From positions 1-64,000 of the forward strand of contig CBDANS010000004.1 of the NCBI GenBank assembly GCA_965197745.1: a DNA stretch of 64,000 nt. Direction: 5' to 3'. The stretch's first letter is position 1, and every line of letters begins with the position of its first letter. The translations under genes and the position numbers were made by a program. The notes beneath the pieces were generated by a model. That model was not told where the DNA came from. It saw only the letters and a list, made by a program, of their open reading frames with translations, and ran no database searches. The DNA is from Opitutales bacterium. GTDB taxonomy: Bacteria; Verrucomicrobiota; Verrucomicrobiia; Opitutales; PNEW01. Shown here piece by piece: positions 1 through 64,000 of this stretch.

Positions 1-1094
1 GGTGCGCCAATGGGGGTAAAACCGAAAGTGTCGAAAACCGTCCGGCTTCTCGCTACATTTACATTGGGATTGTCTTTAACAACCAGTCTGCTAATACCCC
101 CCGGAGCACTCAATTCTGCCGCATTGATCGTTAAAAAAGGGGGTTTGTTAATAAATCTTAGAGGACTATTACCAGTAGTTCCACCACTAGAAAAATCCGT
201 AAAAGTAGCAATAAGGTTATCATCAGTATCATATACTTCAATCGAGCCATCTGGGTCTGTGGTGGCGCCCGAAATAACCGCGGCAGCATAAGTATCCACT
301 TCATAAGCCGGGGTTTCAAAGGTGACTTCGAATGAATCACCATTAACTTGAATCCCATAGGATACACCTCCCGAGTGAGTCGGATTTCCTGCTGCTCCGG
401 CCATAATCTGACCGCCATCAAAGGAAGCAGTAAAGGGCGATGTCCCAATAACAAGAGATTCGAACTGTCCTGCACCTACACTGAATTCCTCAAAATATGT
501 CAAGACCGTGTTATTGGATGGTTTGGCCGTGAGGGTGAAGCCCAGATCGTCGAGGGAAAATTTACCTGTAACATTCTTGATCTTTATTTCTCTGATGCCA
601 TCGAGAAAGTCAAAATCCGTGTTATCGATAAAACTACCACTATCTGCAATACCACTCTGTAATGGGGGATTTGCACCGGGGCTGATATTATTCGGCAGAC
701 CATCGATCACACCATTATCGGCGAGAATGAGTTCTATACTCAAAAACGTTGAGAAATTTCCTCGGTACTCGATTCTGCCGGCTCCCGTACTCTCGGCCGC
801 ATAGAATTGGATTTCATCAAGCCCTCTATCCGATACAATTACCCCCTCCTGACCGGGCCCGAGGGTTATCGCTTTTGTTCCGGAGTGTAAAAGCGCAGGA
901 TCCTCTAAAGTTTCAACGGTGAATCCAACTAACTTGACCCTGTTTGGTTCCTCGCCGATGAAAAATTCACCTTCACCGCTGATATTCTCGAAATCTGTGA
1001 ATACCTCCAGGTCTTGAGGAAGGGCCGACAGGTTCACCGGTAAATAGAGCGAAAGAATCAGAATCGGGGATATTTTTATAGGTTTTCTTTTCAT
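1..1094 (-). CDS. Secreted surface protein, paralog of 24590-26815 and 21794-24022; runs off the window start
   Basis: Absent from the ORF track because there is no stop in the window. Manual translation from ATG 1094 is open to base 1: MKRKPIKISPILILSLYLPVNLSALPQDLEVFTDFEN...TFETPAYE...FGFTPIGAP, colinear with 24590-26815. Confidence 0.93.
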   Translation of the reverse strand, partial: MKRKPIKISPILILSLYLPVNLSALPQDLEVFTDFENISGEGEFFIGEEPNRVKLVGFTVETLEDPALLHSGTKAITLGPGQEGVIVSDRGLDEIQFYAAESTGAGRIEYRGNFSTFLSIELILADNGVIDGLPNNISPGANPPLQSGIADSGSFIDNTDFDFLDGIREIKIKNVTGKFSLDDLGFTLTAKPSNNTVLTYFEEFSVGAGQFESLVIGTSPFTASFDGGQIMAGAAGNPTHSGGVSYGIQVNGDSFEVTFETPAYEVDTYAAAVISGATTDPDGSIEVYDTDDNLIATFTDFSSGGTTGNSPLRFINKPPFLTINAAELSAPGGISRLVVKDNPNVNVARSRTVFDTFGFTPIGA

Positions 1095-1285
1095 GCGGTT
1101 ATAACGATTGTAGCGATGCCAAAGATCGGCGCAATGACTATACGCTTATTGGGTATTTTTTTGGCGGTTGGTCAATATCCAAACCTAACTATTATTTAAT
1201 AAAAGGCGTGGGCAAAAGCGATAGTTGCCAATTGAATTGTTTTTTTTGGCAACTGCCCCTGGAACCCGCATAGATAAAGAGGAAA

Positions 1286-1331
1286 CTCTGCGTCCCGAAC
1301 GCAGCGCTCTACCAGGCTGAGCTACAGCCCG
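1286..1331 (-). pseudogene. 5' fragment (46 nt) of tRNA-Pro(CGG); no T arm or 3' acceptor strand
   Basis: Reverse complement CGGGCTGTAGCTCAGCCTGGTAGAGCGCTGCGTTCGGGACGCAGAG gives a D arm plus anticodon stem CTGCG/CGCAG around loop TTCGGGA. Confidence 0.9.
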
Positions 1332-1400
1332 CTTAATACAGGGTAATACTTATATAACTTTTTAAAGTGTCAACGAAAGCTATTTTTTTGCGGGGTGCTG
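1332..1400 (-). promoter_or_regulatory. tRNA-type sigma70 promoter region, repeated at 2851-2920 (-) and 24290-24357 (+)
   Basis: TAGCTTTCG-TTGACA-CTTTAAAAAGTTA-TATAAG; the other copies read TTGATA or TTAACA with AAAAGTAATATAA. Spacing to -10 is not canonical. Confidence 0.6.
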
Positions 1401-1429
1401 GTATAATTCTTTGATTGCCATTTTCCATA

Positions 1430-1455
1430 ACGGCCACGACGACGCGTGGCCCTCC
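1430..1455. repeat. REP-like palindrome ACGGCCACGACGACGCGTGGCCCTCC
   Basis: GGCCACG/CGTGGCC hairpin; an interrupted copy lies at 3806-3880. Confidence 0.7.
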
Positions 1456-1534
1456 AAATATTCGCATCCTCGCATTTAATCATACATGCATTATCACATC
1501 ATCGCATACACGCTTGATCGCATATCCGCCTAAC

Positions 1535-2782
1535 TCATTCCCTGAACCAATCCGATGGAATCACCCTCATGCGAGTACCATACCCTTCAAAAACTCCGCA
1601 GCCGAGATCGTAGGTGACGGCGACTTCGTCTCCGGTGAAGGCAATAGTCGGATAACATACCCGGAGAAAACCCGGTGCCCTGTGATATCGCTCAGCGGGC
1701 TCCGGCTGAAGGTTGCTGTAGACCTCATAGGGTTGGCAGGCTATCGTCTCCCAAGCGGGTGGAGGAGTGACTATGTTCACATCATCCAGAGCTTCCAGGT
1801 TTTTGATGTTCTCCCAGGTCTCTCCCTCGTCCTTTGAGATTGCACACGAGAGGCGGATCCTGCACTTGGAAGTGACAATCTCCTGGCGGGATGCCTGGCT
1901 CCATACCATCAGTAACTCGCCGGTGGTTGGAATGCGCCGGATAAAGGTGGGTGCGTTGGCCGCGGCTATATGAACCGCCTCCGGCCGGGTCCACGATATT
2001 CCACAGTCAGAAGAATAGGACTTGTAAATCCTACCCATCGCAGCTCGAAGGTGCATAAGCAACCTGCCGTCTCGCAGCTCCACAACGGTCGGCTCCTCCA
2101 GATCCCAGGCAGCACGATTTACACTTATAAATAGCTCACTCAGGCTGCGCTTCCAGGTCTTTCCTTCGTCATCAGAAATATGCACAAAGCTGTAGGAGAA
2201 CGTCGGGGAGGGCACACCGTCGCGTGGATTCCAGTCTTCCGCCTCGCCACCGCTTAGTGGGCTGATCCAACGGAAAGCAGGTGCCAGGAGCCGGCCGGAG
2301 GACAGGACGACAGCATGGCCTGTGCAGCAGCATGAGTGGCTCCTGTCAACAAGGACTGGATCGCACCAGGAGCGTCCGCCATCTTCACTGACTCGATAAT
2401 GCACTATCTTGTGATTCTCTCGACCGGAATGCCCGTATTCCTTGTTACTATCGGAATAAATCATCCCCAGAGCTCCTGACTTCAGCCGCAACACACTGAT
2501 ATGGAAACCGCATATGTCACGGCCGGTGGAGTCCCGTGCCTTCCAGTCTTCCTTCCACGTGCGGCCGGCATCGTCGGACACTTTGAAATGTATGGACTGG
2601 TCCGTGTAGACCTCGCTATAGACGAACCAAAGCTGACCGCTGCGATTTCCCTCCAGAACGAGCGACTCCACATGTCCGGGGATTGCCGGTTCAAGGATAT
2701 CCAATTTGAAAAACCTTTCAACATCGAGCGGTGTTCCCGGGACAATCCCGCCCATTTTATCCTTCCACTCTATATCACGCAT
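1535..2782 (-). CDS. BNR/Asp-box beta-propeller glycoside hydrolase (sialidase-like)
   Basis: Five Asp boxes (SDDAGRTW, SEDGGRSW, SDDEGKTW, SSDCGISW, SKDEGETW), EPTVVELRDGRL and YP motifs, AAGGAGG RBS. Confidence 0.85.
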   Translation of the reverse strand: MRDIEWKDKMGGIVPGTPLDVERFFKLDILEPAIPGHVESLVLEGNRSGQLWFVYSEVYTDQSIHFKVSDDAGRTWKEDWKARDSTGRDICGFHISVLRLKSGALGMIYSDSNKEYGHSGRENHKIVHYRVSEDGGRSWCDPVLVDRSHSCCCTGHAVVLSSGRLLAPAFRWISPLSGGEAEDWNPRDGVPSPTFSYSFVHISDDEGKTWKRSLSELFISVNRAAWDLEEPTVVELRDGRLLMHLRAAMGRIYKSYSSDCGISWTRPEAVHIAAANAPTFIRRIPTTGELLMVWSQASRQEIVTSKCRIRLSCAISKDEGETWENIKNLEALDDVNIVTPPPAWETIACQPYEVYSNLQPEPAERYHRAPGFLRVCYPTIAFTGDEVAVTYDLGCGVFEGYGTRMRVIPSDWFRE

Positions 2783-2820
2783 TTACTTATTCCTCCTTAG
2801 TGAGCGGGCGAAAAAATCTT

Positions 2821-2850
2821 CAGCGCTCTACCAGGCTGAGCTACGCCCTG
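2821..2850 (-). pseudogene. 30-nt 5' tRNA fragment matching the tRNA-Pro fragments, upstream of the sialidase-like gene
   Basis: Reverse complement CAGGGCGTAGCTCAGCCTGGTAGAGCGCTG, preceded by the same promoter region. Confidence 0.8.
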
Positions 2851-2944
2851 TCATTTACAGGATAATACTTATATTACTTTTAGAAGTATCAACTAAAGCT
2901 ATTTTTTCGAGGTGCTGGATGATTTCCAAAGGAGGAAGATTAAT

Positions 2945-3020
2945 GGTGGAACGCGCTGTCCCTAGCGCGTTGGAAAGTGTCGTAGTTGAAGAAGCGTGCT
3001 CGGGACAGCCCGCTCCACCT
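2945..3020. repeat. REP doublet (REPIN-like); related copies at 3411-3445, 4022-4053, 12938-13020, 24157-24263
   Basis: GGTGGAACGCGCTGTCCCTAGCGCGTT ... AAGCGTGCTCGGGACAGCCCGCTCCACC, two inverted units. Confidence 0.85.
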
Positions 3021-3167
3021 TACCCGCACATCTGATAAATGCTTAAGCCAAACAGGCTTGAAGCTGTACAACATCTGTGATTAAAATTAACGCCAGGAAT
3101 TCCGTCCGGCATTGCGAGACAATCCCAGTAATACACCAATCCATAAAAAATTAAAATAGGAGGAGTT

Positions 3168-3409
3168 ATGACACTTGAAGAAATTCGTGCGACCTTAGCC
3201 TGGTGCTCAACCATAAATATAGGATTATTACTCTGGTGGTTTTTATTTATCGCCCTGGCGCATGACTGGGTTTACAGAATGCATTCCAAATGGTTCAATA
3301 TCCCTGTCGAAAAGTTTGATGCTATTCATTATGCAGGGATTTCTTTTTCAAATTAAGCATTTTCCTCTTTAACCTCGTGCCGTATTTCGCCTTGCGTATT
3401 GTGGGGTGA
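3168..3409 (+). pseudogene. Small membrane protein (DUF6868-like), frameshifted in a T run
   Basis: WCSTINIGLLLWWF...HDWVYRMHSKWF...FDAIHYAG. Adding one T near 3345 restores FFKLSIFLFNLVPYFALRIVG*; may be a sequencing error. Confidence 0.7.
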
Positions 3410-3491
3410 TTAAGAAACGTGCTGGGGAACAGACCGCGTCCACCTGTTGATGATACGTTTCAGGATGAGCGGGATAGCCGTTTGGTTTGAA

Positions 3492-3612
3492 TTCCATTTT
3501 GTCATTGCGAGGAGTAGCGCGACGAAGCAATCCAGGGAGCTGACGGTACGCTACAGACATTCCCCTGGATCGCCGCAGTCGGCTTCGCCTCCTTCGCGAT
3601 GACAAAATGGAA
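3492..3612. repeat. Palindromic MITE-like element of the GTCATTGCGAG...GAAGCAATC...CGCGATGAC type
   Basis: Terminal inverted repeat TTCCATTTTGTCATTGCGA / TCGCGATGACAAAATGGAA. Confidence 0.75.
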
Positions 3613-4099
3613 ATCGATATTTGGGCGCTCTTAGCTTGTGTGATTACTATATAATTATTCACCAAATCGTAAAACTTTCACGCTACAGTCCTGTCGCTGC
3701 GAGGTGGCGGCGGATCGGAAAATCTACAATTTAAACCGCCAGCAATTCTCTGGGCTCACGCATCTCCAGCAATAAATAGATTGCTGTTTTCCCAATTAAT
3801 CAGTTACGGCCACGATCTGCCTTCGTCCCGTCTCGCAGTCGCGGAAGGACTACGGCATGACAGGCAACGCGTGGCCCTCCGGAAAATATGATTATGATGA
3901 CGCGATTCATTACCTTTATTAAGGGTAAAATAATGGAGGGACGCGCAGAGCCTGTCGGCCATAGCCCAACGGGCGACGGTTGATCGCGTCCGTGTTTATA
4001 TTATAATTAAATCAGGAGATTAAGAAGCGTGCTAGGGACAGCCCGCTCCACCTAATCGCATATACGCATACACGCACATTTCCTTCCACGCATTACCTC

Positions 4100-6565
4100 T
4101 TAATTCCCCTCCGGTTCGAGGATGGTCTCCAGTGAATTGTTTTCCGCGTGGACTCTTACTCCACTAATAATAATCGAGGGTATTTTTAGATTAAGCGTCG
4201 CAGCAATGGGAGTGATTACGGTCAAAACGGGACCGACCGGAACTTCAGCGATAAAATCAAAATTGAGCATTCCATCAGCGGTGGGATTACGGAAATTATA
4301 ATCAACAAGCATAGGGTTACTCCAACCGCTTGTCGTGACCATGCCGTCAACCATTATGCTCAAGGTTTCGGGATCGTCCGGGTCAAGTGATAACGCTACC
4401 TTATTCACTTCCAGTATTTTTCTAAACACAGGTATGCTTATAAACTCTCCTGATGAATTTTCAAAAGAGGTATTTAAATTTAAGGCCTGAAGGCTTGTAA
4501 GATCCGATTTAAAATTATCCTGAGAAATGATGGAACTGAATCCTGCATTGGCGGATGATGACGCCACGACCACATTTGCCTCGTTGCTTTGAAGCAGATC
4601 GCCCCCGGCAATTATTAGAGCTCCATTATACTGAGCAAGAGAAGACCCTTCTCCAATTACCAATTGAGGCATTGCATTTCCCGATGCGTCGATATCCCCA
4701 ACTATTACTCTCACCGAAACCGGCACACCCGGCGCCTTCAATCCCACATCTCCCGTCGAATTATTAAATCGGGTGTTCGCGCAGAGGATCCCGCCAAAAC
4801 CTGTGGAGTTGACAATCTCTAACAAGGCAACATCAGCCACTGCATCATATATTTCTCCTTCAGGAAATAAGTTCTGGTTAACAGCATTGATCGATCCCAC
4901 TGTAAAAATGCTTAAGAAAGTATTCTCGTCTGCACCTTCTACCTCTATCGTCGGTAAACCTTTAACATAACTTACCGATGGCTGATTGTATTTAACCGGA
5001 GGTGCAGCAGCTTCGAATGTGTCAGAATCAAGGGTTACGGTTACGATTGCATTACCGGAAAATTCCACCTGCACAATATCATCATTGATGTCGAGAAATG
5101 AGGCGCGCGTGATTTCATTTTCATCGGTGCGCAGCGTTACGCTTTGTCCCGTTAATAAAACCTGATTGTATACGTTACCGTTGGAGTGGATAATGTTTTC
5201 TCCAACAGTATCTCCTGAACCATCGAGGACTAAATCTACAGGATCAAGGGGTGGATCTCCATTTGTGGTGTCGTTTGTGAGACTAAACACGTAAACGGAA
5301 CCGGAATCGGTATTGTTATCATCGTCTAAGGGTGTTCCTATTACGACCGTGTCACCACTGATTTCAGCAGAAAAGGCAAACCAGTCACGCTCCGCGCCTT
5401 CGCTCGCCGTCAGTTTAAACACCTCACCCCAGTTGTCACTACCGCCTTCATTGCGTTTATAGATATAAGCCGAACCGGAATCCGTTCCGTTATCATCGTC
5501 GAAAGTAGCGCTGACAGCAACGGTGTCACCGTTGATTTCTACCCATCCCCCTAACCAGTCATCGGTCGTGCCGTCACTCGCGATCAGTTTTGTCACCTCG
5601 CCCCAATTGTTATCACCACCTGCATCGCGCTCAAAAATATAGGCCGATCCGGAATCGATACCGTTATCATCGTCTAAATTGGCACCGACCACCAATATAT
5701 CTCCGCTGATCTCTACGTGATTGCCAAATACATCATCTGCCGTGTTGTCACTGGCCAACAGCTTGGTAACTTCTCCCCAATTATCAACCCCGTCCGCGTC
5801 GCGTTCAAAAACATAGGCTGATCCGGAATTGTGGCCATTGTCATCATTCCACTGCGCTCCCACCACAACCGTGTCTCCGTTAATCGCCACTTCATAACCA
5901 AACTTATCTCCCTCAGCATTATCACTGGCGATCAGTTTAGCGACCTCACCCCAGTTGTCGACACCCCCCGCGTCGCGTTCAAAGATGTAAGCCGAGCCGG
6001 AATCAATTCCATTCGCGTCGTCTAAATTTGCGCTGACTGCCACGGTATCTCCACTGATCGCTAAAGACCATCCAAACTGATCACCTGCTTCACTATCGCT
6101 CGCAGTCAGTTTAGCGACCTCACCCCAGTTATCATTACCACCGGCGTTGCGCTCAAAAATATATGCGGAGCCGGAATCGGTGCCATTATCATCATCTAAA
6201 AATGCGCCAACCGCTAAGGTATTATTATCAAGGGCTACATAAATACCAAAATTGTCACCGATTGAGCCATCACTCGCGATCAGTTTAGCTGCTTCCCCCC
6301 AATTGTCGGTTCCCCCCTGGTGGCGATAAAATATATATACGGAACCTGAATTAATATCATTGTCATTGTCTAAAGGCGCACCGACCGCCAGTGTGTTTTC
6401 GCTGATTGCCAGGGAGCGTCCGAACAAGTCTAGCGCTTCGCCATCACTGGCCAGTATTTTGACGCTTTCATTAATGATCACCGGCTGAGCGACAAGGATG
6501 TTTGACCGGATCGCCGTCGGGGCAATGAATAAAAGGAGTAATAAAATGTAAATGCGTGAAGTCAT
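4100..6565 (-). CDS. Secreted FG-GAP repeat beta-propeller protein with the shared ~270-aa domain and a C-terminal extension
   Basis: Signal peptide from MTSRIYILLL; about 7 repeats of KL.ASD....D.FG...VGA..DDDNG.DSGSAYIF; then DLVLDGSGDTVGENIIHSNGNVYNQV. Confidence 0.9.
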   Translation of the reverse strand: MTSRIYILLLLLFIAPTAIRSNILVAQPVIINESVKILASDGEALDLFGRSLAISENTLAVGAPLDNDNDINSGSVYIFYRHQGGTDNWGEAAKLIASDGSIGDNFGIYVALDNNTLAVGAFLDDDNGTDSGSAYIFERNAGGNDNWGEVAKLTASDSEAGDQFGWSLAISGDTVAVSANLDDANGIDSGSAYIFERDAGGVDNWGEVAKLIASDNAEGDKFGYEVAINGDTVVVGAQWNDDNGHNSGSAYVFERDADGVDNWGEVTKLLASDNTADDVFGNHVEISGDILVVGANLDDDNGIDSGSAYIFERDAGGDNNWGEVTKLIASDGTTDDWLGGWVEINGDTVAVSATFDDDNGTDSGSAYIYKRNEGGSDNWGEVFKLTASEGAERDWFAFSAEISGDTVVIGTPLDDDNNTDSGSVYVFSLTNDTTNGDPPLDPVDLVLDGSGDTVGENIIHSNGNVYNQVLLTGQSVTLRTDENEITRASFLDINDDIVQVEFSGNAIVTVTLDSDTFEAAAPPVKYNQPSVSYVKGLPTIEVEGADENTFLSIFTVGSINAVNQNLFPEGEIYDAVADVALLEIVNSTGFGGILCANTRFNNSTGDVGLKAPGVPVSVRVIVGDIDASGNAMPQLVIGEGSSLAQYNGALIIAGGDLLQSNEANVVVASSSANAGFSSIISQDNFKSDLTSLQALNLNTSFENSSGEFISIPVFRKILEVNKVALSLDPDDPETLSIMVDGMVTTSGWSNPMLVDYNFRNPTADGMLNFDFIAEVPVGPVLTVITPIAATLNLKIPSIIISGVRVHAENNSLETILEPEGN

Positions 6566-6743
6566 ATTTCCCAAGCACTGAACAATGCCATCCCCTAAAT
6601 TTACGCCGGGTTTATGGGCGGTCAAGGGCATCAGCGATAAGGTTATCGCCGTTTAGTAATAGAGAGAGGGCAACAAAACAAGGGTGAAGTAAATTGTGCT
6701 CAAACATCCTGAGCGACATTCTTAAATACCGAACCTTACAAGG

Positions 6744-7121
6744 TTATTCTATATCCTTAGTTCCTGCTTGTATAAAACGATCAGCAATTGTGTTGTACTT
6801 ATTCGTCGTTTGCTCGAGCCGTTCCGCCAGTTCATTCATGATAAGTTTGGTCATCCTCGGACTCGATTCGACAATCTCGTTAATGCTGTTGCCTACGAGG
6901 GAAAGTTGACAGTCCGTTTTCGCAACAACACTACAGGTCCTTGGTTTCTCTAAAATGTCGCTGATTTCGCCTATTATACTGGCTGGGGTATCCATAATAG
7001 TAATTACTTTATCCCCCTTGCGAATTTCTAAAGTCCCGCTTTCTAAAATAAAAAGACGGTTGTCCTTGTCTCCTTCCTTGATAAGAACTTGGCCTGCATT
7101 ACAAATAATTTGTTCATTCAT
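6744..7121 (-). CDS. Stand-alone cyclic nucleotide-binding domain protein
   Basis: GQVLIKEGD...LFILESG...GEIS...PRTCSVVA cNMP signature; start taken at MNEQII. Confidence 0.85.
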   Translation of the reverse strand: MNEQIICNAGQVLIKEGDKDNRLFILESGTLEIRKGDKVITIMDTPASIIGEISDILEKPRTCSVVAKTDCQLSLVGNSINEIVESSPRMTKLIMNELAERLEQTTNKYNTIADRFIQAGTKDIE

Positions 7122-7329
7122 ATTATAAATATTTTCCCTCAATCACATTATTTGCATTATTTGTATCGTCTAATATTAGTATTTTGTCATTTAACTTAAA
7201 AATCAAGATGAGGAATGCCGCAAATGACTTTCCCTCAAACACAGTGCTAATACCTCCTGTGAGCGAAGTCAATGCCACAACTTCCATAATTATTGTGTGG
7301 CGAAGAAATAAGATGAAGATGACAAAACT

Positions 7330-8553
7330 ATGAACAACCCTGTAGCTATAAACTGGCGAACACCAATAATTGTCATCATTGCCGGATGCCTGATTGCGAT
7401 GATTGGATTTGGGGTACGGTCCGTTTTTGGACTTTTTCTTGAGCCCATGACCGTTGCCAAGGGTTGGGACCGCGAAACATTTGCACTCGCCATGGCAATT
7501 CAGAATCTAATCTGGGGAGCTTTTATGCCATTAGCTGGCGCAATCGCTGACCGACACGGACCTGTGCGCGTGATCTTCGTGGGATCTCTTATTTATGCAT
7601 GTGGTATCTGGGGCATGGCGGAGGCAACGGCCCCTCTGGCTCTGCACCTTTTTGGTGGATTACTGATGGGACTGGGTGTGGCATTCACCTCTTTTTCACT
7701 GGTACTCGCAGCCATGGCTCGTGTTGTTGGCCCGGCAAAACGCTCGCTGGCTCTTGGTCTGGGGACAGCCGCAGGATCGTTGGGCCAGGTTGTATTTTCA
7801 CCGATCAGTCAAGGTTTCATCGGAGCCTATGGTTGGAAAATGACTCTGTTGCTGCTCGCCGCATCGGCCTTAATTATAATTCCCCTTGCCACCGCCTTAC
7901 CGGGTAGTCCTTCCCGGTCCCGGGATGATGAGATAAATGATCAGAGCATTCGGGAAGCATTGAAAGAGGCTGTTAGTCACCACGGTTATATCCTGCTCAC
8001 ATTTGGGTTTTTTGTATGCGGATTTCATGTTGCCTTTATTACCGTGCACTTCCCCGCCTACATAATGGACATCGGGTTACCCTCGCAGGTAGGAGCCTAT
8101 GCTATTGCCATCATCGGCCTGTTCAATATTATCGGCGCATTTCTGTCGGGTGTGGCCGGTCAGAGGTGGAGCAAAAAATCCAGCCTCAGTCTCATCTATT
8201 TTACGAGGGCAGTGGTCATCAGCCTATTTTTGCTGGCACCTGACAGCGAGATCAGCGTTTACTTGTTTGCCGGCGCCATGGGTGTTCTCTGGCTTTCCAC
8301 GGTACCATTGACTACGGGAATTGTTGCTCAAGTATTCGGTGTTCGTTACATGGCCACCCTTTTCGGCATTGTCTTTTTCAGTCACCAGGTAGGCAGTTTT
8401 TTCGGTATATGGCTCGGAGGACGAATACATGATGTGACAGGATCATACGACAACATGTGGTTGGCAGGGGTCGCGCTGGGAATAGGAGCTGCGATCATAC
8501 ATTTACCCATTGACGAAAGAGCGCTGTCACGGCTGAAAACCGAAGAGGCCTGA
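7330..8553 (+). CDS. MFS transporter
   Basis: 407 aa with about 12 hydrophobic segments; motif A GAIADRHGP. Confidence 0.92.
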   Translation: MNNPVAINWRTPIIVIIAGCLIAMIGFGVRSVFGLFLEPMTVAKGWDRETFALAMAIQNLIWGAFMPLAGAIADRHGPVRVIFVGSLIYACGIWGMAEATAPLALHLFGGLLMGLGVAFTSFSLVLAAMARVVGPAKRSLALGLGTAAGSLGQVVFSPISQGFIGAYGWKMTLLLLAASALIIIPLATALPGSPSRSRDDEINDQSIREALKEAVSHHGYILLTFGFFVCGFHVAFITVHFPAYIMDIGLPSQVGAYAIAIIGLFNIIGAFLSGVAGQRWSKKSSLSLIYFTRAVVISLFLLAPDSEISVYLFAGAMGVLWLSTVPLTTGIVAQVFGVRYMATLFGIVFFSHQVGSFFGIWLGGRIHDVTGSYDNMWLAGVALGIGAAIIHLPIDERALSRLKTEEA

Positions 8554-8705
8554 TTGCTCCACTCGAAGAACCGGCGCTATCGCGACTGCTTACCTGACAT
8601 ATTACGGTTGTTATTGACGCGGTAAGCTCTAATTTGAGTTAATCTATATAAGCCAAGGTTTTAATCGTGGGAGAAATCACCCCCAGCCATTAAGTAAGAA
8701 ATTCC

Positions 8706-9791
8706 ATGAAACAGATGGTTACAACTCAAGAGCCAACCGCACTCTCACTTATCGACTGCGACGTGCACAATTATCCCAATTCAATCGATGAGTTAAAAAC
8801 CTATTTACCGGAGAGGTGGATAGAATACATCACAAAGTCGGGGTTCAAGAGCCCACCGGGTCCGGTATACCCTAAGGGATTTGAATTTGCGGCGCGGAGA
8901 GACGCCTGGCCACCCAGCGGTAAATTACCCGGTAGCGATCCGGATTTTGTGAAAGAACAATTGCTCGACACCTGGGGTATTGATAGGGCCATTCTGAATC
9001 CCTTATACGGGATGTCTGCAGTGCACAACATCGATTTTGCAAACGCGCTCATGCGTGCCGTCAACGACTGGACCGCTGAAATCTGGTTGGGCTCGGATGA
9101 GCGCTGGCGTGGATCAATCGTGGTCAATGTGCAAGATCCTCAAAGCGCGGCTGAAGAGATTAAAAGGGTGGCTAAAAATCCCCGCTTTGTTCAGGTTTTA
9201 TTACTAGTGCGTTCACATGCGCCCTACGGTAGACGTGAATTCCACCCAATATTTCAAGCGGCGAGCGAGTTGAATTTACCGATCGGTATTCATTTTGGCG
9301 GTAGTGGAAACCCCATAACAGCTTGTGGTTGGCCATCGTATTACATCGAAGACCACACGGCTATGGCGCAGGCCTTTCAGGCTCAGGTTGTCAGCCTCGT
9401 CTGTGAGGGTGTGTTCGAGATATTTCCTCAGACTCGAATAGTTATCATTGAGGGGGGCTTTGCTTGGCTACCACCGCTGATGTGGCGTCTCGATAAGAAC
9501 TACAGGGGACTGCGCAACGAAGTGCCGTGGCTCACAAAATTACCCAGTGAGTACATTACAGAGCACTTCCGCGCAACGACACAGCCCATGGAGGAGCCGT
9601 CAAATCCCGAACACTTGATGCAGATTATAGAGATGATCGGACGTGATGATTTTCTGCTGTTCGCAACGGATTACCCTCACTGGGATTTTGATGCCCCGAA
9701 CCGTGCCATCCCCGGCATCGTGTCCGGTGAATTACGCCGGAGCATAATGTCATGCAACGCCGCGGACCTCTATGAATTCGAGCGAGCTTGA
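8706..9791 (+). CDS. Amidohydrolase_2 family metallo-hydrolase
   Basis: IDCDVH, IGIH, EGGFAW and FATDYPHWD motifs. Confidence 0.92.
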
Positions 9792-10137
9792 TATCGGAGC
9801 TGCGAGCGATTTCGTTCAGGGCAAACCAAAACGTGTTGAAGTAAACGGTAATGCTTTTGTGATCGTACGACAGATAGACGAGATTTACGCTTTACGCGAT
9901 ATCTGTCCCCACCAGGGAGCGAGGCTCTCAAACGGTAGCGTGGGCGGAACGACTCATCATTGCCTGCCGGGTGAAAGTATTCCCTTTGGATCCAGGGGAC
10001 AGATCCTGGTATGCCCGTGGCATGGTTGGGAGTATAACCTGTCTACCGGCCAGTCAATTATTGATCCAGAGCGCATACGGGTTCGTCGTTATCCTGTGCG
10101 TGTAGAGGACGAGCGAATCCTCATTGATCTCGGCTGA
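9772..10137 (+). CDS. Rieske [2Fe-2S] ferredoxin
   Basis: CPHQG and CPWHG motifs; overlaps the amidohydrolase stop. Confidence 0.92.
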
Positions 10138-10148
10138 ATCAATTCCTC

Positions 10149-12743
10149 ATGAAGCGTTTATCGATCATTCTATTCAGTATTGCCATCGCTCTGAATATCA
10201 CCGGGTGTGAAAAAAAAGAGGAATCGGCAGAAGAAGCCATCACCTGGGAAGAGCTTTCCGAACTTCCCAATACAATGGGTATGAGTGGCGCTTTCTCCGG
10301 TGTCAGTAATGGTGCGCTGATCGTTGCCGGGGGTACTAACCTTCTCGATAAACCGGAGAATAAAGGCGGAAAAGAAACCTGGTATGATAAAATCTATGTT
10401 TTACCTGGAGATCAATCTGAGGAATGGATCACCGGGCACACAATAAATCAGCCGCTGGCTTATGGCGCATCGGTGAGCACGGGTAAAAGCCTGATCTTAC
10501 TTGGAGGAAAAAATGTAGAGGGTTATCAAAGTGAGGTCCTTCAACTTACATGGAATCCAGTAACGAAGATGGTTGCGAAGGAAAACCTACCGTCGCTACC
10601 ACAAGCAATCGCGTATTCCGGTGCGGCATTAAAAGGTTCGACCTTATATGTCGTGGGCGGACAGGTCGGAGATGAGAAGTCAGAGCTATCAAACATTTTC
10701 CTGTCCCTAAATTTAAAAGACCTGGAAACGGGGTGGAAAGAACTGTCGACCTGGGATGGACCAGCTCGGAGAAAAGCGATAATCGTCGCGCAAAGTATCG
10801 GCAATATTACTTATATATATATCGTTGGAGGTGAAGGTTTGTATAAAGATACGGAAGGTAAATTTCAAGCCACGCCGCTAACCGACGGCTATCGCTACTC
10901 CCTCCAATATAAAGATTGGAAACGCATAGCCGATAGCCCCCAATTGATTACGGCGACTCCTGCAGTCCAATACGGTCAATCCCATATTCTCGTCTTTGGT
11001 GGATCTACGGAACAGAAATTAAGCGGCGTGATAGAAGACAAACAACCGGGGTCCACGGGCGATCTTCTTGTCTATCACACGATCACTGATACCTGGGTAA
11101 TAAAAGGTAAAGTTCCATTGAAGGTGAAAGCAACGGAAGCGGTTACTTATAAGGGGGGAATTGTCCTGGCCAGTGGGAAGATCAGCCCGATCGAAACGAC
11201 ACCAAAGATTCAGTTCATGAATCATGACAAAGGAGCGAAGGTAAAATTCGGATTTATTAACTACACGTTTCTCATCCTTTATATGGTGATTATGATTTAT
11301 ATTGGCATCTATTTCTCCAAGCGAGAAAAAGGAACAGAAGATTACTTTCTAGCCGGTAGACGCATACCCTGGTGGGCCGCAGGAATTAGTATCCTGGGAA
11401 CCGGTCTCAGCGCCTTGACCTATATTTCTCATCCCGCGCTGGCTTATTCCATGGACTGGTTTGCCTTCCCGGCAAAGATCGGGCTTATCATTGTTCCTAC
11501 GGTTACGATATTCTGTTTTTTACCTTTCTATAGAAGACTTAATGTTACGACGGCTTACGAATACCTGGAAAAGCGTTTTAATCTACCGGTCCGCTTGTAT
11601 GGCAGTGCTCAATTTATCGTTTTTCAATTGGTACGCATAAGCCTCATACTCTATCTACCCGCGATTGTATTATCCACAATTACGGGGATAAACATTTATG
11701 TATGCGTATTGTCGATGGGGTTGCTCAGTACGTTTTACACGGTGCTGGGGGGTATTGAAGCGGTAATTTGGTCAGATGTTATTCAAGTCGTTATATTCTT
11801 TGCTGGAATTATCCTCGCCATCATCATTGTTACTTTCCATGTCGATGGCGGGGTAATGGGCGTCATTGATATCGGAATGGCTGACGATAAATATAGAATG
11901 CTTTATCTGGATTGGGATATAACCGCGCCCGTATTATGGGTGGTAATGGTGGGGGGCACATTTGGGACCCTGGTGCAGTATTCCGCCGATCAGGGGATGA
12001 TCCAGCGCTACCTTACGACCAAGGATGAAAAAGCGGCGGCGAAAGGTTTATGGTTAAACGTAATTATTGCTATTCCTGTGGGGCTATTATTTTACATCAT
12101 GGGTGCAGCACTCTACGCCTATTACAAATCAAACCCGGCTGATCTCAGTTTGGGGATGCAGAATGATGCTATCTATCCACTTTTCACGGCACAGAGAATA
12201 CCCGTTGGTCTCGCCGGATTTGTCATTGCGGCCATCTTTTCCGCCGCAATGTCGAGTTTGGACAGCAGCATGAATTCGATAGCGACCGCCTTCGTCACCG
12301 ATTTTTACCGAAGATTCAAACCCGATAAGAGTGAACACCAATATTTAAATTTAGCCCGTTGGGTTACTTTGTTTATAGGACTTTTTGGAACCGCTTTTGC
12401 CCTCGTCCTCGTAACCTACGACATCAAGTCGGTAACCTTGTTTAATGTCGCCATAATCGGATTATTAAGTAGCGGTCTCGCTGCTTTGTTTGCCCTGGGT
12501 GTCTTTACCCGTCGCGCCAATGGGATAGGTGTTTTAATCGGCGCGATAACCAGTGCGATCGTCCTTTATTTTATTAAATTTTATACCCCGATGAATTTTT
12601 ACTTTTATGCCTTTCCCGGTTTTGTGATCTGTTTTGTCGTGGGATACTTTGCCAGTCTGATTATACCCGTGAAAGATAAATCCCTTGAGGGGCTTACTCT
12701 GTATTCCGTCTTAGGGAGAGATGATGAGGGAAGTGAAGAGTGA
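10149..12743 (+). CDS. Kelch (NanM-like) domain fused to a sodium:solute symporter (SiaT-like), with lipobox
   Basis: LNITGC lipobox; Kelch GG/W repeats; SSS motifs DYFLAGR, TAYEYLEKRF, GGIEAVIWSD, AAMSSLDS. Confidence 0.9.
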   Translation: MKRLSIILFSIAIALNITGCEKKEESAEEAITWEELSELPNTMGMSGAFSGVSNGALIVAGGTNLLDKPENKGGKETWYDKIYVLPGDQSEEWITGHTINQPLAYGASVSTGKSLILLGGKNVEGYQSEVLQLTWNPVTKMVAKENLPSLPQAIAYSGAALKGSTLYVVGGQVGDEKSELSNIFLSLNLKDLETGWKELSTWDGPARRKAIIVAQSIGNITYIYIVGGEGLYKDTEGKFQATPLTDGYRYSLQYKDWKRIADSPQLITATPAVQYGQSHILVFGGSTEQKLSGVIEDKQPGSTGDLLVYHTITDTWVIKGKVPLKVKATEAVTYKGGIVLASGKISPIETTPKIQFMNHDKGAKVKFGFINYTFLILYMVIMIYIGIYFSKREKGTEDYFLAGRRIPWWAAGISILGTGLSALTYISHPALAYSMDWFAFPAKIGLIIVPTVTIFCFLPFYRRLNVTTAYEYLEKRFNLPVRLYGSAQFIVFQLVRISLILYLPAIVLSTITGINIYVCVLSMGLLSTFYTVLGGIEAVIWSDVIQVVIFFAGIILAIIIVTFHVDGGVMGVIDIGMADDKYRMLYLDWDITAPVLWVVMVGGTFGTLVQYSADQGMIQRYLTTKDEKAAAKGLWLNVIIAIPVGLLFYIMGAALYAYYKSNPADLSLGMQNDAIYPLFTAQRIPVGLAGFVIAAIFSAAMSSLDSSMNSIATAFVTDFYRRFKPDKSEHQYLNLARWVTLFIGLFGTAFALVLVTYDIKSVTLFNVAIIGLLSSGLAALFALGVFTRRANGIGVLIGAITSAIVLYFIKFYTPMNFYFYAFPGFVICFVVGYFASLIIPVKDKSLEGLTLYSVLGRDDEGSEE

Positions 12744-13119
12744 ACAGCCGCCGTCGCTCCGCTATGGCGTGCCATGGTGAACAGTGAAGAGTGAAGAAAG
12801 GATGCATAATATCCAATGATAGTAACAAGGTCGACTTTCCCAATCCTTGAGGGTGGTTTGTAATATCAATATGAAATAAAGCTTCGTCTTCGTCTGGGTC
12901 CACGTCTGCGTCCACTCATTTATTTACTAATACATGTAGGTGGAGCGGGCTGTCCCTAGCACGCTTCTTTTTAATAAACAGAATTTACTCTTAACGCGCT
13001 AGGGACAGCGCGTTCCACCTTGATAGTTAATATATATATCCTGAGACGAAGACGAAGAGGAAATCGAAGAATATGCCTATGATCCTATAACGGTAAACAT
13101 GCTCTTTATTCTACCACGG

Positions 13120-15037
13120 CTACGGCATTAAAGCGGTAATGGCATTTACGATGGCAAGATAGCGCGGTTCCTCAGCGTCGTTGGCGAGCATACTGGGTTC
13201 ATAGACATTAAACTGGTTATGTTTCCCGCCTCGCTCGACGATAATCTCATAATTGAAACCATCGGCAACCGTTGATAACAGTTCAACATTTGAAGGTATT
13301 GTAAATACATCATTCATTTCGAGGTCTTGCCAGAGCTGGTCCAAGTCGTTCGCGGCGATCTCAAATTCTGATCGTTCACCGGTGAACCCTTCCACGAATA
13401 CATAAATTATTGATCCGTCAACTTCCCTGATAGGTGTCAATTCTGAGATACCCGCAATGCCGCCAGTTTTATGCATGACAATACTTCCGACAATTATGTT
13501 CTCTTCGACCGTGACGGTAATTGTTTCTCCATCTTCATTAATAAAAGCAGTGTTGATCCCTTGCGATGGTTGATCCGTTCCATCTGACTTTACATTATCC
13601 TGTGTTATCAGTGTCTCAAACCCGGGGGTCGTCGATCCACTCGGTGCTACGACAATTGAAGCCCCGTTGGTTTGTTGAAGATCGCCTCCAGTGATTCGCA
13701 ACCCGGGGGAATTTGCAGGTACCGTGAATGAGTTTTCTCCAAATAAGAGGTGCGGCAGTGCATCACCACTGGCATCAATGTTGCCTACGGTTAAGCGTAC
13801 TGCGATCGGGACTCCCCGGGTTTCAACACCGATGTTGCCGGTGCCCCCACTGAATAGAGTGTTCGATAATTGCATCCCTCCCATTCCCGTGGAATTGATC
13901 ACTTCCACCAGGGGTGCGTCCGCTTCGGCATCATAGGCTTGTCCTTCGGGGAACAAAGCCTGGTTCACAGCATTGATCGATCCCACCGTGAAGATACTGA
14001 AGAAAGTACTGGAGTCTGCTCCATCGATAATCACGCTCGGGGTACCCGTCACGTACTCGACTAGCTGGTTATAACGCGGGGGCAGTGCCGGGGGTATGAA
14101 GGTGGCAGGGTCCAGGGTTACGGTAAAGGTGCCAGCACCCGAAAACTCCACCCGTACAATGTCCTCGTCTTCGTCCATGAAGGATACTCTAGTGACCTGA
14201 TTTGATTTCGCCTGGAGCTTGATACTTTCACCGGTGAGCAGGACCTGGTCGAAGATATTACCATTCGGATGAATTATGTTTTCTCCGACAACAGTACCTG
14301 TACCTTCGAGGATCAGATCCTTGCTATCCCTGGAATATTGGATCGAAAGTATCGGTCGGTTTTCCGCGGTAACACTTTCTTTGCTGTCAAATTGAGTCGA
14401 CGATCCCGTAATTGATTCATCGACTATAAGAATCCATCCAAAATTCTGTTCAGGGTTATCCAACCAATTTTGGACATCCGCAATCATCACGGGTGAACTC
14501 CAGGTAATAAAGCTCGTCTCTGATAAAATTTGGGTTGCCGATGGAGTGATAACGAAATCCCCCCCCTGGGGCTTCCCAACTTTCTGTGTCGAAAAATTTA
14601 AAATTCCAGGTGGCGTCTCCAGGGGTCGGCACGTCCCCCCGGCCGGCGCCCTGTGAATTTCCCTCCCCCCAATCCTGATTAAGGCGATGTAAGAAAGTGT
14701 CTACCGGGCTGTCAGTGGTTGGAGCACCACGCTTATTGGCAAACAAAGTAAGAGAAATAGATTCAACGACGGTGTTCGTGGGTATACTATCCGTGAGGTC
14801 AAATTTTATTAATGCGCGACGAATACCCGACCCCATTTGGCCCTGGGTCCTCCCGGCAAAAAGATCTATTCCCTGGCCGTTACTGTTGTCACTTTCCGCA
14901 TAAATCGAATTATCTTTAACAGTTCCCAAGGTAACAGTCACGGATTCGATCGCTTGAGTACAATACGATGCTAAATTCGTGCCGTATCTTGTTAATATCA
15001 AACAAATAAACAATATACGCCATTCTTGACATTCCAC
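13120..15037 (-). pseudogene. DNRLRE-like domain + shared ~270-aa domain + C-terminal module; split by a +1 frameshift in G8; 5' end uncertain
   Basis: ORFs 14456-15037 and 13120-14490 join if G8 (14559-14566) is G7: WEAPGGDFVITPSAT...WSSPVMIADVQNWLDNP. Confidence 0.8.
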
Positions 15038-15060
15038 GTTATTGTAATTTTAATTGTAAT

Positions 15061-16212
15061 ATGGCTTCTTTGAGAAAGGTTCCTAACTCTAAATATTGGA
15101 TTGCCTGTTATACGGATCACACTGGTAAGCAGAGGCAGAAAAGCACGAAAGAAACGGATCGACGCCGGGCGCAGAAGATAGCGGATAAACTCGAATCAGC
15201 ATATCAGCAAACATTGACTGAGGCCCAAGTAAGAAAATTGCTTTCTGAAGCCTATGAAGAAATCCATGGCGACCGTCTTTTGTCTGCATCAGCAGAAGAT
15301 TTTTTTTCACAGTGGCTTAAAAGAAAAGAAGTAGAGACTGCACCTGCGACCTGGCATCGCTACCAAAGCGTTATAAAAAGATTCATAAATGCTATTGGCG
15401 AAAAGCGGGGTAAAGATCTCGTTTTTATTACGGGTAATGATTTGACCCATCACCGTGATAATCTTGCAAGAGAATTAAGTATATCCAGTGCCAATACACA
15501 GCTAAAAATTTTAAGGTCCGCGTTCCAGGACGCATTGCGAGGTGGTTTAGTTGAATCCAATCCCGCGGCTTTGGTTCCGGTGATCAAACGCAAGGGTGGT
15601 ACTGCAAACGAGAGGCGAGCTTTCACCTTACCAGAGCTAAAAAAGGTTCTCGAAGTTGCCAACGATGAATGGCAAGGCATAATTCTTACTGCTCTTTATA
15701 CCGGGCAAAGACTTGGTGATATTGTGCGCTTAACATGGAACTCCGTGGATGTTCGTCGCGAAGAAATAGCGCTCACCACTGTTAAGACAGGTCGGCGCAT
15801 TATTCTGCCCATGGCTAAACCTTTATTGGATTATTTTTTAACGCTACCTTCCCAAGACAATCTGGACAGCCCGGTATTTCCAAGTGCTTTTGCAATTACG
15901 TATAAACAAGGACGCACTGGATCATTATCAAATCAATTTTATTCCATTCTTGTAAGTGCGGGGCTTGCTCCTCCCAGGACGCACAATGCCTCGAGAAATG
16001 GACGAAGCGGAAAGCGCAAGGGCAATGCTCTATCATTCCATTGCTTAAGGCACACCGCTACAAGCTTGTTAAAGAATGCCGGTGTTTCCGAGGCAGTAGC
16101 GATGGACATCATTGGCCATGATTCTAAAGCGGTGAGCGCAAATTATACACATATAGAAGTCGCAGCTAAAAGGAAAGCGGTGAACGCTCTTCCGGATATT
16201 ACAAGTCGTTAA
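15061..16212 (+). CDS. Tyrosine recombinase/integrase
   Basis: TGQRLGD (R), HCLRHT (HxxR), IIGH and NYTH (Y) catalytic motifs. Confidence 0.95.
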   Translation: MASLRKVPNSKYWIACYTDHTGKQRQKSTKETDRRRAQKIADKLESAYQQTLTEAQVRKLLSEAYEEIHGDRLLSASAEDFFSQWLKRKEVETAPATWHRYQSVIKRFINAIGEKRGKDLVFITGNDLTHHRDNLARELSISSANTQLKILRSAFQDALRGGLVESNPAALVPVIKRKGGTANERRAFTLPELKKVLEVANDEWQGIILTALYTGQRLGDIVRLTWNSVDVRREEIALTTVKTGRRIILPMAKPLLDYFLTLPSQDNLDSPVFPSAFAITYKQGRTGSLSNQFYSILVSAGLAPPRTHNASRNGRSGKRKGNALSFHCLRHTATSLLKNAGVSEAVAMDIIGHDSKAVSANYTHIEVAAKRKAVNALPDITSR

Positions 16213-16223
16213 AGTAAATTTAC

Positions 16224-17435
16224 ATGCAAAACAAGAATGATACCCCAGGGAAAGCTATTTCAGCTTATCAGTTTAAATCTAAAAAAACGGGCAAACCATT
16301 CTTGGCTATTGAAGTAAAATGGGGACCACTAGAGCTAAAAGTACCAATATTAAGAAAAGGTGAAATCCCCTTACCCGTTCCTGAGCTAGGGGCGGTACTT
16401 CACGGTTTTCAATTTACCAATACTTCTTTGAAAATAGAAAAGCTGAATAATCCTGAGAATTTTAACGAAGTTATCTGTCCCTACCGTGTAAATGAAATTA
16501 CCTATACAGATAACGAAACATATTGCAGAAGAAGCTTTTACATCGAAGGTGGAAAACAAAATGCTGAATATTTTAAGGTAATATTAAAAAACTTAGTAGA
16601 AGATCATGCTGTTGATGGACTTGTGAGTAATAAATTTCAACAGCTATTACGACGAAAGATAAGAATTAAAGATAAAGACAAAGTCCAAAATATCATAAGA
16701 AAGTTTTACAAAAACCGGCAAAAATTTTGCAACCAATTTGATGGAGTAACATCATTACCAAAATATGTTTATGTAGAATTGAAGGAAGAATACCTTAAGG
16801 AACAACAAAAGTTGCTAAGGCAATATTTCCCCGATTTTAAACCCAAGGATTATGATACTATTATAGAGTCCATGGATGAGGATGATGAACACGAAAAACC
16901 AGAAATCTTAATTACTGAAAAGACTTTGGGGGATGGTACCCCTATTACCATTGAATCTAGACCAGTTGACCATCACTGCAATCGAAAAGAAGTGGCCACA
17001 GCTTTACAGCGTAAGGAATATCCTAATCTGTACAATGCCCTTGACGGTCTAAGTAGAGCAAAAGATGAAACTGAAAAAAAGAAATGGGCAGAAAAAGCGC
17101 GTCGGGGACTTATCGTAGATTTTAAAAAAAATACTGGTGTTCAACTCGATGCAGAAGGCGCGAGAGAACTTTTAAAAGATGAAACTTTCATTAGAATGCT
17201 TAACGAGGTCAATGAAAAGCCAGGTAGGAAGCAAAATAATGTGAACTGGGAATTAATTCTAAACTGGATAAAAAAAGAATACTTTAAAATGAATGAAAAG
17301 CAATTGGCAGCGGCGATCTTTAAAGCTACAGGAGTAAAATTAAAAGGAAAAACGATTTCAAGGCGTGCACGTAAACTTGGTTTAGAAACCGCATTAAAAA
17401 GAGGGCGGCCTGAAAAAAAAGAGGAACAATTTTAA
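16224..17435 (+). CDS. Hypothetical protein, possible C-terminal HTH
   Basis: 403-aa Lys-rich ORF directly after the integrase; ends ...QLAAAIF...TISRRARKLGL...KRGRP. Confidence 0.7.
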   Translation: MQNKNDTPGKAISAYQFKSKKTGKPFLAIEVKWGPLELKVPILRKGEIPLPVPELGAVLHGFQFTNTSLKIEKLNNPENFNEVICPYRVNEITYTDNETYCRRSFYIEGGKQNAEYFKVILKNLVEDHAVDGLVSNKFQQLLRRKIRIKDKDKVQNIIRKFYKNRQKFCNQFDGVTSLPKYVYVELKEEYLKEQQKLLRQYFPDFKPKDYDTIIESMDEDDEHEKPEILITEKTLGDGTPITIESRPVDHHCNRKEVATALQRKEYPNLYNALDGLSRAKDETEKKKWAEKARRGLIVDFKKNTGVQLDAEGARELLKDETFIRMLNEVNEKPGRKQNNVNWELILNWIKKEYFKMNEKQLAAAIFKATGVKLKGKTISRRARKLGLETALKRGRPEKKEEQF

Positions 17436-17469
17436 TTCGGCCAGAGGTAAAAAAACCTTGGCCGAATTA
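17433..17469. promoter_or_regulatory. Inverted repeat (operator or terminator)
   Basis: TAATTCGGCCA-GAGGTAAAAAAACCT-TGGCCGAATTA, perfect 11-bp arms. Confidence 0.6.
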
Positions 17470-17497
17470 CCCAACATAATGACGCAGATCATCTATA

Positions 17498-17860
17498 GTG
17501 GTCTGCGAAATGAAAACCTTAGAAAAAACTCCGACTAACGGCGGAAAAAAGACCGTTAAAGAAGAGGCGGTAGCTATGACCGAGACTGCCTCGAATAATC
17601 GCCCTGAATGGATTCGGTTACCACAACCGAGTCGTCGTTGTCCTCACACTGGACTTTCACGGTCCACGTTAAACGAGCTAACGATACCCGGCCCAGCCAA
17701 TGACAATCGACCACCCGTAAAAAGTGTCGTTCTCAAAAAACGCGGTGCCATGCGGGGTATTCGGTTGATCAGCTATGACAGCTTGATGGCCTACTTAGAA
17801 TCCCTCTCGGATAAAAATAATGTGCCCTCATCTAAGAAGAAAAAGGGGGGATATCAATGA
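17498..17860 (+). CDS. Excisionase-like small DNA-binding protein
   Basis: WIRLP...CPHTGLSRSTLNEL...RGIRLISYDSLMAYL; lies between integrase and primase. Confidence 0.6.
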   Translation: MVCEMKTLEKTPTNGGKKTVKEEAVAMTETASNNRPEWIRLPQPSRRCPHTGLSRSTLNELTIPGPANDNRPPVKSVVLKKRGAMRGIRLISYDSLMAYLESLSDKNNVPSSKKKKGGYQ

Positions 17861-18468
17861 ATGATACATGCCGACGAAAAAGCCCTCCCGCTGGCAGGCG
17901 AAAAGGGCATAAATCAACTAAAACTAAAAAAAGTAATATCACAAAAATAACACCTGTCAAGGTTCAGGAAATATATTATTTATTGAGGTCAGAAGCGGTA
18001 CTATTGCCTGTTCCATATAAGAAAAAAGGGTGTCGCAAATCCGAGTGGCAGAAAACATCATCGAAAGATACGCAGACTACGGGATGGCAACGTGAACTTA
18101 ACAAGGGGAATATTGCGGTTCTTACTGGTCAACCATCAAACGGTGTCGTAGCCATAGACTTTGACAGTGATGAGAGCCTCAAGGAATTCCTTGCCCTTAA
18201 TCCTGATTTAACCGAAAGCACGCGAACAAAAGGTAAGCGCGGTGCCGTTATATGGATACGAGTCAAGGGTGATTATCCTGATCTTCGCATCTTTAAAATA
18301 GAAGACAATATTTTCGCGGAATGGAAGTCGACGGGAGGGCAGCAGAATATAAGTGGCATCCACCCCGAAGGGATTCCATATCGTTTCCATGTTATAAGCG
18401 ATTTAAGTAGATATCTGTTTAATAAAACAAACCACACTAAAAATCTAAGCAGTTTATATAGTAAATAA
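17857..18468 (+). CDS. Bifunctional primase/polymerase N-terminal domain, probably truncated
   Basis: GNIAVLTG...VAIDFD...T.GKRG...GIHPEGIPYRF; no helicase domain follows. Confidence 0.8.
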   Translation: MNDTCRRKSPPAGRRKGHKSTKTKKSNITKITPVKVQEIYYLLRSEAVLLPVPYKKKGCRKSEWQKTSSKDTQTTGWQRELNKGNIAVLTGQPSNGVVAIDFDSDESLKEFLALNPDLTESTRTKGKRGAVIWIRVKGDYPDLRIFKIEDNIFAEWKSTGGQQNISGIHPEGIPYRFHVISDLSRYLFNKTNHTKNLSSLYSK

Positions 18469-18564
18469 AGATAATAAATATGGGACTAAGCTGACGGGAC
18501 GAAAAGTTACGTCTCCCGATCTGCATTTCCCAAATCTTTAAATCGGGAGTTACCTGCACGAGAA

Positions 18565-19290
18565 ATGAATAAAAAGAGCAATCATAAAGTTGCTTCAGCA
18601 AAGGAAAGGATTAGGAAAAGGGACCCAGAGCTATTTGAACCGGGTGCTGATAAGACAGGTATTGCCAGTGACTACATAAGTGACAATAGGAGCCTAAAAC
18701 GACGTCAGCGGGTGGTTATTTACTGCCGGGTTTCCGGGCATGTTCAAGAACGTTCCCAAAACCTCAGCGATCAGGGTGAGAATTTAAAGAATGAGTTAAA
18801 GCAGCGGGGATTTGTAGTTCTTGAGATAATATCAGAAGTAGCTTCTGGCTGGAAGGAAGACCGTGATGGCCTTTTGCGTGCCGTAGAAATTGCTCACGAA
18901 AACGATGCCGTTGTAGTTGCAGAGTCTGTTACACGATTTATCCGTAGCAGGGATTACAACAGTAAGACAAACCGGAATGCGTTACCCACCGTTGCAGAGT
19001 ATCGACGTTTACAACGTGATACGCAGGGTGTGAAACTTGCGACATTAGTTGCTCCTGATGCCACACCAGAAGAGATAAGATCTTATGAGACTAAGCGAGG
19101 TAAGAAATCAAAAGGCAATCCAGGTGGTCGTCCTAAGAAACGTGATCCTGGATACAAAAAAAGGGAAAGACAGATGTATTTGCCAATAGTCTTAGAACGG
19201 TATAAACAGAACAAGAATATTGCAGCCATTGCTAGGAGTGTGAATTTAAAATACGACACTGTGTATAGCTGGATTGTGAAATTTTCTTAA
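18565..19290 (+). CDS. Serine recombinase (resolvase family)
   Basis: YCRVS, EVASG, ESVTRFIRS and a C-terminal HTH. Confidence 0.85.
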   Translation: MNKKSNHKVASAKERIRKRDPELFEPGADKTGIASDYISDNRSLKRRQRVVIYCRVSGHVQERSQNLSDQGENLKNELKQRGFVVLEIISEVASGWKEDRDGLLRAVEIAHENDAVVVAESVTRFIRSRDYNSKTNRNALPTVAEYRRLQRDTQGVKLATLVAPDATPEEIRSYETKRGKKSKGNPGGRPKKRDPGYKKRERQMYLPIVLERYKQNKNIAAIARSVNLKYDTVYSWIVKFS

Positions 19291-19445
19291 ATCTTTATTT
19301 TTTATGTCCGTTAAGATATTTAATATTTTTATCATGTTGGGTTCTAAATGGATGCATTACTATGTTAGCTGCTATAATTTGAAAGAAAGCGTTATATGCA
19401 GAGTACTTATATATAATGTATAGTAGTGTGTAAGTTAGATGTAAT

Positions 19446-19757
19446 AGTTTTTTGGATAGATTAAGTATGATGTTGGATCCGATAAATGATGTATTGGTGA
19501 AAAGGATTAAAGGTATACATCAAATGGTGAATGCTGCAGTTTTTTGAATAGATTAAATATGATGTTAGATTCGATAAGTGATGTAGATAAAGATGATGTA
19601 TTGGTGAAAAGGATTAAAGGTATACATCAAATGGTGGACGTTGCAGTTTTTTGGATAGATTAAATATGATGTTAGATTCGATAAGTGATGTAGATAAAGA
19701 TGATGTATTGGTGAAAAGGATTATAATTGAAAAGGATTAAAGCTATACATCAAATGG
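19446..19757. repeat. Three tandem imperfect repeats (units start 19446, 19538, 19645)
   Basis: AGTTTTTTG.ATAGATTAA.TATGATGTT...GTATTGGTGAAAAGGATTAAAG.TATACATCAAATGG three times. Confidence 0.9.
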
Positions 19758-21553
19758 AGGGTGTAGGGTTAATAAGGGGATAAGATAAAAAGGTTATAAG
19801 ATTTTTATCTTATTCTAGATTTATATCGGCTTTAATGCTTAAGGTTCGTTAACGAGAACGTTAATCTGATTTCTTAAAGTTAAATTTTACCATCTTAGTT
19901 TTTTATTCTTAAGTCAGGATTTAGTGATAACTTAATCACTTTTTTATTACTTGCTTCAGAACCGTTTCAAGGATTAAGGAAGGGCCAGAGGATGAACTTT
20001 CTAATTAAGATGCTGGATTCCTCACACGACTTTGAATTTGAGGTTTTAGTCCCTCCGGGAACTAAGTTGCGCAGGGTGCAGACCCGAACGAAGAATCCCG
20101 GCTTGAGGACCCACTCGATGAGGATTTCCCCACCTTTATGTGATAGTTATTAATAAGACAGAATTAATGTATAATGGTCCTTGATATTAGCGTTATCATT
20201 TATAAGTTTTCCCTGCTAATCCCTTCCGGGATCCATTGACTTTAGAGGGATTTCTCATCCTTCTACGGCCATAAGGTTTTTAGCCATTGAAGGAAATAAA
20301 TGAGAAAGAGACTTCGGAATTGCCCATTATGCCTAATCTCAAAGAGAAGCTCGACCCCAAAGATAAGTGGAGATAACCATGACCTTGGCACATTGTTTTT
20401 TCTCATCAATATCTTGTTTAAAGTAGAGCATAAAAAGTCCCCTATCAATATCTCAAATTTTGCCCATCCATTTACCCTGAAATAAAAAGGAAGTGATCAG
20501 TTAAGTAATAAGTTCCTTTTTAGGATAGGGATTGGATGTGAACACGCTTTAAAAAACAGTACATGGTTTTGTAATAAGAGACTTGGTTAGCATAGATGTT
20601 ACCCAGTATTACATTTTCCTTTTCCATTGGGTTAAAGCGGTCATAATGCCCGCTTTTTACTTCCCCAGAGCAGACCAGAAATATATGGAAATTTACGAGG
20701 GTGCGGAATGGTCGGGAGGGTCGTGCCCGGCGACCTGTTGACAACGTCGTCGAAAGCAGTCCTCAAAGACATTAACTTGGGAAAATTTTTCCCCAGGGGA
20801 GCATTAATTAAAAAATTGAACACCGTTAATTTGACGAACCCGTAATAATAAGTAGGTGAAGGGCACACCATACTTTTTCTAATTTGGTGTAACGCAGAAA
20901 CGACCCGGACTGATATTTGAATTAAAGACACGAGTTAAAAAAGGATTAACAATGAATGATTCACCAAAGATTATTGAGGATTGCATCAGGGAGCTCGCGG
21001 AGCGTGAGGTTATCGAGGAGACAAAGGACGGTGTGACCGTGAGGCTAAGCAGGACGGAGCGTTTGAGGATAGAATCCTCGGGGAGAGTTATTCCTGATCC
21101 ATGGCGACGCTATAACTCTCACCGAAGTTTTGGGGGTGATTAACCGTGAGGTCCCGGTCACCTGGGACAAAATCCCACAAGGTAGCAAACTCGGAGAATT
21201 CGCCACACACGGCCTTTTGACCTCGAAATTGAAGGATATAACGCTTTCTATAAGAAAACGTTACGTTGAGGGCATAGATCGACGCTCCAAGGCCTCAATG
21301 CGACACAACCCCACCTCAAAAATAACATCCACCGGGACCAGCCCCAAAAGAGGTAGTCTCAAAGCAATGATGCATAGGCGTAGCGATCTCCACAGGGTAA
21401 AAGCAAAGAGAGAGCTCGGAGTTAGGATAAGGATACCGGGACATCAAAACCGATGCGGCATGACAGCGGAAAATAAAGAGGTGGTGAAGGGGTTTAGAGG
21501 ATAGTGGAGCATAACAACCTCAAGCAGGTATGATGCAACCAGGGACCCGGAGG

Positions 21554-21611
21554 CCTTTCTAGGTTACCAAGACTAACTTTTCAAGGGGCTCAGTTTCCGT
21601 GGTCTCGACCA
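21554..21611 (-). mobile_element. Solo left end of the IS3-family element at 41787-43008
   Basis: CCTTTCTAGGTTACC.AGACTAACTTTTCAAG...GTGGTC.CGACCA matches ~42951-43008. Confidence 0.8.
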
Positions 21612-21793
21612 CCCTTGAAGAGTATAAAAATGCTTTCAACCACGTGATCTAATTAAAAGAACATTCATATTCCTCGCGTGTCATTTTACTGATCCCTTTT
21701 AATAATTCGATTCTTAGTGATTATATGATTGAAATAGACCATTAGATCCATTCCCTTTTTTATCAGCCATATCAACTGAGACCAGGAGAGTAA

Positions 21794-24022
21794 ATGAACC
21801 TAAAAAAGCTTGACACTGTAACCTCGGTATTGCTGACCATTCCCTTATTTATTCAAGCCGCGCCTCAAGACCAGGAAATATTTCTCGATTTTGAAAATGT
21901 CGAAGGAACTGGAGATTTTAGACTCGGCGAACCACCGAATGACATCCAGTTTCTCGGCTTTACGATAGAGACATTAGAAGATCCGACACTTTTACACTCA
22001 GGATCGAAAGCTTTAACTCTTGGGCCCGGCCAGGAAGGAAGAATCATAAGCAACCGAGGGATTAATACGATTGAATTTTACGCAGCTGAATCAACAGGCG
22101 GTGGCAAAATCGAGATCAGAGGTTTAGTTAATTCAGAAGGAGGAGCAGCCGGTGGATTACCTGAAGTTATTACCGTAATATCAGAAAATGGTGAGGTTGA
22201 AGGACTGCCGGCCAACATCAGCCCTGACGCCAACCCCCCATTGCAAAGCTTTGTCGCTGACAGTGGCAATTTTCTTGATGGAACTGACCTGGAATTTATT
22301 GAAGGGATAAAAGATGTGAAGATCCTCAATGTTTCAGGTAAATTTTCTATCGATGATCTTGGCTACACACTCACAGATAAGCCTTCTAATAATAGCGTCT
22401 TTACCCGGTTTGAGGAATTTGGAGTCGGTGATGGTTTATCGGGTCCTATTACAATGGGAACATCTCCCAATTCAGCCACCTTTGATGGGGGCCAGATTGT
22501 AGCCTCTGTTTCGTGTGCATGTGGATTAATTTACTCGCAATCGCAAGGTTATGCGATTCGAAATGGAGAGGAATTCACGGTCACCTTTGAAACCCCGGCT
22601 TATGAAGTAGATTTTTACGCACAGAATGTAGTCAGAGTACAGTTGCAAGATCCCGATGGCTCATTTGAAGTCTACGATACTAATAATAACCTGATCGGGA
22701 CCTTCACTAATTTTGAATCGAGTCTTAATCCGCAATTTAAACCCAATTTTTTTACCCTCAACGCGGTGGAATTGGGAGCGCCAGGCGGCATTGGCAGGCT
22801 TGTTTTTAAGGACGATCCCGATTTGAACGATGATGTATTCAGCCATTCAGGTATAGACGACTTTGGCTTTACGCCGATCGGCGCTCTGGGAACTGGCGGG
22901 GCCCCTCCGGTAGAAGGCCCGTCCATTACCACCCAGCCGGCGAGCCAGGAAGTGCCAGCCGGCACCTCGGTTACCGTATCGGTCACCGCCAGTGGCGACG
23001 GCCTTACTTACCAGTGGTATCTTGGTAACAGTGGCGACACCTCTAACCCCGTAGACGGGGCCACCACCAGCACCTTTAACAAAGGAGAAGTAAACGAGAA
23101 TTCGAGTTGCTGGGTGCGGGTAAGCCAGGTATCGGGAGCTAGTGTGGATAGTGATGCCGCCGTCATCACCGTCGCAGCCCCGGCCGTGCCCCTCGTGCTT
23201 GACGGAACAGGTGATATCGCCGGGGAGAACATCCAGCATCCTAATGGTAACGTCTTCGACCAAATCTTACTCACCGGAGAAACCATCCAGTTACAGGCCA
23301 GACCGAATCAGATTACTCGCGTCTCCTTTATGGATGAAACCGAGGACATTGTGCAGGTTGAGTTCTCTGGCGCAGGATCCTTTACCGTAAACCTGGACGC
23401 TGCCACCTTCCTGCCACCGGCCATACCCCCGCGCTATAACCAGTCCGTAGAGTATGTGACGGGCAAGCCGAGTGTGGTGATCGATGGAGCGGACTCCAGT
23501 TCCTTCTTCAGCATCTTCACCGTGGGAAGGATCAACGCCGTAAACCAGGCGCTCTTCCCCGAGGGACAGGTCTATGACGCCCAAGCAGACGTCACTCTCG
23601 TCGAAGTTGTAAATTCCACCGGCATAGGCGGCATGCAGCTGTCGAACACCGCTTTCAGCGGAAGCACCGGTAAGGTTGGCGTTGATGCGCGCGGAGTACC
23701 GATCGCGGTACGCTTAACCGTTGGCGACATTGATGCCGATGGTGATGCCGTTCCCCACTTACTCTTTGGCTCCGGTTCTTTCACAGTGCCAGCTGGAAAC
23801 CCCGGCTTGCGAATCACCGGTGGTGACCTCTTGCAGTCAAACGATGCTGCGATAGTAGTAGCCGAGAGTGGATCGACAACAACCGGGTTTGACACCCTGA
23901 TTACGCAGAACAACTTCAAGTCCGACAACACCCCTCAACCTACACTGAGTATTGATGCCACCTTCGCCAATGAAGATGGTGATGCAATTGAGGTGACGAC
24001 CGAAGAGTTGACGATAGAGTGA
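21794..24022 (+). CDS. Secreted protein: two tandem beta-rich domains + Ig-like domain + shared C-terminal domain
   Basis: Signal peptide; Ig motif PSITTQPASQ...LTYQWY; PLVLDGTGDIAGENIQHPNGNVFDQ. Confidence 0.92.
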   Translation: MNLKKLDTVTSVLLTIPLFIQAAPQDQEIFLDFENVEGTGDFRLGEPPNDIQFLGFTIETLEDPTLLHSGSKALTLGPGQEGRIISNRGINTIEFYAAESTGGGKIEIRGLVNSEGGAAGGLPEVITVISENGEVEGLPANISPDANPPLQSFVADSGNFLDGTDLEFIEGIKDVKILNVSGKFSIDDLGYTLTDKPSNNSVFTRFEEFGVGDGLSGPITMGTSPNSATFDGGQIVASVSCACGLIYSQSQGYAIRNGEEFTVTFETPAYEVDFYAQNVVRVQLQDPDGSFEVYDTNNNLIGTFTNFESSLNPQFKPNFFTLNAVELGAPGGIGRLVFKDDPDLNDDVFSHSGIDDFGFTPIGALGTGGAPPVEGPSITTQPASQEVPAGTSVTVSVTASGDGLTYQWYLGNSGDTSNPVDGATTSTFNKGEVNENSSCWVRVSQVSGASVDSDAAVITVAAPAVPLVLDGTGDIAGENIQHPNGNVFDQILLTGETIQLQARPNQITRVSFMDETEDIVQVEFSGAGSFTVNLDAATFLPPAIPPRYNQSVEYVTGKPSVVIDGADSSSFFSIFTVGRINAVNQALFPEGQVYDAQADVTLVEVVNSTGIGGMQLSNTAFSGSTGKVGVDARGVPIAVRLTVGDIDADGDAVPHLLFGSGSFTVPAGNPGLRITGGDLLQSNDAAIVVAESGSTTTGFDTLITQNNFKSDNTPQPTLSIDATFANEDGDAIEVTTEELTIE

Positions 24023-24357
24023 GCCGATTTCAGATTGCAGATAGCGGATTGATATAGGATGCAAGATAGTGAACAGTTGAGAAAGAACCAAGGGAACTGA
24101 TCTTCGTCTTCGTCTACCTCCTCGTCTTCGTCCATCCAGATTCTTACATAATTATTAGGTGGTACGGGCTGCCTGTCAGCCATAGCCTTGGCGAAGGTTG
24201 GTCCCTAGCACGCTTCTTCAATTACGACATTCTCAAACACGCTGGAAACAGCGTCTCCCACTCTTTATAGTCCTTATTTGGATGATACCATCATGCGCTA
24301 AATATTTAGCTTTCGTTAACACCTCAAAAAGTAATATAAAATGTTCTTTTATTTTTC

Positions 24358-24405
24358 CGGGGTGTAGCTCAGCCTGGTAGAGCGCTGCGTTCGGGACGCA
24401 GAGGT
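24358..24405 (+). pseudogene. 5' fragment (48 nt) of tRNA-Pro(CGG)
   Basis: CGGGGTGTAGCTCAGCCTGGTAGAGCGCTGCGTTCGGGACGCAGAGGT followed by non-tRNA sequence. Confidence 0.9.
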
Positions 24406-24589
24406 ACCCCTTTATTCATGCGGGTTCCAAGGGCAGTTGCCAAAAAAAGCAGGATTTTTGCAACTATCACCTTTACCGATAATTAATAAATGGTTACTTA
24501 AGTATGACTAACCAACCCGCCATAACCGTACACATAAAGCTTGTTGTCCTTACGCTGATCTTTAGCATCCCTCTAATCGTTAAAACAGC

Positions 24590-26815
24590 ATGAAAAGAAA
24601 ACCTATAAAAATAATTCCGCTTCTGATTCTTTTTCTTTATTTACCGGCACGCCTCTATGCCCTTCCTCAAGACCTGGAGGTGTTCACAGATTTCGAAGAC
24701 GTTAGTGGTGAAGGCACGATTATCATTGGGCAGGAGCCAAACACGGTTACTATAACAGGTTTCACGGTGGAGACATTAGAGGATCCTGCTCAATTACATT
24801 CAGGGACAAAGGCTTTAACCCTGGGACCTGGACAGGAAGGGCGAATATCATCATCAAGAGGTATACAATTTCTGGAATTTTATGCGGGCGAGAACACGGG
24901 CGCAGGTAGAATGGAGGTAAGAGGAGAAGTCATACCAGACCCCTCAGTTGACACTAAAAGTAACTTCGTCATTGGCAATGGAGGTCTTATCGAAGGACTG
25001 CCAGCAAATATCAGCCCTGGAGCCAATCCCCCTTTATACAGTTTTGTAGGAGACAGCGGGTTTTTTCAAGATACAGATGATTTTGACTTCCTCAGCGGTA
25101 TCCTCGAAGTAAAGTTTCTTAATGTTACGGGAAAACTCGTCCTCGACGACCTGGGATTTACCCTGACCGACTTCCCCTCAAACAACACTGTTTACAGCAC
25201 TTTTGAAGAATTTAGTACGGGTGAAGGAGGATCAGAACCCTTGGTCCTGGGTACTTCGCCCAATACTGCTACCTTTGAGGGAGGAATGATTATAAACAGG
25301 GTTGCAGGTAATTTCATTTATGTACGCGCGTTTTTTAATATTTATGGATTATTTAATGGAGGGGAGGCAACCATCACCTTTGAAACTCCAGCCTATGAAA
25401 TAGATTTTTTCGGAGCTACCACCGTGGCTGCTGGCAGTACCGATCCCAACGGCGCAATTGAAGTCTATGATACGAACGATAACTTACTGGCAACCTTTTC
25501 AGATTTAGAAGGAAATATTAGAGCTGAGTTCAAACCCAGATTTATAACCATCAATGCCGAAGAATTAGGAGCTCCCGGCGGCATCAGCAGGCTGGTGATG
25601 AAGGATGATCCCGATGTTAGCCCTATTTTCAGTCGTACCACAGTCGACGATTTTGGATTTACCCCGATCGGCGCCCCGGGAACGGGCTCCGAGGGCCCCC
25701 CGCCTGTCACTGCTCCCTCCATCACTACCCAGCCGGCAAGCCAGGAAGTGCAGTCGGGTACCGAAGTGGTCTTGTCCGTAGCCGCCAGCGGCGATGATCT
25801 CACCTACCAATGGTTTACCGGTAACAGCGGCGACACCACCAGTCCCGTCGCCGGTGCAACTGCTGGCACGTTAGACACGGGCGCTCTCACCGCGAGCACC
25901 AGCTTCTGGGTACAGATTACTAACGCCGGGGGCACCGCCGATAGCGACACCGCAGTCATCACTGTAGCGGCACCCTCCGTACCCCTCGTCCTCGACGGCT
26001 CGGGGGATATCGCGGGTGAAGACATTCAGCATGCCAACGGTAACGTCTTCGACCAGATTTTACTCACTGGAGAGTCCGTCCAACTCCAGGCCAAGCCGGG
26101 ACAGATCACCCGCGTCTCCTTCATGGACGAAACCGAAGACATTGTGCAGGTAGAATTCTCAGGGACAGGCACCTTTACTGTAACTTTAGACCCAGCTACC
26201 TTCCTGCCCCCGGCCATCCCTCCACGCTACAACCAGGCCGTTGAGTACGTGACGGGCAAACCGAGCGTAGTCATCGATGGAGCGGACGCTAATACTTTCT
26301 TCAGTATCTTCACCGTAGGAAGAATCAACGCGGTGAACCAGGCCCTCTTCCCTGAAGGACAGGTCTATGATGCACAAGCGGACGTGACCCTGGTGGAAGT
26401 GATCAACTCCACGGGAATGGGAGGGATGCAGTTGTCTAACACGGTTTTTTCGGGGAATACAGGCAAGGTCGGCGTGAATGCAAGAGGAGTACCGATCGCG
26501 GTGCGGTTAACTGTAGGTGACATCGATGCCAGTGGCGATGCAATACCACACTTACTGTTTGGCAGTGGTTCCTTCACCGTAGCAGCGGGTAACCCCGGAT
26601 TGCGGATTACCGGAGGAGACTTAGCACAGACTAATGCGGCATCTGTAGTGGTGGCCGAGAGTGGATCGACGACGACAGGATTTGAGACTTTGATTAGTCA
26701 GAATAATTTTAAGTCTGACCATACTGCTCAGCCCACACTAAGCATTGATGCGACCTTTGCCAATGAGGATGGGGATGCTATCACTGTTACCACTGAAGAG
26801 GTGACGATCGAGTAA
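24590..26815 (+). CDS. Secreted protein, tandem paralog of 21794-24022
   Basis: Same architecture; the C-terminal domain is nearly identical in protein sequence. Confidence 0.92.
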   Translation: MKRKPIKIIPLLILFLYLPARLYALPQDLEVFTDFEDVSGEGTIIIGQEPNTVTITGFTVETLEDPAQLHSGTKALTLGPGQEGRISSSRGIQFLEFYAGENTGAGRMEVRGEVIPDPSVDTKSNFVIGNGGLIEGLPANISPGANPPLYSFVGDSGFFQDTDDFDFLSGILEVKFLNVTGKLVLDDLGFTLTDFPSNNTVYSTFEEFSTGEGGSEPLVLGTSPNTATFEGGMIINRVAGNFIYVRAFFNIYGLFNGGEATITFETPAYEIDFFGATTVAAGSTDPNGAIEVYDTNDNLLATFSDLEGNIRAEFKPRFITINAEELGAPGGISRLVMKDDPDVSPIFSRTTVDDFGFTPIGAPGTGSEGPPPVTAPSITTQPASQEVQSGTEVVLSVAASGDDLTYQWFTGNSGDTTSPVAGATAGTLDTGALTASTSFWVQITNAGGTADSDTAVITVAAPSVPLVLDGSGDIAGEDIQHANGNVFDQILLTGESVQLQAKPGQITRVSFMDETEDIVQVEFSGTGTFTVTLDPATFLPPAIPPRYNQAVEYVTGKPSVVIDGADANTFFSIFTVGRINAVNQALFPEGQVYDAQADVTLVEVINSTGMGGMQLSNTVFSGNTGKVGVNARGVPIAVRLTVGDIDASGDAIPHLLFGSGSFTVAAGNPGLRITGGDLAQTNAASVVVAESGSTTTGFETLISQNNFKSDHTAQPTLSIDATFANEDGDAITVTTEEVTIE

Positions 26816-27123
26816 AGCTTAAAGGGGTATGTAAAATACACAACCCTCTCAATCGATAATCCATAAGCCTGTATGCGGCGGGGGTGTTTTCTCCCAAAGG
26901 GGTATTCAATTGTAAATCAAATATAGCTTGGTATTCAGGAGACATAGAGAGCAATTCCTCTCTATTTATTTAAACTTTCATTAGGTTCTTGTTTACTTAA
27001 GACACACGACTGTATCAAGATCAGCCTTCCTTTGCGGTCAGCCCTGAACTAACTGCTTCCAACCTCTCGAAGATTCCCTCGATTACGTTTTCCTGAACCC
27101 TCTCTCATTAGTCCTCCGGCTTT

Positions 27124-29703
27124 CTATTCCTTCCTCGCGAGCATAGTATAAATTGTCAGCCCCTCGAGAGACTTTTTCCGCTCGGGTATAAATAGACTGG
27201 ATAAATAGCCAACGACAAAACAGGTGATGAATCCGATAGTTGAGTAGAGGAAAAAGTGTATCGGTGTTTCAAATTTCACAAAATAAAGGACTATCGCACT
27301 AGTAATCGTGCCAACTAAGGCACCAATACCATTCGCACGTCGTGTAAAAATACCCAGGGCAAACAGTCCGCCCAATCCGCTGATAAATAATCCAGCGATA
27401 GAAGCAGCAAACAATGCGGCATTATGAATATCAAAAGTAACCAGTGAGAGGGCGATAACGGTGGCAATGAGACCGATGACTAAGGTAACCGAGCGAGCGA
27501 GATACAAATAGAGACGATCGGGTTTCTTGGGTTTGAAGCGTCGGTAAAAATCCGTGACAAAGACCGTGGCCACCGAGTTCATCCCGCTGTCAAGACTCGA
27601 CATCGCGGCGGAAAAGATGGCTGCAATGACAAAACCGGCAAGCCCGAAGGGAAGATTTTGTGCAATAAAGAGAGGGAAAATCGCGTCATTCTGCATTCCC
27701 ATGCTGACTGTGACAGGGTGCGTTTTATAATAGGCGTAAAGGGCGGAACCCATTCCATAAAATAAAAACCCGATGGGAATACCTATTATAGTATTTAACC
27801 ATATCCCTTTCGCGGCCGCTTTTTCGTCTTTCGTCGTAAGATACCTTTGGATCGTGGTTTGATCGGTGGATGGTCCCAAAAAAGAACCAATAGCACTACT
27901 AATTAATAACACCCATAAGACGGGCGCTGTAATGTCCCATTCCAGATACAACATACGGTATTTATAATCAGCCAAACCAATATCGATTATTCCCTTAAAA
28001 CCATTATCGATATGAAAAGGAATAACAATGAGGGCAATAATGATACCGATAAAAAATATAATGACCTGTAAAACATCCGACCATATGACCGCTTCGATAC
28101 CACCCAGCACGGTGTAAAAGGTGCTGATTAATCCCATAAAGAGAATGCATAAGTAGATATTAATCCCCGCGATGGTGGAGAGAACGACTGCCGGTAGATA
28201 AAGGATAATACTAATTCTGATTAATTGAAAAATTATGAATTGTACACTTCCATATAAGCGAACAGGCAGATTAAATCGTTTCTCCAGGTATTCGTAAGCG
28301 GTAGTAACATTAAGCCTTCGGTAAAACGGCAGGAAAAAATAGATAACAATTATGGGTGCAAAAAAAAGCCCAATTCTTACGGGAAAAAGGAACCAGTCAG
28401 TGGCGTAAGCTAAAGCCGGATAGGAGATATAAGTAAGCGCACTGAGTCCTGTTCCTAAAATACTGAGACCTGCCGCCCACCAGGGAACACGATGGCTGGC
28501 GAGGAAATAATCTTTTGTCCCTTTCTCCTGCCTGGAAAAATAAAACCCCATATAGATAAGCGCCACCATATACAGCAGTAGAAAAGCATAATTTATGATT
28601 CCAAACGATGCATTCGCTCCCGCATCATGAATCATTATTTGAACCTTAGGGGTCATTATCCCTGGTTCTGTCTCTCCACCGGTAATGGCGATTCCTTCAC
28701 CCCAAGACACCGCTTCAGAAGACACAACCCCTAATGGTAATCCACATTTTACCACCCAGGTATCAGTGATCGTGTGATAGACGAGAAGATCGCGTGAATA
28801 GCTGGGAGGATCCTTGCTTGAATTCACATCCTTGTGTTTCCAGGTATTGCCTCCAAAGATAAGAATATGTGATTGTCCATAGGCAATTCCAGGGGCCCCG
28901 GTTACGGGATGGAGGGCGTCAGCGATAGGTTCCCAATTTTCATAACGAAGGGAATAGCGGTAGCCGTCGGTCAATTGCCTGCTTTGGATCTCACCATTTT
29001 CATTCTGAATCCTTTCTTCACCGCCAATGATGTATACAAACCTGCCATTACCAATATTCTGGCCTACAACGATGGCCCTTCTCCTCGCCGGGCCCTCCCA
29101 GGGGACTAACGATTTCCAACCGGAATCTAATTTGTTCAGATCAAGTGACCAAAAATTCTTCGTCAGACTCATTTTGTCTCGCTCAAACTGGCCGCCAACC
29201 ACGTATACGACACCATCAATTTCAGCGGCGCCGATTAAAGAGAGTGACTGTGGAAGAGGCGGCAGGGACACTTGATTAATTATCCGAGAAGATGCATTCC
29301 ACGTTAACTGGACCACCTCGCTCTGATTGCCCTCAGCATTGCTCCCCCCAATTAAAATCAAACTATCATCGCTAGTTACAGAAGCACCTAAAGCGATCGG
29401 TTCATTCAGTTTGTAGCCTGTTAACCACTTTTTCTCTCTATTATTTGGGAGTATGTAGATGTCGTCATACCAAGTTCTGTTTTGGATCATCAATTCCATT
29501 CCATGCGGGAAATTTGAACCCCCAGCGACAATGAGAGCGCCATTGCTGACTCCGGTAAAAGCTCCTCCCAGGCCGAACTTGTTAGGCAATTCGGGCAGTT
29601 CACTCCAGCTAATGACTTCTTGCTTCGGCGCTGCGCTTTCACTGTGCCTTGCTATGCAAATCAAGGCAGCTAAGCATAACAAGATAACACAGGAATGTTT
29701 CAT
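27124..29703 (-). CDS. Kelch (NanM-like)-sodium:solute symporter fusion, paralog of 10149-12743
   Basis: Colinear motifs GVSNGALIVAGG, YHTITDTWV, TAYEYLEKRF, AAMSSLDS; start taken at MKHSCVILL. Confidence 0.9.
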   Translation of the reverse strand: MKHSCVILLCLAALICIARHSESAAPKQEVISWSELPELPNKFGLGGAFTGVSNGALIVAGGSNFPHGMELMIQNRTWYDDIYILPNNREKKWLTGYKLNEPIALGASVTSDDSLILIGGSNAEGNQSEVVQLTWNASSRIINQVSLPPLPQSLSLIGAAEIDGVVYVVGGQFERDKMSLTKNFWSLDLNKLDSGWKSLVPWEGPARRRAIVVGQNIGNGRFVYIIGGEERIQNENGEIQSRQLTDGYRYSLRYENWEPIADALHPVTGAPGIAYGQSHILIFGGNTWKHKDVNSSKDPPSYSRDLLVYHTITDTWVVKCGLPLGVVSSEAVSWGEGIAITGGETEPGIMTPKVQIMIHDAGANASFGIINYAFLLLYMVALIYMGFYFSRQEKGTKDYFLASHRVPWWAAGLSILGTGLSALTYISYPALAYATDWFLFPVRIGLFFAPIIVIYFFLPFYRRLNVTTAYEYLEKRFNLPVRLYGSVQFIIFQLIRISIILYLPAVVLSTIAGINIYLCILFMGLISTFYTVLGGIEAVIWSDVLQVIIFFIGIIIALIVIPFHIDNGFKGIIDIGLADYKYRMLYLEWDITAPVLWVLLISSAIGSFLGPSTDQTTIQRYLTTKDEKAAAKGIWLNTIIGIPIGFLFYGMGSALYAYYKTHPVTVSMGMQNDAIFPLFIAQNLPFGLAGFVIAAIFSAAMSSLDSGMNSVATVFVTDFYRRFKPKKPDRLYLYLARSVTLVIGLIATVIALSLVTFDIHNAALFAASIAGLFISGLGGLFALGIFTRRANGIGALVGTITSAIVLYFVKFETPIHFFLYSTIGFITCFVVGYLSSLFIPERKKSLEGLTIYTMLARKE

Positions 29704-29920
29704 CGAACAGAGAGAGAATTCAGTGCGACCAACGGAGGTGGTCCTGCTTGGCGCTGAAGACCGCTCCTCGATAGGTCTGCCGGTATTAATCCAATAGTGT
29801 GTATGTAAATGATACGATTTCATCCTTTACTAGATAAGGTAGTGGCTCCAGACTGAAGGTCCAGTTCCCTAACGAGCATTCGCCGTGTCCGGCTTAATCC
29901 AGCTAAATATTGATGGCATT

Positions 29921-30286
29921 ATGAAAAACATTCTTCACCACCTTATTATCCTTATCACTATTCTTTTCCTCACAAACCATTCTCTCTTGGCAGACAATAA
30001 TAATGATAGCGACCAGGGAAAACAAGAACTGCTCATTACTGGAGCAGAAGCAGACTTGGGACAAGGGACAATTTTAATAACCGGTTTTAATTTCTCCCTG
30101 GGTTCAGATTTTGATGGTGAAGTGCAATTATTTTTTCCACCAGAGGATGGCGAAGCAATCTTAAAGTATCTCAACGAGAACAACTGTCATAAAGTTCCTT
30201 CTGAAACTGTATTTTACAGCATTTTAGGAGATGCCAATCATCCGCAGTTTCAGTTATTTACCTCCCTCGTAAAAAAATACTCTTGA
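29921..30286 (+). pseudogene. Chimeric ORF: secreted-protein N-terminus joined to an isochorismatase-like C-terminal fragment
   Basis: Signal peptide + LLITGAEADL...TILITGFNF, then from ~30143 SETVFYSILGDANHPQF...LVKK. Confidence 0.5.
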
Positions 30287-30298
30287 ACAATTTGTCCG

Positions 30299-31996
30299 AT
30301 GAATACTGTGCTTTACAATGGAATTCGGTTACCCGAGGAATGGCCCCCGCGGGACATGAATCCGTCATCCCGCGAGCCAATGCCGGTTCCGTATCTGGAC
30401 TCTCCGCCATCGGTGATACCGATCGACGTGGGCCGGCAGCTATTTGTCGATGGTTTCTTGATCGAGAATACTACCTTGAAACGGGTGTTTCACCCGGCGC
30501 AAAAATATGAGGAAAATCCAATACTGGTTCCGGTGACCGCGGCTGAACAGGAGCGCCCCGCGGCCACGGCCTGTCCTTTCGACGACGGAGTCGCCTACGA
30601 TCCGGTAACCCGGAAGTTCCTGCTCTGGTACCTGGCCTCCTATCCGGGACACACGGCGGTGGCGTTCAGCGACGACGGTTTGCATTGGGAGCGGCCGGAC
30701 CTGGATATCCTGCCCGGTACGAATGTGATCCTTCCCAACGACTACCCGATGCGTTCCCGGGACAGTTTCTGCCCGTTCCTGGATCTCCATGCGCAGGATC
30801 CTACGGAGCGATTCAAGGCCTACCTATACGTGTTTCACGGGAAAGTCCCCTGGGAGGTAAGTGAGATCCATCAGAAATTTTTTCCTTGGGAGAATCAGAA
30901 GGGCAAGAGAACCAGCGAAAACTGGCTCTTGAAATCGGGTGATGGCGTGCATTGGGAACATGCGGCACAGTTCACGGCTAGAGGCGCCGACGGCACGACC
31001 CTCCACTACAATCCCTTCAGACGGAAATGGGTGCTGAACCTCAAACGCGACTATGAAGGCAAACGAGGCCGGGCTTATATCGAAAGGGATCAGTTCTGGC
31101 AGTTTCAAAGTCTTCGGGAGGCTACGCCGGAAGAGGCCCTGAGTCAGGTCAGGAGCCTCGATGAGCCCGCTCCGGGGCTGTCCGAAGGGCAGGTGTTCTG
31201 GGTCGGGGCCGACAGGCTGGACCTACCGGATCCGGAGTGGGTGGTCCAGGAGCCGACACAGCTGTACATGCTGGAGGTGGTGCCCTATGAGAGCCTCATA
31301 CTGGGAATTTTTGCAATCCTCTATGGCCCGCCCAACGACATCTGCCGAAAAGGGCAGTTCCCAAAGCTGACTCAGATCAAGCTGGGCTACAGCCGGGATG
31401 GATTCCACTGGTACCGGCCGGACAGGGAGGTCTTCATCGGTGCCACAAAAAAAGACGGGGACTGGGACCGGGCATACCTGAGACCTGCTGCGGGATGCAT
31501 TATCGCCCGGGATCGGCTGCACTTCTACTATTCAGGATTTTCAGGCATCGCCCCTTCCGGTGCCCGCGACATATATGCCGGAGGCAGCACCCACGTCGCC
31601 TGGACTCGCCGCGACGGCTTTGTCTCCATGGATGCCGGCGATGCCCCCGGAGATTTGATTACCCGACCACTCACCTTCAAGGGCGGCCATCTTTTTGTCA
31701 ATGTGGAGGCCCCGGAGGGTGAGCTCCAGGTCGAAGCCCTCGACCGGGAAGGCCGGGTTATCGAACCTTATTCAATGGAAAGATGCATTCCGGTACATGG
31801 AGACGAAACCTGCGTGCCGATCCGGTGGCGGGGTGCCGCGGACCTCTCAGCGGCCGGTGGCGGGCCGGCCCGGTTCCGATTCCGGCTGACAAACGGCAGC
31901 CTGTATGCCTTCTGGGTCGCCCTCGATCCAGGCGGTAAGAGCCACGGCTACGTCGCCTCCGGAGGGCCGGGTTTTTCCGGCCCGAGAGACGTGTAA
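30299..31996 (+). CDS. GH32-like beta-propeller glycoside hydrolase
   Basis: GRQLFVD, NPIL, SDDGLHW, SRDGFHW, RRDGFVSM; visibly GC-richer than its flanks. Confidence 0.75.
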   Translation: MNTVLYNGIRLPEEWPPRDMNPSSREPMPVPYLDSPPSVIPIDVGRQLFVDGFLIENTTLKRVFHPAQKYEENPILVPVTAAEQERPAATACPFDDGVAYDPVTRKFLLWYLASYPGHTAVAFSDDGLHWERPDLDILPGTNVILPNDYPMRSRDSFCPFLDLHAQDPTERFKAYLYVFHGKVPWEVSEIHQKFFPWENQKGKRTSENWLLKSGDGVHWEHAAQFTARGADGTTLHYNPFRRKWVLNLKRDYEGKRGRAYIERDQFWQFQSLREATPEEALSQVRSLDEPAPGLSEGQVFWVGADRLDLPDPEWVVQEPTQLYMLEVVPYESLILGIFAILYGPPNDICRKGQFPKLTQIKLGYSRDGFHWYRPDREVFIGATKKDGDWDRAYLRPAAGCIIARDRLHFYYSGFSGIAPSGARDIYAGGSTHVAWTRRDGFVSMDAGDAPGDLITRPLTFKGGHLFVNVEAPEGELQVEALDREGRVIEPYSMERCIPVHGDETCVPIRWRGAADLSAAGGGPARFRFRLTNGSLYAFWVALDPGGKSHGYVASGGPGFSGPRDV

Positions 31997-32002
31997 CGTA
32001 AC

Positions 32003-32200
32003 GGCCCGACTGGTGCAACGGGACTAATAGGTCCAACAGGACCTCAAGGGATTCAGGGTTTAACTGGCCCCATTGGGCCGACAGGGACTGATGGAGTTCC
32101 ATCGGGATTTATATAATAGGGGAAACACCAGTAGCTCCTAGTGGATATAATTTTTTAAGAGAGTTTATATTAGAAGGAACTGACATCTGGTTAACAAAGG
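32003..32200 (+). pseudogene. Collagen-like (Gly-X-Y) gene fragment
   Basis: [16 protein letters not shown] / [15 protein letters not shown] with frameshifts; cut by an IS end at 32201. Confidence 0.75.
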
Positions 32201-33200
32201 TGGCGTGACCGCCGAGGACTGGACCATTGCCAGTGAGAGTCTTTCCGTAAATAAGAACGGAAAGACGAATGAAACAGAAAAGACACAACACCGAGCAGAT
32301 CATAGCAATCCTGCGCGAAGTAGACAGCGGCAGAGGCATCCAGGAAGTCTGCCGTGAGCACAACATCAGTGCTCAAAGCTACCATCGCTGGCGAAAAAAA
32401 TATGGGCAGATGGACCTACGCAATGCGAAGCGGCTAAAGGAACTTGAAGGCGAGAACACGGAACTGAAAAAGATGTTAGCCGAGCAGATGTTAAAGAATC
32501 GGGTATTGGAGGAAGTGAATAAAAAAAAATGGTAAGCTCGTCGCATAAGAAAGAAGCGGTCAAGCATGTGGTAGGGCAAGGGTTTTGCTCGCTGCGGCGG
32601 GCCTGCAGGTATCTTCGGCTCCATCGCTCAACTTATCTCTACGAGTGCAAGCGAGAATCTTATGGTACTCAGACAATGGTGAGACGAATCATTAGAATTT
32701 CAAAGGTACATTCGCGTTATTGCTATCGTCGTATTCGTGCCCTAATGGACAAAGAGGGGTGGAAGGTAAGCCGTAAATTCGTGCAAAAAGTGCGAAGAGC
32801 TGAAGGGCTTGGAGTGAAACCCTCTCGTCGCCGACAGAGACGACGAGGGCACTCTACTGGGCTCCCTACCAAAGCAGTAAAGCCGAACCATGTATGGAGT
32901 TGGGATTTTGTTGCCGACCACACCGATCGCGGAGGACAACTGCGGATGATGACTTTGATCGATGAATATACTCGTAAATGCCTGGCCATAAAGGTATCTC
33001 GTTCGCTCAAAAGCGAAAACGTGTTGCAAGTCTTAGTCGAAGCTATTGAAGTGTATGGCAGCCCCCCATGCATCCGTTCCGATAAAGATTCGCAGTTCGT
33101 AGCACAAAAAGTCAGAGAAGCACTCCTAAATAACCAGATCGATATTATCTACATCGACCCTGGCAGCCCTTTGGCAGAATGGCTATGTTGAATCCTTTAA
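32201..33200 (+). mobile_element. IS3-family element, 3' truncated (orfA 32269-32535, orfB 32529-33191)
   Basis: IRL TGGCGTGACC..., HTH orfA, A-run slippery site, WSWDF...DEYTR integrase core. Confidence 0.92.
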
Positions 33201-33492
33201 ACCATCGACGGCGTGACGTACCGAGGAACGTAGTAATGCCATAGCGAAGCACTCCTGTACCCCGGTGGCCTGGGCGGATCGGTGGAATGGTGCGGAGTCT
33301 CGGAGACTGCCACGGATGCATCGTTTTGAGGATTCTCGTATAACGCAAATAAACGATCGTCATACTGCAAGTATTTAATAAAAAATAATGTTGACTTATT
33401 TACGTATTTATCTACCGTTTAGCGTGAATATACATATAATTTACTATTTACTAGGATTGAGTTACAACCGGACAACCACGAAAGAATATATC

Positions 33493-33732
33493 ATGGGTGA
33501 TGTGAAAACCATAGCGGAGGTGATTAATGCCGACGCGCAGGTAATAAGGAGCCATGCGCAAATCGCCTCGGACTCGGTAGGGAGTTACGCTCATTACAAT
33601 GAGGGGCCGCCTGCAAAGGTGCTTGAGGCGGTGAAGGATTGCATAGCGGAGATTCGCAGGGTGGCGGATCGGCTGGGGCGTGAGATCGAATCCCACCTCA
33701 ACAATAAGCAACAGGGAGGACAAAATGATTGA
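33493..33732 (+). CDS. Hypothetical protein
   Basis: MGDVKTIAEV..., overlaps the resolvase start; TTGACT upstream. Confidence 0.5.
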   Translation: MGDVKTIAEVINADAQVIRSHAQIASDSVGSYAHYNEGPPAKVLEAVKDCIAEIRRVADRLGREIESHLNNKQQGGQND

Positions 33733-34381
33733 GGATAACAAGACGGTTTGGGGATACTGCAGGGTGAGCACCGAGAGGCAGGATTACCTGGGGCAAAAAG
33801 CTTCAATCTATGAGTACGCAAATAAGCAGGGCTGGCAAATAGACCGCGTTGTGCAAACGACGGTGAGTAGTCGCAAGGAGGAGAAGGAACGGGGCCTTGA
33901 TGTTCTAAAGGAGGCGGCTCAAAGCGGGGAGGTGGACGTGATAATCTTCAGTGAATTATCGAGGCTTGGGCGAAGCGTTGGCCAGATATGCCGCCTGGTA
34001 ACGTTCTATGTCGAGGATTGCGGGGTATCGCTCCACTTCATTAAGGAGGGGCTGGTGTTGGAGGACGGCAAGCGTGATGTAGGGACTAAGGTTACCTTCT
34101 TTATGTTCTCGATGCTTGCGGAGATCGAGCGGGACTTGATTAGTGAGCGTACCCGGAGCGCATTGCAGGCACGCAAGGATCAGGGCGTTGTCCTGGGCCG
34201 CAAGCGGGGCACCTTCAAACTTAACGGACGCGGGGATGAGATCAAGAAGCGGGTTGACCAGGGGGTGAAGCTATACCGGATTGCGGATGATCTGAAAGTT
34301 GCCCCAAACACCCTGGCCGCGTGGCTTAAGAAGAATCGCAACGCTAAAGGTAAATGGATTTACAAAGAGGGTGCATCGTGA
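33725..34381 (+). CDS. Serine recombinase (resolvase/invertase)
   Basis: GGAGG RBS; YCRVST, ELSRLGRS, AEIERDLISERT. Confidence 0.93.
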   Translation: MIEDNKTVWGYCRVSTERQDYLGQKASIYEYANKQGWQIDRVVQTTVSSRKEEKERGLDVLKEAAQSGEVDVIIFSELSRLGRSVGQICRLVTFYVEDCGVSLHFIKEGLVLEDGKRDVGTKVTFFMFSMLAEIERDLISERTRSALQARKDQGVVLGRKRGTFKLNGRGDEIKKRVDQGVKLYRIADDLKVAPNTLAAWLKKNRNAKGKWIYKEGAS

Positions 34382-34791
34382 CCGATGCTCTGGATGGAAT
34401 AACTAAGCGTGGCGCGATTGCTCGCATGTTCGATGTCTCGCAGGAGATGGTGAAGTTGGTCTCGAAAGCGGTGCTGGTCGAGATGGAGGACAAGCATGGC
34501 GCCACCGATGCTCTTGAGGACTCGGACCCGGCCCGCGTTGCGGAGATCCGCGAGGGGTGGGAATACCAGTCGGAGTATGTGCAGGTTGTTTTGGGGCGGC
34601 TTGAGAAATTGCGGGGCGTTCGCTTGAGTCGGGCAAAGCGGCTGGAGATCTTTGATCCCGGCGAGGTGAGCAATGCAAAGCTGGATTATGTCGAGTCAGT
34701 GAATTATGCGCGGTCGTTTCAGGCGAGGGCTGATCGGTTTCTGTCTGGCCCGGAAGACGTCGAGGTTAAATCCGAGGGGGAGGAGGAGTAA
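34378..34791 (+). CDS. Hypothetical protein
   Basis: GTGA overlap with the resolvase stop. Confidence 0.55.
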   Translation: MTDALDGITKRGAIARMFDVSQEMVKLVSKAVLVEMEDKHGATDALEDSDPARVAEIREGWEYQSEYVQVVLGRLEKLRGVRLSRAKRLEIFDPGEVSNAKLDYVESVNYARSFQARADRFLSGPEDVEVKSEGEEE

Positions 34792-34898
34792 TAAAATGCC
34801 TAGAAGAAAGAGAAATAAAATCGGGAGGCGGTTTGTTGAGGACGGCAGAGGAACGAGACTCGTTAAGAAATCCCCGGCCAGAAAGAAAGGGAAGAGCG

Positions 34899-35174
34899 AT
34901 GCTGGTAATTAAGATCCGCGATGAGGTGATCACCTTTAACCCCGTGGGGGAATGGGTGAGTTCGGATAATAAGGCATTGGCCGCCACTCTCAACGCTATG
35001 TTTCCCGATGATTATGGGAATCCTGCTATAGTATTTTCAGAAGGTGGAAATGAGGGATTGGTGTTGGACCATCTCCAGTTGATATGGCCTGATCTCAAAG
35101 TGGTGGTTTTTGAACCCGAACCTCCTCCTCCGGAGAGGTCTGGCATCAGGTATTCCCGTGACGAGGAGGATTGA
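34899..35174 (+). CDS. Hypothetical protein
   Basis: MLVIKIRDEV..., co-oriented in the same small gene run. Confidence 0.45.
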   Translation: MLVIKIRDEVITFNPVGEWVSSDNKALAATLNAMFPDDYGNPAIVFSEGGNEGLVLDHLQLIWPDLKVVVFEPEPPPPERSGIRYSRDEED

Positions 35175-35374
35175 ACCGACGGCGACGTCTAGTGGATCTG
35201 TGCTAATTCTCCAATAGGCCCGACAGGGCTTAAGTTGGGCTATCAAGAGACTACAAAAATTGAACAAGCAAAGGCGATCCACATCAATGAAGCGGCTGCA
35301 CGCATCTTATTTGCCGAGGCAATGGACGCAGGTGGATTCGAGAAAAGCGTCGGTGCGGATGGTCCGCGAGTGGT

Positions 35375-35818
35375 ATGAATGGGCCGACATCGACTTGAAC
35401 GGGGCCGAGTGGCGGTACACGGTCACCAAGAGCAACACGCCGCATATCGATCCCCTGGCCAACTAAGCTGTCGCAATCTTTCGTGAATTGCATTCTCTAA
35501 CCGGACACGGCCGATGGGCGGAGGCACCCTGTTGGCAACACTGCGGGCCTTTGGATGTCCGCCCCGATCAGATTGACGATGCCACACGGTTTCCGGGCCA
35601 TGGCACGAACCATTCTGGATGAAGTATTAGGTTTCCGGCCCGATTTCATCGATCATCAGTTGGCCCATGCGGTACTGGACCCCAACGGTCGAGCCTACAA
35701 CCGGATGGCGTTCCTGCCGGAACGAAGGCGAATGATGCAGATGTGGGCCGACTATCTGGACAGGCTCAAGTCCTGTGACAAACTTGCCTTCCGGGCTCAG
35801 GACGGCCGTCTCTCATGA
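35375..35818 (+). pseudogene. P4-like tyrosine integrase, C-terminal remnant
   Basis: EWADIDL..AEWRY, HGFRAMARTILDE, HQLAH, AYNR, MMQMWADYLD, with stops and frameshifts. Confidence 0.85.
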
Positions 35819-35904
35819 TGGCCCGTCACCGTAACACGCGACCTGGACAAACCCGTGGATGCTGTGGGCAGCCACGAGTGGCAGTCTATCACTTCACACC
35901 TGCT

Positions 35905-36741
35905 TTATCTTGATGGCATGAATGTACGGATCCTGGGCATTGGAGGCGGCACCACATACCTCTCGAATGCGTATCCTGGAGACGTTATTCCGCTTTGTAT
36001 AAAGCTGAACAGCGATACGAGCAGATACTCAAGGCTATTCTCGGGTTTCAGGAAAGTAACTCCAGAGCAACCCAACGCGCTATATGACATCTGCTCGCCT
36101 GCGGCTGGTGCCAGCATTTCCTGGTTGAGAGTCAGAACGACGTTTGGCCTTAATTCTGCCGGCACCTGACCGTACAGATCGACAGTATGCTCGATCATCG
36201 TCTCAGGCTTGGCCCCAAAAGATTGACCGAACCCAAATGCGTAAATCTGACCGGAAGAGGATGAATTCTGTATCGTTTTCCAACTGCCGTTCGTGACACG
36301 CGTGCTCTTTTCAAGGTAGGTTCGGAATTTCACCTGACCTAGCGGTACTTCTTCTTTTGGTTCTACGAATCTCTTCAATCTTCTTACCGACGCGATATTG
36401 CTGTATATGTCGGCCAATTCTTTTTTTCCAATTGTGCTCTTTATCGAACCGACGGCGATCACCGATTCACACGGATAGTAGAAGACATCTTCCACATTGA
36501 ACACCGGACAAAATTGTCGTTCGTAGAGTACCAGGTCCATTTGTCCCGATGTGTTGCCGTCGCTGGCGATGACAAAACCGGTTCCTACGCCGACTCCATT
36601 TGGCAGAATGGATTCAAGCTTTGTCCTGACGGCATTTTCCCTGGCTTGCCCTTTAAGTCCGGGCGTTGTTACCTGTCCAGCGCGGCCATATGCGAGCATC
36701 AATTCCTCGCCGAGGTTCTTGATGTAATCGTGCGTGTCAAA
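35905..36741 (-). CDS. DUF6602-like PD-(D/E)XK nuclease-fold protein; native start unclear
   Basis: G.ARE...LP.GVGVGTGFVI...SGQMDLVLYE...PCESVIAVGSIKS. Confidence 0.7.
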   Translation of the reverse strand, partial: FDTHDYIKNLGEELMLAYGRAGQVTTPGLKGQARENAVRTKLESILPNGVGVGTGFVIASDGNTSGQMDLVLYERQFCPVFNVEDVFYYPCESVIAVGSIKSTIGKKELADIYSNIASVRRLKRFVEPKEEVPLGQVKFRTYLEKSTRVTNGSWKTIQNSSSSGQIYAFGFGQSFGAKPETMIEHTVDLYGQVPAELRPNVVLTLNQEMLAPAAGEQMSYSALGCSGVTFLKPENSLEYLLVSLFSFIQSGITSPGYAFERYVVPPPMPRIRTFMPSR

Positions 36742-37420
36742 TTGCGGTATATTTCTCTAGGGAATTATATATAATAACAAAATTATTTCTTTAATCGTTT
36801 AAGATATTCCACTCATTGGATTTTTTTGGGGTGTATTCAGAACAGTCTTAGCTACATTATCGAGCGTATCGGGAATTCTGTCAGACATCATTGGTAATTT
36901 CTTCTCCTTGTTCTTTGTTATCATTGTCCTGTTTTGATTGACTTTTGTTATTATTGAATTGTTCCACCTATCAAACACACAGGCGTTCAGATACACCCCC
37001 CGAAGATAATATGTAACACCACCGATGCCGCCCCAGAGTCCGCACAGTAAAGCAAGTTGAATGGTAGAGGAAGGTAGGACAAGTTTACCTTAGAGTAAAA
37101 GAATCCCCATAGTCGAATACCCCCCCAGCATAAACAGTAGATACGCGATTGCCCGTTTCATGTTCTTTTTTAGCACAATGAATTATAAAATGAGTCTAAA
37201 CATCTGCCCATATGCTAAATAAGTATCATTATCTTAGCAATGATTAGATCAAGAAAATATGATACCTTGTATGCTGAAGCATGTATGGTATGATATGGCG
37301 AGCTTATCTACCTGCAAGGATCATTAATATTAATTACGTTAAGATCTGAGAGAAGCTAGTGAAGGGTTCCTGTGTGTGGGAAGTTAAACTGTACATATCG
37401 GTATATGATATTACGACCAG

Positions 37421-37506
37421 TGGAGTGACTCCAAAATCGTATCATTTACAGAGAGAGTGGCGTGACCACCAACCTGTGGAGCCATTTATGGAAAGCGAAT
37501 TGAGAG
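37421..37506. mobile_element. Stack of abutting IS3-family ends and fragments
   Basis: IRL at 37421, second IRL at 37458, then an internal piece GCCATTTATGGAAAGCGAATTGAGAG matching the 41787/51500 IS. Confidence 0.75.
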
Positions 37507-38140
37507 TGATCGGACCCCATTAATCGTAACAGTTTAAGTGAGAGAGTTACCGGGTGTTAATGGTTTTAGGATTAATGTATATGGGAAATCCTGGCGATGT
37601 AAGAGCGTGGCCCGAACGTTACTAAAATTGGAAAGTAATCTGACAAACTTGTAAGTCCACAGCCCACCACTGAGCTTTCCTGCTGGCCTGCATAGGCCTG
37701 TAGCTGAACGTTGACCAACTCTGAGACTGAGATAGGCAAAAGCCCTCTAAAACGAGCACAGCCCTTTCTCAGCCGCACCTTTTACTGCTAGCTTCTTCTG
37801 CTTTGGGCTCACCCCATTCTTGACAGTGTTTCCTCCAAGACTTGGTTCTTTAGCATTTGATCGGCGAGCATCTTCTTCAACTCGGTGTTTTCTTTTTCCA
37901 GCTCTTTAAATCGCTAGAGCATCGGCCAGTTCCAAATTGCCATATTTTTACCCCAGCGATAGAAGGTCTGTTCACTCAGGTTGTTGCCTCGGCAGATTTC
38001 CTCTACCGTTTTACCGGTATCGGCTTGCCGTAGTATTGTTATAATCTGTTCGGTTGTGTATCTTTTTCTTTTCATTGAGGTTATCTGTTTATTCCGATAA
38101 CCTCTCTCTGTAAATGATACGATTTTTTTGGTCACTGCCA
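37507..38140 (-). mobile_element. Internally deleted IS3-family derivative, related to 63066-63637
   Basis: Both ends present; degraded orfA MKRKRYTTEQII; no intact orfB. Confidence 0.8.
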
Positions 38141-38437
38141 CTCACGGCAGACTTCATCGGTGCTTATCTGGCAGTCTCTGCGTCGCTTAATATCCGGATA
38201 ATCTGCCCGGTCTTGTGTCGCGATTTCTTCATCATAATTTTCCTTCCTTTTGTCAGAAAATCGTCTTATTAGCGGTGAATTAGATTAAGAGGGCCCACCC
38301 AGAGTCACTCTATCAGACTTGAAACAAATAAACCTTCGGCATGCAGCCCTTAGTATGGCCAATCTAGAGGGTCTATCCTAGGTAATGGAATCATATTAGA
38401 CATTGACCGGATTCCACATTTAATTTCTCAGTAAAAA

Positions 38438-41029
38438 ATGCGATTTTACTATATTCTAAGAAGATGGCTACTCATTGTAGTATACTCAATTATAGGTGGT
38501 TTAATATCAGCTGCTCTCTTCCAATACGGTACTATTTTCTTCAATAGATATAAATATAATCTTCCTGACTCAAATTATGATGTATTGATTATATTATATT
38601 ACGGTCTCTTTTTGTTTGGAATTATAATTTTAAATCAAAAATCTAGAGTTAAGTTTTGGCATTTCAGTTTTTTTATTACTCATCCCCCATTTATCATATC
38701 AGTACTCACTGCGCTGCTTATAACCCCTTTAATTACCAGACTTACTTCGCAGGGGATTGACAATATTTACCCTACTTACCGTCAAGTCGCTTGTATTTCA
38801 TTATCTTATGTCCTCATATTTATTTTACAGCGATTTATTCTATGGATACACCAAATTTTTAATAATTTAGTCTCACCACCGTCAAAAGATATTAATGTAA
38901 ATGCATCAACCATTCTTGAACTTAGTGATGCTCAAATAATAAAGTGGATCAAAATTGAGAAACCAATTAAATCACCGGATCAGGATCTATTCCAATTTAA
39001 CTATCTAGCCAACCGCGTATATGAAAAAATTAATGAAGGTATCGGTACAACCTTGGCTATTGTTGGAAAATTTGGCAGCGGAAAATCCAGTTTGATTGAG
39101 CTAATAGAGGGAAAGTCTAAAGATAATCAAAATAAAAAACTATGGTTCGTGAAAATAAATTGTTGGGGATTTGAAGATTCTACTAAGGCTCAAGAGATTA
39201 TATTGAAACAAACTTTAGTATCTCTATCAAAGCGAGTTGATTGTTTATCTATTTATAGGATACCTGCAAGGTACATTGAAGCTATATCAAAATTAAACAG
39301 GTATGTAGATGCATTTTTAACAGCCTTTGATGCATCAATAGATCCATTAACCGAACTGCAAAAGATTTCTCTAATATTACTAGCCGTCAAGGCACGTCTC
39401 ATTATTATCATTGAGGATACTGACAGGAACGGCGTAAAATTTAACGCAGAGGATCTAGAAGCACTTTTATTTAGGCTAAAGCAAGTTGAAGGTATCTCAT
39501 TTATATTGACAACTGATACTTCAAGTAAAGTTGATTTTGCAAAACTCTGTGAATACAGCGAAAGTATTCCTAATCTAGATGTTGATCAATCATTACGTAT
39601 TATTAGTACGGTTCGAAAATTTTGTCTGGATAGTTATCTTGATGATATCCATCCAATTTCTTATGAAGATAGCCTTAGACAAGATAGGGAGGGCCCTGAT
39701 GCTATTTCCAGTCCGATTAGTTTATATCAAACAACGAGTTGGCAGGATTCCCTCGTTGATTTGTTGTCTACACCCAGATACTTGAAAAGAACTTTAAGAC
39801 GCACAATAAATGCATGGGAAAGATTACACGGTGAAGTTGATATTAACGAACTGTTGATTATTACAGCATTGCGCGAAACTGCTACCCCTGCATTTTCATT
39901 TCTTAACCGCCATTATCAGGAAATTCGATCCTTATCGCCTAATAGTTCCGATGACCATGAAAATAGGTTGAGTAAAAATAAAATACAGAATCTGAAAGAA
40001 AACTGGAATGAAATAATAGAGCGTTCGAATTTCGATTCTACTATAGTTTCAATATTAATGCGTGAGATATTACCTGCAACTGATTTTCTTTTTAGTAATA
40101 TATATAATCCTACGACCAAAACAATACAGGGGATTAAAAATAAAGATGCACCCATTGATTACGGAGAACGTTATTTCTCTGAATCAATTTTAGAAAACCA
40201 CATCCGCGATCAATCAGTTTTGCAAACAATTAAAAAAATCAACTCGGGTAATAGTGAAGGTATTAATGATGCTTCTAAAAATATTTTTGAATCTAAAATA
40301 TTTAGTGAGATTTTAGTCTATTATGGTGATCGTATTGAAGAAGATAATTTATTACCGCTTTTGAGTAGCTTATATAAATTAATTCGGGTGAAAATGGGAA
40401 GTAAAGCTTATCATGATAAACCAGGTTTCATAGAACTATGGAATTATGGACGAAATAAATTCCCACAACTCCCAGGATTTAAGACTTGGATTTATTCTGA
40501 AATTCGTAACTCCTTTCCTAATAATATTAAATTTGTAAATGCTCTATGCTATTGGTGGTGTCCATATGAAAGCCAACATATTGATACTGAACTTGTGAGA
40601 CAATATATATGTGATTTATCAAAGGAATACTTTAAAAAATTATCATCAAAGGATTTCGCAAATTGCTTTGACGAAGATTATCCTTGGTCACTGTCGTGGT
40701 TGGTTTTTATTGAACCCAGGAATGAAATCGATGTTTCAATAAGTAATGCTCCTGATTGGTCTTGGCTTGGACCAGTTTTAATAGATGCTTCGAAGGAAGT
40801 TCCAGAAAAAATCAATCCCCAGATTGCATTTATGTGCAAAATACAAAATCAAAGTTTTTTCGACTACGACAATGAAGTATTAGATGGTATATTTGGCGAT
40901 AGAAAAAATGAAATTATGCAAGAGTTGGCAAAACCTTATGAGGTAAATCCTAATTTTTCAAAGGATGATCAAGTTAAACTTAAATCAGCAACCAAGAAAG
41001 CTCAGCAATGGCCAATAAAGAATGCATAA
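38438..41029 (+). CDS. KAP-family P-loop NTPase with N-terminal transmembrane segments
   Basis: D.FQF, Walker A GKFGSGKSS, INCW, Walker B IIIIEDTDR, TPRYLKR; AT-rich. Confidence 0.88.
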   Translation: MRFYYILRRWLLIVVYSIIGGLISAALFQYGTIFFNRYKYNLPDSNYDVLIILYYGLFLFGIIILNQKSRVKFWHFSFFITHPPFIISVLTALLITPLITRLTSQGIDNIYPTYRQVACISLSYVLIFILQRFILWIHQIFNNLVSPPSKDINVNASTILELSDAQIIKWIKIEKPIKSPDQDLFQFNYLANRVYEKINEGIGTTLAIVGKFGSGKSSLIELIEGKSKDNQNKKLWFVKINCWGFEDSTKAQEIILKQTLVSLSKRVDCLSIYRIPARYIEAISKLNRYVDAFLTAFDASIDPLTELQKISLILLAVKARLIIIIEDTDRNGVKFNAEDLEALLFRLKQVEGISFILTTDTSSKVDFAKLCEYSESIPNLDVDQSLRIISTVRKFCLDSYLDDIHPISYEDSLRQDREGPDAISSPISLYQTTSWQDSLVDLLSTPRYLKRTLRRTINAWERLHGEVDINELLIITALRETATPAFSFLNRHYQEIRSLSPNSSDDHENRLSKNKIQNLKENWNEIIERSNFDSTIVSILMREILPATDFLFSNIYNPTTKTIQGIKNKDAPIDYGERYFSESILENHIRDQSVLQTIKKINSGNSEGINDASKNIFESKIFSEILVYYGDRIEEDNLLPLLSSLYKLIRVKMGSKAYHDKPGFIELWNYGRNKFPQLPGFKTWIYSEIRNSFPNNIKFVNALCYWWCPYESQHIDTELVRQYICDLSKEYFKKLSSKDFANCFDEDYPWSLSWLVFIEPRNEIDVSISNAPDWSWLGPVLIDASKEVPEKINPQIAFMCKIQNQSFFDYDNEVLDGIFGDRKNEIMQELAKPYEVNPNFSKDDQVKLKSATKKAQQWPIKNA

Positions 41030-41279
41030 GTGTACTAGTTATGATATGATCTGACAGAAGATAGAGAAGGGTAACTCTGTCTGGGAAGTTAGACCATAAC
41101 CACAATCCCCCCTCGTGGGTTGTGGTCGTATTACATAAACTGATCCACCAGAAGAATTAGCCTGAGGATGTTTAGGTTGAAGTTAATTTGGTAGAGGAAA
41201 ACAAAGCCTGAAGCTTATAATATATGAATGAACATATAATCAAATTGAATTATATATGATACTTTCAGTTATTAAATTT

Positions 41280-41741
41280 TCATATTATCTTCTTCTCGTA
41301 GAAGATACAATCAAATCCTTCAATTATTCCTCGATGAACTTCAGTATAATCGTGTTGTTCATATAGTCTTTGAGCTGGGGTTTGTTTAACAGTTGTGTCA
41401 AGGTGCAGTATCTGATAACCAAGTTCCTTTGCTCGACGTTCAAGCTCTTTAAGAATGGCCTGACCAAATCCTTGTCTTTGATATTCAGGTTTTACGCGCA
41501 TGCGGGTGATTTTGGCTCTAAAATTATCTATTCTTTTCAATGCACCCATAGCGACAATTTCATTATCAATTTCACCTACTAAAAATCCACCGCCATTGTG
41601 TATATATTCCTTTTCTATGTTGTGTAAATCATCGTCCCATGACCCGTTGCCTGCATGTGCTCCTATTTCATTTAAAGCAGTATTATGCAGATTCCAAACC
41701 TCGTCGTGGTCTTCTTTACAGTATGTGCGTAAATGTAACAT
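41280..41741 (-). CDS. GNAT acetyltransferase
   Basis: RMRVKPEYQRQGFG and AQRLYE motifs. Confidence 0.92.
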   Translation of the reverse strand: MLHLRTYCKEDHDEVWNLHNTALNEIGAHAGNGSWDDDLHNIEKEYIHNGGGFLVGEIDNEIVAMGALKRIDNFRAKITRMRVKPEYQRQGFGQAILKELERRAKELGYQILHLDTTVKQTPAQRLYEQHDYTEVHRGIIEGFDCIFYEKKII

Positions 41742-41786
41742 GAGAAGTGATCGAACCCGTTTATTGTATCCGCTTTAGTGAGAGAG

Positions 41787-43008
41787 TGGTCGGGCTAGCC
41801 AAACTGGAGCATCGGAAGAGTTAGTGTAGGGATGCTTAAGTTGAAGTTAAATGTGTAGATCAAGTCAAGGTTTGGGCGCAATGAGGGCGTAGCCCGAGTG
41901 GAGCCCGAGCCTTCGGTATTGAGGTCTTCAGCGAAGTGCCGTGGGGTGGTGTTGCCGAGGCTGCGGTGGGGGCGGACATTATTGTAAAGCCAGCGCTAAT
42001 CCTCAATGACAATGCGTGCTTAGGTTAAAGTCCATAACTGCTCACGGTTTAAGCACTCCTCGCGAAAACGGGTATGCACCGATTCGATGTATCCGTTATG
42101 CCAAGGGCTTGCTGGTTCGATATAGAGGGTTTTGATTTTCATTGCAGCCAGCCAAGCTCTCAATTCGCTTTCTATTAATGGCTTCGCATGTCGTCGCTTT
42201 GCTCCTCGGAACCGATCCAATGTAGCTACGGATATATTGTGGCGGCCTATGACGAGCGAGCAGTTTTTGCATAACCCCGCGGACCGTTTTATCGTGGATA
42301 AAATACCAGCTCCAAACATGGCCGGGATGTTCGGCTTTTGTCTGCAGGCCGGTGGAGACACCCCTGCGTCGGTGTCTTGGCTTGCGTTGGGGGATCGCCA
42401 AACCCAGTTCACGTCGCAGACGTTGCACGAGACGTTTACCCACATGCCAGCCTTCGTCCTTCAACAGCTTCGTGATCTTGGGATAGCTCCACCTGGCATA
42501 TTGCCGTGATAACCGCCTTACTGCCGCCTTCAGTTTCATTAACCAAGCATCCGGATGCTTCGCCTTATATGCATAGGTGCAACGGTGCAGCCGAAAGTAC
42601 CGACACCCCGCTCGCATCGAACACTGGCCCCGAGCCACAAGTCTCTCTGCCACTTGCCGCTTGTGCCCAGGGCTTACAGTTTTTTTTCGAGGGTCTCCTG
42701 CAGGATCTCTATCCCCAGCATCTTGTCCGCCAGCATCCGTTTTAACCGCGCGTTCTCCTTCAAAGAGTTCCTTCATCCGCTTGGCCTGGTCGACATCAAT
42801 CATCCCAAACTCACGCTTCCAGCGGTGGAAAGTCTGTTCGCTAATGTTGTTCTCGCGGCATGCTTCCAGGATCGTTTTCCCTTTGTCCGCCTCCCGCAGC
42901 ATCCGTATTTTCTCTTCAGTTGTGTATCTTTTGCCTTTCATTGTCTGAGTCCTTTCTAGGTTACCCAGACTAACTTTTCAAGTGTACCAGTTTTCGTGGT
43001 CACGACCA
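41787..43008 (-). mobile_element. IS3-family element, degenerate (copies at 51500-52821 and 58570-59910)
   Basis: IRL TGGTCGTGACCACGAAAACTGG, orfA MKGKRYTTEEKI, orfB with frameshifts and a deletion. Confidence 0.92.
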
Positions 43009-43362
43009 ACACCACTTATTGAATTTAATGGATGTTTTTCTGTTTCTCATTTTCGTTAAAGGTATAAGAGAGTTTTACAACATTCCCAAGATCTTTCACC
43101 TGCTAGTTAACCTCTTCATAAGATTAATTAGTTCAACATTCGTTAAGCAAAAATCTAACCATAAGATCTAATGCCACCATCTATGTTGATAGTCGGGCTA
43201 TTGATTCTTGTAGAGTGGCTGTATCTCGTTAATTTTCACTCATGAGTTTTTAGTTTTTTTAACCTTTTTATGTAATTACTATTAATGGTTATTTAAATTT
43301 CAATAAAAGATAGCCTCATCAATCAGAAAATAGCTAATGAGTAAGAAAAACCAACCATACGA

Positions 43363-45351
43363 ATGATTTTATATGATCGAATACTTTTAATCGCATCAAT
43401 CCTATGTATATCGCATTATGTTCACGCACATAATGCGTCCTTTCCTTTGCCTGATTATAAGATTCATGAATATCCTTTTAACATGGTAGGGAGAGTTGCC
43501 AGAGGAGATACCTACGATTCCTATTCTATTAGTTCAGGCGTGGCAATATCGCAAAAGGTTGTTCTCTCGGCAGCACATATTTTTTTCAATAGGTCGACTT
43601 TGGATTGGGATACGGGCTTTTATAAATGGAAGGTCCGCTATACTCCAGCCGATTTATATATTGATAAGATCGCGCGATCTTACCGCTATTTTGACGACTA
43701 TGCTTTAGCCAGACGTAATGACCAATTTGATGATCCAAGATTATATACATTGGAGCAATTTAATCGCGATGTCATTACTCTCATATTTTATGAAGATGTA
43801 GCCGATGGTGGTTGGGCGGGATGGGGTGCCAATGAAATGACCGATAACTCTGATAAAATGATCGTCGGATACCCTAACCTAGGATATTCCTATTCTGATC
43901 CGAGAAGTGACACAATGCATTCAACCAGTCTTGATGGAAGTCCTGCTAGATATAAGTTTGTAAACTACAATGACAGATTTGGTTCTAGAAGTCGACTTTA
44001 TGAAACCTACGATTTGTCTTCCGGTCCGGGTAATAGTGGGGGTCCGGTATTCGGGCTAATTAGATTTGCGAATAGCACTGTTGATTGGGGTGTAGTGGGT
44101 ATAACTGTAGGTGGATCTACAGGCGAGTCTTCCTTAGCCGTAGGTATTGACCAAGCTGTTTCTGATTTAATCAAAGCATCGGGATCCACTGACGGTTCAA
44201 CTATCTCATCTGATGACCATGCAGATATTCGCGGCGCTGCGACCCCGATAGAACTTAATCGCTCTATTTCAGGCAATTTAGGAATAGAAGGCGATCTTGA
44301 TTATTTTCGGTTTGAAATAAGGAGTGCTGGAACAATAACTGCATTTACAACAGGTGATACCGATACCTTTGGAGAATTACGAAATGATTTAGGAAACATT
44401 ATTACTTCAAATGATGATAATGGTTCAGGGAAAAATTTCTTTATTACCCGGATAGTTGAACCTGGAATATACTACGTCGACATCAGTAATTTCTCCAATA
44501 ATGAAACAGGTCAATATTCTTTTCACGTTGATTTTACTGAAACTCCGGTAGAGGAACCCTCTATAGACAATCACGGAGACTTAGTGCTTGGAGGATTAGG
44601 TCATATAGTTCAAGAGAATATTCAGCACCCCAATGGTAACGTCTTCGACCAAATTTTGCTCACTGGACCATTCATCAAGCTCAAAGCAAAGCAAGGTCAG
44701 ATTACAAGGGTTTCCTTCATGGATGTAAACGATGACATTGTGCAGGTAGAGTTTTCAGGCGCAGGCACCTTTACCGTAACCCTCGATCCGCCTACGTTTC
44801 GACCTGCATCTTTACCTCCACGTTACAACCAAGCAGTGAAATACGTGACGGGCAAACCGAGCATCGTAATCGAAGGGGCGAACTTCAATACTTTCTTCAG
44901 CATATTCACCGTTGGTAGAATCAATTCGGTTAACCAAGCATTGTTCCCCTCTGGACAGGTCTATGATGCACAGGCAAACGTGACCCTAGTCGAAGTGATC
45001 GACTCCACTGGTATGGGTGGTGTGCAGATGGGGAATGCAGTCTTCAGTGGTAGCACGGGTAAAGTCGGCATTGATGCAAGAGGGGTTCCGATCGCGGTAC
45101 GCTTAACCGTAGGTGATATAGATGCAAGTGGCGATGCAGTGCCATACCTCCTGTTCGGTGACGGGTCCTTCACCATAACCGGCTACAACACAGGGTTGCG
45201 GATCGGCGGTGGAGACTTATTGCAGTCCAACGGGGTTCCCATTGTAACAGCACCCAATTGGGATGGTCTAACTTCATCATTCAATTACAAATCTGATGGG
45301 ACCGAATTACCAGTTCAGGATATCAAAGCTACTTGGGATTTCATTGATTGA
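43363..45351 (+). CDS. Secreted trypsin-like serine protease + PPC-like domain + shared C-terminal domain
   Basis: LSAAH, RDV and GNSGGP triad; DDH...DLDYFRF...DDNGSG; ENIQHPNGNVFDQILLTG. Confidence 0.9.
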   Translation: MILYDRILLIASILCISHYVHAHNASFPLPDYKIHEYPFNMVGRVARGDTYDSYSISSGVAISQKVVLSAAHIFFNRSTLDWDTGFYKWKVRYTPADLYIDKIARSYRYFDDYALARRNDQFDDPRLYTLEQFNRDVITLIFYEDVADGGWAGWGANEMTDNSDKMIVGYPNLGYSYSDPRSDTMHSTSLDGSPARYKFVNYNDRFGSRSRLYETYDLSSGPGNSGGPVFGLIRFANSTVDWGVVGITVGGSTGESSLAVGIDQAVSDLIKASGSTDGSTISSDDHADIRGAATPIELNRSISGNLGIEGDLDYFRFEIRSAGTITAFTTGDTDTFGELRNDLGNIITSNDDNGSGKNFFITRIVEPGIYYVDISNFSNNETGQYSFHVDFTETPVEEPSIDNHGDLVLGGLGHIVQENIQHPNGNVFDQILLTGPFIKLKAKQGQITRVSFMDVNDDIVQVEFSGAGTFTVTLDPPTFRPASLPPRYNQAVKYVTGKPSIVIEGANFNTFFSIFTVGRINSVNQALFPSGQVYDAQANVTLVEVIDSTGMGGVQMGNAVFSGSTGKVGIDARGVPIAVRLTVGDIDASGDAVPYLLFGDGSFTITGYNTGLRIGGGDLLQSNGVPIVTAPNWDGLTSSFNYKSDGTELPVQDIKATWDFID

Positions 45352-45500
45352 AACAAAGGTGAGTAATGGCCAGCTTAGTCCAGCCGACTATTACTCACCT
45401 TTGTTTGTGGATTTGTAGCAATACAAATTTTAATGACATACAAACAAGTCTTGCTTAGAAGGCTAAAGATTATGATAGGGGCTATGAGTTCTGGGGGGAA

Positions 45501-46238
45501 ATGCTATATCTAGCACAAAAATATATAAAGACCGTTGTTAAATTTTGTTTATGGGATTTATGTGAACCAATAGGTTACGAGTGGTTAAGCGATGCTATGC
45601 AGGATGAAAAGTATAAGAGCAATATCGTTACCTTAAATCATGATCTTCTATTAGATATTTTTTTAAAAAATGAAGAGATTGCTTACTGTGATGGATTTAA
45701 AATTAATTCAAAAGATAAAGTTAAAATATTTGATCCAAGATGCTTTATAGCAGACGAACCATTTCATCTATTAAAATTGCATGGTTCAATAAATTGGAAA
45801 GCTTATGGGGGGGTTGAACGACATTTAGTTGCAATACCAATGGATGGATTTGAAGAACATAAATTTTTAGATGGTCATGGACCGACAGATAAAATTGTCA
45901 TACTAGCTGGCACTCATAACAAACTTGAGGATTACTCTTACAGTATTTTTAGTGATTTGGTTGCTGAATATACACGGTTACTTTGGACTACTGATTATGT
46001 AATAATATGTGGATATGGATTTGGTGACAGAGGAATAAATTCACGTCTTTCAAACTGGTTAAGACTTGATAGTAAGAACCAGATACTAGTGATACACCCT
46101 AAAGGAGAAAAATTGAAGGATAATATAAAATACCCTCATGCAGCTGAGTTATTAAAACTAATAGATCCTAATCGAATACATTTTGAGGAAAAGAATTTTG
46201 AGGATATCCAATGGGATGAAGTTAAAAAACTCATTTAA
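45501..46238 (+). CDS. SIR2-like domain protein, N-terminally truncated
   Basis: TLNHDLLL, KLHGSINW, GYGFGDRGIN; the N-terminal GAG motif is absent. Confidence 0.75.
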   Translation: MLYLAQKYIKTVVKFCLWDLCEPIGYEWLSDAMQDEKYKSNIVTLNHDLLLDIFLKNEEIAYCDGFKINSKDKVKIFDPRCFIADEPFHLLKLHGSINWKAYGGVERHLVAIPMDGFEEHKFLDGHGPTDKIVILAGTHNKLEDYSYSIFSDLVAEYTRLLWTTDYVIICGYGFGDRGINSRLSNWLRLDSKNQILVIHPKGEKLKDNIKYPHAAELLKLIDPNRIHFEEKNFEDIQWDEVKKLI

Positions 46239-46375
46239 ATGGATAAGTGGAATTCGCATTTTTATTTAACCATGGAGTTAAATGGTCGCCAAAAGGTAGC
46301 GGCGGCAGAGCGAAGGTCAGTTAATAAATCGTATGCTAATTACTTTGCATCGTGGAAAAGTAGGGAACCTCTTAT

Positions 46376-46498
46376 GGAGCCAAATAAAGCAACGAACATT
46401 AGCATAAAAGGACCCATTATGCACCAGGCAGATCAACCAAAACCCTTACCTCTGGCAGACCTAACACTGACTCTGGTACAGTAAACGGGAGCAGGTCA
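46376..46498 (+). mobile_element. Solo IS3-family right-end segment (similar copy ~55109-55229)
   Basis: Ends CTAACACTG.CTCTGGTACAGTA...GGGAGCAGGTCA as at 48849-48887. Confidence 0.8.
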
Positions 46499-46583
46499 TA
46501 ACCCAGTTGGGTATTTCTTTCACCAAGGTCAGTGTCTTGCATATTTTCTTTCATCGCATAGTGGTCAGTGAATAATAACCACC

Positions 46584-47457
46584 TATAACCGTGTCAAATA
46601 ACGTCATAACCGCCGCAAATAAGCGTTTTTAATTTTAATAAGTATAAGATACACTTAATGCACGTATTTAGTATGAAAAAAGGAATGTAAAAATGTCTGT
46701 AATCTTTTCATTTTATAGATAAACAAATAAGTTTAAATTGTTAGTCTTAAATTATAAGGGTATCACTACTGCGGTTCAATTTAATTACCTTTTTTCCCAA
46801 TAGATCGTTCTCCCCATAAGGGTCTTGAAATCTATACTTGCTGATTTCATCTCAGGGTTCCACCTAACATAGACTTTAAAAGGTGATGTTTGATTTGGTA
46901 ATATTGGATTGTAATCGATCAGCGTCGAGTCGGATGTAATAAATTTTTTCTGTGCAGTATAAAATTGCGCTACTGCCTGAACATTTTTAAGAGACTGCGA
47001 AGATATATTCTTTACTTGCCCTTCTACAATCGCGTAATCACGTTTATTATGCCAAGACCAGTCAAGTAATAGGAGCTGCGATTCTACCTTTGGTTTAGGG
47101 CTCGGTGCTGGTGATGATTTTACTGAACTACTACTGTCTGACGCCGTGGTTGAAGGAGTGCTTGTCGTGTCTGGAATCGAAGTGGATCCAATATAGCCAA
47201 TTATAATAAAACCAAGAACTACTAAAAGAAGGCATCCACCCAATGACGATTTTTTAACTTTTGCCCCACAATTTGGGCAAACCTCAGCATTCTTACTGAT
47301 TTCGTGGCCACACTCTTTACAATTTACTAGAGCCATCGTTATTCTCTATATTTAGATTGAAAATTTGGTCAATGACTTAAGTTCACAAAATAATCGCTAG
47401 ATATTATATATAACCGTGTCAAATAACGTCATAACCTCCGCAAATAGACGTTTTTAA
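46584..47457. repeat. 49-bp direct repeats (46584-46632, 47409-47457) flanking one gene
   Basis: TATAACCGTGTCAAATAACGTCATAACC.CCGCAAATA..CGTTTTTAA twice. Confidence 0.9.
46785..47336 (-). CDS. Zinc-ribbon + TM + FxLYD-like domain protein
   Basis: CKEC...CPNCG, TM helix, Ser/Thr/Pro linker, VEGQVKN...AQFYT...ILPNQTSPF. Confidence 0.85.
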   Translation of the reverse strand: MALVNCKECGHEISKNAEVCPNCGAKVKKSSLGGCLLLVVLGFIIIGYIGSTSIPDTTSTPSTTASDSSSSVKSSPAPSPKPKVESQLLLLDWSWHNKRDYAIVEGQVKNISSQSLKNVQAVAQFYTAQKKFITSDSTLIDYNPILPNQTSPFKVYVRWNPEMKSASIDFKTLMGRTIYWEKR

Positions 47458-47628
47458 AGGGAGGGGCAGTGGTCGGGTTACGCAAACTGGTCCACCGGGA
47501 GAGTTAGTCTGGAGAGGTTAATGTTGAAGTTAAGTTGGTAGAGGAAGTCAAGGCTTGGGTGGAATGAGGGCGTAGCCCGAACGTAGCCAAGATCTCTCCA
47601 ATACATCAATCCTAAAACTATTAACACC

Positions 47629-48887
47629 TGACCTGTCCCCGTAAAACTGGACCAGCAAAGATTTAGTCTGGCATGGGTGAAAAACCTAATATAAGATAGG
47701 AGAAAGAACCACCCATGAAAAGCAAAGGCAAACGTTATAATAAAGAACAAATCATCTATGCCCTAAGGCAGGTAGAAGGCGGTCGAAGGATTGCCGAAGT
47801 GTGCCGAGAGTTAGGCGTAAGCGAACAGACCTACCATCGTTGGAAGGGTAAATACGCGGGCCTGGGAATAAGCGAATTAAGACGACTGAAGCAACTCGAC
47901 GAAGAGAACGCGAGTTTGAAGAAGCTGGTAGCTGATCTGAGCCTGGACAAGCACATGCTGCAGGAAGTTATCGCAAAAAAATTATAAAGCCTGTGCGCAA
48001 GAAGGCGATTACTGACTGGTTAGTGGAAGCTTATGCGGTTAGCAAACGCCGGGCGTGCAGGCTGATGCAGTTGTATTGGTCGAGTTATAACTACCAGCCG
48101 GTGAAGAAGGACGAACGTGCGCTGACCATGCGCATCCGTGACCTCGCCGCCGCCGCGCGTGCGCTACGGGTATCGGCGAATCACGGTGTTATTAAAGCGG
48201 GAAGGCTGGACGGTAGGAAAGAAACGCGTTTATCGTATCTACAAGGCCGAAGGGCTGGAAGTGCGCACGAAGAAACGAAAGAAGCGTGCCGCGCAAAGGC
48301 GGGTGTCACTGCCCGCGGCATCAGCTGCCCAGGAGCGCTGGTCGATGGACTTTATGAGCGATCGGCTGACCAACGGCCGCCCCTTCCGCATACTCACCGT
48401 TATCGATCAATACACCCGAGCTTGCCCACTGCTTTTGGTCGATACGTCCATCGGTGGGCACAAAGTCGCTGCAGCACTTATGAAAGCCGCTGCAGGAATC
48501 GGTCTTCCCCAAACCATTACCGTCGATAATGGTCCCGAGTTTGCCGGCAAAGTACTCGATGAATGGGCTTATGGCCATGGCATCAAGCTGGATTTTATCC
48601 GGCCAGGCAGACCCGTAGAGAATGGTTATATTGAGAGCTTCAATGGACGCTTACGAGATGAACTTCTTAACACCGAGCTATTTTGTACGCTCGCTGAAGC
48701 GAAAGAAAAACTTGAAGCCTGGCGGCTTGATTATAATACTCAAAGACCATACTCAAAGACCACACAGTTCTCTGGGCTATCGGCCTCCGGCCGAATACGC
48801 CCAGAGAGCCATGTCTAAGAAAATTAAAACCCATACCACCCTGCCGGAACTAACACTGGCTCTGGTACAGTAAACGGGAGCAGGTCA
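47629..48887 (+). mobile_element. IS3-family (IS407-like) element, full length; orfA 47715-47987, orfB frameshifted
   Basis: IRs TGACCTGTCCCCGTAAAACTGGACCA / [45 protein letters not shown]. Confidence 0.95.
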
Positions 48888-49208
48888 CAGAGAACGGCTT
48901 TGATTGTATTAACATCTTGACAACTTAACTACATAATTTCCTATTTTTTATTACCACTACATTTTTTATAATACTGATTTGGTTATCAGTAGCATTATCA
49001 CAATTAAGGGACATTAATAAATAAGATAATATAAAAGAAATAAATAATGGTGCGCCTAATAATTCTACGGAGAAGCAGTCTATTTAGGATTCATAAAATG
49101 TAAAACCTAATGATTTAACTTTTAATTTTGATAGAATATAGCATCAAGAACTTCTAAGTGTAAGAAACCAGAAATATAGATATTAAGTATCTTAAAAAAA
49201 AGGAGACG

Positions 49209-50288
49209 GTGATGCCTATTTGGAAAATAACCGAAAAGGGACCAACTAAAATCCCCGAGACTCGTATAAAGGAAGAAAATTTACTTGAAAAACATATTGA
49301 GGATTGGATTGTTTCAGATCCTACGTTGTTAGGTGAATATCTTTTTTTAATTGGTCGACAGGTATTAATTCCAGACACCAAAGATAAATTAGATTTATTG
49401 GCATTAGATCCTTATGGAAATGCTGTAATCATAGAACTTAAACGTGGTCATCTTAAGGACCTTGTAGATGTTCAATCACTTCGTTATGCTAGTTATATAT
49501 CGAAATGGCAATTTGAGGATTTCGAGAATCAGGCACGAATATTCCTCAAAAAAATTGGTGACCCAGAGTTCAATTTTAATTCTCTATATGAGGAGTTTTG
49601 CAATAATTCAGTAGGAGATGAGATTCCAAATATAAACCAAGATCAACGGCTCATCATTGTAGGATCTTCTGTTCGAGAAAAACTTGGCACGGTTGCGCTT
49701 TGGCTTAGAGAACACAGCGTTGATATTTCCGTCATAGAAGTTCACGCATTTAAGCAACCTGATGGATTATTAATTCAACCTACTGTAATTGTTCCACATC
49801 CTGTAAAAAGATTTTCAGAAACAGGAAAAACTAGACCTAAAGGCACCCCTTGGTTAGTAGATGGTAAGGAGTGGCATCTAGAAAAGCGATGCAGTCCAAA
49901 CACTAAAGAAATGTTTCTTAAACTTGATAAAACTCTTCAAGATAATTTTGAATTTGACGGACCTCAATGGAACCAAAAGTATTATGTTTCTTATAGGGTT
50001 AATAACTATAATTGGCTCTCGGTTAATACAAACCCGGGTATTCTTCGCCTCAATTTTCTTCTTAAACCTGGAAAATTCGATGTAAATGAAATTGCAAATA
50101 GACTGGGAATAGCGAAATTCGATAAAGAATCATTTTCGGAAAAGATTAATCTGCCTAGTTCTGTACTAATACAAAGTTTGAATGATAGTACTGATCGTAT
50201 AATAATTCGCATAAAGGAAGGTTTCGATATAGAATCAGAAACGTTTCGTAACTTTCTTGACGATGCATACAAAGCATTTTCAAAATGA
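49209..50288 (+). CDS. NucS/EndoMS-like PD-(D/E)XK nuclease with an additional C-terminal domain
   Basis: E..IEDWI...IGRQ...LDLLALD...IIELKR...QSLRYA. Confidence 0.8.
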   Translation: MMPIWKITEKGPTKIPETRIKEENLLEKHIEDWIVSDPTLLGEYLFLIGRQVLIPDTKDKLDLLALDPYGNAVIIELKRGHLKDLVDVQSLRYASYISKWQFEDFENQARIFLKKIGDPEFNFNSLYEEFCNNSVGDEIPNINQDQRLIIVGSSVREKLGTVALWLREHSVDISVIEVHAFKQPDGLLIQPTVIVPHPVKRFSETGKTRPKGTPWLVDGKEWHLEKRCSPNTKEMFLKLDKTLQDNFEFDGPQWNQKYYVSYRVNNYNWLSVNTNPGILRLNFLLKPGKFDVNEIANRLGIAKFDKESFSEKINLPSSVLIQSLNDSTDRIIIRIKEGFDIESETFRNFLDDAYKAFSK

Positions 50289-50746
50289 TCTTTGTAAATA
50301 ATCGGAGTAAATTTTAAATTTTCTATAGCGAATATTAGTTACTAATATTGACTCTCCTGTTAATTGAGGTTGTTAGAAAACATTATTATTTTTATTTGCT
50401 AAGACAAGCTGAGCAAATTAAAGGTTATCACGTCTCTATTCAGCTAGAACTTTCACCCTAGTACTCACTTATGCAAATAATCCAATCTATGAATGTACTC
50501 TCAGCTCAGCGGTACTGAAGGTACAGCGATTTTTTCAGTTACAACTTTAGAGAAGATGATAGAGTAAATATTAATCTTTAATATTTACCTACAACATTGT
50601 TGATTGTTATGCTAGCTCTCAAATAGTTCAGCGAGTTCAGGTGGATTATTCACACGGACATTAGAGGACTATATACAGTATTACGACGATGTATAAAACA
50701 ATAAGTTAAGTGGACTTAATATTAAGCAATTCAACACTCGTAATCC

Positions 50747-51292
50747 ATGCAAACTCCAGGTGAAGAACTTGTCGGTGAATATTTGCTTCACATCCGAATG
50801 TGCGAGTTCGTTCAATACAATTTGAAGACTCCCGAAATTCAGGGCGAAATCGATGTAATCGGAATTGACTTGTCAAATCGCATATTATACGTATGCGAGG
50901 TCGCGACTCACTTAGTTACCGGATTACAATACGTCAAAAATAAACGACCGGACAATGTTGATCGCTTTGTGAAAAAATTTACAAAGGACATTAGTTACGC
51001 TCGGCAAGCGTTTTCAAATTATCAACACGTTTTCATGCTTTGGTCACCGATTGTAAAGAAGCAAACTAATGAGCGATACGACCAAATGGCGCATATACAC
51101 AAAATACACGATATACTCCAACAACAGTTTGACGTCGACTTGCAATTAGTTATCAACAACCAATTTCAAAAGTGTATTGATGAACTGAGATCATTTGCAC
51201 AAAAGCAAAGTGCAGCATTAACATCTCCAATAATGCGTCTGATGCAAATTGAAGAACACTTGAATGTTCACTTACAAAAATATTCTACATAA
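50747..51292 (+). CDS. Restriction-endonuclease-like (PD-(D/E)XK) protein
   Basis: GEELVGEYL...GEIDVIGID...YVCEVATH. Confidence 0.65.
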   Translation: MQTPGEELVGEYLLHIRMCEFVQYNLKTPEIQGEIDVIGIDLSNRILYVCEVATHLVTGLQYVKNKRPDNVDRFVKKFTKDISYARQAFSNYQHVFMLWSPIVKKQTNERYDQMAHIHKIHDILQQQFDVDLQLVINNQFQKCIDELRSFAQKQSAALTSPIMRLMQIEEHLNVHLQKYST

Positions 51293-51499
51293 CATATGAT
51301 GTCTTAGAATAGAAAATCAACGCAAAGTTGTTAGACGCAAATCGTAAATGAACGAGTATAATAGCATCTATGTTCGATGTAACTGAATTCATTGATATTA
51401 TAGTAGCCGAGGTCAATGATACAGCTTCTAAATTCACGGATCTTAAGAGACAGATTGTTATTGATTATCAGATCCCATTCTTTGGCAGAATCGACAAGG

Positions 51500-52821
51500 T
51501 GGCCAGGTTACACAAACTGGTCCACTGGGAGAGTTAGTCTGGAGAGGTTAATGTTGAAGTTAAGTGGGTAGAGGAAGTCAAGGCTTGGGTGCAATGAGGG
51601 CGCAGCCCGAATGGAGCCCAAGCCTTCGGTATTAATGTCTTCAGCGAAGCACCGTGGGGTGATATTGCCGAGGCTGCGGTGGGGTCGGACATTATTGTAA
51701 AGCCAGCGCCAGTCCTCGATCACCACGCGGGCTTCGGTCAAAGTCCATAGCTGTTCACGGTTTAAACACTCCTCGCGGAAACGAGCGTGAAACGATTCGA
51801 TGTATTATCCGTTCTGCCAAGGGCTTGCTGGTTGGAAATAGAAGGGTTTTGATTTTCATCGCAGCCAGCCAAGCTCTCAATTCGCTTTCAATAAATGGCT
51901 TCGCATGTCGTCGCTTCGCTCCTCGGAACCGATCCATTGTCGCTACGGATATATTGTGGCGGCCCATGCCAGTCGAGCAGTTTTTGCATGATACCACGGA
52001 CCGTCTGCGCATTGATATGGCGATCAACATGGATCACCCGGCACTCGCGGGTGTACTCATCGAGCACGGGCAGCATTTTTAGACTGCCACGGCGGAGCGT
52101 CTTATCGTGGATAAAATCCCAGGTCCAAACATGGCCGGGATGTTCGGCCTTTGTCTGCAGCCCGGTGCAGACACCCCGGCGCCGGCGTCTTCGCTTGCAC
52201 AGGGCCGATCGCCAGGCCTAGTTCACCTCGCAGACCTTGTACGAGCCGTTTACCTACTTGCCAGCCTTCGTGCTTGAACAACTTCGTGATCTTCGGATAG
52301 CCCCAACTGGCGTATTGCCGTGATAAGCGCCTTACTGGCCCCTTCAGTTTCGTTAGCCAAGCATCCGCATGCCTTGGCCCGATACGTATAGGGGAACGGT
52401 GCAACTGAAAGTATCGGCTCGCTGCACGCATCGAACACTGGCCCTCAGCCACAAGTCTCTCTGCCACTTGCCGCTTGTGCCCAGGGCTTACAGTTTTTTT
52501 TCGAGGGTCTCCTGCAGAATCTCTATCCCCAGCAGCTTGTCCGCCAGCATCCGCTTTAACCGCGCGTTCTCCTTCTCGAGTTCCTTCATCCGCTTGGCCT
52601 GGTTGGCATCAATCATCCCAAACTCACGTTTCCAGCGGTGGAAGGTCTGTTCGCTTATGTTGTTCTCGCGGCATACTTCAAGGATCGTTTTCCCTTTGTC
52701 TGCCTGCCGCAGCATCCGTATCTTCTCTTCGGTTGTATATCTTTTGCCTTTCATTGTCTGAGTCCTTTCTAGGTGTCCCAGACTTACTTTTCAAGTGGAC
52801 CAGTTTTCGTGGTCACGACCA
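51500..52821 (-). mobile_element. IS3-family element, degenerate (orfA 52488-52754 intact)
   Basis: Same ends and ORFs as 41787-43008. Confidence 0.93.
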
Positions 52822-53133
52822 ACTCTAACTTATTTGGGGGAAATATTCCCATGATTACCTAATGACTATTAAAGGTGCAGTTGATACTGACTAAGATAAT
52901 TCTTAGATATTTGTATCTATCAAAATACTAGAATTCTTAATACAAAGCTAGAAATATTCGGATATGAAATTAAAGAGAGATTTAACCCAATTCAGATAAA
53001 TTTAATTAAATCTAATACTGTATTATTATGGGTCGTAAGTATTTCCCATTTGTACTCGAAAAAAAATGACAGAAGCGATTAAAATTCATGTTGTGCTAGC
53101 CGTTTATTAATATACTTTGGATTAATTATCATT

Positions 53134-53610
53134 ATGAGTTTTCTTATAGATGAATGGTCGCCATCTCATCTGCGTTGGAAAGAATTAGTGCAAGCCATAG
53201 CAGATGAAAATCAATTCAGTTGGGCTTTTGATTCTTTCTTTGAACAGTTTTCTCGGTATTTCTTTGTAGCGTTAAATAAAGAGAAAATTGTTGGGTTTCT
53301 CATGTTCGTGGTGTGGGATATTGGTCCTAATGATCGTGAACATAAACCAGTGAAATTCAATGGGAGAACACTAACAGAAGCCAAAATTATCGCGTTTGGC
53401 GTAAAAAATACTCACCGACGACTAGGTATAGGTCGATCATTACAGGAGCGAGCAATAAAACGTGCGAAGAAGCTTGGCTGTTATCAGGTGCGTTCAGTTA
53501 GTGGTGATGAATCTCATGAAAATCAGCAATTAAAGCTTTCGATGAGTTTTGCAGTTGAACCTATGGAACGCGAGAAGCCGTATTTGGCATTTATCTTGCC
53601 TTTACATTAA
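53134..53610 (+). CDS. GNAT acetyltransferase
   Basis: FGVKNTHRRLGIG motif A. Confidence 0.85.
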   Translation: MSFLIDEWSPSHLRWKELVQAIADENQFSWAFDSFFEQFSRYFFVALNKEKIVGFLMFVVWDIGPNDREHKPVKFNGRTLTEAKIIAFGVKNTHRRLGIGRSLQERAIKRAKKLGCYQVRSVSGDESHENQQLKLSMSFAVEPMEREKPYLAFILPLH

Positions 53611-53661
53611 TCCTTGGTATGGTCAGTACCTGATTACAATCGTTTGTTAGACCTGTAAATT

Positions 53662-54357
53662 ATGAATATTCACCTGCCTGTTCGATTCACAGGAGACCGA
53701 TCCCGAGAATATGATTATACAACTCTGACATTGGTTCCACAGAAGGCAGCTTTATTGCTTATTGATTGTGATGGCGATTGCGGACCCGATTGTAACCCTG
53801 TGATTGAATCAACCATTTCTCCAGCATTGTCTGCCTGCCGTGCGATCGGTATAAGGCCCGTATATTTGTACAATGTAGCTTGGCCGAAATACTCTCAAGA
53901 TATGTTCTGCGAGATTCATCACACGCGCCGTGGTAAAACAATCGAACCCAGCATTTCCAATCCTGTTTCACCTAGTTGGGCTAAAAGTATCAAGCCGCAT
54001 CAAGGAGATCTGATCATAGGCAAGCCAGGCCAGAGCGCTTTCATTGGCTCCAGCCTCGATAAGTCTCTGAAGGCCTGCGACATCGATACCCTTATTGCCG
54101 TGGGTTTCAGTTTTAAGTCCTGTCTTTTTCATACCCTATTCAATGCATTCCAGTACAACTACAGGGTCGTCTTCCTTCGAGATGGAACTGACCCGCAAGG
54201 AACGAATGAGTTTCCAAATACTAAAGATGAGGCATTACCTGAAAAGGGATGGGTACGTATGGTTCTGACTCGGTTCATTGAAGACCATTTAGGATATAGC
54301 TCGACCTGTAAAGAAATAGTTAGGGAATGTAATAAGGTGATTAAACTTCAGCAATAA
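53662..54357 (+). CDS. Isochorismatase/cysteine hydrolase family protein
   Basis: ALLLID, K...SAF, G.SFKSC, YRVVFLRD. Confidence 0.85.
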   Translation: MNIHLPVRFTGDRSREYDYTTLTLVPQKAALLLIDCDGDCGPDCNPVIESTISPALSACRAIGIRPVYLYNVAWPKYSQDMFCEIHHTRRGKTIEPSISNPVSPSWAKSIKPHQGDLIIGKPGQSAFIGSSLDKSLKACDIDTLIAVGFSFKSCLFHTLFNAFQYNYRVVFLRDGTDPQGTNEFPNTKDEALPEKGWVRMVLTRFIEDHLGYSSTCKEIVRECNKVIKLQQ

Positions 54358-54790
54358 TATGCGACATATACTGGATTATGAAGATTACTCTTAGTTGATC
54401 GCGTGAATCTCAATAGAATGCATCTCCAAAGCATTGATATTAAAGCTAACTATGTTCAGTCCAATAACTGCAAAAGGAATCTGGATTTTCATGACAGTAA
54501 AAGTCCGGAAAATTAGAGTTTAGCATATTTCTTCGAAAAAATAAGCTAATATAGTTTTATCAAATAAACCGATTCGTCACTGTTGTTCATGATCGACATT
54601 GCCTTTCATCAAAAAATAAAAGGTTGGGAAATAATGAAATGAAGGACCATATTGATACATCTAATCCTAGACATGCAATTCAGTTTGCGGGAGAGAATTC
54701 ATATCATGGGAAATGAATATTAGGCGGTATGTTATTTGGAGAAGAATCACAATATCTAGTCTAGTTATAAATTCGAGTTAACGATGCCTC

Positions 54791-54997
54791 TGGAGTGACC
54801 CCAAAAAATCGTATCATTTACAGAGAGAGGTTATCGGGATAAACGGATAACCTCAATGAAAAGAAAAAGATACACAACAGAACAGATCATAGCAATACTC
54901 CGGCAAGCCGATACCTGTAAAACAGTACAGGAGATCTGCCGTGGAAACACCCTAAGTGAACAGACCTTCTATCGCTGGGGGAAAAAAGTATGGCAAT
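54791..54997 (+). mobile_element. IS3-family left end with partial orfA
   Basis: Matches 63066-63270. Confidence 0.85.
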
Positions 54998-55237
54998 TAG
55001 GGGTTACCTATAAGTGTGCTTAGAGGATGGGTAAACAAATACGGAAGCTATTTAATGATAATATTGATTTTCTTAATAATGTAGTTGAACTTAATGAAAC
55101 ATATTTTTGAGCCAAAGAAGCAGCAAACATTAGCATAAAAGGACCCGGTATACACATGGCAGATCAACCAAAACCTTTACCACTAGCAGACCTAACACTG
55201 GCTCTGGTACAGTATAAGGGAGCAGGTCACTATTAGC

Positions 55238-56077
55238 CTACGAATTACCAAAATATTCAGACCCCTCCCACTGCATTACTTCTTTCCAGATAGAAATATA
55301 TTCAGTAATCTTTGAGTTATAAAGGGATTGCTCTGGAAAGAGCTTAGTGAAATCTCCTAGAGCAATTGCAGAGAAGCCAGATGCAATGTTAGCAATGTGG
55401 CCGAATAAAAACTTTCCTTCGTTTTTATTTATTTTCATTGAGTCTAATTGAGAAATTGAAAGTGGTGAAGTGTGTGCAAAACTTGAGAGATACTTAAAGA
55501 TTGATCGGTAATAACTTTCATTGATTCCTGCTTTTATGCATATCTCTATATTTCCATCCAATTTGCTTACATCTTTATTTAATAGTTCTTTTTGTCGTCC
55601 TGGTTTAAGTTTCTGGAACCAAGCTTGGGTTACTAATTTATTTTTATGACGCTCTTTGTCATCATATATTTCACCGATATATTTCGAATGGGGTAAAGCT
55701 GTCTTAAGCATTTTGAGTCTCTCATTTTTCTCATGGTATAGCCAAAGAAGTTTTCTCTTCTCTTTTTCTTCATTACTTACATCTTCTACGGATATGTAAA
55801 ACAAACAGAAATATGCTTCAATAATACTTCTTGTAATCGATGCTGGTGATGATAAGTCCCAGACTTCGAATTCACCAATTGGACCATAGTATTTACTTTT
55901 AGGTATAAATCGCAGAACACTCAGATAACTGATCACTATTTTTGCATATATTATCGATGCTTCAATATTATGCCAAGAATCTGTTTCAATTCCTGCTGTC
56001 TGCTTCGATAATGCAATCGACGCATCACAGATTGAGTCTGCAACATCAATAGTAAGTATCTTTGATTCATCTTTCAT
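55238..56077 (-). CDS. DUF5677-like (possibly HEPN-related) protein
   Basis: RSIIEAY...Y...YLSSFAHTSP motifs. Confidence 0.6.
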   Translation of the reverse strand: MKDESKILTIDVADSICDASIALSKQTAGIETDSWHNIEASIIYAKIVISYLSVLRFIPKSKYYGPIGEFEVWDLSSPASITRSIIEAYFCLFYISVEDVSNEEKEKRKLLWLYHEKNERLKMLKTALPHSKYIGEIYDDKERHKNKLVTQAWFQKLKPGRQKELLNKDVSKLDGNIEICIKAGINESYYRSIFKYLSSFAHTSPLSISQLDSMKINKNEGKFLFGHIANIASGFSAIALGDFTKLFPEQSLYNSKITEYISIWKEVMQWEGSEYFGNS

Positions 56078-56852
56078 TTCCTAACTTCAGAATTGGAAAG
56101 GAAACTGACAAACTCTAGTGGGCTTTTAAAGCTTAAACGACTGTGGGGATGTTCATCATTGTAGGTCTGACGCTATTGTTCGATTACCACGCGGGATTCA
56201 GTCAAGGTGTATATCAACTCACGCTTAAAGCATTCACACCGTAAGCGACTGTTGAAGCTTTCTGCGGATCCGTTGTGCCTGGGACAGTCATAGTCGATAT
56301 AATTCATGCCAACAAGGTGCTCTCGCAGGTACTGCTGGATGGCTTGAGGTAACACTAAAGAACATAGCAAAGAGTTTAGGTATTAGCCATACAACGATCA
56401 TGAATTTGCGTAATGAAATGGAAAAAGAAAGGGGGGTAAACTTTAACAGCTCTTTTGGACGTAAGATCACTATAAAACACATTAAACGATAAGCACCTAG
56501 TAGACTTAGGGAGTGGTCGTGACCACCCCTATAAGCTCCCAAATTTATTGAATCATGTAATTTTAAAAGATGAGATAATTTGCCTGATATAAAGCGTCCT
56601 GGTTGGTTATTTCGCCAACTTTACGAAGTCCATAACATTGGAGGAGTCTCTTGCCTGAACTGATATTTTCTGGCGAAAATTCATTTTGCCCATGGTGTAT
56701 GAGCGTAAACTCCAATGCTTAAATCAAGAATGGTTCGCGTAATCGACGCGTAAGTACAAAAATTTCATATCCAACATTCTCATCGTCGTTTAGGCTTCCT
56801 CTCTCCCTTTGCTTTTGCCAAACTTTGGGAGAAACTCACCTCAACAACCTAT

Positions 56853-58325
56853 ATGCCTAGCAGCAATTCCATGAAAACATCAGGTTATCTCATCTACAGG
56901 TTACTATTTGTCTTTTTGGCTCTAGCGACAGGTTCCATTTTCGGAAAAAGCGAGCAAGTCACTGTTCCTGGGTCTACGGTCAACTTACAGGATCCTAAAA
57001 CCCATGAAGAAAAAAACAAAGCCACCCGTTTAATGTCACGACCAGATGTCCTAAATCCAAATCATAGAGTAACGAAAAAAGGGCTTCTTTTGTTTCAGAA
57101 AATTAAACAGGATTATGCTTTAGTTCAGGATCCCGGGATAAACGCGAAAGTAAATAAAATTGGAGAACGCATTGTTGAGGGGGCTGGCCTTCGGTATCCT
57201 GGAATTGATTGGGAATTTATTGTCATCGATTCGCCGGACGAAGTCCAAGCTGTAGCTTTGCCTGGAGGGAAAGTAGCGGTGTTTAGTGGTCTGTTGGATC
57301 ATTTAGGAAGTGATGATGATATTGCAGTTGTCGTTGGCCATGAAATTGCTCACCTTGCCAGCAATCATCAGATTGAGGATAAGAATCGGGCTTTTTGGGG
57401 TACTCTAGCGAATGTTGCGGTAATCGCCCTTGAGCTTTCCGGAGAAATAGAAAGCCCCTTCTATAATAAATCGTTAACCGAACTTTCTTTGGATGTAACC
57501 GGAGACATTCTTCGCGGATACAGCCGTCGAAGTGAACGCGAAGCTGATTTCGTGGGGCTATTCTTTGCCGCGCTTGCTGGTTTTGATCCCACTGCAGGGG
57601 GCTCGGTCTGGAAACGGATAAATGCGATGGGTTCGGCTAATCAGCGCCCCGCCTACTATAGTACACACCCTCCTGAGGAACTGCGATTGATCTTAATGCG
57701 TGAATACGAACCCTCAGCGATGGCAGTTTATTATCAGGCGCTCAGCGGATCGGTAGATTTTCCTGTCGGTGATCTGGAATCGATGTTTCGAACTTTTTCA
57801 CCCCAAGTGGATGGATCGATCAAAAGCAAAATGCTTGATTTTAGTTCATTTCGAGCTCGCAAACAAAGGGCTGCAAGTTATTTGCCGGTTCAGTTTGCAG
57901 ATAACCGTCCGTTACTAAGCGTCGGGTCAAATCGACTTGGCCTTGAGAATGCGTTGGGTGTTCCCACTCGTGTTTATCTTTCTTCCGAGGATATTCTGGA
58001 AATCATCTTCGAAGCTGTGAGTGAAGAAGCATCCACTTTTTTCAACCCCAAGGACGACTATACGGTCTCCGGATCACTAAACGATTTTCATTTCGAAATG
58101 GGATTCTCTCCGGTTGCCATGAAATATTTAGGCTTCATTGAAGTCGACCTAGAAATTAAAAAACCAGATGGTTCACCCATTCTGGAAAAAAAATACATAA
58201 GCAAACAATCACGGTCTGATTATACGGGGCTCGTTGGTGGGAAGGTGGTTCGGAAGTTGTTTGGAGACTGTGTGAAGGATATAAGGGAGCAGTTTAGACG
58301 CGATCTAATAAAGCATCAATTTTGA
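56853..58325 (+). CDS. M48 family zinc metallopeptidase with an extra C-terminal domain
   Basis: ALPGGKV, GHEIAH, YSRRSEREAD, STHP. Confidence 0.9.
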   Translation: MPSSNSMKTSGYLIYRLLFVFLALATGSIFGKSEQVTVPGSTVNLQDPKTHEEKNKATRLMSRPDVLNPNHRVTKKGLLLFQKIKQDYALVQDPGINAKVNKIGERIVEGAGLRYPGIDWEFIVIDSPDEVQAVALPGGKVAVFSGLLDHLGSDDDIAVVVGHEIAHLASNHQIEDKNRAFWGTLANVAVIALELSGEIESPFYNKSLTELSLDVTGDILRGYSRRSEREADFVGLFFAALAGFDPTAGGSVWKRINAMGSANQRPAYYSTHPPEELRLILMREYEPSAMAVYYQALSGSVDFPVGDLESMFRTFSPQVDGSIKSKMLDFSSFRARKQRAASYLPVQFADNRPLLSVGSNRLGLENALGVPTRVYLSSEDILEIIFEAVSEEASTFFNPKDDYTVSGSLNDFHFEMGFSPVAMKYLGFIEVDLEIKKPDGSPILEKKYISKQSRSDYTGLVGGKVVRKLFGDCVKDIREQFRRDLIKHQF

Positions 58326-58569
58326 CCGAGTTGTTTTTTCTATCTCTACTGTAACGTCCAAATCCATAACCGATTTGTATAAAGTCAACAACCCTAGCAT
58401 TGGATTTTATTTACATCCGCACCCAACAATCAGCCGAGAATTCCCTGAGCTTTAGGTAATTTCAGTTTTTCCGCTTTTGAGGTGGTGTACTTACCAACGC
58501 TGCCATGATTTATCCTGTATAAGGGATTAGCTCTGGCGGGTAAGAGAAATTGAGGATGAGTAAGCCGAG

Positions 58570-59910
58570 TGGTCGTGACCACGAAAACTGGTACACTAGA
58601 AAAGTTAGTCTGGGACACCTGGAAAGGACTCAAACAATGAAAGGCAAAAGATATACAACCGAAGAGAAGATACGGATGCTGCGGCAGGCAGACAAAGGGA
58701 AAACGATCCTGGAAGGATGCCGCGAGAACAACATTAGCGAACAGAGCTTCGACCGCTGGAAGCGTGAGTTTGGGATGATTGATGTCGACCAGGCCAAGCG
58801 GATGAAGGAGCTCTTTGAAGGAGAACGCGCGGTTAAAACGGATGCTGGCAGACAAGATGCTGGGGATAGAGATCCTGCAGGAGACCCTCGAAAAAAAATG
58901 GTAGATGTCGCTTACACTCGGTAGTAAGCCCTGGGCACAAGCAGCAAGTCGTAGAGAGACTTGTGGCCCGGTGCCAGTGTTCGATGCGTGCAGCGTGCCG
59001 ATACTTTCACCTGCACCGCTGCACCTATGCGTATCGGTCGAAGTATCCGGATGGCTGGCAAACGAAACTGAAGGTGGCAGTAAGGCGGTTATCACGGCAA
59101 TACGCGAGGTGGGGCTATGCGAAGATCACGAAGCTGTTGAAGGACGAAGGCTGGCAGGTAGGTAAACGGCTCGTGCAAGGTCTGCGACGTGAACTGGGTC
59201 TGGCGATCCCCCCACGCAAGCCAAGGCGTCGGCGCAGGGATGTCTGCACCGGGCTGCCGCCCAAGGCCGAACATCCCAACCAGGTTTGGACCTGGGATTT
59301 TATCCACGATAAGACGGTTCGCGGCGGCAGTCTAAAAATGCTGACCGTGCTCGATGAGTACACCCGCGAGTGTCGGGTGATCCATGTTGATCGCCATATC
59401 AATGCGGAAACGGTACGCGGTATCATGCAAAAACTGCTCGACCGGCATGGGCCGCCAAAATATATTCGTAGCGACAACGGTTCCGTTCCGAGGAGCGAAG
59501 CGACGACATGCGAAGCCATTCATTAAAAAGGAATTGAGAGCCTGGCTAACTGCGATGAAAATCAAAACCCTCTATATCGAACCAGGAAGCCCTTGGCAGA
59601 ACGGATACATCGAATCGTTGCATGCACGTTTTCGCGAGGAGTGTCTAAATCGTGAACAGCTGTGGACTTTGACCGAAGCCCGCGTGGTCATCGAAGATTG
59701 GCGCTGGCTTTACAATCATGTCCGACCCCACCGCAGCCTCGGCAACATCACTCCACGGCACTTCACTGAAAACCTCAATACCGAAGGCTCGGGCTCCATT
59801 CGGGCTACGCCCTCATTGCGCCCAAGCCTTGACTTCCTCTACCAACTTAACTTCAACATTAACCTCTCCAGACTAACTCTCCCTGTGGACCAGTTTGTGT
59901 AACCCGACCA
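58570..59910 (+). mobile_element. IS3-family element, degenerate
   Basis: IRL TGGTCGTGACC, IRR ...AACCCGACCA; extra ~23 nt at the orfA/orfB junction. Confidence 0.93.
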
Positions 59911-60149
59911 ACGGGTTAAAGAATATTCTGGCTTCAGTGTTTTCATATCTTGTGCAACAAGATCAAATAACTCCATAGATTTATGATAAGCTCCAAAAAC
60001 TTTTAATCCACTTTTCATATATCTTCACTCCTCCCTCGACACCTGCCCCTCGACACTCGACTATTTCTTATTTCATCTTTGGTACTATAAACGGAATATT
60101 TTAATATTTATTTATAGCTCAGCGAATGAGATGAATCGTCCTTCAGAAT

Positions 60150-60803
60150 TTACTTTCTCCCAAACAAATTAATCATGTACCCGCTCACAAAAAATGCAAA
60201 CGCCACCAGACTGATCGGTGGCAGCCCGCCATGCCAGCTGGATGGGTTGAGCCAACCTTTGTAGCCCATAAAAAACAAGTGAACTGCACCGAGTATCATC
60301 GCTACTAGGAGGAATTTCCGTGAGGTAATAAATTGGATGAATGCCTTGTCTTCTCTCAGATGGGTTAGAAAACTCAGGTTGTAACCCCAGAGAATGACAA
60401 AGGCTAAAACACCACCGAGCATACTTATGCCTGCCAATAGTGTAAGCGAACCGTCTTGATCAAAAAACTTTCCGTATATTTTTGGATTAAACAGCATGAA
60501 GCTCATTAATGCATGGATGAGCACTAGCAAGAATCCGCTCATACCTAAAGCATTGCGGGCATTGAGCCAGCTTTCAGGAACTTTTAATCCCAGGTTTTTC
60601 AACGGTCCCAAACTGAAATTAAAAGTCAGCAATATAAATGCACTTAGTGAGACCCCTTTATTTAAAATAAAAAAGGGAAAATCTTTCCACGGTACCGGAC
60701 CGACGATGTGGTAGCGAAGTATCGTATATCCAATCGAAAAGATTAGCGTAATCGCAATGATCCGACTTGCCGAGTTTTTATGAATTTCTGAATGATTAAT
60801 CAA
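60150..60803 (-). CDS. Integral membrane protein, ferric-reductase-like TM domain
   Basis: About 6 TM segments; RNALG...LIH and AVH histidines. Confidence 0.6.
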   Translation of the reverse strand: MINHSEIHKNSASRIIAITLIFSIGYTILRYHIVGPVPWKDFPFFILNKGVSLSAFILLTFNFSLGPLKNLGLKVPESWLNARNALGMSGFLLVLIHALMSFMLFNPKIYGKFFDQDGSLTLLAGISMLGGVLAFVILWGYNLSFLTHLREDKAFIQFITSRKFLLVAMILGAVHLFFMGYKGWLNPSSWHGGLPPISLVAFAFFVSGYMINLFGRK

Positions 60804-60978
60804 AATATTATTAAATAAATCTCAATTTATCAAAATACAAATTTCGAATAATAGCCAAACTACAATTTCTAAATAACCAAACTGTTTTCGATTATTATTT
60901 TGTGTAAATTGGTTTTTTGGCTACTGGAATTTATTTGTGGTTTGTAACTTGTTATTTTGTGCTTAAATTCATTTCACC

Positions 60979-61665
60979 TTACTCTGATTTCTTATCGCCT
61001 TTGATGAATGGCACCGCTTCCTGCGGAGTCTCTGCGAAGGAAATAAGATTGAGATCTTCTTCACCGATCGTTCCTTCACGAATCATTGTATTCGTGATAA
61101 ATTCGCTCATTGCGTCCCAGAACTTGCCACCCAGGACGACGAGAGGAAAGGATTCGATCTTCCCGTTCTGTATGAGTGTAAGCGTCTCGAAAACTTCATC
61201 AAGCGTACCAAATCCACCAGGCAGAACGACAAAAGCGGAGGAGAGTTTCACCAGCATCATCTTGCGTACAAAGAAATGTTCAAATTCAACAAACTGATCC
61301 ACATAGGGGTTTGGTTTTTGCTCCCTGGGTAGACTGATATTGCAACCGATTGATCTGCCCCCCTCATCTTTAGCTCCGCGATTGGCTGCTTCCATGATTC
61401 CTGGACCTCCTCCGGTCACCACGGTATAGCCATCGATCGCCAACAGCCTTCCCATCTCGCGAGCCAGTACATAGCTAGGATGATCGTCTGAAAAACGGGC
61501 AGATCCGAATACTGTCACACATTTTCCTAAATCCTTAAGCTCGGCAGCTGCGTGAAGCGTCTCAATGAAAACCCGACCGGCGCTAACCAGTTCTTCGTCG
61601 TAAGATCTAAGGGCACGAAGAAAATTACGCTCTTCGTCGTGTCGTATGTCGATAAATTGGCTCAT
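60979..61665 (-). CDS. LOG family Rossmann-fold nucleotide phosphoribohydrolase (TIGR00730-type)
   Basis: VFGSAR, TGGGPGIMEAANRGA, FFVRK, PGGFGTLDE. Confidence 0.93.
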   Translation of the reverse strand: MSQFIDIRHDEERNFLRALRSYDEELVSAGRVFIETLHAAAELKDLGKCVTVFGSARFSDDHPSYVLAREMGRLLAIDGYTVVTGGGPGIMEAANRGAKDEGGRSIGCNISLPREQKPNPYVDQFVEFEHFFVRKMMLVKLSSAFVVLPGGFGTLDEVFETLTLIQNGKIESFPLVVLGGKFWDAMSEFITNTMIREGTIGEEDLNLISFAETPQEAVPFIKGDKKSE

Positions 61666-61865
61666 GGTGGGACCGGATTGATCGGTAAATTGTCAAAAGA
61701 AAAATCATGAAATTCAAATGACAAAAAGACAAATCACAAATCTCAAATAATATTTAAATTACAAAATCTAAATTACCAAACGGTATTAAATAATAAGGAA
61801 TCAGATATTCTTTTATCCTTTTTGTCGTTTTGGTTTCTCAATCATTAGAATTTATTTGTATTTTG

Positions 61866-62957
61866 TCATTTGTATTTTGGGAAATTTATATTTCCCCGCA
61901 TCTTCTGCGTCACGACACAACGGAAACCCGTGTGATTAGAACTGGATCGTGGGTCTGTAGCCATACGGGCACTCGGCCTGAATCCGGTACAATAATTTTC
62001 GCTGCATAAGAATGATCCGCCTTTAACAATGCGTTTTGGAATACCGGGTTCATTAGGATCAAGGCTATGTTCTTTAATAACTCCTGTAGGGTTTTCTTTA
62101 GAGCTGACTTCATAATACCGGGGATGATACCAATCTGATACCCATTCCCAGACATTGCCGGCCATGTCATAAAGACCGTATCCGTTGGGTGGATAACTGC
62201 CAACAGGTGATGTAATACTATGGCCATCGTTGCCACTGTTTTCGTAAGGGAAATTCCCTTCCCAATAATTCATCACTTTATTCTCAAGATGCTCGGGTTG
62301 ATCTCCCCATGTGTATACCTTATTATCCAAGCGACCACGTGCTGCGTACTCCCATTGTGCTTCGGTAGGCATCTCCTTACCTGCCCATTTGCAATAAGCC
62401 ATTGCGTCATCATAGGTCACATGTACCACGGGATGATTCATTCTCTCTTCGATACTGCTTTCCAGTCCTTCGGGATGTCGCCAATTTGCACCTGGTTTAT
62501 ATTCCCACCAGTTATATAAATTTCTCATGTCAACTTTGCCGGTGGGTTGTTTAAAAACAATCGATGCGGGAATAAGCATCTCAGGTAGTGCACCCGGCCA
62601 ATCTTCCGCTTTGGGCTTTTGTTCTGAATAGGTAATGTAACCTGTCTCTTCCACAAACTTCGCGTATTGTTCGTTTATCACGGGAGTCATATCTATCCAG
62701 AATCCATCGAGCTTCACCTCATGAACAGGGCTCTCATTGTTATAGCCGCCATGCGGCATTACCTTATTCCCTGTGTCATCTCCCATCATAAAAGCGCCAC
62801 CTGGAATCCATAACATACCTGCAGGGCTTTGAATGTTTTGCGGATGGTCGACCGTTTTAGCTGAAGATTTTTTTATATCCTCACCTCCAGTATGCAGTAC
62901 AGAAAGCAGCAAAGTTAAAAACCCAAAAGTAAAATAAGAATAAGGATTATATTTCAA
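61866..62957 (-). CDS. Formylglycine-generating enzyme (SUMF1) family protein
   Basis: HPVVHV, PTEAQWEYAARG, GLYDMAGNVWEW, KGGSFLCSENYC, GFRC. Confidence 0.93.
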   Translation of the reverse strand: MKYNPYSYFTFGFLTLLLSVLHTGGEDIKKSSAKTVDHPQNIQSPAGMLWIPGGAFMMGDDTGNKVMPHGGYNNESPVHEVKLDGFWIDMTPVINEQYAKFVEETGYITYSEQKPKAEDWPGALPEMLIPASIVFKQPTGKVDMRNLYNWWEYKPGANWRHPEGLESSIEERMNHPVVHVTYDDAMAYCKWAGKEMPTEAQWEYAARGRLDNKVYTWGDQPEHLENKVMNYWEGNFPYENSGNDGHSITSPVGSYPPNGYGLYDMAGNVWEWVSDWYHPRYYEVSSKENPTGVIKEHSLDPNEPGIPKRIVKGGSFLCSENYCTGFRPSARMATDPRSSSNHTGFRCVVTQKMRGNINFPKYK

Positions 62958-63065
62958 AATGTCTGACTATGAAACCTAACGGAAAAGGGTAAGCAAAGTT
63001 GAGAGTTAAGTGTTATGAGTCAAAGAAAAACAATTGAATTACAGTTATCAGTAATCAGACGTCAC

Positions 63066-63637
63066 TGATGTGCCCCCAAAAATCGTATCATTTACAGAGA
63101 GAGGTTATCGGGATAAACAGATAACCTCAATGAAAAGAAAAAGATACACAACAGAACAGATTATAGGAATACTTCGGCAGGCCGACACCGGTAAAACGGT
63201 AGAGGAAATCTGCCGTGGTAACAACCTAAACGAACAAACCTTCTATCGCTGGGGTAAAAAGTATGGCAACTTGGAGCTGGCCGATGCGAAGCAATTTAAA
63301 GAGCTGGAAAAAGAAAACACCGAACTGAAGAAGCTGTTGCTGATCAAATGCTCAAGAATCAGGTGATGGAGGAAATGTTGTCAAAAAAGGGGTGAGCCCA
63401 AAGCGGAAGAAGCGACACCTCAACGAGTGAAAGCGAGAATAACAAACGGCTCCATCGAGTCGTTTAGGCTTTAAAAGCCCACTAGAGTTTGTCACATTCC
63501 TTTCAGATCTTGGCCGCGTTCGGGCGTTACCCTCACTTCGCCAAGATCTCTCATATACATCAATTCTAAAACCATTAATCATTAATACCCGGTAACTCTC
63601 TCACTTAAGAATTGGCACGAAAAATGGGGTCCGATCA
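63066..63637 (+). mobile_element. Internally deleted IS3-family derivative
   Basis: IRL TGATGTGCCCCC..., orfA, IRR ...GGGGTCCGATCA; orfB mostly missing. Confidence 0.85.
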
Positions 63638-63675
63638 GTGCAGATGGGGTGGTGAGGGATAATATATGAATAGTA

Positions 63676-64000
63676 ATGAATGGGGGCAAATTAGTTGCAT
63701 TCGACGTTGGTGAGACACTAGTTTCGTACAATGGTGTTCCACTAAATTGGAGCGAGAGTTATCGCGCAGCGATCAATACTGCACTCGAAAATTTAGGTGT
63801 CGAAGCAACATCTTCAGACATGGAGTTGTCTATATCTATTCTCAACTTCTACAACACACGCGTTAACCCCCGCACATTTGAGGTTAATGAAGGTGAGATT
63901 GTCCAGAAAGTAGCTATGGTATTCGGCGTCGATGTTTTGGATTTTGAACGTAATTTCTTTGCGTATTTCCAAAGGAGAGCAATCCCCGAACCGACGGCAT
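63676..64000 (+). CDS. HAD-family hydrolase, partial (runs off the window end)
   Basis: Manual translation MNGGKLVAFDVGETLVSYNG... is open to the end; HAD motif I-like FDVGETL. Confidence 0.75.
   Translation, partial: MNGGKLVAFDVGETLVSYNGVPLNWSESYRAAINTALENLGVEATSSDMELSISILNFYNTRVNPRTFEVNEGEIVQKVAMVFGVDVLDFERNFFAYFQRRAIPEPTA

Follow-up and report, generated by a model that had tools for sequence, protein, structure and literature searches.

Probable duplicates of a tRNA-Pro(CGG) gene and its promoter in front of surface-protein and enzyme genes in Opitutales

Partial copies of tRNA genes in bacterial genomes are normally read as the 3'-end scars of integrated elements. In genomic islands borne by an integrase, it is the 3' part of the tRNA that travels with the element, crossover falling within the anticodon loop, within the T loop or at the 3' end. 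Two other arrangements are known from E. coli, the tRNA-mRNA operon thrU-tyrU-glyT-thrT-tufB and the tyrT locus, whose repeats all terminate with the final 19 nt of the tRNA. Variable expression sites of surface proteins, in turn, are represented by vsa and vlhA of Mycoplasma and pilE/pilS of Neisseria. The accessible part of one survey (bioRxiv 10.1101/2021.11.03.467129) covers the linkage of tRNA genes to tuf, with a co-transcription test in Neisseria, and also predicts pseudo-tRNAs in bacterial 5' UTRs; it was the only precedent found in the literature, and PMC6018678 contained nothing relevant.

In the genomes described here, the opposite part of a tRNA gene, the promoter and 5' half, has spread and heads protein genes, and the tRNA piece is nearly unchanged while its surroundings diverge by 20–30%. 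The best reading of these modules, which we consider probable on balance from the comparison of sequences, is that tRNA-Pro(CGG) genes were duplicated together with their own promoter and displaced by ectopic recombination, with the promoter feeding the downstream gene and the tRNA piece being kept, most simply, by gene conversion.

Three copies in the window and the genes behind them

The window is a stretch of 64 kb on contig C4 of a seven-contig assembly (G000), which was compared with two sister genomes (G001 and G002). A 24-nt tRNA core, GTAGCTCAGCCTGGTAGAGCGCTG, has three matches in it, at 1302-1325 (-), 2821-2844 (-) and 24364-24387 (+), against an expected count of 0 and with no match in any of 100 shuffles. 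The three tRNA fragments of the preliminary description, at 1286-1331 (-), 2821-2850 (-) and 24358-24405 (+) and referred to here as copies A, B and C, are thus real, and comparison with the G002 tRNA upheld their coordinates. We also recovered the upstream block common to the three copies, of ~57 nt, with TTGACA, TTGATA or TTAACA exactly 42 nt 5' of the tRNA start, and the co-orientation of each copy with its downstream CDS, two of these being surface-protein paralogs and the third a BNR/sialidase-like gene. Between the last tRNA-derived base and the ATG there are 191 nt in A, 38 nt in B and 184 nt in C.

The promoter block of copy A (positions -57 to -1; 1332..1388, -; TTGACA at 1373-1368) has 2/57 differences from that of the intact G002 tRNA. 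The pseudo-tRNA 5' part of this copy (1286..1331, -) comprises the acceptor 5' strand, the D arm and the anticodon arm with CGG, and is identical to the intact G002 tRNA-Pro(CGG) at 45 of 46 positions (1331-1286). According to the alignments, the next segment (1222..1285, -) consists of an insertion of ~15 nt, the decayed remains of the T arm and 3' end (1269-1248) and a conserved hairpin, AGTTGCCAA..TTGGCAACT (1253-1222, -). The remaining leader (1095..1221, -), which reaches the ATG, is common to other members of the paralog family, some of them without the tRNA part. Gene A (3..1094, -) is the 5' part of a secreted Ig-like-domain paralog of ~740 aa that is cut by the contig start, and its remainder was not found in the G000 assembly. 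It shares 93% identity with G002 C2:746917-748295, and positions 1-1019 match G001 at 98%.

Copy B retains a promoter block (2851..2907, -; TTGATA at 2892-2887) with 11/57 differences from the intact G002 promoter and just the first 30 nt of the tRNA (2821..2850, -), stopping within the anticodon stem, so that the D arm is present and the anticodon arm, in contrast to copies A and C, is missing. Positions 2844-2821 are identical to nt 7-30 of the G002 tRNA (24/24). The gene that it heads (1535..2782, -) matches Pfam BNR_2 (E = 3.6e-25). In copy C the promoter block (24301..24357, +; TTAACA at 24316-24321) has 20/57 differences from the intact G002 promoter, and the pseudo-tRNA 5' part (24358..24405, +) is identical to the intact G002 tRNA-Pro(CGG) over 48/48 nt. 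The insertion, the decayed 3' part (24420-24441), the hairpin (24436-24464) and the leader up to the ATG follow at 24406..24589 (+). Gene C (24590..26815, +) encodes a secreted Ig-like-domain paralog of 741 aa (Pfam Ig_7) that is 99.4% identical to its G001 ortholog, which has no module upstream. The family to which A and C belong, for which NCBIfam holds no name, comprises some 30 full paralogs in G001, where DNA matches number about 70. Logan contigs bridge the tRNA fragment, leader and gene start in three of four runs (X1, X2 and X4, from separate studies, although one run may be the source sample), and the X2 contig covers 24205-24613. The runs listed as containing 23800-25200 include no RNA run.

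Relation to the intact tRNA-Pro(CGG) gene and spread of the copies

An intact tRNA-Pro(CGG) gene is present in both sister genomes, and the module corresponds to the first 44-48 nt of this gene together with the ~57 nt before them. The module is accordingly made up of the tRNA gene's own promoter and its 5' part, which bears out the former description of the upstream block as a tRNA promoter region. In G001 the order of the locus is module, paralog, two decayed 3'-end remnants of paralogs, promoter and intact tRNA, and the left part of the window is collinear with it. In the 64-kb window no intact tRNA was detected by ARAGORN, nor any Rfam match at the gathering score, and there is no tRNA-Pro(CGG) among the 44 tRNAs that ARAGORN predicts in the seven-contig assembly. 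A search of the whole window with the cis-regulatory RNA families of Rfam 15 gave 0 matches, the sole signal being a sub-threshold tRNA match within 900-3200. Copy A reaches 21.6 bits with the Rfam tRNA model (RF00005; cut-off 29) and its T arm is aberrant; both A and C have a D arm and a CGG anticodon arm.

The preliminary description held that only the 5' half had been copied and found no 3' half in the window. This has to be revised. Past the insertion, the long copies match the T arm and 3' acceptor strand of the tRNA at 16-17 of 22 positions, an alignment of modest significance, since 20 to 160 of 5000 shuffles equal its score. Judging from these alignments, the long copies are probably whole pseudo-tRNAs, near-identical from nt 1 to 44-48, interrupted by a U-rich insertion of ~15 nt and decayed at the 3' end. 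Pattern scans of metagenome contigs for the decayed 3' part and for the junction gave 0 matches each. Separately, loose ends of Logan contigs at 24404/24405 run into T arms unlike those of G001 and G002, and we read them, from their sequence, as tRNA-Pro genes of other organisms.

Nor are there just three copies, as first described, given that G000 carries five, with D and E on contig C7. Copy D follows a paralog, with a convergent gene ahead of it, and the idea that D and E are the two ends of an 11.7-kb inversion was dropped, E being an old orphan orthologous in all three genomes. Altogether we catalogued 13 copies in the three Opitutales genomes, seven before co-oriented genes and six orphans. 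Among 401 genomes of the order the leader is confined to these three, save for three matches of 25-28 nt (E~1e-4). The copies are a small, clade-specific family of duplicated tRNA-Pro(CGG) genes with their native promoter, which would have originated through duplication and then successive rounds of unequal or ectopic recombination, with deletion, in a fast-changing array beside the real tRNA gene. The block can rightly be called portable, as had been proposed, in that it precedes unrelated genes (surface-protein paralogs, the BNR gene and a five-gene enzyme operon of G002).

The junctions of the copies bear on an earlier suggestion that they are 5'-type attachment sites, where an integrase recombines in the 5' part of the tRNA and captured blocks bring or displace the promoter and 5' half. 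The similar left boundary of the block in all copies would fit, as would the disposition of the G001 and G002 modules and intact tRNA on one strand, with the intact gene last. However, the right-hand junctions fall at three places (after nt 30, after nt ~47 and after GCGGGTTTCGGGTC). The junction of copy B coincides with a GCGCT microhomology to the end of an amine-oxidase gene; in G002 this gene comes before the BNR ortholog, itself the last gene of the five-gene operon behind a full module. Copy B is, as the alignment indicates, a microhomology deletion at GCGCT by which four operon genes, retained in G002, were lost. A scan of 17 ORFs across the G001 locus (7 kb) and the G002 array (20 kb), excluding the paralog genes, gave no integrase, and the integrase of the window is part of a distinct 6.7-kb element without modules at its ends. 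Moreover, an ordinary island at tRNA-Pro(CGG) uses the last 25 nt of the tRNA, and this 25-nt 3' end at C6:1503079-1503103 of G000 is an ordinary island scar. The modules instead hold the promoter and nt 1-30 or 1-48 and do not share one precise junction, all of which makes attachment sites of this type very improbable.

Different segments of the modules have different nearest neighbours. The flank of C has 3/34 differences from copy 748k and 17/36 from 745k, and the gene bodies pair in the opposite way, C with 745k (87%) and A with 748k (93%). The three copies with 0/44 differences in the tRNA piece carry the tRNA-like GGT at nt 45-47, 748k being tRNA-like through nt 52, and the remaining copies have GTT, GTA or ATT. 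Both observations speak for the main reading. A rival is a variable expression site, where a few promoter heads are moved among surface-protein paralogs and so determine which of them is expressed, the exchange taking place through recombination or inversion, either at the identical tRNA piece or at the conserved 5' end of the gene. In its favour, the family is very large and just one or two paralogs per genome have a module; G000 and G001 gene bodies that are 98-99% identical bear different heads, with breakpoints near codon 60 and near the ALPQDLEVF motif; G000 and G002 differ in which flank goes with which gene body; and A and C are inverted, 23 kb apart. On the other hand, these are differences between genomes and not within a population, and in four runs the Logan contigs, which hide rare forms, contain no joint at the module. 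A duplicate of gene A from a silent donor was also considered and discarded: G000 holds no second copy of this gene above 83% identity, so that duplicative conversion from such a donor is not indicated. The modules also head an enzyme operon, and no recombinase is tied to them, the serine recombinase-like gene at 18565-19290 sitting inside a separate mobile element. We regard a switching expression site as quite unlikely. Similarly doubtful is its broader form, where the promoter and exact tRNA 5' piece would form a portable expression head that, being identical at several loci, doubles as a recombination handle and re-assigns a strong, growth-coupled promoter among dozens of surface-protein paralogs and other genes. 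If true, it would amount to an antigenic-variation-like system built from a tRNA gene.

Conservation of the tRNA piece and use of the promoter

Overall, the tRNA piece shows 5/264 differences and the promoter 87/342. The preliminary description would have been contradicted by fragments decaying as fast as their flanks; in the gene-linked copies, the tRNA pieces decay far more slowly, so this objection falls away. Near-identity would most simply be maintained by gene conversion with the intact gene. An alternative is selection on the exact 5' part of the tRNA (D and anticodon arms) within the transcript, as a functional RNA leader that could stabilise the 5' end, direct processing or be bound by a tRNA-binding protein. 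Two orthologous pairs, with 1/88 differences in the tRNA piece, 31/115 in the promoter, 26/136 in the next segment and 60/248 in the other leader, speak for it, as do the start of divergence directly 5' of tRNA nt 1 in every copy and the faster decay of the orphans D and 897k (9/88). Nevertheless, RNAalifold on eight copies gave conserved hairpins without covariation (covariation term +0.21), the substitutions in the anticodon stem all break a pair, and the loops are as conserved as the stems, which fits conversion from a real gene better than structural selection. The acceptor and T arms required by RNase P are missing, and copy B retains only 30 nt. We therefore find an RNA leader rather unlikely, although conversion and/or selection keeps the piece near-identical and these data cannot separate the two. 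A leader peptide from the conserved ATG of CTATGCGGG was discarded, inter-copy changes being by eye mostly non-synonymous and with no Shine-Dalgarno upstream.

TTGAC occurs at -55..-35 in 14 of the 44 G000 tRNA genes, compared with 1.6% of random sites, and in the module it lies at -42. The copies before surface-protein and enzyme genes probably act as borrowed promoters, as far as their sequence tells. Transcripts would begin a few nt 5' of the pseudo-tRNA, driven by the tRNA promoter, and would read through into the downstream gene as a pseudo-tRNA-mRNA co-transcript, read-through being proposed because there is no clear terminator after the pseudo-tRNA. Nothing resembling a terminator was detected by a scan around copy C (24200-24620); in copy A, the anticodon hairpin and U-rich insertion were flagged as weakly terminator-like, and part of its transcripts could stop there. 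A simple sigma-70 scan did not call the block a promoter on account of its weak -10. By eye, a sigma-54 or operator reading of the TTGGCAAC palindrome gave nothing convincing. The downstream genes may also own separate promoters, since the proximal leader also occurs in family members that lack a module, for example in the G001 ortholog of gene C.

Inert debris, that is, by-products of array rearrangement whose promoter and RNA are irrelevant to the downstream genes, would account for the six orphans among the 13 copies and for the family members that share the proximal leader and have no module, and conversion alone could hold the tRNA piece identical. We consider this unlikely in view of the distribution of the promoter, which is kept in 7/7 gene-linked copies, all with the -35 region and an invariant AAAAGTAATATAA block, and is absent from 4/6 orphans (Fisher tests on these counts overstate independence, the copies being few and related). 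Besides, after the deletion that formed copy B the promoter was retained, with the ATG a 30-nt fragment and 38 nt away. Under the borrowed-promoter reading, copies that feed a gene would keep the promoter, and those that do not would lose it or decay.

Comparison with described systems

If the promoter is active, these modules would be a natural re-use of a stable-RNA promoter for surface proteins and an enzyme operon, and expression of both would be tied to the control of tRNA synthesis. They also call for caution in annotation, as a missing tRNA together with tRNA fragments can mark a recombination-prone array and not an island boundary.

Like the vsa, vlhA and pilE/pilS systems, the locus has a large paralog family, few copies linked to a strong promoter and mosaic heads and bodies. 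Unlike in those systems, neither a dedicated recombinase nor silent-donor duplication was found, enzyme genes are headed too, and no switching within a population was seen in the Logan contigs of four runs, where rare forms are hidden. With the pseudo-tRNAs of 5' UTRs (bioRxiv 10.1101/2021.11.03.467129) the modules share tRNA-like remnants between promoter region and CDS; the accessible part of that survey gives occurrences only, without duplication of a native promoter, a copy family or a contrast in conservation. Operons of the tufB type have the same succession of stable-RNA promoter, tRNA sequence and same-strand protein gene, whereas in the modules the tRNA is a pseudogene, duplicated before several unrelated genes, and co-transcription is predicted. 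Attachment scars resemble the modules as partial tRNA copies near the real gene, and the scar on contig C6 even derives from this very tRNA, but in the modules it is the promoter and 5' part that have been copied, with variable junctions and with no integrase among the 17 ORFs scanned around them. Finally, at tyrT, as proposed here, partial tRNA sequence is spread when a tRNA locus recombines unequally; the tyrT repeats, in contrast, hold the 3' end, carry no promoter and are not placed before other genes.

A native tRNA-Pro(CGG) promoter and tRNA 5' part in front of protein genes

The 24-nt core GTAGCTCAGCCTGGTAGAGCGCTG is found in the window at 1302–1325 (−), 2821–2844 (−), and 24364–24387 (+), with matches in 0 of 100 shuffles, and rereading of the sequences bore out the preliminary description of the three copies that carry it (A, 1286–1331 −; B, 2821–2850 −; and C, 24358–24405 +). 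ARAGORN called no tRNA in the window and Rfam returned nothing there at gathering score; at a relaxed threshold its tRNA model aligned over its full length to copy A (21.6 bits, below the cut-off of 29), the T arm being aberrant. The genome-wide search proposed in the preliminary description was successful in part. BLAST of the fragment retrieved two further copies, both on contig C7 of the source genome: D (1111702–1111877, −), with promoter and tRNA part, and E (1099996–1100077, +), from the anticodon arm onward. The intact tRNA-Pro(CGG) was not found, being absent from the 44 tRNAs (Pro(TGG) and Pro(GGG) among them) detected by ARAGORN in the seven-contig assembly. The module is a real feature: of the four runs examined, three, each belonging to a different study, yielded DNA contigs that carry the junction from tRNA fragment to ATG, which is therefore not an assembly artefact.

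An intact tRNA-Pro(CGG) gene occupies the matching place in all 12 genomes checked from other families of the order and in one of the same family (G003). In the two sister genomes (G001 and G002) the first 44–48 nt of this gene, and ~57 nt upstream of it, are the same as the module; compared to the intact gene of G002, the upstream block differs at 2/57 positions in copy A, 11/57 in B, and 20/57 in C. TTGAC appears between −55 and −35 in 14 of the 44 tRNA genes of the source genome vs 1.6% of random sites, and stands at −42 in the module. Since the block is common to the intact genes and its TTGAC is placed as in other tRNA genes, we consider it the native tRNA promoter region; a simple sigma-70 scan did not call it a promoter, owing to a weak −10.

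Past nt ~47 the copies depart from the tRNA, reading TTCCCCTTTAYCTAT and then GCGGGTTYC....CAGTTGCC. Of 22 positions in this last piece, 16–17 match the tRNA T arm and the 3' strand of the acceptor stem (an equal score is reached by 20–160 of 5000 shuffles, depending on the copy), and MAFFT places it identically. With modest confidence, the long copies may be regarded as whole, decayed tRNA genes with an insertion of ~15 nt. Downstream of the decayed 3' piece come a conserved hairpin (AGTTGCCAA..TTGGCAACT) and the leader, with no covariation across eight aligned copies.

Gene-linked copies and orphans in three related genomes

We catalogued 13 copies in the source genome and its two sisters, seven linked to genes and six orphans. 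Copies A and C precede paralogs encoding secreted Ig-like-domain proteins of ~740 aa, as do M1 in G001 and two copies in G002, 748k (ortholog of A, 93%) and 745k (ortholog of C, 87%), while B precedes a BNR/sialidase-like gene and 760k of G002 a five-gene operon (ADC-like, M20 peptidase, ADC-like, copper amine oxidase, and BNR). Among the orphans, D follows a paralog and points towards a convergent gene; E, E1 of G001, and 102k of G002 are mutually orthologous, decayed, and devoid of the promoter, which 749k of G002 also lacks; and 897k of G002 is full length with 6/44 changes. The promoter is thus kept in 7/7 gene-linked copies and missing in 4/6 orphans. Among 401 genomes of the order the leader is restricted to these three, save for three short matches at E~1e-4.

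The Ig-like-domain family has members in the window at 3–1094, 13120–14490, 21794–24022, and 24590–26815, ~30 full paralogs in G001, and ~84 DNA matches in the source genome. In most of them the signal peptide is followed by an ALPQDLEVF motif, and no whole-length Pfam or NCBIfam family exists for them. Two other genes (10149–12743 and 27124–29823) encode fusions of a NanM-like Kelch propeller with a sodium:solute symporter, which together with the BNR gene suggests sialic-acid use. Two very abundant intergenic repeat families, an ~80-nt element starting AGCACGCTTCTTCAA and a ~30-nt GGCCACG..CGTGGCC palindrome, occur in dozens of copies each genome-wide, often just upstream of modules (window sites ~2945–3025 (−), 12938–13019, 24201–24280, and ~1425–1460).

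The tRNA-Pro(CGG) locus and recombination among copies

The G001 locus comprises, in order, a methyltransferase, a module, a paralog, two decayed paralog 3' ends, the promoter, the intact tRNA, and a PhyH gene. Collinearity with this locus extends over the left end of the window (FG-GAP gene, methyltransferase remnant, module, and paralog), where only ~430 nt (2982–3409) remain of the methyltransferase gene found ahead of the first module in both sister genomes. Outside the window, the last 25 nt of tRNA-Pro(CGG) lie on another contig of the source genome (C6:1503079–1503103), 100% identical to nt 53–77 of the G001 gene and 1.2 kb from a PhyH ortholog (93%) in synteny with the one that follows the intact tRNA of G001. 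They adjoin the end of an AT-rich element; at C5:~435080–435332 this element end occurs again, there bordering another tRNA-like sequence at its 3' end. The C6 site is a scar of the usual 3' type left by an island, and the 14.7 kb from there to the contig end showed no integrase. Because the window's contig (C4) starts inside the paralog behind copy A and C6 holds the tRNA 3' end near PhyH, the intact gene of the source genome would be expected to lie in the gap that separates C4:1 from the C6 end.

The right-hand junctions are not uniform: the match breaks off after nt 30 in B and nt ~47 in the long copies, and past GCGGGTTTCGGGTC in D. In G002 the BNR ortholog follows an amine-oxidase gene ending ..GCGCTCAAGA, where B reads ..GAGCGCTGAAGA; copy B is a deletion at the GCGCT microhomology that the two share. 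A scan of 17 ORFs other than the paralog genes, in the G001 locus and the 20-kb G002 array, revealed no integrase. The window integrase (15061–16212) is part of a separate 6.7-kb mobile element (14942–21613) with several copies of its own in G001 (87–94% identity); besides this tyrosine integrase, it holds a PrimPol (17857–18468), a serine-recombinase-like gene (18565–19290), and a 107-nt tandem repeat (2.2 copies, 19486–19723).

The nearest neighbors of the copies shift from segment to segment. Flanks differ at 3/34 positions between C and 748k vs 17/36 between C and 745k, the segment after the tRNA piece differs at 4/68 between 745k and 760k, A goes with 748k and C with 745k by gene body, and unlike 5' ends stand on gene bodies 98–99% identical between the source genome and G001. 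Such a pattern is what recurrent recombination, both between copies and with the real gene, would be expected to leave. More widely, the source genome is a mosaic relative to its sisters (window 24558–32000 compared with 1–20000), 99% stretches adjoining others of 70–87%, which suggests recent exchange between lineages.

Conservation of the tRNA piece and possible transcription

When the six long gene-linked copies are compared with the intact gene, tRNA nt 1–44 differ at 5/264 positions and the promoter at 87/342; for the orphans D and 897k the values are 9/88 and 24/114, respectively. Decay as fast as that of the flanks had been named in the preliminary description as evidence against co-option; in the two orthologous pairs the tRNA piece changes far more slowly (1/88) than the promoter (31/115), the next segment (26/136), or the rest of the leader (60/248), although p-values on such contrasts overstate independence, the copies being related. 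The tRNA-like GGT is present at nt 45–47 in those three copies that differ at 0/44 positions (in 748k the likeness extends through nt 52), where the remaining ones have GTT, GTA, or ATT; we interpret this as conversion tracts from the intact gene. Across eight copies, anticodon-stem substitutions break pairs and are uncompensated, which argues against selection on RNA structure and is compatible with selection of another kind.

Transcription from the tRNA promoter would read through the pseudo-tRNA into the downstream gene. A sequence scan gave no terminator-like sites in 24200–24620, and flagged as terminator-like the anticodon hairpin and U-rich insertion of copy A. On sequence grounds, co-option of the promoter for protein genes is plausible.

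In a non-exhaustive literature search, no earlier account emerged of duplication of a native tRNA promoter and 5' part before protein genes. Relative to integrase scars at tRNA genes, the module is a mirror image. Its arrangement is similar to that of tRNA-mRNA operons. It is also similar to the pseudo-tRNAs reported for 5' UTRs (bioRxiv 10.1101/2021.11.03.467129).
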